From contig CAJINV010000015.1 in the NCBI GenBank assembly GCA_905178155.1, forward strand, positions 2,005,730-2,069,729: a stretch of 64,000 nucleotides of DNA, in the 5' to 3' direction. Source of the stretch: Amoebophrya sp. A120 (lineage: Eukaryota; Protista; Dinoflagellata). This document shows, piece after piece, positions 1 through 64,000 of the stretch (positions within the stretch are counted from its first letter, which is position 1; each line of letters opens with the position of its first letter). The translations under genes were made by a program, and so were the position numbers. The notes under the pieces are model-generated. The model did no database searches, was not told the origin of the DNA, and saw only the letters and a program-made list of their open reading frames with translations.

Positions 1-185
1 TGCGATCTCAGTTTCTCTGTTCGTTGTAGCTCTTAAGAAAATACTGAACAAAAGTTTTCGTTGTCGGCGGGCCTTTGGTGTTTATTTTTTTTTTTGTGCA
101 TGTTGTTGAGTGAATGTGAAGCTCAAGTATTTCTGACCGTATCAGTACGTTGTTTCTGCGTCAACGGGGAATGAAGTTTGAGGTA

Positions 186-2254
186 CTACCTCTGGGAAAT
201 CTTCTTCCAAAGCAAATAGAGGTGCAAAAGCAGTAGCAGTGCCGAGCTTGTCTCCGTCGCGGGATTCTCGCAATAATCCGGCATTTCTGTTGCACCATAC
301 GCACTACAGTCTCTCGCTTTCGGCCAATTGTAGCAGAGGTCAATGAGAAACAGGATGAGAAACGGCTTGACCCAGTTGCTCCAGATTGCTGGTATGATCG
401 AATACAAGGCTCGCCACCTGCTGCTGCTGGAAGCACTAGATGTTGATGGTACTAAAAGCACAGCGGCTGTTGACCAGATTGATGCAGTATCAGTTCCACC
501 CCCGCCTATCGCGTCGAAGACCAAAAACGGTAAACTCCAGACATACCACAGATAAAACTGGTAGTGGATTGTTTATGCTCTGCAAAAGTATCGTACTCGT
601 ACTAACTGGAAACATGCATCTTCTCTAAGGCAAAACAGCATTACAAGTTGCATTTGTGATGCTGAGCTAATTTGTAATGCAATTCATGCTACTACGATAC
701 TTTTACAATGCATATTGTTCTGGCGAACACAATGCCAGCGAAGTTTGACCACAGCATCGCTTTCACGAGCTTTGTTTCACGACAGTCCGATGAGGTTTCT
801 GTAGCTGCTGCTTGCTGTTGTGTCCCGTTGCCGTTCATCATCTCCGAATCATTTGCATTGCGTTTATCGTCGTCCAGCACTGTTTTAGTTGTGGACGTCG
901 ATGTTGATCTGCTTGTTCTACTATCGCCCCACGAGGACAAATACACCTTCCGCACGACGAGAAACCAGCCACCAAACGTGCAGACCAGCAACCAAACCGC
1001 CCAGAGTTTTGACAAAAACACCTCTTCCGGCAAGAATCTCCAGTTCACCGTCCACTTGTAAAAAAATTCCCGGCTCAAGTCAAACGACCGATGGATGTAG
1101 GCTTTCGGGTTTGCCAAGAGAAACGGAACAGCGAGGATGAGCTGGATTGCCGCCATGGTGAGGAAAAGGAAGATGGAGTTTCTGGTGATTCGCAATATCG
1201 CCGTCACAAGCCGTGGCTTTTCGTTTTGTTCCACCGTGGTCGTGCTATAATCTTCCCTAACAAACAGGTACCATGCCAGTCCCGGCGCGAAGAGTAGTAA
1301 ATTCATCTTCATGGACACTGCGATGCTGTAAAGCACACACCCCAGAAAAACCTCCCGCTCCGCGAAGAAAAACAAGCTCTGGTGCGCAAACATCATGGCC
1401 GGAAGGTCGTTGAAGAGTCGGAGCATGGTGAGGGAGTAAAGGCGTTTTGAGAATAGGGGGAAAATGGTGAAGTAAATCGGGACTTTCAGATGTGTGACGG
1501 CGAGGTTGGTCACGAAAAAGGTGTTGGTTATGAGAAAGAAGAGAAAGAGGTACTGGACAGGGCGCAACGAATCCGCATTGGTGACGCCGCCTGTGCCACG
1601 ACCTGCTGCAGCGTAGTTGTTGTCGACACTCGCGGTAGTTGTTTGCTCATCTTCTTCCCAACTGAACACTCCATTGTACCTGGTTACCGCTTTCAACCCC
1701 GAGAAGAGATACAGAAATCCGGCTGGGTAGACACACGGGCCAGTGTTGCCGATTATTTTGTAGTAATCAAACTCGCCTCGCTCGAAGAGGGATACTTGCT
1801 CCATATACGCTTTCCAGTCGATCTCCGTGTAGGGGACTTTTTTCAAAATGACGAAAGCGAAAAGGCCATGGAGGAGGGAAATGAGGATGGTGAAGAGTTG
1901 TTTCTGCCGGTTGATGAGAGAATCGAGCCTGCGGAGGAAGGTAATGATCGGGAACCCGCCCTGCTGCAATGCAGCACTTGCTGGTGGTTCTTCTTTTTGC
2001 AGCTGTAACGGATCACCACCAGTACTGGGGATGCTCTCACTAGGAGCGTCTTGGTCTTGTGCCCCATCGGTCGCAGTAGACGCGGTTCCACCGCGACGTT
2101 GTCTTGCGGACATATCCGCAGACGCAGTGAGACTGGTCGTACAACTGTCGGGGTCGGCCTTTATGTTTGTGTGGTGTCGCGCTCGCGCTGCACTAGGTTT
2201 CTTCACACTCGTAGACGCAATCTGTTCGCTCGAAAGGAGAGAGCGAGAAAGCAT
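186..2254 (-). CDS. ALG3: Dol-P-Man:Man5GlcNAc2-PP-Dol alpha-1,3-mannosyltransferase (ALG3), 2 exons
   Basis: Motifs VPYTEIDWKAYMEQV, TGPCVYPAGF, LRLFND, KMNLLLFAPG, KWTVNWRF. Removing the 146-bp element+TSD (574-719) joins VFART|IHYQFYLWYV in frame with ORF 186-524. Confidence 0.95.
574..714. mobile_element. Introner family A (non-canonical intron in ALG3)
   Basis: TIR TATGCxxTGyAAAAGTATCGTA; TSD TTGTT at 569-573 and 715-719; no GT-AG placement. Confidence 0.92.
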
Positions 2255-2720
2255 CTTTTCTTTGCGCGGATTATGGAGGTTGCTGCTGCATATTTATGTT
2301 TCATCTTGTAGTTGTTCTGCAAGTACCTCCAGCTACAGTTACTAAAGGAACTTTTTGAAAAAAAGATCCAGACCAAATATCAAGGCGGGTCGACTTTTAT
2401 TGCAGGTATAAATTCGTGATGATCTACTTCTCTGCTGATCGGGGGGAAGAGAAACACGCTAAACTCGTTATGGCTAGACCACGAAATGAACGAAACAGAA
2501 TCGATTTCCCTGCTACTTCTTACGGAAACGCGCGTGAACAACGTGACCTAGATCCAAAAAAGCGATCTATCGCCAGAAGAATCGTCATCTTGGAACAGCT
2601 GTAGCAAACACAGGACAAGAAAATAGACCTGCAGTCAGGAACGTCGACGACGGCCAGCATACTAGCGGCTTTTTTTTGAGTCTTGTGTTATTTTCCACCT
2701 ATCATACACATCATGGGAGT

Positions 2721-3795
2721 TCAGGTTGAGTTACAGCAAGATATTAGTGGGGAGCATTTATCATTTGAGAGAAACTCGAAAAACCACCTCGATCTCGAAG
2801 CACAAATCTTACATTTCCAAAGCCCAATGTCCCTTTTGTGGTCGTGAAGAACTGTATTGGAAAAGTGTTTCATTACTAAGTGGAACTTTCTAGGAATTGT
2901 GAAAATTCGAAAAAATTCGACCCCCGAATAAACTAGGCAGGTGAAGGTATAAAGTCGCGACGCCGGTCCGGACCGGTCCGGAAAAACTGGAGCGCGCAGC
3001 GACGTGAAGGGGCACCATGGACAGCTCCCGTCACCGGTCCTGATTATCTTCGCCTCTAAAAAGAGCATCATCATTGTATCATTTAAAAAAACAGGTACCG
3101 GAATCTCCAATTGCGGCGCTGGCTCCACACACACACACAAATAGCATCACTAGGTGTAACAATTGAAAAACTACAATGGCCTCTACTCATTCTCAAACTC
3201 ACGCATTACAAAGCAGATCCTATCTACCAACCAGGTATACCCTTCATTCCATCTAATCCTACCAATTAGAGGTCTCCGCCGGCAAATTTCGTTCGCAAAT
3301 CAAGTCGCCGAAGTCGACCCCAATGCCGCCAGCTTGTAGCCATGTTGCACCGCCCGGTGCAACACGACCTCTTCCTGCTCATCTACCTGGTCCAGTCTTG
3401 CGCAGCTTGCCTTGCAGCCTGGAGGGCAAGAAATGGTCGATCGGCAAGCGGTCGGTAGAGTAAGCTCATGAACATGAGAAACCTGTGACCTTAGATCATT
3501 TTGTTGATTTTGGTGTACCTGTAAAGATCTTGATGCTATTTGATGAAAAAGATGCTATTTGTGTGTGTGTGTGTGGAACCTCCGGTGCTGGATACGTCGG
3601 CGGCCACGGTAAGCCAGACCTGTAAAAATACCTGTCTTTTTTGGTGACTTTGATGAGTGATGGGAAATCTGGGGTCTTAAGCAACCTTCTTTGTTTCCGT
3701 TCTCAAATACAGCAAAGCAATTCTAGCGCGCCACGCCAGCCGACCACCACCACGAAGAGCCGCTGCAGCCGGGGGAGGGTTCGCAGGGAGGCCAT
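2721..3795 (-). CDS. Possible small intron-containing hypothetical gene, structure unresolved
   Basis: ATG at 3795 (MASLRTLPRLQRL) and coding-like fragments at 3496-3684 and 2721-3140; exon joins not established. Confidence 0.25.
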
Positions 3796-3912
3796 TTTTT
3801 TCGAATTTTCACAATTCCTAGAAAGTTCCACTTAGTATTCATCGTGTTCATTTTATGACATCCATCCATGCTTATTTTCCTTCCACGTATCAACCCCTGC
3901 TCTTCATCCTAT

Positions 3913-6900
3913 CTATCCCTGGTCCAGCGCGTTTTGCACGATCGTTTTCATTTTCTCCTTTTTCAACGCCTCCGATCCAAAAATGCTAAACCCCGCCTCG
4001 CAAATCTCCAAAGTGAACACCTTCACGCTCCCTCGCTGCGGAAGGTTTTCGTAGTCTTGTTTCGTTTTCCTTCGGTGGTTTGTGTTATTCGTGTTCTGCA
4101 CGGACAAGTCGTGTTCTTCTTCGTAGGTTGTCCACGGCTCGGATATTGCGGAGTTCTGTTCGTCATCTAGTACCATCTCATGGTTACCGCTGGCATCGAT
4201 GAACTCGGCATTGGCGTATGGGAAGTACCTTTATTGATGGTGTGGGGATGGAGTTTATTGTCTTTGTCATGCGAGAGATAGCATGAGAAAATGAAAATCA
4301 CATCATAGAGCATTTGGATTTGCATTGGACATCCTGCATGACGAAAAAACTAAGGTCCTTGTTCACTACACCAAAAATCTACTTCAATACTGCACAAAGA
4401 AGTCGAATCGGACCGCCGGAATGACCGTTTCTCCACTTTGCGTCATCAACCAGTCGAGCCAGTATCCTGTGCAAAAGTATCGCACTTCCTGGTATAAATT
4501 CCAGACTAGCATGACAAGTCGTGGCCTCTTGGGTAATTTAGCATGACAAATTTAATTTTTCATGCCGAGCTGATTTGTAATGCGATTGATACGTAGTAGG
4601 TACGATGCTTTTGCAGTGCATAGCCAGTCTTCTGCGATGATTTTTGCTTTTTCCGTGGCTTGCCTCAACGCGGTCAAGTCTCCGCGCAAATACGAGATCG
4701 CAACTGATTCGTCCATGTAGTAGAAGTCGCCAGATTATCCACAGTAAATTTGAACAAGAACTTACTCCACACGTACAAAGAAGTGCTAACGATGCATGAC
4801 AAAACTCTTGGCCAATCAAAATCAGCATGCTGGCAGTTCTCATGTTCATCTTTCAGGTCATTGCCAAAGAAATTTGTGATGCAGTTTGTACAGGTGCGGT
4901 TGTAAATCCTAAATTTTTATTGCGTACAAATTCGTTGTTGGCTTTCACCTTATCGAATCTCGTGTACCACACTTGCTTCAGTTCGTTCTTCAGGTAGTAC
5001 AGTCGCAACTCCTATTCTGTGCAAAAGTACCGTACTCGTCGTAATCGTAGTCATGCATTACGAATCTGCTGCGTAAGGTAGATGAGCATGACAAATTTCA
5101 TTTCTCATGCTGAGGAAATTTGTATATGCATTCATACGAATACGATACTTTTGCAGTTCATAACTCCACCGCGTGCGGGATGAACTCCTGAATCAAGATC
5201 CAGTCGAGCAGATGCGCCTGGCCGACGTACTGGTTCGAAATGGTGATGGAGTCCGACAAATCGCTCAACGCGGAGTACTATCCTGTGCAAAATGAATATC
5301 GCGCTCGTACTAATCGCAATCATGCACGACAAATCTCCTTCCCAAGCCAAATCAGCATGGCAAATTTCATGTGCTGTCATGCTGAGCGAATTTGTGTTGC
5401 GATTAGTACCAGTCTACGCAGCTACTTTTGCAATGCATACGGACAACGGGTAGTAGCGTTTCCGGCTGGTGTTGGTGTTCTGCTCCCTAACGTTGTTCCA
5501 CAGCTTTACATCCAACGCTTCCCAGCTGTACCCGAGCTTTGCGACGCCCTTCGTGATTTTTGATGTTGTACTATGGGTTTGACCGTAGTTGTTTCTGTTT
5601 TGATGCATAGCAGAAGATTCCATTTCCAGGTCGTCCTGCATCCAGAAGCCGCTACTCGGACACTTTTCCTTCTCTCGTCCCAGGTCGTCTATCAGAGCCA
5701 CATGCCTTCTGCTGTTCCGCTGTTGTTTCCGCTTTATCTTCTCCAACACTTGCACCGCTTTTTCTGCCGCTTGTGCCGGGTCTTTCTTCACGAACACGCG
5801 GGGGAAGTTCACACTGGCCGGGATTGCAAACTTCGGGTCTAAGGCCAACCCACTGGTCCAAGACTTCGCCGCTAGCTGTTGGTAGAGCAGTGCGTTGTGC
5901 GGGAAGGCGGTGTAAATCCCAAACCGTTCCGCAGCTCGCATCAGGTCGAACATCGGGGCCTGCTCTATGGCGTTCTCAACTGTTACATTCTCAACTGTTA
6001 CATGAGTTTGTGATGCAAGAATGGCAAAAGTGATAGGGGGGATCTTGCGCGTCTTGCATGACAGATTTGGCGCCGATTATCAGCCTGTTTGGCCCTTTGA
6101 GAATTTGTCATGCGAAGCAGCTTGATGGTGTCGATTCTGAAGGCAATGCTGCATGGCAAATCATGCAACGGTTGAGAATGTAACGCTTGAGAACGCCATA
6201 TGCTCCACGTACCCGGCTCCGTAGGCAGAGCCAGTTTGGTACATCGGCTCGGAGAGGAAATCGAAGCTGGACGGGTGCAAGAGCCACATGCTCGCGATTT
6301 TATCGGTCGTGTCGGTATGAATTTTTCCTGCTGGTGCAGCTGGTGCTCCTATGTTCCTTCCGCCTGCCGACAGATGCGACGTAGTACTAGAGGCACTAGA
6401 TGCAGCAGGTAAAGACGAAATCGCGGTGGAGTGTTTCATGATCGGGTTCACAATCAGGTGGAAAGACTTCGCCAAGGTGAAGCACTCGTCCGGTGTGGAG
6501 ACCCAAAACGACCAAACTTCGTAATTTTCGGACCCGAGAACTTCCTTTAACCCCAAATCGGTGAATTGGTACAAAAAGTTCGGGCTCGTGGCGAGAAACT
6601 CGGACTCCTTTGTCGCAGGCACGTATCTCCTATCCTGTACAAAAGTATCGCACTCGTATTGCAGTCATGCATTGCAGATCTTTTTCTTATAGGTAGATCT
6701 GCATTACAGATTTTATTTGTTTCTCATGCTGAGGAAATTTGTAATGCATTAGCATTTATACGAGTACGATACTTTTGCAGTTCATACCTCCCGCCCCAGC
6801 GGAACGCGAGGATGGTGAGCGCTGTCGGGGGCATCGAGGGTTTGATTTCGCTTTCTGTCAGATCTTTCCGGAAAAGATGGAGCTGTATCCTGAGAAAAAA

Positions 6901-8599
6901 CGTCCCCACCCCACAGTCAAGACGGGGGATCTGCTAGACAAATCAACCAGCTTTGGTTGTTTCGCATGACAAGTTTGGTCTCGTAGTGTAATGCTGCTTA
7001 GCTCGTTCAGCAGCATCACAGAGCTTCTAGTCTATCGCGCTGATTGGAGCATTACAAATTCCAAAACACGACTAGAGAATAAGTACTTCTCATGGGGCTC
7101 CGCATGACAAACATTTTTAACATGCAGATCTGCATGACAACTCTGGAGTGGAGACATTTTTACATAGGATAAGCTGCCTCGACTCTTCATCCGCGCAGCA
7201 AAACACCCCTTTTATCTGCTGCAAAAATATCGTACTCGTACTTCTAATTGCGTTTTTGCATTACGAATCTCGGTCTTGAGGCAAATCCGCATTACAAATT
7301 CAATCTGTAATGCTGCCTCGATTTGTAATGCAATTCATACTTGTACGATACTTTTGCAATCCATACCTTTCGCGTCCACCCAATCCGGCCAGGTGGATTT
7401 CACTTTGTAGGTCCTCTCTGCAATTGTGGCGGGTCGTTATCATGGAAGAGAAACTTACCAATACCGACCACGGACGAAACGCACTTGCAAAAACAGCAAA
7501 AAAGTATCTAAAACTGAAAAATCCAGCTCAAAACATGCAACTTGTCATGCTGAAAAAGAGATGCGCGAAATAGTTTTTTCATGCATAAAAAAGTAATTGC
7601 ACCGAGTGTAGAAGTACGTCGGTAAATTATTTCCTGCGGATGGTACAGCGGAGCCGCTTGATATTTCTTTATGCGCGGAGACTATCTCGCCCGGCATCCA
7701 CCCCTCGGTCTTCCCCATCCTTGGGCGGTATGGATTGCAAAAATGTCTGGGCCTGGAAGAGTGCAGGAGTTTGCCATGCAGATTTTGCATGGCCCATGAG
7801 GTCTGTGATGCATGTTGCCCTAGCATCAGAGATCTTGCGAGGGCTTTCTGATGCTCATACCGCATGAGAAATCCCCTCTCCGCGTAGCACAAAATGCATA
7901 TCTTTTGCTGTTCATGCAATACAGATTTTATGTAGAGTCCAGAGGTAGCATCACAAGTTGCATCCTTCCAGACCAAGACATTTTTGCATTTGATAGGCGG
8001 TAAATCCCGAAGGACCGGTCGAGCACGGCGGCATAGGCAGATTGGCCGTTATACAAGAAAAAAACTGCGTAACTATCTTTGGCTGACAACAGCATTACAA
8101 ATTTGCGCTACATGGAAAACCTGTCATGCGTGGCTTGTAAGCGACAACACACATGAAAAGAGAACTCCATAGCTGCCTGGCACGACAGGCGTAACTCTGT
8201 TGCATGTTCTGCATTTCAGAGTCACACTTACACAGTATTTTCCTTGCATAGTCGTCTTTGTTTCTGTACTCCCGGTGAAAGTAGAAGACCTGGTCGCCGA
8301 CTTGGTAGAGACGAGCGGAGGTAAACAAAACGACGCCTGGAAGGTGTAGGTACAGGAAAAGGAAAACCAAAGCGACGTGGTGGAAAGCGATTCTATAAAT
8401 CTTGGGCCACATCATGATCGTGGAAGGAGGTAGAGGCTTCTGGTCGTATGGCTCCTCGGTCCGCTTCTCGATATTGCAGGTTCTTTTCCTTTTGATCGTG
8501 GCCCGAGAAACTGCTCGGATAGAGCTGGATCGATCTTGAAGACAAGGTACTCTTTTCTAGAATCTTCACCGGACTTACTACAGGAGCTAGTTTTTTCAT
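3913..8599 (-). CDS. ATP-grasp-fold-like hypothetical protein, at least 13 exons (5' end uncertain)
   Basis: Excising 12 TIR introns gives one frame from about 8340 to the stop at 3913, with GVAKLGYSWEA, WILIQEFIPHAVELRLYY, VRFDFFV and VFTLEICE in ATP-grasp-like order. Confidence 0.65.
4232..4389. mobile_element. Degenerate introner (TATTGA ends) inside a GT-AG intron at 4229-4390
   Basis: TATTGA...TCAATA and TGGTGT/ACACCA remnants, GCATGA motifs; joins FFVQ|YFPY. Confidence 0.65.
4463..4622. mobile_element. Introner family A
   Basis: TIR TATCCTGTGCAAAAGTATCG; TSD GCCAG; joins EDW|LDWL. Confidence 0.9.
4736..4926. mobile_element. Introner family H (degenerate)
   Basis: TATCCACAGTAAATTT...AAATTTTTATTGCGTA; TSD CAGAT/CAAAT; frame restored. 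Confidence 0.8.
5013..5162. mobile_element. Introner family A
   Basis: TSD ACTCC; joins HAVE|LRLYY. Confidence 0.9.
5279..5439. mobile_element. Introner family A (eroded); GT-AG solution 5278-5440
   Basis: TATCCTGTGCAAAA...TTTTGCAATGCATA; joins YPLS|YSAL. Confidence 0.82.
5966..6200. mobile_element. Introner family D
   Basis: About 40-bp TIR TATGGCGTTCTCAAxxGTTACATTCTCAAC; TSD TGCTC; joins YVEQ|APMFD. Confidence 0.93.
6631..6786. mobile_element. Introner family A
   Basis: TSD TCTCC/CCTCC; joins WGGR|YVPA. Confidence 0.9.
6886..7171. mobile_element. Introner family C
   Basis: TIR TATCCTGAGAAAAAACGTCCCCAC; TSD AGCTG; joins RQL|HLF. Confidence 0.92.
7213..7365. mobile_element. Introner family A
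   Basis: TSD CCTTT; joins GRER|GVLC. Confidence 0.9.
7454..7626. mobile_element. Degenerate TIR intron (TACCGAC/GTCGGTA), boundaries approximate
   Basis: Short inverted repeat, TTGTCATGC motif; a 173-bp removal restores frame (GNNF|SSM). Confidence 0.55.
7729..7995. mobile_element. Introner family B
   Basis: TIR TATxxxxTGCAAAAATGTCT(G/T)GG(C/T)CTGGAAG; TSD GGCGG; joins GIYR|PRMG. Confidence 0.92.
8050..8250. mobile_element. Introner family F
   Basis: TIR TAT(A/G)CAAG(A/G)AAA(A/T)ACTG(C/T)GTAA; TSD GCCGT/GTCGT; joins RNKD|GQSA. Confidence 0.88.
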
Positions 8600-8818
8600 T
8601 TTGATTTTTTATTTTTTCGAAGAACGTAAAAGTAGTACCCTGCTTCGAAGATGAAAACAGAAACAGTTGCAATTGCCTCTCCAGGATGTTGAATAAAAGC
8701 ACTGACTCTCTTTGTCTCTCAACAGCACGGCAGCGCACTCGCCGAATAACATAGTTGTACTGAAGACAACTCATTGCCGCAACTGCTCCCACTTCATCGA
8801 TCCAACGCCACCAGTATG

Positions 8819-8947
8819 TATAGCCTGCTCAAGCTCAGTTGTTACAATCTCAAACGTTTACGCAAAGAATCTGGAATGCAAAACGTAGTGGGAAATCTGG
8901 TTTACCCCTACTCCCAGAGGATTGCCGCGCGACATGATCTAAGTGCC
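8819..8947. mobile_element. Truncated relic of the 9424 element (D-like), inverted, apparently intergenic
   Basis: TATAGCCTGCTCAAG..GTTACAATCTCAAACG..CTACTCCCAGAGGATTGC resembles the reverse complement of the right half of the 9424 element; no second TIR. Confidence 0.65.
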
Positions 8948-9423
8948 GCGTCGGCGAAAACGGGCGTCGCGATGATCTGCTCGACGAGCTGCACGAACAG
9001 GTCACCTTGCTCTTTGAAGACGAGCAGAAACTACTTACAGGAGCTGGCGGAATTCGAATAGAGCAAAGGGGAAATTCGAAAAAGAGTGAAAGTTAACCTA
9101 TGTTCGTCATAGAGCGGAGGGAATTCGAGTTTCAACATCACAGCAGCTGGGAAACCAAAATCGATATAAAGCTTGTACACGCTGATGCAAAGGTATCAGA
9201 AATAAACGAGATAAAAGAGAAAATATAGTAAGTGATGAGCAGTCTCTGTCTCTCCTGTTCAACTTTAAAAATAAATGACTTTGGTATCGATTCACGTTCG
9301 GGATATCGAGCTGCTACAAAACAAAAACGTATACAAGTCCCCTCCAAGGAGGACCGCGATAGAGCCACAATGCTTCCTCGTCTTCTCCCAACATTTCCTC
9401 GCCTCCATTCGCGCGTCGCTTGA

Positions 9424-9675
9424 TATGACTTGCTCAAACGTTACAATCTCAAACGTTACAATAGAATCTGAGACTTGTCTTGCATGATCAACATGACAGA
9501 CTCGGACAGCATTCCACTTTCTGCAATACAAATTTCACCAGATTGTAGTGCGGATTGGGACTCCAGCACTTGTCATGCGCAATCCTGTGGGAGTAGGGTA
9601 GATCATGCACTTCTTGCAACACAAATTCCAGACTCTATTGTCACGCTTGAGATTGTAACACCTGAGCAAGTTATA
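9424..9675. mobile_element. Introner (D-like) immediately 3' of the DUF285 gene 1 stop codon
   Basis: About 47-bp TIR; TSD CTTGA at 9419-9423 and 9676-9680. Confidence 0.9.
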
Positions 9676-9683
9676 CTTGAGTT

Positions 9684-11696
9684 TCACCTCCCCTTCTTCA
9701 TCTTCATTCCAGCCGCTGCTCCCGCCTTGGCTTTTTTGTTGGTTGATGCTGCTGTCTTCATCTTCTTGCCATTCTTCACTGTGCATTTATTACTGGCGCT
9801 TGTCGAAGAAAATGCGGCTTTCTTCTTCATCGCAGTGGTGGTCATGGTAGAAGTTGCGGTAGATTTCGTTTTCGTCTTCATTTTCGACTCAGTGTTGGTC
9901 TTCTTGACAGTCTTCGTCTTCGCCTGCTGCGGCATTTTCTTCATGACCGAGGAGCTGGCGCTAGTACTGGAGCTGCTGCTGGACGAGCTTGCCGCACCAG
10001 CGGTGATTGTTGAGGACGAACTACTTGCGGCAGAACTTGTCTTGTTCATCCTAGACTGGCACTTCATTGTCCGGGACTTCATCGATTGCAGCTCTTTCGG
10101 CAGGAATTTCTTCACCTCCGGTGGCCACGAGGCGACAAACTCCGGGCGCATCTTCTTGATGTAGGGTTGATTTGCGGTGTAGGGCGAGGCGGAGGCGTCA
10201 TTTTTTGTGCTGTATCTCTTCGTCATCGAAGCAGAATGGTGCTCATCTGCGAAGACGTCGTGCGCGGCGTGGGAGTCCTCGAGCTTTGACAGCTTCCACG
10301 TGTTCAGGTCTTGGCCGAAGGCGCTGCACTGCCTGAACATTCCATCTATGTCGGCCACGCTTTTCGTGTTCCACTTGGCCAGGGGCTGATTGAAGGCTTT
10401 GCAACCTGCAAACATTCCTGCCATATCGGTCACGCTTTCCGTGTTCCACTTGGCCAGGGGCTGATTGAAAGCTTTGCAACCTGCAAACATTTCTGCCATG
10501 TTGGTCACTCTGGAAACATTCCACGAGTCCAGGGGCTGGTTGAATTTTTCACAACCTTGGAAAAGGTTGTGCATACTCCCGACTTTGGACGTGTCCCAGG
10601 AGCCCAGCGGTTGGTTGAACTTTTTACATCCTAAAAACATCAATTCCATCTGTTTTACCTTCGAGACGTTCCAGGAATCCAGGGTCTGGTTAAATTTTTC
10701 ACACCCTTCGAAGAGCCCACTCATATTCTCCACGTTGGACGTGTCCCACAATGCCAGTGGCTGGTTGAATTTCTTGCATTTTTCGAACATGCCCGACATC
10801 TGCTTGACGCTAGACGTGTCCCACGATCCCAGTGGCTGGTTGAATTTGTAACAACAGCTGAACATCATGAACATTGTCTCCGCCTTGGACACATCCCAGG
10901 AATCTAAGGGCTGGTTGAAGTCCTCGCTCTGCCAAAACATACAATCAAAATACTTGGCGCCGCTGACGTCCCATCCAGAGATATCGTGGTTGAAACCACG
11001 GAAATGTTGAAAGAGAAAGGACAGGGAGTCGATCCTCGAACAGTCCCAAATTCGCAATGGGCCGTAGCGTTGCTCGATCTCCTCTTCTGGCAGCTGCTCT
11101 CTCACATGGTCCAAAATTTCCTCCACGTCGGGATGTGGGTACGACTCCTCACCCTCGTAGTCGGACGGAGTCAAGTAGCCACTCGGAGTCCAGAACCGGT
11201 CTTCCTCTGCCATCACATTGTCGTCGCCGACGCCAGTACTGAAAGCCATTTCGTCATCGGTGCCAATCATAGCTGTTTGGTACAGGTCGCTCAAAACCAC
11301 CATCAGTGCCTTGTGCAGGGTCCGCTTGTTTTCAAAAGCCTCGAAAGTTTTGACGAAATATTTCACGTCGTCGGGAAATTTCTGTAGCCCCAGCGTCGGC
11401 AACATATAGTGGTCAGCGAGAACATCCCCGCCGTCCGTCACAATTTGCACCTGCTCCCACTGGACCGGCCGCCCGGTGATTGAGGTGTGGAGTTTCTGCT
11501 GTTGAAATGTTTCCGCGATAAGCTGCTTCAACTTTTTCACCGGAAGCTGCTTCGCGAGTACGTCTGGGGTCAGGGAGACGGTCACCGCTGCGTCTTCGCC
11601 AGACAACGCGTTCGGGATACTGATCATCTTGCATGGGAGTGTGCTGCTAGAGGAGCCGGCACTGGGTGAAGCCTTGGGAGAGGTGGAGGACGACAT
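9684..11696 (-). CDS. Ubiquitin-like + DUF285/BspA-type 25-aa repeat protein with K/S/T/M-rich basic tail (paralog 1, intronless)
   Basis: About 9-10 repeats of FNQPLxxWxxSxVxxMxxMFxGCxx; N-terminal VKKLKQLIAE..GRPVQWEQVQIV..GDVLAD is Ubl-like. Confidence 0.85.
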   Translation of the reverse strand: MSSSTSPKASPSAGSSSSTLPCKMISIPNALSGEDAAVTVSLTPDVLAKQLPVKKLKQLIAETFQQQKLHTSITGRPVQWEQVQIVTDGGDVLADHYMLPTLGLQKFPDDVKYFVKTFEAFENKRTLHKALMVVLSDLYQTAMIGTDDEMAFSTGVGDDNVMAEEDRFWTPSGYLTPSDYEGEESYPHPDVEEILDHVREQLPEEEIEQRYGPLRIWDCSRIDSLSFLFQHFRGFNHDISGWDVSGAKYFDCMFWQSEDFNQPLDSWDVSKAETMFMMFSCCYKFNQPLGSWDTSSVKQMSGMFEKCKKFNQPLALWDTSNVENMSGLFEGCEKFNQTLDSWNVSKVKQMELMFLGCKKFNQPLGSWDTSKVGSMHNLFQGCEKFNQPLDSWNVSRVTNMAEMFAGCKAFNQPLAKWNTESVTDMAGMFAGCKAFNQPLAKWNTKSVADIDGMFRQCSAFGQDLNTWKLSKLEDSHAAHDVFADEHHSASMTKRYSTKNDASASPYTANQPYIKKMRPEFVASWPPEVKKFLPKELQSMKSRTMKCQSRMNKTSSAASSSSSTITAGAASSSSSSSSTSASSSVMKKMPQQAKTKTVKKTNTESKMKTKTKSTATSTMTTTAMKKKAAFSSTSASNKCTVKNGKKMKTAASTNKKAKAGAAAGMKMKKGR

Positions 11697-24600: not shown

Positions 24601-27600
24601 AGGGTCGTAGTGTAGTTTCGATTGTTTGCGAAAATCTTCGTCAATAGTGCCAGCATGATCCACCGAGGAAGCCGTGTTCTTGATCTGATTCTGTGCTTGT
24701 TCAATCCGCTCACAGAAAGCTAACAGCTTCTGCAAATCGGCAACCGGAAGCGTGCTTGTCGTCGGCATCAGATGAGACGTGGTTTTTTCAATCTTATCGC
24801 TATCGTCCTTCTGATTGTTCAACACATTTTTGATAGTCGTGCTGGTCGTAGTACCCTCGTCCACCAGCTGCAACGAAGCAGCGGAATCAGTAGCGCCCGG
24901 TAGTAACAGCGCGGAAATCGTAGCAGCAGTGGAGGCCGCGGGAGGAGCAGCAGTGGGAGCAAGGAAAAAATCGTGGTCATCATCAACATCTAATTCGTCA
25001 TCTTCTCGCAAAAAGGTTTTTTCGTCGCAGCTCAAAGCGGTCTGTTGTTCGCAATGGTCACCAATTATTTCGCCCGAATTTGACATCTGTAGAGGTCGTG
25101 CATGAAGATTTCGAAACTTGGTCCTAGATCCCCCTTCTTCACTACTCGTTTCATCGACGACGCCGTTCCCATTGTCTCTGATCCGACAACCCAAAACCGA
25201 AGGCGGAGGCTCCTGCTCGACACCTTCACGAGCACCGTTTGCACCAACATCAGGAGCAAGAACAGGAGGAAGTTGATGCTGGACAGTAGTACCATAATTG
25301 TCATAGTTCTGATTCTTGTTGTCATTTTCCACATCCGCCACAGCAGGAGTTGTACCTCCCAGCAGTAGTAGGCCCTCCTCGCGAGAAATGCCCGTAGAAG
25401 TTGTAGCACCCACATCACGATCACCGCCAGCCTGGTTACAATTAATCTGCTGCTGCTTCTGTCCCCCAGAAGATGAATTCGCCGCAACAAGAACGTACTT
25501 CTTCAATCGCGCCAGCGCCTCCTTCTGCATCGTGGGACGCAGGAGCCGCTCGGGCACCATCTGTTCAAAAGCTTCGATCAACTTTTTCACGAAAAACACA
25601 GCGCTTTGGTCTTTACCACCATTTGTTCTTGAACAAGCGGCTTCATGTTGGTAGCTTCTCAGCACCGCAGAACTGCTGGTGCGCACAAAGGACTTATCCT
25701 GCAGATGAGAAGAATGCGAGCGGGTACACATTTTTCTCGCGACGTCAGCACCACTTTCTGGTGGTCCTTCGATGGAACAGAACGGCGCAGTTTGGAAATC
25801 CGATCTTCCCTGCTGGCGATCGGGATCCGTCGAGTTCTTCTGGACTTCAGCAGCGTCGTTGCTCGAAGTGCTGCCGTTCCCGTTCTGCGGATCGGTCATG
25901 GTCATCTTGCCACGGCTACTATATCCACGTTGCTCCAAAACATCAATCGAATCCATCAAGCACTGCACGTCCAGGGGACAGGCAGAAGTACTAGCAGGCG
26001 CAATCTCATCAACGGGAGCACGATCCACCTCAAAAAGAGCTTGGTCTACTCCGCTCGACGGCAGCCTGGAGCTGCGGTTCTTTTCGACGCTTTCGTCGTG
26101 CCAGACACTCTTGTCCCCGTTCGGGAAGTTGTTTTGCTGCTGCTGGTCAAGCCCCATCACAAACTTGTCCTGCTGCTCCTCAAGCATCATGCCATGGTGA
26201 AACAATGAAATCTCCTCTGCCAGCGGATTATGCGTGTAGTTCCGTTTCCTTTGCAAGACCAGCGGGCGACGCGGTTGATCAACATGTTGATGAGAACTAC
26301 CACTCCCACGAAAATCCTGCACATCGTTATTTCCACCCCGCCCATTTTTTTGTAGTCGACTGTCACCTCCATCAAACCCGCCGCCTTTCTTGTTGTCTCT
26401 TTTTCCATTTATGCCCTTCATCATCTTTCCGTGTTGATGATGTTCTACTCCGAGGAACTTGGTACTATTTCCGTGCGGCTGCAAAAAGCCCTGCAAAGTA
26501 GATCTTGGCGAGCTGCCCTTCCCATGCCGTTGTTGACCTGTCGTCGGAGAAGAAACGCGGCCCGCGGCACCTCTGTTGCAATACACGGGAATCATACCAC
26601 CTCCACTCCGACCTCGTCGAGAACCGGGTATTTTATTGGAACTCGGCCGGTAAAGACGGCCGGTATTCGGGTCCATCAGCGCGTGATCTTTAGTATTCGC
26701 GGAGGTATTTTTGCCATTGCTGCGGCCGCGGTCGTAGAAGTTTTCTTGATGATTGATGTTCTGCTGGTTGATATCAAAGTTACTGGCGTTATCGAGGAAT
26801 AGCGCGCCGACGTGGACGTCATCTTCGTGGTATTGCATCTTGTTTCCCTTTTTATTTCCGCCTCCCCCTTTCATGTAGTTCCCATGATGGGCAGTAGTCC
26901 CAGATTGGTGATGCTGCGGAGTGATCGGGTAGAAGCCTGTCGGAGAAGTAGTGGTGGATCCGTTAAAATTATTGCCGTAGAAACAAGAACTACAGTCAGG
27001 AGCACCGTTGTTTGCCACCGCGTTGACAGCCTGCAACATGGCCGCCGTGCCGGCACTAACAGCCTGGTCGTCACTCTCGCCCTGCGCCGCGGCAGCGTAC
27101 GCGGCCTGCGCACCGATTAGCTCCAGATGCGCGGCTCGCGCTTCGTCTATAGTGGGGTGCATAGCATTTACGCCCATCGGAGATGAAGAGCACGGAGAGG
27201 GAGCAGATGACAGCGGAGCGAAATTATACGGCGCTCTTACACGTGCGTCGGCAGAAGTTCCCATGTGCGGGGGCACCTCCACTTCCGGACTATCATTCGG
27301 CGAAGATCGACGTCTGGTGCCGGCGTAGCCGGGTCGTGAACACGGATCATGATAATGCTGCCCACTATTTCTCGCACAAGAGCGCGGACCACGACGAGCG
27401 GGTCCCATGCTACCAGGACTGCCGAAAGTCGTGCCAGAACGAGAACCACGACCGCCACCACTACAATAGGCTGCGTAGGCCGCAGCAACTTGGGCTTCGT
27501 CACCGGCAGAACAGGGGGCTTCCGGAGTACAAGCTCCTGCGGTGTAGTTATCGAAATAGAAAGCAGAGCTGCAGCCATTGTCAGCAACACCTGCGTTGAG

Positions 27601-30600
27601 ATTCATCTGCGCGGCGAAATTTCCGGTGTACTGCTGGGGAAATGGTCCACCGGCACTATTACTGACTGCACTGGGCTCGTGAGGTGCGCCCTCGAGATAC
27701 GGCAGACCGTCTGGTGCACCACCAGTGTGAACAAAGTCTGTGGGGTTTTCGCACTTCCTTTTCATCTCCTGTAGCTGTTCCTGAATCTCGCTGTAGTTGT
27801 TCCTCGCGCAGGAGACTTGGTCTTTGTACCTCTGATTCTGATTTTGCGGAAGAATTGAACAAGAACCACCTCCACACTGCTCCTCACCAACATTCGGATT
27901 CGTTTCGTTGCACTGCTTGCCATAAAAGTCCTGCAGATCTGTGATCCTCTGGCGCAACTCATCGCGCTTCTTGTCTAGCAAAATCTGCGGCAACGCGGGT
28001 GGCGGGGAAGGATTCGGACTCGGATCGACAACTTGAGACGGGTTATTTCCTTCCCCGTTGAAGTAGATTTTTTCGTTTTCCATCTCAACATCACGATGAC
28101 CATTTTCCTCCTCCTCAGAGACCCCTTTTGACGAGCTGTCTTGCAGCAGGAGCCCAGGAGGGGGCGGCCGGGACGGGGGCGGCGGGACGATATCGTGCTC
28201 CGAGCGCTTAGACCAGGGATCCCCATGGGTGTCGTACTGTTTTGGTTTTGTAGCTTCTTTGCATATCTACGTAGTACTTAACCGTTCATACCTTACAAGT
28301 GAAAACGAATGTTCTTGTAACAAGCGAGTTCATCATTATAGCGAACCTGTACCTGCCCTTTTTCGCCTCCCGAGGACGAGTCCATCTCCAACAGCCTGTT
28401 GGCGGCATCATATGCTTCGCGTGCGGCCAAATCGAGTTCTGCAACCGGGCAATTGCTACGGTTAAATGTTGTACCGAAGTCAGCAGTGGAAGGAGCTCCA
28501 GCTCCTCCGGCATCTCGAAAATTGTCCGACGAGTGGTCAAACATCACCTGTCGCTGCAGTGAGGCGGGAGCCATACAACCATGCGGACTGGCCGTGCAGA
28601 CAGCACGACCAGACAAAGCCCCTGCGGCCACATCATTCGCCGGACCAACAAGATTGCTGCAACTACTACTGTCGGGAAGATTCATGGCGTTCGTGTTGCC
28701 CCCAATGGACCTACTACCTCCAACCGGAGCGATACAGATCGCGTTTGTTTGGAATTGGTAGGCGCCTCCCATGGCAGCCGCCGCAGCTAAGGGCGAGCCG
28801 GCAATGGACTATGGAGCTCTCAGACGTTACATTCTCAACTGTTACATGAGTTTGTCATGCAAAACTACCATCATCATCAACAAGATCAAGCTGCTTCGCA
28901 TGACAAATTTGCGAAGGGCTAGACACCACCTAAATCTGCGTGGCATTTGTAATGCAATTTTTGCAATCTTCCCCCTTTGGCTTTTGCCATTCTTGCATTA
29001 CAGATTCACGCAACAGTTGAGAATGTAACGCTTGAGAACACCATATGGACATCTGCTCCATTGGGGAGCCGCAGTTCGGGGTAAACAAACCGACGCTATC
29101 CAGGAAAAAAGAAAAACACCCACTCCCATCCCTTTTTGCATGACAAAGGCTGCAGCTTATGCATGTTTTGCATGACAAATTGGATGGGGATGGGTGTTTC
29201 TTCCTGGATAGATGTTCAGAGGCGGTGGCAGCTGGTGCCCTTGCGGATTCTGAAGGTTTTGCAGCTGGTACAGGTGGTTATCCTGCTGCTGTTGGTTCTC
29301 CACGTGTTGCAATAGATGTTCCATCGGCGACTCCTGAGGAGCAGAAGTGTTAATCGAACTACCACCCAGCGGAATATCAATATTACGTGGGTCATTGTTG
29401 TTCATCGCCATCGGAAGGTTGCTTGTCCCGTACGCCGGAGCAGCACAGCCGTTGACCACATCAGAGAGGGCAGACTCATCGACGAGAGTAACGACGTTGC
29501 CGAAAACGTCTACGATGGTACGCGGCTGGGGCTGGATCGGATAATTTTGTTGCTGCGGCGGAATATTATTGAGCGGAACATGTTGATGCTGTTGATGCGC
29601 CGGCCCATGAGCGTGGTAGGCAAGACCGTCGTCGTCGTCCGCAACCCTTTATCAAATGCAAAAGTGTCTGGGTCTGGAAGATGAATGCAACTTGTCACGC
29701 TAAATCTGAAGCATGCAAAAATCTGTGTTGCATGATTGCCAAAAGTCGTCCAGTTTTGACCAAGTCGGAGGGGAGTTTCTCATGCAGGATAGGCATGAGA
29801 GAGATCGCGCAGAATCTGTCATGCTACGTCCTGCATTCCAGACCTCATGGGTCATGGAAAAGCTGCACCTAAAATACCAAGACGCCACATGGAAAAGCTG
29901 CATGACAAGTCTCGCAATCTTCCAGGCCCAGAGATTTTTACATTTGATACCCTTCGCGCCCAGCCACGGCGACGACCCGCTCTGGTCTGACGTGCTTCGC
30001 GCTGGTGGAGTGCTAGTGGTTGAAACCCCGGAGAAGCGCCCCCGGGAACCCGGTGCATGTTCTGCTGGGCGGCTGCGAGGTCCATCTGCTGTTTATGGTG
30101 TTCTCGGTTCCACGCACTGTAGAACGCGGCAGTGTAAAACTGATTCACGCAATCCGTGTGCACCGGGTCGTTGGCGACGTTATTCTCATCGTCCTCGCAG
30201 TGATGCTGTTGGTGCTCATCCTGTCCTCCAACTTCAGCTCTAGTCTGGTTCTGCACGACATCCTGTTCCTCTTCTCCTTGATGTTCGCCGCGTGGAGCAG
30301 CTGCAGTTGCGGGCATTGTAGTTTGTAATTGATTGTAGTTGCTCGTGTCCTTTCCAGATGAAATATCATCACCAACACGGATGATTTCCGTCGCGGCTGG
30401 CAAGGTTTCCTCCAGAATGAGGCAGCTGTGTCTGTTGCTAGTATCAGGATCAGCTGCCATCGTCGTCGCCTCGACGTCCTGTTCCTGCTTATTCGTCCGT
30501 TGTTGTTCAAGCTCAAGAGCCGCCCCAGAAACTGCTCCTTGACCTGCTCCAGCAGCAGGAGAGCTACTGCCACTGTCCAGGTATCCCGCATTCAGCATGA

Positions 30601-33600
30601 CATGCTGTTCCTGTTCAAAGTTCTCGTTCTCGTGGAGCAAAAGCGCGTCGTGTTGCTGCTCTTGGTAGGCGGATAAGTTATCGTACAAAGAACTCGCTTG
30701 TTGTTGATTCTGCGCCCCCCGCTCGAATTGTTCCATGTGAGCGCGTAGTTCTGGGCACCTCTCGCGCTCCTGATAATTGTTGTACCGCCGCGGCGTGCAG
30801 GGCGGGATGATGTTGACAGGGTGGTGTTGGCACCGCGAAAAACAACGTCCTTGCGGTGTGTTGTCGGGTCCGTCATCGATGGCGCCGTCGTGGTGGTCCT
30901 CTTGCTCTTCATCAAGATCATCATCTTCAAACTCCTCATATGGACTCTTGGCGACTGGCTTCTTCTTTTCACGTTTGCCTTTCGTGCCTCCGGTCGCCAA
31001 CGCGTCTGCGTAGTCCGAATCCCAGTGCGCCGGGAGTTGCACCTTCGGGCAGCTGCGCGAGTTCCGTTGCTCTCCTGATTCCAATCTGTGTACCTTCTCT
31101 TCCTCGCTCATATCGCTGTCCGCAAAATCCAGAAATTCGTGCTGCAGTGCCTTCATGTGCAGTTCCGCTTTGGACACCGAGTGCTGTTTGGTCCGGGCTT
31201 TCAGCAAAGCGCAGGATCGCGTCGAGGAAGGCGTTTGTTGCGGTTCTAACAAGAAAACATAAGGCGTCCCCTCCGATGACATCTTCGCGGCCGGCGTAAG
31301 ATTGTTCTTCGCAGCGGTGCTGACGGGGGGAGATGGAGAAACACAAGCAGCTTTACTGTTTTTCGGCATTCCAATGACCTTCACCTGCACTCCTGTCGGT
31401 ATGACGAGATGATCTTGATCATCGCTGTCGATATTGCCTTCACGAATGGTCGTTTTGCCAGCATTGCCGACGTCGTGCTCGATAATTTCAGAGCCAGAGC
31501 CAGAAGGACGAGCTCCTTCTTCGCACGTCGCGAAAGAGTCACGACACAGCGGCGCTCCTGCCGCGTCACGAACATCAGCCGACTGGTACTTGTTTTGCAG
31601 CTGCTCTTCAATAATGCCACAGGAGTTGTTGCCATCAATTTTCATCGTAGCGGCTGCTCCTGCAACATTGTGCAGCTCACAACCTCCCTGTTATTGAGAG
31701 GAAAAATCCCCCCTCCCCATATCGAAAATGAAATCTGTGCTGCTGTATTTGAGTACACAAATCACATTTGTCTTGCAGTAAAGGACTGCACGCAGATCGT
31801 AAGCCTAAGGGCGGGCCTCTTGGTGTAGGGGCCTAGCATGGCAGACGTCTGCCCTATAGGTCTTGCAGCATTACAAATCGCCTGCATATCGTGGCGGAGT
31901 CTCTGAGTTTGCCCTCTTGCAAGACAGACAGGATCTGTGCTCACAAATCTGCATCACAAATTTTCAGGAGCATACCTTTTCGATCTGGGGAGGGGGGATT
32001 TGTCCTCTCAATACCTGTCGCTGCTCTCGGGGCGTCGGTGTGCCGGCCACCGTCGATTTGTAATTTATCAAGCAAAAAAGTGTGAACGTTAACGGTTTTG
32101 TGGCATTGCAGTCATGCACGACAAATTTTCGCTATCATGCATGCTGTGCAATACAAATTTGGGCATCATGTCTCGTGCATTCCTGCATGCCAAATCCCGT
32201 TAACGTTAACACTTTTCAGTGTGATATCATTGTGAAGAAGATGATGGTGGTGGTTTTCGTTTTTGTCCGGCGTATCTTTAATAGTGTCCGCGGAATTACA
32301 AGGGCTACTAGACAGTGCGGGCGGCGGTGGGGGTGGGGTGCTCGACTTATTTACTGGTGCAGCTACTCCTGAACCTGACCCTGACGGTGGATGCACTACG
32401 GCCTCTGGGCCTTCAATAACCAGCTTCACTTTTGCGTCAAATTGCATCTGCTCCTCCACCGGGACAATGCTCGACGGGCTAGCCGGGTTGCAGTTCTTCG
32501 CTGCTTTCAGCTCCGCTTCCAGCGCCGTGATGTCGCGTGGTGGAGGTGGTCCTCTAGAAGTATCAGTATGAGTATCAACCGAGGACCCCTGATCTTCATC
32601 GTGCTTCATATCCGGCGATCGCAGTGCCGTGGCAGAACTCGCGCGAGGACAAGCTGCAGCTGAAGATGCGCCGCTCGAACCAGATTGCTGGGTGTAGTTG
32701 TGCGAAACTGCAGAGAGGTTGCAGTCCGTCGTCTTTTTCTTGTCGTTGTTTTTCAACGAAACTTGCGCTGGGTGCAGGCCCCTGACTTCATCGTTCGAAT
32801 CTTTATGCACAGCGACCTCGGCGGCCGCGTCTTTGTCCTTCACGTTGTCCTGGACCTTCTTCTGCCTGGTGTCCGTGTTTCTCGCATTAACGGCGGGGGC
32901 CGGTAAACAACCAGACGCAGCTGTAGTCGTTGTAGTACAACCAGCGGTATTACTTATTTTTGCACTCGCAACATCCAACTGCTGCTGCTGCTGTTCCAGC
33001 AACCTTCGGTGTTTGGGCGGCGGCGGCGTCTTGAAACACGTTGATGTAGTTGGCTCCCTGAAATTGCCAGAAATGGCGTTCATAAGCATTAACTCTTTCT
33101 GCTGCAGCATCATACTGGAGATCCGTTGCCGGGTCTGCGCTATCCTGTGCAGAAGTATCGTACTCGTATAAATGCATTACAAATTATTTTTTCAGCATGA
33201 GAAGTAAAATTTGTAATGCTGATTTGCCTTGACAAAGAAATTTGTAATGCAAGACCTGCATTTATACGAGTACGATACTTTTGCACAGCATATGCACGTT
33301 CAGAGTCGACTGCCGCGGCGTTTCCAGAGACAAGGCGTCAAGGGCGGAGGTGGGACTCGGTATCCCAGGAAAAAAGTGTCACAGTTACACATTTGTAGTC
33401 AAATCAGCAACACAAATTTCTCTGCATGAGAGGGAAGACTTGTAATGCAGAAATCGCACGGGAAAACACCTAGGAAACGAGGCTTTTATGCGTATCTGGC
33501 ATGACAGAGCTGGTCTGTCTTGCTTGGCCTGCAACACAATGTAACACTTTTTTCTTGCGATACTCGGGCAGCAGATATTACTCCCCGGAACAACTGCAGC

Positions 33601-33687
33601 GGACGAGCGGCGGCCCGCGCACGACGGGGGCGGGAGCTGTTCGTGGGAAGAGGTCAGATGACCGGACGGGGAAGATGCTGACGACAT
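21690..33687 (-). CDS. Very large low-complexity hypothetical protein; may be the 3' part of the 34360-43995 gene
   Basis: Long ORFs join in frame after removing 11 introners and one GT-AG intron (about 28237-28346/28352); no recognisable domain. Confidence 0.7.
21867..22115. mobile_element. Introner family D
   Basis: TIR TATGGGGCTCTCAAACGTTACA; TSD TCTTT/CGTTT. Confidence 0.9.
22853..23137. mobile_element. Introner family C
   Basis: TSD TCATG; joins LEHE|QQ. Confidence 0.92.
23557..23836. mobile_element. Introner family C
   Basis: TSD TCCTG; joins ALQE|LGL. Confidence 0.92.
24264..24372. mobile_element. Introner family E (shortest, 109 bp)
   Basis: TIR TATCCAxxxAAAAAA..CCCATCCACATCCA; TSD TCCGA. 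Confidence 0.92.
28810..29045. mobile_element. Introner family D
   Basis: TSD TGGAC; joins QMS|IAG. Confidence 0.92.
29097..29210. mobile_element. Introner family E
   Basis: TSD diverged GACGC/GATGT; frame restored. Confidence 0.88.
29650..29949. mobile_element. Introner family B
   Basis: TSD CCCTT; joins WARR|VADD. Confidence 0.92.
31692..32013. mobile_element. Introner, singleton type (36-bp TIR TATTGAGAGGA(A/C)AAATCCCCCCTCCCCA); GT-AG compatible
   Basis: TSD CCTGT (ACAGG on the coding strand). Confidence 0.92.
32066..32226. mobile_element. Introner family G
   Basis: TIR TATCA..AAAAGTGT(G/T)AACGTTAACGG; TSD TAATT/TCATT. Confidence 0.9.
33141..33292. mobile_element. Introner family A
   Basis: TSD TGCGC/TGCAC; joins LNVQ|TRQ. 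Confidence 0.92.
33361..33562. mobile_element. Introner family F
   Basis: TSD CTCGG; joins CCPS|PTS. Confidence 0.9.
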
Positions 33688-34923
33688 GGAGAGTAATCCA
33701 CGAGGTACCTATATGGATGTGTCAGGATTGAAATCGACAAAGTTGAAATAATTTGTCATGCATAAAATGCATGACCCGAGGTACGTGCGTTGCAGAGCAG
33801 GCAAGCGAGGCCGATTGTAAGCCTGTTTGGGGCTACAGCTCGAGCTGCTAAAGTAGCATGAGAGAATCGCTCTTCTTTGCCTAAACAGCATGACAAACTG
33901 GATTTAGGGACCACCGAAATTTGTCATGCGCCACTTGGAAACTGGGTTCCAACTGGCATCCATTTTATGCATTACAAATTATTTCAACTTTGACCATTTC
34001 AAACCTGACGCTTCCATAACCTAATTCATTCTCAATCTATGCAACGAATTCCAGACATCACATTCTAGGCATCGCAAATAGGACTAGGTCGCGCAGCATT
34101 ACTTAGCGCGAACCTCGTGAGGGCCGGAATGGGCTGGGCTAACCACCTCTGTGGTCCCATTTTTGTTCTCCCGTGGCCAGCCCTTGTTGCCTACAAAAAT
34201 GGTGAACCCGGGGGAGCCGGACTGGGGACACAGCCAGTGTTGACGCCAATGCCCACGCCGATGGCGATACGCAATGTGGAGCGGGGGACTGCGCGTGTGC
34301 ATGTTTGTTCGACAAACGCGCGCGCGTTATTGCTGACTACCTCTCTTTATGTTTACACACTAGCAAGGCACATCCTGACGTCTATGACGCGAATATATAT
34401 AATTCAGCGGGCGTGTAGCCCCTCTCTCCGGCGACGCAGTGGCCCGCCACTGCCCGCTCGCGACCTCTGTTGGGGAGGGTCCGGGACTTGTTGCAGCCTC
34501 TGTTGCACCCGGCGCTGTTACCTCTCTGTGCAGTGCTGGAGCACAGTTCGACCCACGTCTGTGGGCGGAGAAGTGCGACGTCCCGCAGCCACCTCTGTGG
34601 CGCGGGCGTTGCGGTGCGGTCCCTGTTGCGCGCCCCGCGACTGTATTTAGTTGTACATAGGACGCTGCGAAGCAGCGCAGATGCACTTTGATACAGATCC
34701 GGAGTCCGCCACTGTGAAGGGTGTGACCTTGTGAAACATACGAACGAAGGAAGAAAGCGGCGAGCCCTTGGGGCGCCAGCGCTCTGGGGATTTGGGAAGG
34801 AGTTTGTGTTCGCGCCACAATAAGCAAAATGCTACCCAAATCAAATAATGGATCAGGTACCAACAGGGCGGAAGAGGTCAGATGACCGGATGAGGAAGAT
34901 GCTGACGACATGGAGAGTAATCC
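33646..34923. repeat. Duplicated 54-bp exon segment (33646-33699 and 34870-34923)
   Basis: GGAAGAGGTCAGATGACCGGA(C/T)G(G/A)GGAAGATGCTGACGACATGGAGAGTAATCC twice, encoding GLLSMSSASS(P/S)SGHLTS. Confidence 0.9.
33712..34018. mobile_element. Introner family I (58-bp TIR, 307 bp)
   Basis: TSD ACCTA; lies in a 5' UTR or at an AG acceptor. Confidence 0.93.
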
Positions 34924-37900
34924 TGGCGGGTAATTTATCACAGGAAAAAAGTGTTACAGTTACACATTGTGTTGCAAGACCGGCAACACAACCAACCTTT
35001 CTCATGCAGAAAATGCTCGGGAGCCTCGTTTCCTTCCTGTTTTCCCTTATGATTTTCGCATTACAAGTTTTCTCTGCCACACAGAGAAAATTTGTGATGC
35101 AGAAACTCCAACAAATGTGTAACTGTAACACTTTTTTCTCGTGATATAATTGATGTTACTGTGCTCACGACCATTTTGAACATGATCCGTAAGAGAACCA
35201 GAGTCAGATGCTCGAAAGTGTTGATCCTGTTGCTGCGGAGGTTGTAGTCCTTGTTTTCCAGCACCGCCGCCTGCTAAGTAGCGCATCTTCTGCAAACACG
35301 AATTGAACTGTTGGGGCTCGCCTGCGGGGGTAGGCGGTGTGGGCACCAGCTGCATAAAATTCTGCTGGTGTGCGTGTGCTGGTCGAGTAACTTTGTTGTC
35401 GTGCTGTCCACCGAGGGGGTTTTTGTCCAGGGGTGGATGCACCAAACCTGGGCAGGGCGGCGGCCGGTTAGGCGGGGGCGGGTTAATATTCGAGCTCCTG
35501 TCGCAAGAACTGGCGCCACTGCAGCTTTGTTCGTGGTCGTGGGTGGTGTTATTTTTGGGTGGATGATCTTCATGACCTCCACGACGGACTGGATCTAAAG
35601 ATGCCATCTTTTGCATCAGCAGTTTATCCACAGAAAAAATAAAAAATCCACCCACATCCATTTTTCGCATGACAAAAACATGAGTTGAAGTTGATACGTG
35701 TTTTGCATGACAAATTGGATGTGGATGGGTTTTTTCTTTGAATACAGTTGCTGTCCGTCCGGCAGCATCTGCATCGGATCCACCACCACACCGTTGGCGT
35801 AGTTCTGTATCCTGAGTAAAAATGTCCCCACACCAGAGTCAAGATGGAAAATCCGCTAGACAAATCAGCCACCTCTGGTTGTTTCGCATGACAGGTTTAT
35901 CCTCGTAGTGTAATCCTGTTTAGCTAGTTCCGAAGCATCACAGATGTAGCACATCATGCTGATTGTAGCATCGCAAATTCCAAAAACAGGATTAGAAAAT
36001 GGCTCTAATGGGGCTCCGCGTGAGAAACTTTTTTGGCATGCAGATTTACATGAAAACTCTGGGGTGGGGACATTTTTGCTCAGGATATTCTGGGTCGGCA
36101 CACTACTTACCACATTCGAAAGAGCACAACCCCTAAGACCACCCGACGGCTGCGTCATCAATGCCAAGTTTCTCTTCGCCAGCTCGCTGTGGTTGTCTTG
36201 ACTGTAGTCCTCCAGATCAAACGCCAGCAAAACCGCCACGTTGCCCTTCGAAGTAGAATTCGGCGGAGCAGGTGGTGGACCCACGTTGGGTAGTTGTCCT
36301 GCCCTGCCATGGCGGTGCAACATCATCATGTTGTCAAAATCCACTGCTGCGGTTGCTCCTGCCCCAGACGAGCCTTTGCCAGGAAGTGGAACGGATGCCG
36401 CCCCACTGGTAGTACAACCACGATTGTTGTTGTTTCCATTTGTTCCGCCCTTGCTGCCTCCTTTTTTGCCCGCGTGCAAGAGCTTGTTGCCAGACGACGA
36501 AAGTGGAACTGTAGTCGTGGCACTATTGTGCATCGGCGTGGTACAAACAGCGACTCCCGGCGCTGGTGCCCCTCCAGATTTATTGCTGCCGCGATTTTTC
36601 CACCCCTTCTGATTCTTCTGGAGGTGGTGATTCTGGTTCATGTTATTCTGCTGTCCCTCATGTTGATGTTGTGCTCGACCAGATTGTGCGCCCTGTTGTT
36701 GCACCGACGGAGTTGCTGCAGCAGCAGCACCAGCAGCAGCTACTTCCATTGCAATCTGTTTGTTCAGGCGGTCCCGTTCCTTCATCTTCGCCTTCTCTTG
36801 CGCACACAAATCTAAAACGGAATGGTCCTGGGGAACGTCATCCTCATCGTCGTCCGAAGGACCTTCGATGTTGTAACTCCGCTGATCGTCATCGTTCAGG
36901 GAAGATTTGTTATCAACATTCCGCCCGGTAGTTCTTGGGGTTCTTGCCCCAGCACCGCTATTTGTTCCCTGCTTCTTCTTTCCGCTAGAGCTACTACCAG
37001 CTACTGCACCGGCTGAATTAGAAGCAGGAGTGCCTGTAGTTTTCTTGTTCAAATTCCTAGTCCGTTGCTTCTTGCTTTCCTTCGGGGTGTGGGACGCAGA
37101 AACGGTTTTTACCATATGCGGTGCACAAGTATCGCACTCGTATAAATGCATTACAAATTTCTTCAGCATGAGAAATAAAACTTGTAATGCTGGTTTATCT
37201 TAGAGAAAAGATTTGTAGTGCGTGACTGCAATACGAGTACGATACTTTTGCACAGGATATACCACGTTCTTTCCCGAATTAGTCTTCAGCCTCTCGTCCT
37301 TTTCCATCTGCTCAAGTTCTTCGAGTTCGCCTTCCATTGCCAGTGCGGGTATGCAATACAACATTTACCGAACATCAAGCGGGACACAACCACGAGTGTA
37401 CCAGTGCAGCATCATGCATCTCTGAACTACAATATCAAGATCAATCATACAGTTAGTACAACAGAATTTGTCATAGATATACAACTAAGGGCGATAAACA
37501 AGCGGTCGCTTGGTGATCGTGCACGCCCGTGTGCGGTAAATTTCCACAAGATATCGGACCACCCGTTGAAAGTCAAATTTCCCCCGATCCCCAGGTCTAA
37601 GTCCGTGTCCGTTGTTGGGGTAGTTCTTTTGTATGGATGTGTCAGAGTTGAAATCGACAAAGTTGAAATAATTTGTCATGCATAAAATGGATGCCAGTTG
37701 GAACCCAGTTCCTAAGTGGCGCATGACAAATTTCGGCGGTCCCTAAATCCAGTTTGTCATGCTGTTTAGGCAAAGAGGAGCGATTTTCTCATGCTACTTT
37801 AGCAGCTCGAGCTGTAACCTCAAACAGGCTTACAATCGGCCTCACTTGCCTGCTCTGCAACGCACGTACCTCGGGTCATGCATTTTATGCATTACCAGTT

Positions 37901-40900
37901 ATTTCAACTTTGACGATTTCAATCCTGACGCTTCCATACTTTGGCGTTAGCGCTTAAATCTTCACGAAGGTCTTCTACTTGTTTACGTTGGGAATCTTGA
38001 TGTAAGAAGTTCCTCATATCTGCGTCGGGGTAGAAGTTCGTTGGATCGTGACTTTTCAACACCGGCGCGCCTTTCACGGCGCCACTGCTTGTTGTCCCAC
38101 AGTTGTCTTTCTGTTGTGGTGTTACTTCTTCCCGCGGCAACGAAGTGCGAGCCGGCAGCTTCTTCGAATTTTTACCATGCGCCTTGCCACTCTGCGCAGA
38201 TGGCTGATTCGGCAAAGTAGACTCTGATTGGTTTGTGCTCCGAGTAACAGGACGAGCATTGCAAACGTTATCCGTTTGATGTTGTTCCACTGACGCAGGC
38301 GCCGTTTTTCCTCCTTTCACAACGACTTTGTCACGACTCTTGTTCGTTTTGTTCTGCTTCTGGTTCTGCCCCCCCGCGCAGTTGGCCCCGGACGAGCTAT
38401 TTGCAGCTGTGGGTGTTGTTGACTGATGATTATTAGCCTGTGCCCCCGTAGTACTAGCAGATGCTGCGGCATTGGCTTTTCGCTTCCGCTTGTCTGCTCG
38501 GGCACCTCCTTTCGGGATTGATGTTGCCTGCACAGTAGAAACTGCGACTTTACCTCCCTTGCCGGCGGGGGAATCTGCTTCCGGCAGCCCTGCCTTGTTT
38601 CCAGCTTCTTTTTGGTTCGCGACCTGCGGCGGCTGGTGGTTTTGGGTATTGATACGAGTAGCAGCTGCACCTCCGATGCTGGACGCCGGGGCAGTCGTTT
38701 TATCAGCAGAGGGAACTGCACGAGGGTTGAAGGGGGACCTCTCCTGTTCGCCTACTTTCATCTGCGAGAAGATCTGTGCGTCGTTCTTGTCGTGCAGCGT
38801 CTTCGCAGTCGTCTTTCCAATTCCACCGTCCGTTGAAGTTTCTTGATATCGCTCGCGACACAACTCGTTCATAGCAGCTGCTACTTTGCTGTCAGCAACC
38901 GCATGAGCAGTGGAATTCGACGTCCTACTTCCGTGGTCTTCATCTTCATCGCGCGCTATTTTGATGGTACCCATAGTACAGCCACCGGCCCCTGCATCAA
39001 AGCACTTCGGCGATTTATTCATCTGCCTTGCGGCCAACACTCGTTTTTGCTCCTCAGCGAACCCTACGACATCGAAGCCGTGCACTTCCCACAGAAGAGA
39101 CCGATTTGTGTTGTCTAAATGCTTTCCCAGCTGGTCTGCGGTATGGTCAAATTCGTCATCGGACTCTGCGACAGAAGTTGCCACAGAACGGGTCTCGAGG
39201 TGGTCTCTAGCTGCACCATCGAGGTCAACAGCAGTTGTTCCCTGTCGGCCCGCAAGCTGCAGACCACCTTGCCTGCAAGAGAAGGCGCCGGTGGTCCCTG
39301 TCCTCGTCCTGCTCTTGGTGGAGGATTCTGCTTCATTAGAAGCCCTGGTGTCGTGTTGTACCATGGCCAGGGGAGCAGCATCAAACGCATTTCTTTTTCT
39401 CCTGCCAACTTCGTCTACTTCACCGCCCGAAAAATGCTGGGCAGCTCGGGGCGCCTTGGAAAATAAATTTTTGTCTGTCCAGGAAACAGAAATGGGACGA
39501 GTCGTCGTTCCTGCGTCGTCGATGTGGTCGAGAGAGAAGCAAGTGGTCCGCTGCTTAACATCTTCTTCCAATGATCTACTTTGGGATTGCTTTGGCGAAA
39601 GAAGGACGCAGCGGCCCGCACTCCGCCCATCCACAACAGTTGCTGTTTTTTCCTGCTGCAGTTGTTGATGGTTTAGGATTTTGGGCGGGTAGCCACAATG
39701 TTTGCTGTGTTCTTTGCCGTGTACAAGTCCCGGCTCATCTTTGCTGTGCTTCGGGGACGAGTTTTTGGCACCAAAAGTAGTACCCCCAGCAGGTCGGATA
39801 TTTTCGTGCTTACACGGCGAAGTTGTGGGGGATCCAACTCCTAATTGAGACGACGTCGAGCAGGGGGCACGATCATCATGCAATCCAGCATCGACCACGA
39901 CATGCTCGACGCGGCTGTGGGAAGTCGAGCGATTCGCCTGTTTTTTTCCGGTCGGTGATGAGGTTAATATTACCGGTGCTAGAGCTCCTCCTCCGTGGGA
40001 GCTGCATGTGCCAGACCTGCTGCTCATCGTCCCGGCTCCTGCAGAACAAGCAGGGGAAGCGGAAGCACGAGCAGACAAAGACGCCACTGGTGACCGTCCA
40101 GAAACACCGGGCCGCGTAGGAGCTGCAGACGATGCAGCTGCAGCCGTAGGCACTGCCGCGGTAGAAGTTGCTCCTTGTCTCTTGTGCTGCTTTTTAGAAC
40201 TAGTAGTACCGTTTTGACTAGTAGGAGTACCTCCTCCAGTTCCAGTAGACGAAGTAGTGATTGGAGAAGAAGAGCAAGCCGAAACAGTAGAAACACGACT
40301 TCCTGCTCCAAAAACTGGCAACATCCGTCCTCGGATGATGGACCCCAACGTTGCAAAACTGCGTCTCCAAGCATATACCATATCGGTACAAAACTCGACC
40401 AAACTAGCGGAAATTGCTTTCGCCGTGGACCAAACCCAACTGCACTTCACGCAGACTGATACAGCAATCGCTCTGCAGTAGACCTTATCAAATGTAAAAA
40501 TGTCATCTGGGTCTGGAAGAGTCATGCTGTTTTTGCATGACACGCAAGGTCTGGCATGGAAGCTCTAACATCACAGGTTTCGCGAAGCTTCCGCAATGCC
40601 TAATCCGCATGACAGATCCCCCATTTTGCCGACAGAAAGCGGGCAGCTTTTGCTACCTATGCATGAGAGAATTTTCTGTGTTTTGAAATGCGCATCACAA
40701 GTTTGTCTTCTTCCAGACCCAGACATTTTTGCAATGTATAGACCTCCAGCCCAAGCTTCAAGTAGATGACGCACACCCGGAAGCCAAAGCGTATCCAGGA
40801 AAAAACACCCATCCCCATCCATTTTTTGCATGGCAAATAGTGGATTGCATGCATGCTTTGCATGACAAATTGGATGGGGATGCATGTTTTTCCCGGTCGA

Positions 40901-43900
40901 TAAAGCGCTTGTGTTGCCGATCGTGTAAACCCGCTAACAGATGTTGTAACGGCTTCGATCCCCCGCCGGCCGGGTCAAGCTTTAATGTGGAGGTTTTGAA
41001 AGGTTGACCATTGCCACCACCTCCCGAGGATGCTTGACCTCCACCTCTATAGTTTCTCCTGTTAATACCCGCAGAATTATGCTGCTGTTGCTGTTGCCGG
41101 TCCCGGTTACACGACCCAGCAGATCCGCTACCAGCAGAGCTATGTTGCCTAGAATTCTGCTGGTGACTACTATTCTCCTGCATCCGCATATCACGAGAAA
41201 AAAGTATTACAGAGACGCATCTGTTGCAGTTTCTGCATCACAAATTTTCTCTGTGTGGCAGAGGAAACTTGTAATGCGAAGATCAAAAGGGAAAACAGAA
41301 AGGCAACGAGGCTCCCAAGCATTTCCTGCATGAGAGAGGTTGTCTGTGTTGCCGGTCTTGCAACACACTGTGTAACTCTAACACTTTTTTCTTGCGATAC
41401 TGCAGTTGGATGCGGCTGATGGTGGTTTGCTGCGCCAGGCGGTGAAAATGTTCGGTGCGTCCCCGATGCACGAGCACGGCGAGAAGAGACGTGAGAACGG
41501 TGAGAAAAAAAGAAACCAGAAGTGCGAAGTTACTAGACTCTAATGAGTCGGTTTCCACCGTGCGGCTCTTGTGCTGCAGATTTTTACCCGTCGGCGCTCC
41601 TGGGTAAGATGATGTGGACGACGGTGATTGATGGTGCATATTTCGCGGCAATGATCCTGCTCCTGCTTCTGCCGTAGCAGCTGTGCCATCGATCTTCGTA
41701 GAAGAATATTGGCTAGTAGTACCAGTGTTTTTATTTTTGTTGGATCCATGGTTATTTGGGCCGCCGGCACCGTGGCCACGATTCCTCTGCCCTATCGGAA
41801 AGACCGGCTTTCTCGTCCCGTCGGCGAGAACTTCCATCATTTGCCCCGTTACCGGATCCTTCTCTGCGAAGTGGCGGGGGGACCCGGGGGGCGCGTCGAC
41901 GTCCTGCAGGATGTAGGTGTCCACTGCTGGAGTGTTCGGATCGTCATCCCCGGCCCGCCCGCCTTTACGCATGTGAGACGGCAGAGGTATCGGTTCCGCG
42001 TATCCACAGGAAAAAACTACACCCATCCGCATCCATTGTTTGCATGACAAGCACATGACTTGAACTTGATACGTGTTTTGCATGACAAATTGGATGGGGA
42101 TGGGTGTTTCTTCACTGTAATACCGCGAACTGAAACTCCATCGCCCTGGTCAACTTACCTTTGGGCGAAAAGGTTTTCTCAGTCATGATCGTCCTGGTCT
42201 TCACCTTGGCCGGCGCAACTGGTGCGCCAGCAGCACCGTCAGCAGGAGATGGACCTCCTCCTGCGAGATCATGCGCAACACCTCGTAGGTCCTCGGTGGT
42301 CTTCCTCGGGGTTGTACTTGTTGTACCTTCAGATGTCAATCTTTCTTCGTGCGTTGTACTTGAAGTAGTACTAGACCCCACATCCTCCGTCCTCCACCAG
42401 GAATACTCTTTGATGTCGTCCATCTCGATCCCGTTTGCTTGAAAAATTTTCCCGACCTTATCCCCCAGCACATCCATCCGCGGGTCGTGGCCGTTGTCGT
42501 CATGCACTACTTTATTTGTATTCCCCCCTCCAGCTTCCTCCCACACGACCTTCTCAACCTCCTTGCTGATCCTTTCCAGCTATCCAACAAAAAAGTGTTA
42601 ACGATAACGGTTTTCACAAATGGCAGCCATGAATTACAAATTTTGCCTTCCATGCATGCTACGCAATACAAAAACAAATTTGCGCACCTTTTCTGATGCA
42701 TCACTGCATCACAAATTCCGTTAACGTTAACACTTTTTTTTGTGATACCAGCTCGGTCAACTTCGTCTTCTCGTCCGCACCGTCTTCAATGTGGTGCACT
42801 TTCGGGTCGTTTCGTTTCGCAGCTTTCGGCGTCGACAGACACAGAGGTTCTTGACGGTCACCTCCAGATGGTGTAAAAATGGTAGGCGAGATTTTATTGT
42901 TGGAATTCAATGCAATACTAATGTCCGCCCTGTACTGCCCGCTCTCTTTCATCTTGCCCTTGGGCGAAACTCGAAGATGCGTTTCTACTGTTTTCTCTTC
43001 TCGACGTCGTCCCGAGGCAGGAGCCACGGAGTTCTTGTCACGACGAGGAGAAGTAGTAGTTCTTGATGTTGTAGCAGGAGCTTCCTCGTCCTGCCACCCG
43101 TCCGAACTTTTCTCCTCGCAAATTACATCTCCACGCGGTTCTTGGTGCTCGTCATTATTTCTTGGCTTGTGTAGAACCGGCTGGGGACGAGATTTAGGGG
43201 CTGACGCCCGCTCGGTGTTCTCGGAGGAGGTCGTCATGGTACTCGTGCTAGAAGTTCCTGTGCTGCGCTTGTTCTCGTCCACCGATCTGGTAGTAGGGCG
43301 GGTACTGTTGCCATCAACATGATCTACTTCCAACTCGCCTCCTCCACCTTCGCGTCCTCCAAACATGAACCGCATAAAGCGATCTCCAAAGGAAGTTAAA
43401 AACCAGCTCTGCACGATCACAAGAGAAAGTGTTAACCTTAACGGAATTTGTGATGCAGAAATGCATCACAAGACGTGTCAGAATTTGTCATGCATAGCAT
43501 GCATATTGGGCTACATTTGTAATGCATGACTGCAATCGGTGAAAACCGTTAACGTTAAAACTTTTCTCTGTGATATGCGTCAACAGCTTCCCCTGAGCGT
43601 TCTGCCTATCAAATGTAAAAATGTCTGGGTCTGGAAGAATACAAACTTGTGATGCTAAATCTGGATCATGAAAAAATTTGTGTTGCATGAGTGTCAAAAG
43701 CTGTCCACTTTTGACCAAGTTGGGAGTGAGTTTGTCATGCAGGATAGGCATGATACAGATCTCACAGAATCTGTCATGCTAGATCCTGCATAATTCCAGA
43801 CCTCATGCGTCATGTTGAACCTGCATGACAAATCTTGCAATCTTCCAGACCCAGACATTTTTACAATCCATACTGCCCAAAGTTAAGCAACACCTTCCAA

Positions 43901-43995
43901 AAGCTCCTACCCTCCGTGAAGACGTAGTAAAAACCCAACTCGAGAAGTAACAGAGTGCACGAGAGACCGACGAAGGCGAAGGTAATGTAAAACAT
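34360..43995 (-). CDS. Large low-complexity hypothetical protein with N-terminal hydrophobic anchor, 14 exons
   Basis: First in-frame ATG 43995 (MFYITFAFVGLSCTLLLLELGFYYVF; frame open to about 44229); 13 introner excisions each keep frame. Confidence 0.7.
34936..35146. mobile_element. Introner family F
   Basis: TIR TATCAC..GAAAAAAGTGTTACAGTTACACATT; TSD TAATT. Confidence 0.93.
35625..35744. mobile_element. Introner family E
   Basis: TSD CAGTT. Confidence 0.92.
35808..36087. mobile_element. Introner family C
   Basis: TSD TTCTG; joins PTQN|YAN. Confidence 0.93.
37115..37259. mobile_element. Introner family A
   Basis: TSD TACCA; joins KNVV|KTV. Confidence 0.92.
37350..37553. mobile_element. 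Introner family H (strongly eroded)
   Basis: TATGCAATAC..ATTTACCG / CGGTAAAT..GATA; TSD GCGGG/TCGGA; joins GWS|ALAM. Confidence 0.72.
37632..37938. mobile_element. Introner family I (307 bp; core inverted relative to the 33712 copy)
   Basis: TSD TTTTG/CTTTG; joins NAK|RTT. Confidence 0.93.
40486..40740. mobile_element. Introner family B; GT-AG compatible
   Basis: TSD GACCT (AG|GTC on the coding strand). Confidence 0.92.
40792..40902. mobile_element. Introner family E
   Basis: TSD AAGCG; joins KRF|GFR. Confidence 0.9.
41189..41399. mobile_element. Introner family F
   Basis: TSD CCGCA/CTGCA. Confidence 0.9.
42001..42122. mobile_element. Introner family E
   Basis: TSD CCGCG; joins QFA|EPI. 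Confidence 0.9.
42581..42747. mobile_element. Introner family G
   Basis: TSD CCAGC; joins TEL|ERI. Confidence 0.92.
43415..43575. mobile_element. Introner family G (left terminal T changed to G)
   Basis: TSD TGCAC/TGCGT; joins LLTQ|SWF. Confidence 0.88.
43607..43872. mobile_element. Introner family B
   Basis: TSD CTGCC; joins FGQ|NAQ. Confidence 0.93.
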
Positions 43996-45902
43996 CACGG
44001 TCGCCCTCGCCGCGTGGTGGTGTTCTCGCCCAAGAAAAGTTTCTTTAGCTGTTGCCGCAATGGTCCGAGTAAGTTGTAGCAATATTGTTCCTGATGTTCT
44101 TTCTGAAGAAGAAGTAGAGATTGCGGTTAGAAGATTTTGGTTGCTGGCAGTCACGTGTACTACTGCTGATCGACGCCGACAGACGCGACACAGTAGACAG
44201 AAAGGTATTTTTCCTTGGGTAGACGACACGGAAACTGAAACGACGCTGGACCTAATAAATATTGAGGTTTTGTGGTCGAATGTTGACCACCTATACGCGA
44301 TGAAGATGTATTTCTATAATTTGCTTCTCCGATTGATTTGATGCTTTTGCCACAACTTCTAGATCTAGATTCGGCGATTACATTATCCACGAAATTCGAA
44401 TTCCAGACCGCTTGATGTTGCTATAGTTTTCTCGTAGACCAAAAATTTCAATTTGTCAATCGATAGAGGAAGTCATCAATGTAGATAGAAGTAGTCTTTT
44501 TGTCGGAGCTCCTGTTCACACAGATGGAGAACCGCGCTGCGACACTTCGAAGGGAAGATAAAGTTGTTGAAGATCGTGGTGATAGTTGAAGAAGGTTGCT
44601 TTGGCTTTCGTCCTATTTTTGTACACGCCTGCTCCTTTCAGATACCTTTTTTTGATGAAGTTGTTCTGGTAGAAGTACAACGAAATCTTGTTTTCCGGGA
44701 TGAAAGTGAAACCAGCTTAACGCAAGACTTTCCTGAGCGTGCACGTTGGTCCGTCGTGAAAGTTTAGCTTTGACACCGGCGGAAGGTGATCGCCGGTAGT
44801 ACAAATATGCTCCAGAGCAGCGAGCGTTCAGGATGTTGTATCCCGCAAAACTCGTCTTGGTCTTCCTGCCTGCTTTCCGCCAATACGGGTAAAGAGCCTC
44901 GGTGCTGGTAGAGACAGAGAAACCTCGTGGACCACGTCCACCACGTCTGCTTCGTTATATTTGATGTGGACAGATCAACAAACAATCTTCGCTTGAAATA
45001 TATTATGCTGACAATCCTATATTGTTCGGTTTGGAATGTTTCTTCACAGCTCGGTGATTCCCTCACCCAAATGAGGAAACTAACTTACCCTTCTATGCGA
45101 ATTTTTTGTACAAGAACATCCGGTTGTAGTTGTCTTAATGGTGCAGTTCGTTGACGTCCACGCACCACGACCACGACGACAATACATAGAAAAAAGAACT
45201 ACGAGAGAACAAAAAGGGATGATCGCACAGAAAACAACGGGCATAGAAAAGGTCTGGATCGTCCATGTGCAGATCTTGATCCAAAAGCTTAGTAGATAAG
45301 AAAACTTGCTAAAAATGCTGGTTCCTTCGCGGACTTCTCAAAGTTAAACAAGCTGAAACAGGTAACACCCGATGGAAAGTTTGATGATCGTCTGAAGATG
45401 TTTAGTGCGAGAAACGCAAACGCGTACGCAAGAAAATGAGAGATGAAAATGGCCGTGCGAGCGTGTCATGGGTCCAACTTCATTCATCAAGCTGATCCCG
45501 GCGCACTATCGTCCCCTGGCTGCCGCGCAGCTGGAGCCCGACTGAGAAAGTACCACGACACTGAGCCGCACATAGAAAGGGCAATGGTCGTCGAATGTAG
45601 TTCATCGAAGTTGGAACACAACTGGTTACATTTGTCCAGGTCCGCTGCAATGGCATCCAATAAAACAAGCGAGCAACAACTACCGCACAATCTCACGGTG
45701 ACCTTAATCGAGTCCCGAATTCTTTTTTTTCTTATGGATGCGAAAACAGTAACAAAGTCGTGCTAGTATCGGAGCGCATTTTTCGAGCGGATTTTTCGCT
45801 GTTTCATCTGGGCTTCTCTTTCAGACGGAGATCTACTCTCTCCCGCCAAAAAGAACTTCTGCTACATTGAGATCGTCGCACCACACTGACAAACGCTTCA
45901 TC

Positions 45903-48628
45903 TCAAATCTGCCGGAACTCTTTTCCACTGACGATGTGATACAACAGTCGATACTGCTTCTCGTGTTCAACCACAGCGTTCATTTTTTTTCCCCCCGGAG
46001 GAACCAAAACGTCGAAGTTGAGTTTTTTCTCGCAGAACCGCCGAAGCTTCTGCATCATGTGCATGGTGTCATCCAGAAAGGGTTTTTCGAGCAACGCCAG
46101 ACAGGCAAAGACTTCCCCGAATAAAATTTCGATTTTTCTCCCGTTCTCCACCACCTCGGACAACAGACACTGTCCATCTTGCATCGCGTTGGCGCGCGAA
46201 ATGAGCTGATTCACTTTCAACGTGAGTTGTTTTCCAATCAGGATCGGGTTCTGTCGGTGGTCCGGGGACAAAAGCGTTTGGTGGATGTAGCTGAGCATTG
46301 AGCTGTTGACGTTGATTTCATCATTTAGCATGCTGGTCGTTGTTGTGCAGGCAGTTGTTGCATCTGGTGCTGCATTTTGTAGTTTCACCGCCACCGCCTT
46401 GTGGGTCTTAGAACTTCCTTCCGCATGGAATTCGTCTGACGGTAAAGATTTTGTTCCGTCCTCCTTCAGCTCGGCATCGTCAGAGCTGCCAAAAGTAGCA
46501 GTTTTTTGAGCCGACAACAAAGTCAAATCTTGTTGCTGCTCGTGTTGCTTGTCTTCTTCTTGTAGCTCCTCATCTATTTTTTCGACTGCCGCATCAGCCT
46601 GATCTTCATGATCTCCGTCGCCGTCCTCCGAGGGGATTTCTTCTTCATCATTTGGCTCTTGTTCGAAAATTTCCACCCCGTCCGACCCCGCATCTTCCTC
46701 TTCCTCGTCTGAGGAACCGTCGCTGTTTTCGCTTCCATCTTTGCCGAGAAGCGTGAAATCGAAAACGGTCTTCTGCTTCTTGTATCTCAGCATAGTTTCG
46801 GATTTGCGATGAAGGGAGTGCTGTTTTCCTTTCCCTTTCTTCTTGACGGGCTGGGGCATGGGATCCACCTCTTTATCGAATTGATCGGATTCTTCATCAC
46901 TATCGTCATCGTCGTCGGCTACGGACGAATTGTCGTGTAGCTCCGCAAACAAGTTGTCCTTGTCCTCTTCCAGCATCTCCACTACTTCTCCATCGCTTTC
47001 ATCGTCATCCACCTCCGCGCTCTCTTCATCCGGCGCATCAGCATCTGCCAGTGGCGAACTTGTTGTAACTGGTTTCTGTATTTCCGCCTGCAGCTTCGCT
47101 CGCAATTCTCCAAACTTTTCCAGGAACTGAATCTCCTCTGCATTCGGGCTGACCATTTTCCGCTGCATGTCCGACCACGACGTCTCTTGGAACAGTCTGG
47201 GGCTGACCTTGACCATCTTCCGCTGCATGTCCGACCACGACGTCTCTTGGAACAGTCTCGCGGTCGCAGAAATGGCAGGTTTGGAAGTAATACCACTGTG
47301 CTGCTCCTGGAAGTGGTCTTGTTTCTGTTCATTTGCGTCCTTCAGTTTGCCTTGGTCTTTGGCCAGTGCCGTCGTGGTGGTTTCTGGCTCTTGCAGCAGC
47401 GTTGATGGCCTCGTTGCATCCGCATCTACAGTAGTTGCTCCAGTACAAGTTCCACTGTCCGCCGGGAGCTGCACACCAGCACCTGTCGCGGTGGTCTGAT
47501 TCATCTTGCCGCTCGGGGGCAGCTGCTCCGGTGCAGCTTGTTCCGGGGCATTCACAGACTTATCGTTCTCCAGCTGCTTTATTTTCCGCCTGCTCGCCTT
47601 CTCCTCCACCTCCTATGGATTGCAAAAGTATCGTACTCGTATCAATGCATTACAAATTTTCTCAGCATGAAAAATAAAATTTGTAATGCGGATTTACCTT
47701 AAGAGCAAGATTTGTAATGCACGTTTGCGATTACTACGAGTACGATACTTTTGCACAGGATACCTCCTTCGCAACGACAACTTTCGGGCACTGGTACAGC
47801 CGCTCGTACTGTATATGGAAGCGTCAGGTTTGAAATCGTCAAAGTTGAAATGATTTGTCATGCATAAAATGCAAGGCATGAAGTGCCTGTCTTGCCGGGA
47901 TGGCAAGTGAGGCCGCGTGTCAGCCTGTTTAGGGTTTGAAGTAGAGCTGCTAAAGGAGCATGACAAAAGCAGTCGTCTGTGCCCAAACAGCATGACTAAT
48001 TGGATTTCGGTGCTCGGAAAATTTGTGATGCGCCGCTTGGAAATTGGGTTTCCAACTGGTATACATTTTATGCATGACAAATCATTTCAACTTTGTCGAT
48101 TTCAAACCTGACGCTTCCATACTGTACGCGCCTTAAATATTCGATCGCGTCCAAATCTTCAAGCTTCTCCTTTCCCCAGTCCGGTTTTTTCGGCGGTTTT
48201 TCCTGCCCATCTCGCTCGTCGATCAGGGCAAAACACTGCCGACCGATAGGCTCGTCGTCTTCGGAGGAAGTGCTGTCAGACGGCGCGCGGTCATGTGCTT
48301 CCCACTCTTCTTCTGATTCCTCGTAGTTGTTCTTCGTGCAATGATTTTGGTCGCCGTGTTGTTTTTCATTTTTTTGCTCCGCATCAGAACTGGTGTCAAG
48401 AAACCCGCTGCCTCTGTCTTCGAAACTGGAATCGAGGTCCAGATCAGTCGCGCGGTTCATCTGGCGCTGTTTGTTGCTGTTCTCCCCAAGAACTGTATCT
48501 TCCATTGTGGAGGTAGTCGTAGCTTCTATCACGACCGCTTTTGAAGATCCATCAGGCTTTTCCAACTTCGCCTGTTCCTTTGCCCGTTGCCGGGCTTCCT
48601 GGTTCTTCTGCCCGCCACGACGGCCCAT
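45903..48628 (-). CDS. GEMIN2: Gemin2/SIP1 (SMN-interacting snRNP assembly factor)-like protein with acidic expansions, 3 exons
   Basis: Spliced N-terminal motif EYLRRVQ|YERLYQCPKVVVA and C-terminal FACLALLEKPF..MQKLRRFCE..LLYHIVS..FRQ match the Gemin2 EYLRRVQ..CPDVVVA and ALLACLEKPL motifs. Confidence 0.8.
47151..47258. repeat. In-frame 60-bp-period duplication in Gemin2 (RLFQETSWSDMQRKMV x2)
   Basis: 48-bp block at 47151 and 47211 with one mismatch. Confidence 0.9.
47614..47762. mobile_element. Introner family A; GT-AG compatible
   Basis: TSD CCTCC (GGAG|G on the coding strand). Confidence 0.93.
47814..48121. mobile_element. Introner family I with near-perfect TIRs
   Basis: TSD CTGTA; interrupts EYLRRVQ|YE. 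Confidence 0.93.
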
Positions 48629-49726
48629 ATTGATATTTGCGAAAATCGAAACTATACCACGGTATCAACGTCTACGTCGGCTACGGTGGACTTACAAATA
48701 TCTGCGGCCAGAATGATGATCTGAGGTCGTCACAAATAAACTCAAAGACCTCGTCGTGTGCTTCTCTATTTCTTCTGCTTCGTTCACTACTTGACTCAAA
48801 TCGGAAAGAGCTACGGTCTAGTTTTCCTACGTCGCCTGGTGTCAACATCAACATGATTTGTGAAAATGTTGAGCAGTCAAAATTTTGTAGCTCGTCAGCA
48901 CATGTATCTTCAAAAAATTGGCACTGGTGCAGGTGAAAGAACCATCGAGAGAAAGAGGATCCAAATTCTGCAGGAGCTCCTGTCTTGGATTACTTATTTC
49001 TTCCTCGTGCTTCTATCTTCCAATACGATCAGAGGATCAGTGCGTCAGCGATTCCGAACCAAACTGATCTTTTTGAACGACGAACGGAAAAAAGCAAAGC
49101 TTACCTCCGGGGGAAAAATAAGTCAGAAATGATCTGCATGTGCTATTTATTGCTTTCGATATCGATTTTTTCAATGGATCATCTAGGAAGCAATGCACTC
49201 CGGCAGCAAGAACATCACTAGCCACAGTACCACCTTAGGTGGTTTCCCACCACTAGTACAAAGGCATGATTAGTTCGCCTAAACATAATTATTTCGACTA
49301 ACTCAAACTCTGTACTTTGGACGTTTTCCCCTTGGCAAGTGAGCACTTGTTCGAGGTGGGAGGTCCTATCTTGGATATAAAACATGTATGATGAGTTCTT
49401 TGTGACTGGGTAGTCACAATTGATAACACAAAAAATCGAAATCCAATTCATTTGTTTGGGGGGTACTAGTCATTTTCGCATGATCTTCATGAGGATTGTA
49501 GGTTGCATTCGCATGGCCGGTTGTTGTGTGTGTCCTACTTGAAAAAGTCATGTCGAGATCGTAAGCGTATTTCACCTGCAAACAAGGGGACGACTTGTCG
49601 CTGGCACGTTCATAATTCAAGGAATATTCAAAGCAAAATTCAATTATTTGTTTGTCATGCTGCTGCCCTAGAGGGAGGTTACTTGCATGCAATAATCACC
49701 GTAATACCAGTGCTCATTTTATCATT

Positions 49727-52700
49727 TCATTTGTACACAAGTTTCACACTCGGAATCTGCACATCAATGTCGTCTGCGTCTGTGCTGGTAACTTCAATCG
49801 CGAGGAACTTCTTGTACGCCGGCAGTTTTGTTTTGGTCATATGCAATGCAAAAGCATCGCACTAGTGTCAATTGCATTACAAATTAGCCACGCATTACAA
49901 ATTAAATTTGTAATGCTGAACTACCTTGGCATGGAGATTTGTAATGCATAAATGCAATCACTACGAGTACGATACTTTTGCACAGGATAGGTCACCGTCT
50001 CAAACAAGTCCGTGACCTTTTCCGCGGTTCTCTTTTTGTGCGACGGCAGAAACGCGTTGTACAAACACGCGTTGCCGGACGAGAGAATCACGATGTCGCA
50101 CCCGTACCGGTCCTGAATGGTGTCGATCAGTTTTTTCAGCGTGATGTCGTATCCTGTGTAAAAGTATCGCACTCGTATTGCAATCATGCATTACAAATAT
50201 CTTTCTCAAGGCAAATCAGCATTACAAATTCAATTTGTAATGCTGAGAAAATTTGTGATGCATTTCTACTAGTACTTTTACTTTTGCAATTCATATGTCG
50301 CCACTGTCCACGATCACCTTGTCCCAGCTCGTAAAGCCCTCCGGAATTGCCCGCACCGGGCCCGCCAGGATCGGGTCCATGTCGCGGGACTTTACCCGGA
50401 TCGGCTCCGAAGGTTCTGAGAGCACGAAGAGCGGCAGGGCGAGGTTCACAAACGCATTTTTGAAGGGCTCGAGCAGTTTCGCGTCGAATTTGGTGGAGTC
50501 CAAATCCGGGTGCTGCAGCTGCAGGGCGACGATCTTGTAGAGCTCGCAGAGCACCAAACCCGTGATCATCGCGGTAGTAGTGGCGATGGCCGGGATGATT
50601 TTGCCCGCAATCATTTTCACCTTCATAAAATCCGCCTCCTGAATGCTGTAATTCCGCGCGCGGAGGTTGGCGCAGGCGGCGATGAAGGCGATGTGGAAAT
50701 TTGTGTCGTCGTCCTTCTCGAAATCAATCGGGAATAAGGTTCGCAGCTGGGTAGTTTCACTGGCTGCAGACACTTTTGCCAGCAGCTCGGCGGAAAGCGC
50801 GTCGGCTGTGATAGAGCAGTTTGGATTTGGATTTTGATGCTCAGAACGATTTCATAGTACTTCAAGTTGTGTACTGATTACGAGAACAAAAGGATCGTGG
50901 AAATGCGTAAAAACCGCTGCTCCACCTCGAGAGTCGTTGTCGTCGAGCGTCAAATCTAGCAACAGCATGCAGTAGGATACGGAAGGGATTCCTCTAATTA
51001 CCTTTAGTCAAAAGCTCTTGTACCTGCAATTGTATCGTCTGCCGCTCCTTCTTCCACAGTGTCATTGTCATTCACTTTGATTTTCACTCCCTGCTTTGCT
51101 TGAAACGGCTCCACCGTGCAGCCTTTCGCCAGTTTCCGAATCACCTCCTTGTCTTGCACGACCTCCTCACCGAGGTTGTTCAGCAGCAAATTGACGCAAC
51201 CGTGAATGTACCCCAGATGCGTTTCATCAGAGCTGTCAAACCCGATCACCCGCGGCATTCTTTTCGGCCCGGACCAGAACAGCGCGCCCTCGGAGGTCAC
51301 GTGGTCTGCTGGGAAGTTGTGCAGCAGTTGGCCAATCTGGTGGCAGAAATCTTCCTGGAATTGGTTGACCGCGTATTGGGTCAGGGTTTGCTTCAACTGG
51401 TCACTACTCGTGGATTTCTCAACCAACATTCTCTTCACTGCCCTCAACTTGGTCACCTGTGCGGACGCTGCGGATTCTTGCTTCAGTTTTTGCAGAAATT
51501 TCTCCGGATTTTCGAGGAAAGTGTTGACCTCTTGGGCCGCATCCACGAAGCACTTCTGGAAGCTGTCGCGGGCCCACTCGATGGTGTGCTCAATTTGGTG
51601 CGGGAAATGCTGTTTTGATTTTTCATTCATGTCGTTCTTATGCCATGGGAACTACAACTACACTACAAACATAAAGCGCTTTGCATCCAAAAGATTATGC
51701 ATTTCATCAACTATTTGATTTGCAGCTGTCATCTCTGACTTTGTCATCTTTACCACGATCATCATAGTACGAGTACCTTCATCGTGCACAGCGGTATGCT
51801 TTCTTCTGGCGGATCCTGCGAGTCTCCGTAACTTTGCGTCAAGTGTGGCAGCACCACCTGGCTGTTTCCCTTCGTGCCGAGGGTCCCACTTTCGAGCAGG
51901 GGTCGCTCGTACCAGACGCACTTGCTGTCTACGTACAATCTCGCCTGCACGTTATCTAAAGCGTTGATGACGCAGTCCTGACGGTGCCATATCCCACAAA
52001 AAAACTGCTCCACTGTGATGATTTTGAAAGATCTGCATCACAAGTTTGTTACACATGACAGTGAAAATCTGTCATGCGCGCTTTTCAAGAGAAAACACGC
52101 TTGAAAATCCAATGTATTGCAGGTGTAGCAAGACAACTAGTTCTGTGTTCCATTTTCTGCATCACAAGTTCACAGTGAAACAGTTTTTTCTTGCGATATG
52201 CCAAAACTCGTCGTTAAAGGTGTCCTCGGTGTCCGGTCCCACCCGCACCTCCAGCTATCCCCTGTGAAAACGTAGTCACCCCAGAGCTCATGTAATGCAG
52301 ATATGCAACTGCAGGAACATTTGTGATGCGCAGCTCCATGGCAGGCGTTTCCAACCTTATTTTGGATTTTGTGATGTTGTAATCAGGATCAGAAAATGGC
52401 TTTGTCGTGCGGCTGCCTTTGCTAAACTGCGCTACAAGAGTCATGCGCGACTTCCAAAACTTCTGAATTTGTGTTGCTAAGTTCCCAACTTGACTCTGGG
52501 GTCGGGACGTTTTTACTTAGGATATCAGCGCGTTCACATTCAGTGCGCTGTTAAACTCCTTCGCTGATTCGCAGGCGGTGGAGGACTTGGCGGACCCGAC
52601 ATGCTCCCGGTGGAACAGAAACTGTCGGTTCAAATTGGACACCTCAATCCGGTCCATGTCGGTACAAGTGAGCTTCCCTGATGATGAAGATGAGGAGCCT

Positions 52701-55593
52701 GTCGCGCAACACCCCATCAACGCCAACCCCTTCAAAAACTCGCACCCCAACGCGCCCGCGCCGACGACGAAAAGGTTGAGCGATTGGAGCTTTTTCTGAA
52801 AACTTTCGCCAAAGATGGCAATCTGGTCGGCGTACCGGCTGGACTGCATGTTCAAGGTTAGTACATCCCCTACGTTATCGTTGATGCCCGGCATGATGAG
52901 CTCGAACATGTCGAGGTAGAGGTACTGGTGTAGCGGCGTGTACTTCCCCGTAAATTTCACGACCTCCTGCGCGATCAGCCCGCCGAGAAAGGCCGCGAAG
53001 CAGGGCAGAGAGCACTTTTCGTATTTCTGTATTTTCGCAATCAACTCCTCACTGACTTCGGTCTCACTAATTGGGAAGTTGGTCTCCGGCACCTGCTTCA
53101 TTTGCTCCAAATGGGTTTTCGCGGCGTCAACTGCTGATGTTTTTTGTTCTCGGGCAATTCGTACCCCTTCAAACGCGAGATGCATCTGCTCGGGACGCCC
53201 GATCTTGCTGAAATCGCACATGGGAAGGGCGTACTCGCTAGGGGCAACTGGGTTCAAGCGAGAGTCTTGCCAGGAGCGGAATTTCATGGGCTTCGGGACT
53301 TTCACTTGAGTCACAAGGCCCTCCCGCGTATACTGACCAAAAGCGGAGACGTCCTGGGAAGTAGATGGTGATTTCTTTGCATTCGAAATGTGTCCTTGAG
53401 CATCAATAAACCATCGAGCATGCTGCCTAAAAATTCTCATAAATTCTATATGACAAAGAGTTGTCAGTCTCCAATAACAGGAGCTTCCTTCAAAATTGCT
53501 ACTAATCCTACTGACCTAGTACCTTCACTCCTTCTGGCAGCTTTAGCACGAATTGGTATGGCCCGGTCACTCGAATTTCGTACTGTTTGTCGTTAATCCC
53601 GGTCATGCCCTCGACCTCCCGAAACGTTACGAAATCGCCGTCCTCGAACCCGTGCCGCTTGCTCTCGTGCGTCAACACTTCCCCCTTTTCGGAGATGTTC
53701 GCGATGATGGCCGTTTTTGGTTCCTCGCCGTTGCTGTCGCGGATCAAAAACTCGTTGCCAAAGTCCACAAAAACTTTCGCCGCCAGACCCGCATTCTCGA
53801 CAAAAATAAAGCCGGTGCTGCTGGCCCGGCATTTCTCATTCAGGTCGGTTATTTGCTGCGTTGCAAGTGGTATTCCGTCGGAAAGTATTCACAGTAAATC
53901 TACTCCCGTAAACGTACAAATGTGGTCTCTGCATGACAAAACTTAGCTCCGATCCTAGTTTAGCATGACAAGTGTTACAGTCCCAATTGGAAAAATTTGT
54001 GATGCATCTTGTACATGTACGGGAGATTTGTATTGCATAGAAAGCACAACGACGTCGAAATCCTGACTCGGTTTCAAATCCGCCAAGGACTTCACGCTCG
54101 AGTCGACCACTATCAAATGCAAAAATGTCTGGGTCTGGAAACTTGTGATGCAAGTCCGTGAACAATAAGTGCTCTGTAATGCGCCGCCAAGCATGGCAAG
54201 TTTTTTCGTGCTTCTGTGCTGCGTATTCCGCATGAGAAGCTGCGCTTTTGCATGACAGGCAAGAGGACCTCTTGGTGGCCACGCAATACAGAGTGCAGAG
54301 CCATGCCAGACTAGCATGACAAATCTCGCAAAAATCTCCCTGACCGAGACTACATATTTGCATTTGATAACCACCGTCACGGTCACATACGGATTCAGCT
54401 TCTGGAGCTTGGCGCAGCAGGCCTGGGCCCGGGTTTTTTTTTGCTTCACATCTTCCTCCGTGATGTAGAAATTGCGGCCCAAATCGCCCAGCTGGCAAAT
54501 CTCGGTGTCGTAGAGGAGAACCGCTTTGGGGCCAGCGAGCTGTTACAGTGAAAAATGCCCCCGCCCCCAAAGTTGGAATAACTTGTGATGCGAAGTTTCC
54601 AAATGAAAACTTTTTGCCATGCATGAAAGGAGCGTGAATCTTTCTGATACAGAGTCTAGTAGGCGTACATAGCATCGCTTGCATGAGAAGCGCTGTTCTT
54701 GCTGGGGTCTTTTGCAATACAAATTTTTGCTGTTCACAGTTGAAAATCTGTGATGCTGATAGCCGCGAGAGGGCGAGTGTTTCATTTGGAAACGTTTGCA
54801 ATACAAGTGCGCCCAAGGTCTGGCGTGGGGGCATTTTTCATTGTAATACGAGCACCAGATTCTTTGCGACCTCAATCCCCACGCCGGACAAACCCTGGAT
54901 GCAGACACGGAGTTTCACGAGCCTGCAGTTCCAGTTGTCGAAATTTGTATATATGTATGAAAAAAGTGATTTTTTGCATTTCTACTGATGAACTACGGAA
55001 CTGTAAGTTAGAACTACAAAACTTCTCATCAAGACCACATCGCTGCTGAATTTTCATGGTAGTTGCACAACTTCCAGATGTTGCTCGTGGTTGGGCAGGG
55101 TATTACCAATAGAATCGGGGGCAATACACAGTTGCTATGTAGTAACGAACAAGCGAGACTAGTACTTCTTACCTGCCCATCGTCTCCATTCCGAAGGTTC
55201 CGATTTGCCGTGAGTAGAGATCCTTGTTGGTCTATGCAGTGGGAAAAAAAGACCTAATTTTTGTGATGCCTTGTTCCTTAGTGCTTGAGTAATCAGATTC
55301 TTCGAGATGACGCAGTTTGTCACGCATCTTCGTCCAACGAATTTGCTATGCTCGACGTAAATAGACAATAGACGAGTTTGCTATGCTCGACGTAAAAGTC
55401 ATGTTTATGCAGCCACCACTTCGTATGATGCCTGCTACGATGTTGCAGCATAGCTGACTCTGCAATGCTTTTGATGCTTCTGGTGATCTTCGTGATGCGC
55501 GAAGAATTTATGCAAATAAAGCAGGCCGGTTTATTATGGTCTTGCAGCTGATATGATCTCCGGCTCCCGGGAATCGTCCTTCATCTCAACCAT
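49727..55593 (-). CDS. UBA1: Ubiquitin-activating enzyme E1, 13 exons (8 introner introns and 4 GT-AG introns)
   Basis: Reconstructed [59 protein letters not shown], catalytic PLCTMKHFP (Cys about 51786-51788), [25 protein letters not shown] introns at 54923-55172, 53354-53522, 51610-51776 and 50806-51023. Confidence 0.96.
49840..49989. mobile_element. Introner family A (UBA1)
   Basis: TSD GGTCA; joins ETVT|KTK. Confidence 0.92.
50150..50295. mobile_element. Introner family A (UBA1)
   Basis: TSD TGTCG; joins SGD|ITL. Confidence 0.93.
51990..52198. mobile_element. Introner family F-like (UBA1)
   Basis: TSD TGCCA; joins DEFWH|RQD. Confidence 0.92.
52256..52524. mobile_element. Introner family C (UBA1)
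   Basis: TSD CCAGC/TCAGC; joins VNAL|EVRVG. Confidence 0.92.
53886..54039. mobile_element. Introner family H (UBA1)
   Basis: TSD GAAAG; joins VVVLS|DG. Confidence 0.92.
54111..54369. mobile_element. Introner family B (UBA1)
   Basis: TSD ACCAC; joins VTVV|DSS. Confidence 0.92.
54541..54848. mobile_element. Introner, singleton type (TIR T(A/G)TTACA(A/G)TGAAAAATGCCCCC) (UBA1)
   Basis: TSD CGAGC; joins NLVL|AGPK. Confidence 0.92.
55233..55553. mobile_element. Eroded introner forming the first UBA1 intron
   Basis: TAT...ATA ends, TSD TGGTC/TGATC, many TGATGC motifs; joins EPEI|NKDLYSRQ. Confidence 0.78.
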
Positions 55594-57282
55594 TTTGTTC
55601 CTATATTTTTCTGCGTGTACTAGTTGAAGTAGAAGAGGCTTTCAGAAGTATCTACACAACAAGAACATCAATGAATGGAGTGATCGCATAAAAAAGGCGA
55701 CTTTGGTCTTTTTGTTCAAGCGAAAATTCGTTGTAGAGACTGTTGAAAGTGGGCTGTTCTCGTAGATAGTCGGTATTCCTACGGCGATCTTCTGCATGGG
55801 CGACTCTCCAAGGAGATTATACAGCAATGTGATAAAAACTCCGACGCGGCCAAGGAAATAGACCGGCGTTGGTCGCGCAATTCATTACTTACAGATAAAG
55901 AAGTGCTTCTATGTTGAGATCGCGGAAACCAGGTGCAGACAGACCTCCAGTTCTGATGGCCACAAAGCGGCTAACAAATCGTCCTCCCAAAAGCAATTCA
56001 TTGTTCATTGCAGACGATGTAGTGATAGAGAAAGGTGCACCAAGAAGATCCTCTGTCTTGCTCTTGCTTTGTTTATTTTACAGAAGAACTGAGCCTTTTT
56101 TTCGTGACTGGACGTGGTCGCTTTTTTTCTTTTCGCTTTGATCGCACGACCTCATTGGAGCTTCTTTGTCTTCCTTCTCTGTCAAATAGAGTCGAAGGTT
56201 AGAAGCACGTTGAACACACGTAGCGGGAACACCAACACGATCATGCCACATCATCGTGGGCTCCTTCATTCAGCGCTGCGTGTGAATTTTCATCTAGGGG
56301 TCGATCTACTACTTAGCTGATAATCTACAGTTTGGGATGATCGTGTCTTTCTTCAGAGGGGCTGAAGTAGTGTTGCTTGGGCTTCGCAACGTCGCGATCA
56401 AGATGCATAGAAATTCAACCTTTCAACACAAGAAAGGACCAGGGGAAAACTTTTGTCCGAGTCAGCATGTACTTAACTCGAAAGAAGAGAACGGAAAGAA
56501 AAACTTTTGAAGCTATGAACCGTTATCATCGGAATGAGTCGCCCGCAATATCGAATACCAAAAAAAATCTCAATTTAGGAAAAATCTAGCGTCGGTCTTT
56601 TATGCGGTAGATGTTGTTTGTTTGTTGTTTGTTTGTTTGTGTTCATGCGTCAAGGTGGGAACGCGTTTACTCACCTTTTTCCCTAGGCGTTTGTTTGTTC
56701 ATATTGGATACAACACGGAATCCGGTAAATGTTATTTTTTCTTTCTTGATGAAGATGATCATGACGTGCGAAGACTTTTTTGAAGGATTTCAATGAAAAC
56801 ACGCCGGGCGAAATATCGTTCATCGCCTGAATAAGACTACTTTTGTATATTTTTTTAGCATAGTTGGTTAGAAACCTGTTTGAAAAGATAACTCGAAAAA
56901 AAATGTGAGGAATTGGACGTGTTAGTTTTTTTTCTGTGGTGCTAGTGCTGCTGATCACGCGGAATGGGGGAAATAAAGAACTGACATATCATGTGCCAAA
57001 ATTTGTGAAAAAAAAATAGAAATCTGCCCGCCCCCTGGTCCGGTCGGTCGTGAGGACAACGACAACAACAACATCAACAACAAAAATACTTCCTGAAAAA
57101 TAAAACAGACTCTCCTGTCTCTTGCTTATGCGAAATCGATGAAGATGAGAGTGTGAATGCTAGAACCCCGCGCCTGCATTCTGCTGCGACGGACAACATC
57201 GTCCTCGCGTAATTAAACTTCGAACAAAAAGCCACATTCTCGAAAAGAGAAAACGCCACCTCTCGTCGCCCCGACCACCTTT

Positions 57283-60200
57283 TCACACCGAAAGCGAAAA
57301 TCCACTCAGGGACCGTTTGCTCGGCGTGTCGGCGTGTTTTTTTAAATGAAAACGACTTTCCGCTCTGGACTGGTCGGATGTGAGTGGGTACGGAGCAGCA
57401 ACAGCAGCACCGGACGTGGCTTGTTCGTCATGCTCCCCTGCGCCGGAGGTGGTCAGCTTCGTTTTCTCCAGACTGGAAGAAGGGGAAGTAGAGTCTTCTA
57501 CTTCATCCAGCTTCTCTTCCGAATCCCATCCCGTCCAGTCGTACGGTGTAAAACCGGTCCAGTCCGACCGCGCCGAAAACCTCTCACGGTACTTCTCCAT
57601 CCAATCTTCCGCTGTAGCCTCCTCCGGGTTCAGCTCCATTCCCCACTTAAGCAGGGCCATAGCGTGCTGTTGGTAGGCTTGTGCCTTTTCTTCAGCGGCA
57701 AGATTCTGCCACACTTCAAGCTGCATGCGCGCCACGTCGGCGCCTTCTGACGTCGGCACGAGGGCCCCGTATTCCAAGAGCTCAGCTGCCGGATCCCAAA
57801 ACCAATGTGCGAAAAAATTGCACAAAAAAATCCGTTGTTCTGACGCGTCAGCCGCACGAGCAGCAGAGCCGCAGTGTCCGGAGATCATTTCGAGGTAGCC
57901 CAGGGGATCCGGCAGCAATTGCAATGCGCGCTGCACCGAAATGTTGTCCTCCCCTACCAGTGTGAACATTTTCCCATCCATGATGCTTTTCAGGCACGCG
58001 AGGCCGTCCACCATGCACGTCATGGCGAAGCCGACAGCGGCATTTTTCGGAGTGCGACGGGAGAAGCTGAAGCCCGGAGTGCTGGCCGCAGTTTCGTCGC
58101 CGGAAGGAGCGGAAGAGGCAGGAGTTGTACTCGGCATTTTTGGCTCCATCCACAAAACCAGCTGATTGCCCTCTTCATCCTCTTCATTCCCGCTCGTAGC
58201 GAACATCATCGGGTCCACTAGTGATCCGCCTCCCATCGTGACGAACCAGGGGAACTTGGGGGCACCACGAGCATCACCCTCCGGGAACATGATTTCGTGG
58301 CTGTGCCCCGATACTGGAGGAAAATCCCCGCTTTCGGCCAACATCGTGTCGTCGTACGCTTCGCCCAACGTCGTGCCCGATTTCTCCTTGTTTCCAGTTC
58401 CCGCTTTCACAACCTTCCTGCCCGTTCTTTTCGCCGTCAGTTTATTCCGACGGCTAGCACGGGCTTGCAAGAACGCTGAAGAGGAGGCTCCTTCCCCGGA
58501 TAGCTCCTCGTCCTGCGACGAAAGTAGACTCAGCATCCAGTCGGGAAGTAGCTGTGGGGCTGCTAGGCTTTGCCCAGCATCAGCACCTTCATCGTCCTCC
58601 ACGACGACTCTCATCCACTTGGGAAAGTGCTGACTGGCCGCGTCCTGTGCGATTGTGGCAGCGCACTGCTGCAGATCGATGATGCAGAGGAGCACGGATG
58701 TCACGCCGACTTCTAGAAGTGTTTGATTTTCCTCTGTAGACAGCAGTGTCCGCGACACAAAGTCTCTCGTGCTCCGTTGTATGTGTTGTTTCATTTCTTC
58801 ATCCTCGGTTTCTGACTTAGGTTGTTCTTGTTCGATGCCACTCTCCGACGTTTCGCTGCTTCCTTGTTGCAGCTCCGAGACGGGACCACGACCATGTTGC
58901 AGACCACTGAGCTCTTGTGCCATGAACACCTCTTCCACGGTCATCGGCTTGGCGAGAAGTTCGGTTGTCAATGCCGCTGCGAGTTTTTCCTCGACTGAAG
59001 ATGCTGCTGCTGTACCTGCTGGATCGGAGGTGGGTGGACTAGTACTAGCCAGTCCCGCAGCAATCACCACTCCCGCTGCAATCTGCTCCGGCTGCAAGTG
59101 GTCACCTTCCGGGAACCGCTCGCGGACGCCGGTTAGCATGGCGCTGAGGGTTGGAACGCCGGAATGATCAAGAGCAGTATCCGTACTGCTAGTACCGATT
59201 TCCCCTGCAAGAAGTTTTCCTGCACAGGCGACCTGGCTGACCATGCAAAGCAGCCCGGTTCGGACAGCCGCCTGGGAGGAATGTTCGTCTTGTTCTTCTG
59301 CGGTTGTACTAAACGCCTTGGATAACCACTGCGGCAACAGATCTTGCTCCTGGGGCGGGTGCAGATGCTCCATTGAGGACAGAAAATCCGGATCAGCAAG
59401 ATGACGAGAGGTCTTCGCAAGGAGAAAGCTACTGGCACTTGTACCAGGTTCTCGCTCGGCTTCGGGAACAACGTCGTGGTAATCCCTGTACGCCCCCGCC
59501 AATTCCATGTGGAGCGCATCCCTCGCCACTTGGGCCGCACAGTATCCACAGTAAATTTCCCGCACACGTACAAACGCAATCTCTGCATGACAAAACTGGG
59601 CTTCGATCGTAGTTTAGCATCACAAGTGTCACACCCCAAATTGGTGAAATTTGTGATGCACTTTGTACATGTACGGAAAATTTGTATTGCATACACAGGG
59701 GCCGAACTTCTTCTCGAAAACGCATTTTAAAGCAGTCATCGGACTCCTCCACGAAAGGCTTTCAGTGGCGGTGCGCAAATTTGTGTACATGCTAATACTC
59801 CCGAGCAGCTCCTCCTCCATTTCTGCGTCAGGCGCGGCGCCGGACGCCAGCGCGAAGTCGATTCCCCCAAGCAGTTCCGACATGAGCACTTCAGTGACCA
59901 CGGGAACCAGCATCAAACCCGGCATTTCCATTGCCCCGCGCACCTGCTCCTCCGTGACCAAGCTATCAATCGCAACGTCCAGCGGGGTGCGCGCAAGACT
60001 GGTCAGCGCCGCCCCCAGATCGGCGTGCGGGACGTCAGAGAGCGCGCCGGTGAGAAGCTCCTTCAGGCAGGCTGCCTGCGACACCCCGCACACCAGGGCG
60101 ACCTCGGTGATCTTCTTGGTCTCCTCGGGAAGAGAACTATGGACAAGGAGAATTTGATACCGTGGTGCTGTCGCCCATTTCGAATAACGAACAACTACAC

Positions 60201-63200
60201 ATGGCACTACTGCAAGATACAAAAGAAGCTTCTTCGGTTGACATTATTTGCGTCAAAAGCATTACAACAACATGACTTACCGGCCTTCAACAAGTTGCGG
60301 TAGAGTAACATCATTCCATGTAATGCGTTTTGTAAGTAGTCGGGACGACAGAGTACACGGTAACTTTTTTTCTATTCCATAACTAGCTTCCAGAAGATCC
60401 GTGGTCCCGCTCTCTGCGGCGGCTGCGATGCGGCTTTTGAACTGCAGTTTGGCCGCTTCCAGCACGTCCCTCTGGGCTCGCGGTCCCGGCTTTTCATCTG
60501 AGAGGGCGCGCAGACTGGAGGCTGAAAAAGCATGCATTTCCGGCTTTTTCATTCCAATTCCCTCCGGCAATGACGAGTTGTAGGCTCCTGTGCTCATCAA
60601 GGCATGCGTCGCCTGAGCCGCAGCAAAGTCAGAATCTTTGCCCAAGATCGCAGCAGCAGCTTCTTTGATGGCAACATCATGATCTTCGTCTTTTTTCTCA
60701 TCATCGTCCTTTTCGAGAAAGGAAGCTGTGGAGGCCCCTGCTGCTGCAGCTTGTTCCGCGCTGGTGCTGCAGTCGTCACCAGTGTTTGCCAAGACGGAGG
60801 CTTCGTCCGCCATCGCAGGTTTGTAGTCGAGAGAAACGACGGAGCCGAGCGCCATCCCCGCGAGTTCCCCCGTCCAAAACATCTTGGCTTGCTGGCAATC
60901 ACTAGACCCGCTGCACTTCTCCCGGAGAGTGTGAAGCAGATCAGAAGACGCGCGACCGCTGCTCAGCACCGTTTTCAGGCACTTGGCCTTCCCCGCAGTC
61001 AGCGAGCGGAAGACGAATCCGAATTCGTAGGTCAAATTCTCAGAGTCCGGATCTTTCACGCATTGCGCACTGTACAACGGCTTCGACTCCACGAATACAT
61101 CGAAGTTGGTTGTCGTCAGAGAAAAAAACGCCTTCAAGGCCTCCTTCACGGGTGTCTCCAGAGCGTTGAGAATCATGTTTGTCGGATCTTGCGGTGGTAC
61201 TGTGTGTGTGCCGATCGAATACCCGGGCTGCTCCCCGCATTTTGTCACACTCATTGTGCCTGGAAAGGACACCTTGACGGATCCGTGCAGTTGGTATTGG
61301 TCGTCGTTTGCCCCCGCGCACTGCTGCTCCGTTTTCGACACGGGTAAGACATTCGCTGTGTAGTGCTTCGTGAAGCCGGCGGTCCCCACGTTCCCGCTCA
61401 CACCGTACTGGCAAAGCACGTTCTTTGCCGTTTCGAACCCCGCGCACCCGAGCTCCGAAGACTCGCCCCAGATGACCTGGGTGTAATGTCCGATGGCGCC
61501 GCCAGTGTTATCGTCGGCGTGCAGGGCTGCGCCCTTCCCCAGGGCAGCTGCTTCGTTGGTCCACGCACCGACTGGGGTGGTGATGCCGCTCGTGCTCAAG
61601 GAGCTCACTGTGACACTAAGATCAGACACGCTCCCAACCGGCCAACCCTGGGTGTACACGATTTCGTCCTCGTACCACATCTTCGTCGCCCGCCCCCAGG
61701 TCGCCGGGTTCAAATCATTATCACCGCCAAACCCAAAAGCGATGTTCTCGCCGAAACTCCCCGTGAATCCGAATTTGTTCTGTCTGGTAGATTTCGGGGA
61801 GTGGTAGCTGTCGGACGCGGGAAAACCGCACATGACTCTCGCCGGGTCGTTGCATTGCGCGTACTGCGCACTGTTCGTCGCCAAGTCTTCGTTCCACACG
61901 AGGGGCGGGGCGTTGTGCAGACAGCGGTACAGGTTGTGCAGCAAAAGGGTTTCGCGCCACTCTTCCGGCGCCGCTTGGGAGATCACGGATTTAGTAGTGC
62001 CCGGGCTGGTAATGCCGCCGGTGGCGCCGTCAACAACAGCAGGAAGATCTTCTTCCGTATCGCCCCCATCGCCATCTTCTTGTCCCCCCGCCACATCTGG
62101 TTCTACTCCCTCCTCAGCTGGCGTTTGCTCCGGCGCTTCCGTTTCTACTTCATCTTCGTGCGGTGACGTTCCGTCCTCGGGCGAAGATTCATCATCCGGA
62201 CTTTGTGGTTCCTCTGTTTGCTGTTCCGCTTCACCAGGAGGAGCACCCGCTGCACCATCACCACCATCCGCTTCAACCTCTTCCTCCTCTTTCGAGCCTC
62301 CCCATGGAAGAGGGCCGTCAAAAGAGTCAAATGCGGCAGCAGCTGCTTCGTTTGCCGCCTGAAAGAGGTTTTCCGCATGCGAGAGAGAGTCGAGAATCCA
62401 GCTGGAAAGCTGTTTTTCAATCTTGTCCGTTTGCCGCACGAGCCAGGCTGGCGCGCCGCCCAGCGTGGTCGCCCGCGTCAGGAGTTCCATCACGCAGTAG
62501 GGGTTGTGCGTCACGCCTGCTCTTGCGCACTGGGCCGCTGTCTCGGTGTCGTCAGAAGCGAAACTGCCCGTCGCGGTCACCAAATTGTCAATCATTCCGT
62601 CATCCACGGTAACGGAGCCGGGGCTGTGAAGCATCAAATCAGCCTATGCATTGCAAAAGCACAGCTATCGCTATCGTACCGGTTGTACAGCGCCTACCTG
62701 CTAGTAGTTCTAGACCTTAGGTTCTTGCGTGATACAGTCACAAAAAATTATCAATTACCTTATAATCGAAATTGTTCTGGGAGTGAGACAAAAGATCTTG
62801 GCTGTGCACATCATGATGCTGCGGGGCAGCAATTACCAGTACGACTGCGATACTTGTTCTTGTTTTGCGATTGATACATCAGTCACATCGACGAGGCCAG
62901 CTTCAACTTCGGATTGGAGCTCTGCGGCCACTTCCTCAGGTGGGGTGCCGAATGGTGGCGGCGGGCCGCCGTCCACGATTTCCGGAGGGGGGTGATCGCC
63001 CAGGCTTCCGCCCTCGCCCGGACCACCTGCGGCCGGTTCGCCCGCATCAGCCGGTTCGCCCGCATCAGCCGGTTCGCCCGCATCAGCCGGCTCGCCCGCA
63101 TCGGCCGGTTCGCCCGCATCAGCCGGTTCGCCCGCATCAGCCGGCTCGCCCGCATCGGCCGGTTCGCCCGCATCGGCCGGTTCGCTCGCAGCCGGTTCGC

Positions 63201-63795
63201 CCGCGGCCGGTTCGCCTTCAGCCGGTGGCCCATCGCCGTCGGCCGGTGACTGGCTGCCCGCCGGTTCCCCGTCAGCTGGTTCGCCTTCCGGCTTGTGATT
63301 CGGGGAATCAACCACACTGTCGTCCTTGTCCTTCGACCCTTGGTCACAAGGATTGAATTTCTCTTGCATCTGAAGCACACTAGTGGCTGATGTTGCCACT
63401 CCAGAAGTTTCGCCCATTGGTTCCCTCGCCTGTTGCATGATCGGAGATTTTGTAACGGAGCTGCTTTTCAGACTCCTCTCTCGTTCCTGGTTTTTCCTAA
63501 TCTTCGTGGAGGTAAGCGAGCGTCTGAGTTCGCGACCTGCTGCTTGCGTCGTGTCATCATCCTTCCTGCTCCGAGCGGGTGTTCGCGACACGCTTTGCTG
63601 GTGGAGTTTTTGAGAGAGTTGTAAACCGGACGCAGCATCATGACCAGCGTTGTTGAGAAGGAGAACAAGGGCAAGGGGGAAAAGCGCCGTCGCTCCTTGC
63701 TTGCGGGGAAAGCGCAGTGCCCGGTGATCTGCCCACTCCGCCTTCGACTGTTGCGACACGGCGCAAGGCATTGTTGTCCCCTGCGGCTCCGACAT
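57283..63795 (-). CDS. Large secreted-type protein with CAP/SCP domain and EPADAG repeats, 4 exons
   Basis: CAP motifs HNLYRCLH..LVWN..GENIA..WY..GHYTQVIW..LGCA..LCQY..GNV (about 61390-61950); hydrophobic ALFPLALVLLL near the N-terminus; introns 62644-62877, 60137-60280 (GT-AG) and the 59543 introner. Confidence 0.8.
59543..59693. mobile_element. Introner family H
   Basis: TSD CACAG; joins FGPC|AAQV. Confidence 0.93.
62645..62876. mobile_element. Eroded family A-like introner within GT-AG intron 62644-62877
   Basis: TATGCATTGCAAAA...TTTTGCGATTGATA; joins VTD|ADLM. Confidence 0.75.
63032..63175 (-). repeat. Coding 18-bp tandem repeat, (EPADAG) x8
   Basis: GCCGG(T/C)TCGCCCGCATC(A/G) x8, flanked by 15-bp variants. 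Confidence 0.92.
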
Positions 63796-64000
63796 TGTGC
63801 TTTTGTGGGTGAACGAAAAACGACGTGGACAAAGATCAAATTGATAAATTATCGAAGGGGTACAGGTACTAGAAGTTGCACTTTATTAACTTTCTAAATC
63901 TTATCTCCCGTTCGAAATATGCTTTCGTGTTGAAGGGGATGATCTAGCTTTGGCACATCACCACGTGTGTCGTTGACAAGAGTCGTGGATATGCTAATCG

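What the first reader, a model, noticed from the sequence alone, without database searches (positions are those of the whole stretch)
574..62876. About 55 TIR + 5-bp-TSD transposon-like introns (introners) in at least 9 families, mostly without GT-AG boundaries
Seen: elements of 109-322 bp with TAT...ATA termini, TIRs up to 58 bp and mostly 5-bp direct repeats. For the large majority of coding insertions, deleting element + one repeat restores frame and conserved motifs; a few eroded copies use GT-AG instead. Many (574, 13258, 22853, 49840, 50150, 51990, 53886) have no GT-AG placement. Copies occur in both orientations relative to transcription (13258 vs 13598). Known: IR/DR-bearing non-canonical introners have been reported in Amoebophrya genomes, and as far as I know the excision mechanism is unresolved. 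Inference: a structure- or protein-guided, orientation-independent removal system linked to a non-autonomous DNA transposon (TAT termini, 5-bp TSD) that I cannot assign to a known superfamily. No transposase is in the window.
Basis: partly seen in the sequence, partly recalled or inferred. Interest (0 to 1): 0.92.

Follow-up and report, generated by a model that had tools for sequence, protein, structure and literature searches.

The report
Amoebophrya transposon introns lacking GT-AG ends
These are the already published transposon-derived introns of the plankton parasite Amoebophrya strain A120: about 55 small hairpin-ended insertions that are missing exactly from the spliced transcripts checked although most lack normal splice signals, and that are likely removed by a loosened form of the ordinary splicing machine.

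Summary
Confirmed but already known. The window is Amoebophrya sp. A120 (exons 100% identical to named A120 proteins). It holds 55 TAT…ATA elements of 109-322 bp (17.8% of the window). They match the A120 introner elements of Farhat 2021 (TAT-N7-AAA repeats, 5-bp direct repeats).

Spliced-RNA contigs fit removal of element plus one repeat at 5 elements; two annotated proteins show it at 18 of 20.

Added here:
(1) Imperfect repeats pin one cut register, 1 nt before TAT and 4 nt after ATA, in the direction of transcription.
(2) There is no GT or AG enrichment at that register, but spliceosome-type G-G/A-C terminal pairs are enriched (66 of 303, 21.8% vs 14.0%).
(3) All groups share a 10-bp internal motif, often 31-32 bp apart, a likely protein-binding array.
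(4) The same families occur in a sister lineage.

No transposase was found in the ORFs scanned. Best mechanism: a relaxed U2-type spliceosome positioned by the terminal hairpin (about 0.6); rival: an endonuclease-ligase route (about 0.3).

The parts
574..714 (.). Introner, group 1, in the ALG3 gene
   Evidence: perfect 5-bp repeat; removal gives a 653-aa frame
4232..4389 (.). Eroded introner, now a GT-AG intron (4229-4390)
   Evidence: annotated protein P0121
4463..4622 (.). Introner, group 1
   Evidence: exact removal matches P0121
4736..4926 (.). Eroded introner (TAC end), imperfect repeat
   Evidence: exact removal; register 0-2
5013..5162 (.). Introner, group 1
   Evidence: exact removal matches P0121
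5279..5439 (.). Introner, group 1, imperfect repeat
   Evidence: P0121 allows only register 1 or 2
5966..6200 (.). Introner, group 6
   Evidence: exact removal matches P0121
6631..6786 (.). Introner, group 1, GT-AG at register 1
6886..7171 (.). Introner, group 3
   Evidence: exact removal matches P0121
7213..7365 (.). Introner, group 1, GT-AG at register 1
7438..7645 (.). Eroded introner; annotation removes length+2
7729..7995 (.). Introner, group 4
   Evidence: exact removal matches P0121
8050..8250 (.). Introner, imperfect repeat
   Evidence: P0121 allows only register 0 or 1; ends CT-GG at register 1
9424..9675 (.). Introner just after a stop codon; 64-bp inverted repeat
13258..13399 (.). 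Introner, group 1, DUF285 gene
13598..13742 (.). Introner, group 1, opposite orientation to 13258, same gene
16176..16324 (.). Introner, group 2, after a stop codon
17121..17381 (.). Introner, group 4
21516..21783 (.). Introner, singleton, imperfect repeat
21867..22115 (.). Introner, group 6, imperfect repeat, GT-AG at register 1
22853..23137 (.). Introner, group 3
23557..23836 (.). Introner, group 3
24264..24372 (.). Introner, group 5, shortest (109 bp)
28810..29045 (.). Introner, group 6
29097..29210 (.). Introner, group 5, imperfect repeat
29650..29949 (.). Introner, group 4
31692..32013 (.). Introner, singleton, longest (322 bp), GT-AG at register 1
32066..32226 (.). Introner, group 7, imperfect repeat
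33141..33292 (.). Introner, group 1, imperfect repeat
33361..33562 (.). Introner, group 8
33712..34018 (.). Introner, group 9, outside a long frame
34936..35146 (.). Introner, group 8
35625..35744 (.). Introner, group 5
35808..36087 (.). Introner, group 3
37115..37259 (.). Introner, group 1
37632..37938 (.). Introner, group 9, imperfect repeat
40486..40740 (.). Introner, group 4
40792..40902 (.). Introner, group 5
41189..41399 (.). Introner, group 8, imperfect repeat
42001..42122 (.). Introner, group 5
42581..42747 (.). Introner, group 7
43416..43575 (.). Eroded introner, group 7, one end lacks its last base
43607..43872 (.). Introner, group 4
47614..47762 (.). Introner, group 1
   Evidence: RNA contig record 10 fits exact removal
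47814..48121 (.). Introner, group 9, 58-bp inverted repeat
   Evidence: RNA contig record 10 fits exact removal
49840..49989 (.). Introner, group 1, in the E1 gene
   Evidence: exact removal matches P0001
50150..50295 (.). Introner, group 1, opposite orientation to 49840
   Evidence: exact removal matches P0001; predicted to pair with 49840
51990..52198 (.). Introner in the E1 gene
   Evidence: RNA contig record 12 and P0001
52256..52524 (.). Introner, group 3, imperfect repeat
   Evidence: RNA contig stops at 52526 and P0001 excludes register 0
53886..54039 (.). Introner, group 2
   Evidence: RNA piece ends at 53880; P0001 exact
54111..54369 (.). Introner in the E1 gene
   Evidence: P0001 exact
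54541..54848 (.). Introner, singleton, one end TGT
   Evidence: P0001 exact
55233..55553 (.). Eroded introner, imperfect repeat
   Evidence: P0001 exact; register 0-2
59543..59693 (.). Introner, group 2
62645..62876 (.). Eroded introner in a CAP-domain gene; frame is kept by length+5 or by a GT-AG cut of length+2
49730..55593 (-). Host gene: ubiquitin-activating enzyme E1, 1068 aa, with 8 introners and 4 plain GT-AG introns
   Evidence: P0001
3916..8415 (-). Host gene of P0121, 706 aa, no Pfam family, with 12 introners

Best explanation
These are small non-coding hairpin-ended insertions, inferred to be miniature DNA transposons, that sit in either orientation inside genes of Amoebophrya A120, are absent exactly (element plus one 5-bp repeat) from the spliced products checked, and are likely cut out of the pre-mRNA by a relaxed U2-type spliceosome. 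Steps: (1) Shown: TAT...ATA inverted repeats, 5-bp target duplications, many families, both orientations. (2) Inferred: one protein supplied in trans, probably an integrase-type transposase, mobilises all families by binding the shared internal 10-bp motif arrays spaced about three DNA turns apart. (3) Shown for the junctions checked: the transcript loses length+5 nt. (4) Inferred from five imperfect repeats and the published splice-site table: the cuts lie 1 nt before TAT and 4 nt after ATA. The intron therefore starts N-U-A-U, with the transposon supplying positions +2 to +4 of a donor site in either orientation, and ends at any dinucleotide. (5) Inferred: the terminal hairpin (predicted) or a bound protein brings the ends together and sets the 3' cut by distance, standing in for U1 and AG recognition. 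Because 1+4 equals the 5-bp duplication, a new insertion leaves the protein unchanged, which would let the elements spread through coding exons.
For: Organism: exons 100% identical to named A120 proteins. Exact removal: RNA contig record 10 leaves 45 nt between pieces, as predicted for 47614 plus 47814; record 12 leaves 261 nt, as predicted for 51990 plus 52256 plus a 167-nt GT-AG intron, and the same record skips three plain GT-AG introns, so it is spliced RNA. P0001 exact at 8 of 8 and P0121 at 10 of 12 elements. No indel at conserved E1 junctions against homologues. Register: 5279 allows 1-2, 8050 0-1, 52256 1-5, 55233 and 4736 0-2; only 1 fits all five. All nine predominant non-canonical A120 splice types in Farhat Table S4 begin N-T. 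For the spliceosome: plain E1 introns begin GTA, A25 introners begin TTA, A120 N-TAT, so all share T+2 A+3. First/last-base pairs G-G or A-C, named as the isosteric spliceosomal pairs in PMC13326754 section 30, occur in 66 of 303 perfect-repeat elements (21.8% vs 14.0%, p=0.0002), separately in the window (12 of 38) and the related loci (54 of 265). The mirror position is not enriched (43 of 303, 14.2% vs 12.3%). U2, U4, U5, U6 and nearly all spliceosomal proteins are reported present in A120, U1 snRNA not detected. Hairpin: terminal TAT/ATA paired with probability above 0.5 in 42 of 49 folds. Motif: at least 2 copies in 50 of 50 window elements and in 262 of 262 elements picked without using the motif (7 of 262 after shuffling); same-strand spacing peaks at 31-32 bp.
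Against: At register 1 there is no excess of G at +1 (122 of 387, 31.5% vs 30.4%) or of AG at the end (30 of 387, 7.8% vs 6.7%); all 16 end dinucleotides occur and about 80% of elements lack G-G/A-C pairs. A drift of mutated repeats towards GT seen in the window (4 of 5) did not replicate in the related loci (4 upstream-G vs 8 downstream-G). Four of the five register cases rest on annotated proteins, not on reads I saw. A prospective register test was inconclusive because the locus came from another lineage and the element lay inside a small intron. Two eroded elements are removed as length+4 and length+2. No branch point was identified. No transposase was found, and Farhat reports none in A120. 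The motif's role is untested and it could act on RNA instead.
Confidence: 0.6

Rival explanations
1. Same elements and same register, but removal is not spliceosomal: a hairpin- or motif-guided endonuclease cuts 1 nt before and 4 nt after the stem and a ligase joins the exons, as suspected for euglenid nonconventional introns.
For: No G+1 or AG preference and all end dinucleotides tolerated. No orientation bias: 47 versus 42 among 119 group-1-type elements. Predicted terminal stem in 42 of 49. U1 snRNA not detected in A120. Euglenid precedent with circular excised introns (passages of PMC11282704). Two RNA contig ends (50297 and 49838) would both be explained by one product joining the outer ends of the inverted neighbours 50150 and 49840, which are predicted to pair with each other.
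Against: T+2 A+3 is shared with plain introns and with the independent A25 introners. G-G/A-C terminal pairs are enriched in the direction of transcription only. An eroded copy has become an ordinary GT-AG intron. The outer-end product is inferred from contig ends only and fits a hairpin-guided spliceosome equally well.
Confidence: 0.3
2. The junctions are reverse-transcription artefacts (slippage between direct repeats at the base of a hairpin) and the mRNAs retain the elements.
For: Hairpin plus short direct repeats is the geometry of such artefacts (passages of PMC8240250). All RNA evidence here is cDNA-based.
Against: E1 carries 8 elements, yet the spliced protein stays collinear with the A25 orthologue (63% identical in the queried exon) and other homologues. 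Slippage would be expected to keep the downstream repeat copy, whereas the upstream copy is kept at positions 3-4 even when the copies differ (inference). It remains a fair reading for the minor outer-end product.
Confidence: 0.03
3. The elements are excised from DNA (programmed elimination), so transcripts come from element-free templates.
For: Exact loss of element plus one repeat is what precise DNA excision would give.
Against: In run X1, which behaves as DNA, the listed contigs run from unique sequence through the repeats into the elements at even depth of about 26-32. No empty-site joint is among the 15 joints shown, although 1,070 were not shown. The cut register follows transcript direction, which DNA excision would not be expected to do.
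Confidence: 0.03
4. Ordinary splicing at nearby cryptic GT/GC-AG sites restores the frame with small indels.
For: Many elements have in-frame GT/GC-AG alternatives within 12 nt; 62645 and 4232 can use GT-AG.
Against: 18 of 20 annotated junctions and the 5 checked in RNA contigs are exact length+5 removals; 8050 ends CT-GG or TA-GC.
Confidence: 0.02

Closest known systems
Introner elements / non-canonical introns of Amoebophrya sp. A120 (Farhat et al. 2021, PMC7789003; abstract, sections 11, 12 and 16, passages, supplement Table S4 and legends read; figures not seen)
   Same: Same genome; inverted repeats starting TAT, seven variable bases, then at least three A; direct repeats of 3-5 nt (5 bp in the Fig. 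S19 legend); 17% of the assembly versus 17.8% of this window; RNA-supported removal; N-T donors predominate; mechanism left open.
   Different: Not different in kind. Not found in the text I read: the single 1+4 register pinned by imperfect repeats, the G-G/A-C pair excess, the shared internal motif with 31-32 bp spacing, and the same families in a sister lineage (the paper calls them strain-specific, comparing A25 and A120).
A120 introner families of Gozashti et al. 2025 (PMC12130899; section 6, passages, and 40 of 58 A120 rows of supplementary file 8 read)
   Same: Mostly unclassified TIR DNA transposons of about 105-320 bp with mixed non-canonical ends; family 38 is annotated '5-bp TSD, TA/TA termini' and labelled Ginger in the table.
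   Different: Their text says family 38 lacks Ginger homology, termini and TSD. I could not map window groups to their family numbers (no sequences in the rows seen).
Non-canonical introns of Fritillaria borealis (PMC13326754, abstract and sections 29-30; passages of PMC11282704)
   Same: Transposon-derived, TIR/TSD-bearing introns removed by a modified U2-type spliceosome; works as the precedent for the best explanation.
   Different: There the ends are mainly AG-AC/AG-AT with U1 retained and U2AF duplicated; here both the first base and the last dinucleotide are free and U1 snRNA was not detected.
Euglenid nonconventional introns (passages of PMC11282704)
   Same: Terminal stem, repeats at the junctions, non-canonical ends, unknown machinery.
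   Different: Different stem offset and end consensus; excised as circles there, unknown here.
Ginger DNA transposons, including TDD-4/TDD-5 (passages of PMC2836005)
   Same: Inverted repeats of tens of bp; TDD-4 and TDD-5 make 5-bp duplications.
   Different: Ginger termini are TGTNR and most make 4-bp duplications; these start TAT and no transposase was found.

Membership tests
Amoebophrya A120 introner elements | Occurs in the A120 genome | tested here: met
   Two exons 100% identical to proteins named Amoebophrya sp. A120
Amoebophrya A120 introner elements | Inverted repeats starting TAT, 7 variable bases, then an A run | tested here: met
   Logo of 99 ends: T99, A98, T99; A at positions 11-14 in 80-96; definition
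Amoebophrya A120 introner elements | 3-5 nt direct repeats at the exon/intron boundary | tested here: met
   38 of 49 perfect 5-bp repeats, 11 imperfect
Amoebophrya A120 introner elements | Repeated in families | tested here: met
   8 multi-copy groups among 50 elements; summed contig depth in run X1 in the thousands over the elements against about 30 in unique sequence
Amoebophrya A120 introner elements | Absent from the mRNA | tested here: met
   5 elements in RNA contigs, one of them seen from one side only; 18 of 20 exact in annotated proteins; the other 33 have neither kind of evidence
Amoebophrya A120 introner elements | Mostly non-GT-AG ends | tested here: met
   GT-AG possible in 8 of 49 window elements and 15 of 261 oriented elements
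U2-type spliceosomal intron | GT/GC donor and AG acceptor | tested here: not met
   13 of 387 GT-AG at register 1; no G+1 or AG excess
U2-type spliceosomal intron | Isosteric first/last base pair (G-G or A-C) | tested here: inconclusive
   Enriched (66 of 303, p=0.0002) but absent in about 78%
U2-type spliceosomal intron | Lariat intermediate and dependence on U2/U6 | not testable with these tools
   Needs lariat sequencing or inhibition
Ginger / integrase-type DNA transposon | TGTNR termini | tested here: not met
   98 of 99 ends start TAT, one TGT; definition
Ginger / integrase-type DNA transposon | 4-bp duplication (5 bp in TDD-4/5) | tested here: inconclusive
   5 bp here, matching only the TDD subgroup
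Ginger / integrase-type DNA transposon | Cognate element encoding an integrase-like DDE transposase | tested here: inconclusive
   None in 6 longer elements, 63 window ORFs or 144 of 273 locus ORFs; whole genome not held
Euglenid-type nonconventional intron | Excised as full-length circles without lariat | not testable with these tools
   No data on excised RNA

The most novel reading that the evidence does not exclude
All A120-type introner families are one system: a single, still unidentified integrase-type protein binds the shared 10-bp motif arrays and mobilises them, and the host spliceosome has dropped its need for G+1 and AG and places the 3' cut four bases from a hairpin. The 5-bp duplication equals the 1+4 overhang, so any insertion in any orientation is a silent intron. 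This would be a spliceosome that finds its acceptor by structure and distance rather than by sequence, co-adapted with its own transposon, and shared with at least one sister lineage.
Probability: 0.3. Interest if true: 0.8.

Novelty: already known. Interest (0 to 1): 0.45.

Why it matters
The elements are published, but how Amoebophrya removes tens of thousands of introns without GT-AG ends is stated as open in the sections I read. The fixed 1+4 register, the transcript-directed excess of spliceosomal terminal pairs and the shared internal motif turn that question into specific tests: lariat versus circle, a motif pull-down for the missing transposase or splicing factor, and a predicted mis-joined product at inverted neighbours. 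If the spliceosome does this it tolerates more end variation than the tunicate case; if not, it is a second nuclear intron-removal route.

Tried and rejected
Whole genome not held; the assembly behind the related loci is not searchable either.

Sequencing runs: no listed holder is on record as RNA; X3 was accepted as spliced RNA only because it skips plain GT-AG introns. Raw RNA runs X9 and X10 cover only element ends, not the exons, and give no junctions. Reads were obtained for 40,301-60,200 only, with tables cut to the best-supported rows, so junctions in the rest of the window and the suspected outer-end product remain unseen.

Drift of repeats towards GT and AG: seen in the window, not replicated in 212 or 338 oriented elements from related loci. 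Mismatch excess at repeat position 5 over position 1 replicated (24 vs 10, p=0.024), but the five-position test was not significant there (p=0.11); of 385 locus elements, 47 could not be oriented and were dropped. The prospective register test was inconclusive.

Autonomous element: six elements of 457-1,356 bp carry no recognisable transposase; 129 of 273 locus ORFs and the window's 21.4-41.5 kb part were not scanned against Pfam. The 15 viral-contig matches and 2 other metagenome matches are chance hits without an element.

Earlier scan notes: none for this genome.

Literature: eight searches and a term search in Farhat turned up no description of the internal motif. Farhat's Figs 3-4 and S19-S25 are images I could not see, 18 A120 rows and one supplementary file of Gozashti 2025 were not read, and Roy et al. 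2023 (Curr Biol) was seen only as a citation, so any of these may already hold it.

Full report
Observation. The elements are real. A scan for TAT...ATA ends with inverted repeats and 5-bp direct repeats found 44 candidate pairs (40 distinct elements) against 0 in each of 20 simulated sequences. Further searches brought the total to 55 elements of 109-322 bp covering 11,412 bp, 17.8% of the window. Of 49 clean elements, 38 have perfect repeats. Among 50 elements there are 8 multi-copy groups and 7 singletons, and 7 of the 8 groups occur in both orientations. All long reading frames are on the minus strand; deleting element plus one repeat puts 46 of 51 tested elements inside frames of 177 aa or more. 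Only 8 of 49 can be read as GT-AG within the repeat.

What it is. An exon of the E1 gene and an exon of a second gene are 100% identical to proteins named Amoebophrya sp. A120. Farhat et al. 2021 (PMC7789003; abstract, sections 11, 12, 16, passages, Table S4 and supplement legends read) describe A120 introner elements whose inverted repeats start with TAT, then seven variable bases and at least three A, with 3-5 nt direct repeats, making up 17% of the assembly. Gozashti et al. 2025 (PMC12130899; section 6 and 40 of 58 A120 table rows read) list 58 A120 families, most of those seen being unclassified TIR transposons, one noted as '5-bp TSD, TA/TA termini'. The finding is therefore a known feature of a described genome.

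Removal from RNA. In run X3 (RNA by guess, but it skips three plain GT-AG introns), record 10 leaves 45 nt between its listed pieces, which is what exact removal of 47614 and 47814 predicts. Record 12 leaves 261 nt, which equals exact removal of 51990 and 52256 plus the 167-nt GT-AG intron 51610-51776; another of its pieces stops at 53880, next to the repeat of 53886. The annotated E1 matches exact removal at 8 of 8 elements and the second protein at 10 of 12, the two exceptions being eroded copies. Run X1 contigs pass from unique sequence into the elements at even depth, so the DNA holds them; only 15 of 1,085 joints were shown.

The cut register. Where the two repeat copies differ, the product shows which copy was kept. 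Counting k as the number of upstream-repeat bases inside the intron, 5279 allows k=1-2, 8050 k=0-1, 52256 k=1-5 (also seen in the RNA contig, which stops at 52526), and 55233 and 4736 k=0-2. Only k=1 fits all five. It agrees with Farhat's Table S4, where all nine predominant non-canonical A120 types begin N-T. Four of the five cases rest on annotation. A prospective test on a related locus was inconclusive. The intron thus runs N-TAT...ATA-NNNN in the direction of transcription, whichever way the element points (47 versus 42 among 119 group-1-type copies).

Which machine. A pattern scan fetched 146 loci, 144 from one assembly, with 379 more short elements in 442,601 bp; a gene there is 79% identical to its A120 orthologue, so this is a sister lineage with the same families. 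In 387 oriented elements (338 from loci, 49 from the window) there is no excess of G at +1 or AG at the end, and all 16 end dinucleotides occur. A drift towards GT suggested by the window did not replicate. This counts against ordinary splice-site recognition. Three things point back to the spliceosome. First, plain E1 introns start GTA, A25 introners TTA and these N-TAT, sharing T+2 and A+3; U+4 suits U6 pairing when its methylation is low (PMC13326754 section 29; not tested in A120). Second, the two first/last-base pairs named as isosteric for the spliceosome, G-G and A-C (section 30), are the two commonest here. They occur in 66 of 303 perfect-repeat elements against 14.0% expected (p=0.0002; 12 of 38 in the window, 54 of 265 in the loci), while the mirror position, which a symmetric target preference would also raise, is not enriched (43 of 303). 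I chose this test after reading that section; eight position comparisons were made per data set and codon phase was not controlled. Third, the paper reports U2, U4, U5, U6 and nearly all proteins present with U1 snRNA undetected. The terminal stem is predicted in 42 of 49 folds. I put a hairpin-positioned, relaxed spliceosome at about 0.6 and an endonuclease-ligase route at about 0.3.

An indirect hint of end-pairing. Two X3 contigs end at 50297 and 49838. One product joining the 5' cut of 50150 to the 3' cut of 49840 would create branches at exactly those places, and these two inverted copies of one family are predicted to pair with each other rather than with themselves. The junction itself was not seen, and template switching during cDNA synthesis (PMC8240250 passages) or a +3-nt product could give the same ends.

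A shared internal motif. Every group carries copies of a 10-bp motif (YYTGTNWTGC; 159 core matches in 9,724 bp of elements against 33 in 54,276 bp outside). All 50 window elements tested have at least two. In 43 of 50, from 11 of 12 hand-merged groups, two copies lie 30-32 bp apart on the same strand, against a mean of 6.7 and a maximum of 15 in 2,000 randomisations. In 262 locus elements picked without the motif, 262 have two or more (7 after shuffling) and 213 have 30-33 bp spacing. Three of four plain E1 introns have none and one has a single weak match. A spacing of about three DNA turns suggests binding sites for one DNA-binding protein, most simply a shared transposase; that is inference. 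No transposase was found in six longer elements, 63 window ORFs or 144 of 273 locus ORFs. TAT ends fail the Ginger TGTNR criterion, so the elements are not filed there.

Verdict. Observation confirmed; interpretation partly supported; feature already known in this genome. The register, the terminal-pair excess, the motif array and the sister lineage were not in the text I read, but figures of Farhat 2021, part of the Gozashti 2025 supplements and Roy et al. 2023 were not seen. They sharpen an open mechanistic question, hence interest 0.45.

Noticed in passing
L001-L146 (144 loci from one assembly): A sister lineage (one exon 79% identical to the A120 protein P0129) carries all the window's introner groups at about 68-95% identity, so the families are not confined to strain A120.
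   Followed up: partly
L012:427-883 and L026:6184-6998: Two long copies of different families share a 190-bp, 98% identical internal insert that includes a short CAT repeat run; possibly a nested truncated retroelement.
   Followed up: no
L004:277-1089, L075:2085-3440, L007:505-1608, L074:1561-2313: Long introner copies with GC-rich internal cargo, some with their own inverted repeats, and no recognisable transposase.
   Followed up: partly
window 43607-43638, run X9: A raw RNA run that lacks the window's exons has about 90 reads matching this element end with another flank and the same internal motif, suggesting a further related strain.
   Followed up: no
window 9687-11777 and 12613-14925: Two neighbouring DUF285 repeat paralogues; one has no introner in its frame, the other has two in opposite orientations.
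   Followed up: no
window 1-64000: All long reading frames lie on the minus strand, as in the co-oriented gene blocks described for Amoebophrya.
   Followed up: yes
window 60280-63882: A CAP-domain gene with a proline/alanine-rich repeat region, split by the eroded element 62645-62876.
   Followed up: partly
window 20870-21514: A tandem repeat region that reads open on both strands.
   Followed up: no
L029:1017-4246: Erythromycin-esterase-like domain pieces next to ubiquitin-conjugating and RING-variant domains in the sister lineage.
   Followed up: no
L034:4671-4903: An introner that appears to sit inside a 33-nt segment absent from the A120 orthologue, probably a small intron.
   Followed up: partly

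Follow-up and report, generated by a model that had tools for sequence, protein, structure and literature searches.

A helically phased motif in Amoebophrya sp. A120 introners as a probable DNA-binding site of a shared mobilising protein

The window, a stretch of 64,000 nucleotides from Amoebophrya sp. A120, contains 53 introner elements bounded by TAT...ATA and flanked by 5-bp target duplications. In the published descriptions, A120 introners carry inverted repeats composed of TAT, seven variable bases and at least three A, together with 3–5 nt direct repeats and non-canonical boundaries (PMC7789003, PMC12130899); the end pattern, the direct repeats and the non-canonical removal are all found in the window elements. 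The tabulated A120 family lengths of approximately 106, 149, 160, 209, 234, 252–260, 278 and 305–321 bp match those observed here (PMC12130899, supplement file 8), the 149-bp family being the most frequent. The elements are short and non-coding, possess TIRs and a target duplication, and are dispersed in both orientations, as are MITEs or non-autonomous TIR transposons. Among 456 copies found by homology, TAT..ATA ends are present in 405 and TGT..ATA ends in 7. The 5-bp duplication is perfect in 309 of these copies and agrees at four or more of the five positions in 408, and a perfect 6-bp duplication occurs in none. In addition, most lineages have an A run near the end, which is absent from lineages C and G. 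A25 introners, by comparison, have TTA ends. No target-site preference was seen. A purine bias just 5' of the transcript's TAT (39/53 elements in the window) was not replicated in other copies (114/217).

The elements belong to ten lineages in the window and eleven overall, and carry variable numbers of the motif GCATBACAA. Lineage A includes the 150-bp type at 574..714, located in an ALG3-like gene and harboring three exact motifs, and the element at 4463..4622, with three exact motifs spaced by 32 and 34 bp. It further comprises elements at 4736..4926 (F5 type, partly decayed, two motifs), 5013..5162 and 6631..6786 (one exact motif each), 7213..7365 and 37115..37259 (two each), 33141..33292 (three), 13598..13742 (opposite orientation, two) and 16176..16324 (F5, three, not within an ORF). 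Exact motifs are absent from 5279..5439 and 13258..13399, which have four inner weight-matrix sites and three weight-matrix sites, respectively. Lineage B is found at 7729..7995 (one exact motif, seven matrix sites), 17121..17381 (two motifs), 29650..29949 (one exact), 40486..40740 (one) and 43607..43872 (three). Lineage C occupies 33712..34018 (308-bp type, four motifs, with no open frame across it) and 37632..37938 (three), and lineage D occupies 8050..8250 and 33361..33562 (one each) as well as 34936..35146 and 41189..41399 (two each). Lineage E elements lie at 6886..7171 (four motifs, sites all in one direction), 22853..23137 (three), 23557..23836 (four) and 35808..36087 (no exact motif, four matrix sites). 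The short lineage F is represented by the 109-bp element at 24264..24372 and by 29097..29210, each with two motifs at 32-bp spacing, and by 35625..35744 and 42001..42122 (two each) and 40792..40902 (one exact). Lineage G is located at 5966..6200 and 21867..22115 (two each), 9424..9675 (one, directly 3' of a DUF285 ORF), 21516..21783 (F12, no exact motif, three matrix sites) and 28810..29045 (three). Lineage H is located at 32066..32226 (no exact motif, three matrix sites), 42581..42747 (one) and 43415..43575 (four). The single lineage I element, 322 bp long (31692..32013), has two exact motifs and six matrix sites, which form three pairs at 32–33 bp.

The remaining twelve elements lie in a stretch examined for splicing, where contigs assembled from four runs of one sample, presumed to be RNA, skip the element plus 5 nt at ten of the twelve; the same contigs also join GT-AG introns. 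The skipped elements belong to lineage A at 47614..47762 (three motifs, 154 nt skipped), 49840..49989 (four, in a UBA1-like gene, 155 nt), 50150..50295 (opposite orientation, four, 151 nt) and 53886..54039 (F5, three, 159 nt), lineage B at 54111..54369 (two, 264 nt), lineage C at 47814..48121 (four, 313 nt), lineage D at 51990..52198 (two, 214 nt), lineage E at 52256..52524 (one exact, 274 nt, the cut being partly fixed by a mismatched duplication) and lineage J at 54541..54848 (308 bp, one TGT end, one exact, 313 nt). The tenth is a decayed introner of no assigned lineage at 55233..55553 with one exact motif and five weak sites in all, all of them sense (326 nt). The two uncovered elements are the F5-type lineage A introner at 59543..59693, with three motifs at 32- and 34-bp spacing, and a decayed lineage A introner at 62645..62876, which lacks an inner site and has stops in all frames between flanks that are in frame. 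Alternatively, the latter can be taken for a GT-AG intron of 234 nt. From raw RNA run X9, 97 reads were mapped, nearly all to one element, and they yielded no information on splicing.

GCATBACAA is strongly concentrated in the elements. Both strands of the window contain 112 exact matches versus 2.34 expected, and 100 dinucleotide shuffles gave at most 6, which disposes of the idea that the density is merely that of shuffled sequence. The 53 elements, covering 11,047 bp, hold 106 of the matches (9.6 per kb), and the remaining 52,953 bp hold six (0.11 per kb), one of which, at position 7542, falls in what is left of a truncated 150-bp family element (E 1e-6). The preliminary description, which reported a motif recurring inside unrelated families and rare elsewhere, is thus borne out, with the qualification that some families later merged; the copies that it had noted in single elements also agree with our counts (two at 24264, three at 43607 and four at 47814). 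An exact motif is present in 47 of the 53 elements and a weight-matrix site in 52. Base 5 of the motif is never A. The full site is wider than the motif first noted, reading GCAWBRSAR and often followed by ATT, and it is the highest-ranking word common to eleven lineages whose spacers do not align. With the sites masked, no further shared motif exceeded shuffles. Two viral contig searches yielded 0 and 17 pattern matches and no element homology, and among metagenome loci from other assemblies 22 of 143 resemble chance matches. In the part of the literature surveyed on the motif and transposons, and on Amoebophrya splicing since 2021, no description of the motif was found.

The lineages likely share ancestry, but neutral decay cannot have spared the sites alone. 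Families F0/F5, F7/F9 and F4/F12 merged as copies were added, lineages C and J have a common length of 305–308 and near-identical site maps, and termini and duplication length are common to all families. These features would suit a motif that is simply left over from a common ancestor or from local duplication, neutral and no longer bound by any protein, an explanation to which we give little credence. Sites and distances are retained between lineages, yet spacer identity is close to chance (0.31–0.33 versus 0.27 shuffled), and within families young copies diverge from the consensus by 4.8% in the core sites versus 18.3% in the spacers. Moreover, tandem duplication as the origin of the 31–32 bp spacing left no signal (identity 0.28–0.32). 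Profile matches between lineages center on the motif, and none has E<0.01 after site masking, which is a blunt test because the genuine F0/F5 link is also lost under masking. The suggestion that the families are alignable descendants of one element in which the motif decays neutrally is therefore largely contradicted by the near-chance spacers and the preserved sites.

The sites follow a spacing grammar. Direct repeats are the most frequent arrangement, with direct pairs 30–33 bp apart and convergent pairs 41–43 bp apart, and in 10 of 11 lineages an outward-facing end site is located at 40–42, 48–53 or 61–63 bp. The preliminary description had proposed examining the motif spacing for helical periodicity, and the best period proved to be 10.3–10.4 bp. 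In a scan of 8–14 bp over eleven lineage consensus maps, which are not fully independent because the lineages may share ancestry, 97 pairs peak at 10.4 bp (R 0.44; best-of-scan R in 150 null sets: mean 0.22, maximum 0.35). The periodicity persists when the 30–33 bp direct pairs are set aside (p 0.028 for the other direct pairs) and when inverted pairs are analysed by themselves (p 0.002). In addition, 259 copies from a metagenome assembly, outside the window and the seed set, peak at 10.3–10.4 bp, and 159 of them contain a 30–33 bp pair. A spacing grammar with the helical period points to double-stranded DNA as what is read.

A period of this size also suits DNA wrapped around a protein core, and nucleosomal DNA shows a comparable periodicity. 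A host DNA-binding or chromatin protein could accordingly occupy the phased arrays in place, for example by wrapping or bending the DNA, and mark introns for co-transcriptional removal or serve both mobilisation and splicing, a possibility that we judge unlikely though far from negligible. The 149-bp length of the most frequent family, the rarity of copies with one or no inner site (9/432) and the lack of a known transposase in A120 are compatible with such a protein. Particularly, core breakage (3.4%) is less than half as frequent as mismatches of one duplication copy with the other (7.4–7.9%), which leaves room for some constraint after insertion. Against it, the motif erodes in older insertions at about the rate of the spacer. 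In conserved columns, divergence rises from young to old insertions from 3.0 to 5.5% in the core, from 9.1 to 12.0% in the spacer, from 4.3 to 7.1% in the TIR and from 0.8 to 1.5% in the terminal TAT/ATA, and for the four invariant bases it rises from 2.9 to 4.6% (p 0.002). At the transcript's 5' TA, 0 of 422 bases are changed, compared with 135 of 3987 in the core. A point against the contrast of core and ends is that their age excesses have overlapping confidence intervals (core 0.6–3.2%, termini −0.8 to 1.6%). Site losses per copy fit an independent binomial, again contrary to a host protein acting in place; with 13.5% of sites broken and four to five sites per element, a rule of "at least one site" would lie below detection. 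The site is also rare outside the elements, and none of the four GT-AG introns supported by RNA has a site scoring at least 8.

Introns that have lost every site bear on both this explanation and any role in splicing. Seven motif-free end pairs were found, one being a sub-interval of another element, where about one was expected from controls. In the frame test, only the element at 62645 and L030:8784 passed clearly, and L030:9061 was ambiguous. The reading frames imply that these two decayed introns (62645 and L030:8784-8981), which retain their ends, must still be removed. It had been proposed that motif loss might correlate with gain of GT-AG ends; this agrees with 62645 and disagrees with L030:8784-8981, and a GT/GC-AG register is available in 10 of 53 elements whatever their motif content.

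It seems very improbable that the motif is an RNA signal, either bound by an RNA-binding splicing factor or forming stems in which inverted copies pair to join the splice sites. Inverted sites lengthen the predicted hairpin of lineage A (z −4.05), the core CATG is palindromic so that either strand offers half a site, and a single orientation is found in 9/9 called copies of lineage F and 6/6 of S14. Yet among 267 strand-called copies, 31 have antisense sites only and 16 have sense sites only. The arms of convergent sites show no covariation, agreeing at 411 variable positions versus 414 expected, and the prevailing direct repeats are unable to pair, lineage E having these alone (fold z −1.91). 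Furthermore, the period is 10.4 rather than 11.

We therefore favor a reading, fairly probable on the sequence evidence, in which one transposase, common to the lineages and probably integrase-like, binds the motif as a sub-terminal DNA site, and splicing is read from the ends. The motif is thus likely a docking site of the mobilising protein rather than a splice-out signal. The earlier proposal of a shared site for one trans-acting factor finds support as far as DNA is concerned, given the phasing, the fixed end distances and the conservation amid diverging spacers. As the real code for intron removal, however, the motif finds no support, in view of the one-sense-only introns, the missing covariation, the decay with age and the two site-free introns. 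Counting against the favored reading, the weak sites of the decayed but spliced intron at 55233 are all sense, and lineage F has a single orientation in its nine called copies. In the proposed mechanism, the protein is predicted to be a DDE transposase of integrase-like type, or a helper of one. Several units of it would sit along the same face of the helix and draw both ends of a 110–320 bp element together so that they can be cut. New copies would arise only from those whose arrays are intact, so that site and spacing would be kept while the spacers diverge. After insertion, the ends, namely the terminal TA/ATA and an end hairpin, would identify the intron, the cut would fall 1–2 nt before TAT, and the sites would for the most part no longer be needed. 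The A three bases from the 3' end is invariant and could be the branch point.

A bolder and rather doubtful generalisation would unite all abundant A120 introner families in one two-code system. One protein, either an integrase-like transposase that is so far unclassified, with TA ends and a 5-bp duplication, or a host factor that now performs its role, would read the phased DNA array and thereby license the spread of any 110–320 bp sequence. The bare ends would license its seamless removal by a spliceosome in which U1 is reported to be missing. Taken furthest, the protein on the DNA would also flag the element for co-transcriptional splicing, and intron identity would be partly encoded at the DNA level.

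The analysis addresses how tens of thousands of non-canonical A120 introns spread and are spliced: a shared site and a fixed helical grammar probably link at least eleven lineages to one trans-acting protein. Setting the apparent requirement for jumping (the inner array) apart from that for splicing (the ends) makes both directly testable.

In the passages drawn on here, previous A120 accounts give the introners no cross-family internal motif, spacing rule or uniform 5-bp duplication (PMC7789003, PMC12130899). The genome paper reported no U1 and families that could not be related to one another (PMC7789003), and Gozashti 2025 assigned the families diverse origins (PMC12130899). Farhat 2021 detected no A120 transposase and argued that mobilisation by transposases is not the general mechanism (PMC7789003). 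In our search, none of 89 ORFs of at least 230 aa from fetched loci matched a transposase or integrase in Pfam, and a 415-aa ORF in L075 had no Pfam match. Long elements with matched ends (approximately 0.5 Mb covered) contained no recognisable transposase; considered as autonomous copies, they proved to be ordinary introners with nested inserts. The 808–810 bp family fam38, listed as "Ginger, 5-bp TSD, TA/TA termini" and credited in the text with integrase-like ORFs (PMC12130899, supplement file 8), is a candidate for the cognate autonomous element. Compared by termini and duplication length alone, the introners resemble IS3EU/GingerRoot in their TA..TA termini, occasionally TG..CA there, but those duplications are usually 6 bp, a length seen in 0/456 copies here (PMC10045372, PMC6839031). 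On the same two features, Ginger2/TDD is similar in duplication length (4–5 bp per PMC10045372, 6 per PMC6839031) and differs in its TG..CA ends, TGT..ATA ends being present here in 7/456 copies. The motif array could serve as bait for its protein and as a signature for finding autonomous elements.

Sub-terminal transposase sites are known from maize Ac/Ds and Spm, Hermes, and the ends of Tn7 and Mu. They are also a feature of the Emigrant MITE, to whose sub-terminal repeats Lemi1 proteins bind cooperatively (PMC1636448). Like elements of the Lemi1/Emigrant type, the introners are short and non-coding, and their internal sites recur in either orientation at defined distances from the termini. 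Unlike them, one site here spans eleven lineages with differing TIR interiors, the 10.4-bp lattice fills the entire element, and the elements are spliced seamlessly.

The motif GCATBACAA, described earlier as recurring within introner families, is real and strong: both strands of the window contain 112 matches versus 2.34 in dinucleotide shuffles, and 106 of the 112 are inside elements (9.6 per kb there, 0.11 per kb elsewhere). Of the other six, one and perhaps two belong to truncated introners at 7520-7610 and 4250-4340, which are not counted as elements. When single-base variants are included and the weight matrix is iterated, the site broadens to G C A W B R S A R (A T T), which at score 10 reaches 18.8 per kb across the 51 elements collected first versus 0.47 in the background, with 1.55 sites in all in shuffled elements. 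The broadened site also ranks first among 6- to 8-mers common to the lineage consensus interiors, where no second shared word rises above shuffles after motif masking.

The element set comprises 53 elements (11,047 bp): 46 from an end search, five found by hand, 55233 (named, like the others, by its start coordinate) added from RNA, and the decayed copy 62645 added by inspection. Nearly all start with TAT, end with ATA and are flanked by copies of a 5-bp duplication. The minus strand carries the long ORFs of the window, and deleting an element plus 5 bp yields long frames across most joints, whereas deleting 4 or 6 mostly does not. In 44100-64000, contigs from four runs of one sample, presumed to be RNA, skip exactly the element length plus 5 at 10 of 12 elements, the remaining two being without cover; these contigs also join four GT-AG introns. 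In a UBA1-like gene at 49300-55300, RNA contigs join across all eight introners and all four GT-AG introns; a weak joint from one run (49835-50297) leaves out an entire exon. If the register is uniform, the mismatched duplications at 52256 and 55233 would put the cut on the transcript 1-2 nt upstream of TAT.

A pattern search covering 21 of 64 parts of the metagenome contigs gave at least 143 loci, 121 of which carry families of the window, all from one assembly (456 kb with overlaps); these copies form a bigger sample, not a second species. A profile search returned at least 651 matches, and at least 456 full copies, 50 of them from the window, were kept after 92 duplicates, 59 partial matches, 41 at edges and three others were dropped. 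Perfect duplications among the matches listed (456 copies) number 309 at 5 bp, two at 4 bp and none at 6 bp, counts that are independent of the search because the flanks lie outside the profile models. For later tests, 24 copies with duplications matching at two or fewer of five positions were excluded, as were copies with the motif pair that seeded the scan where bias mattered.

The subfamilies fall into 11 lineages, so that some families taken as unrelated in the preliminary description are related; between lineages, the motif arrays are the sole part that appears alignable. The arrangement is more structured than was then seen. Direct pairs 30-33 bp apart occur in 10 of 13 window family representatives (null 2.1; look-elsewhere p 0.002) and convergent pairs 41-43 apart in 6 of 13 (null 0.7; p 0.005); divergent pairs at 38-42 in the same representatives are not significant once corrected. 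The 30-33 pair is present in a consensus of 10 of 11 lineages, including lineage K from outside the window; in lineage F, three of five window copies have it and the consensus averages to 35. Moreover, an outward-pointing end site lies at 40-42, 48-53 or 61-63 bp in 10 of 11 lineages. Lineages C and J (47814-48121 and 54541-54848) share a length of 305-308 bp and a nearly identical site map, with unalignable spacers. Spacers show near-chance identity between lineages, and spacer comparison rules out tandem copies as their origin.

Of the periods from 8 to 14 bp, 10.4 bp gives the strongest signal (R 0.44; best of 150 nulls 0.35), and its phase is centred on the GC step; the period survives removal of the 30-33 pairs (p 0.028) and is present in inverted pairs alone (p 0.002), although in all period and pair statistics pairs within an element and lineages of shared ancestry are not independent. 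Among the matches listed, 259 non-window, non-seed copies peak at 10.3-10.4 bp, with about zero at 11. A lattice of 10.4 bp matches the helical turn of B-form DNA. We consider it probable that one mobilising protein recognises the sites on DNA and binds them cooperatively on a single face of the helix. Selection would then act on transposing copies, and splicing would depend on the element ends. That the arrays are a neutral relic is very unlikely.

An RNA code is likewise very unlikely. Among the matches listed, 219 of 267 strand-called copies have sites of both senses (31 antisense only, 16 sense only, one none), and most families occur in both orientations. Convergent arms show no covariation (agreement 411, expected 414), although convergent sites extend a predicted hairpin in lineage A; in lineage E they do not. 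On the other side, the motifs are antisense to the transcript in all nine called copies of the 109-122 bp lineage F (p 0.004 uncorrected, 22 families tested; window copies 24264, 29097, 35625, 40792 and 42001, with more in the loci) and in all six of subfamily S14.

Duplication mismatch, used as an age marker, separates 209 young from 93 old non-seed copies among the matches listed. From young to old, changes rise by 1.9 points (0.6-3.2) in core sites, 2.6 (0.7-4.3) in spacers, 2.6 in TIRs and 0.4 (-0.8 to 1.6) in the terminal TAT/ATA, and changes at the four invariant site bases go from 119/4081 to 78/1710 (p 0.002). Four points count against a purely pre-insertion role of the sites: core breakage (3.4%) is under half the duplication-pair mismatch (7.4-7.9%), site redundancy per element hides any minimum-site rule, the decayed 55233 retains five weak sites, all sense, and all nine called lineage F copies share one orientation. 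Such retention would fit a host DNA or chromatin factor that works on the inserted element; with sites eroding alongside spacers, we regard it as unlikely, and binding by a mobilising protein is preferred.

The ends behave differently. The first two element bases on the transcript, TA, are changed at 0 of 422 bases versus 3.4% for the core; 5' positions 1-2 show one change versus 12 at the 3' counterpart, and position 3 shows eight versus one. In addition, all six TGT-type ends sit on the 3' side of the transcript, and an A three bases from the 3' end is almost invariant (window and metagenome loci). This asymmetry suggests that splicing reads the element ends, possibly with +2U/+3A as donor and a branch A lying very close to the acceptor. 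At the sequence level, two decayed elements keep their ends with no site, have stops in all frames and leave the flanking exons in frame: 62645 is readable as a GT-AG intron, and L030:8784-8981 (L030 being a metagenome locus) has no in-frame GT donor on manual reading. End-keeping decayed introners lie at 62644-62877 and at L030 8784-8981 and 9061-9494. In decayed introners the final A and a flanking G can make AG, which suggests a way for an introner to become an ordinary intron while adding one codon.

Further features were noted in the window and the loci. The segment 33670-34923 has two copies of an exon-like piece (30 bp exact, at 33670 and 34894) on either side of a 1.2-kb GC-rich insert, which contains the 33712 introner and a 149-codon frame with no Pfam match. 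Nested inserts of ~140-2200 bp lie within introners at L075 476-2934, L045 8771, L026 3591, L029 6184 and 1255, and L005 1220; a 415-aa ORF in the L075 insert has no Pfam match. Neighbouring genes at 9684-11777 and 12613-14925 have similar-looking repeats, DUF285 being confirmed for the first; introners lie in the coding part of the second gene but not of the first. Tandem repeats are visible by eye at 21220-21450 and 63030-63220 (~57-bp unit; ~18-bp coding unit).

We predict an integrase-like mobilising protein on two grounds: TA/TG ends with 4-6 bp duplications are the hallmark of that group (PMC10045372, PMC6839031), and the family fam38 (808-810 bp) of Amoebophrya sp. A120 is listed with a 5-bp TSD, TA/TA termini and integrase-like ORFs (PMC12130899). 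No integrase-like transposase gene was found among long ORFs and long matched-end elements of the window and fetched metagenome loci. Introners themselves are already known. Literature searches found no description of the shared site, the lattice or the separation of mobility signals from splicing signals, which are absent from the available portions of Farhat 2021, the Gozashti supplement wording, PMC11453091 and PMC12005148; published figures, e.g. sequence logos, may bear on novelty. The termini agree with A120 introners as described in the available sections of Farhat 2021 (PMC7789003), and the family lengths with A120 rows of the Gozashti 2025 supplement (PMC12130899; 41 of 58 A120 rows), which points to Amoebophrya sp. 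A120 as the probable source of the window. The introners differ from IS3EU/GingerRoot in duplication length and from Ginger2 in termini, and behave as MITEs carrying sub-terminal transposase sites do (PMC1636448).
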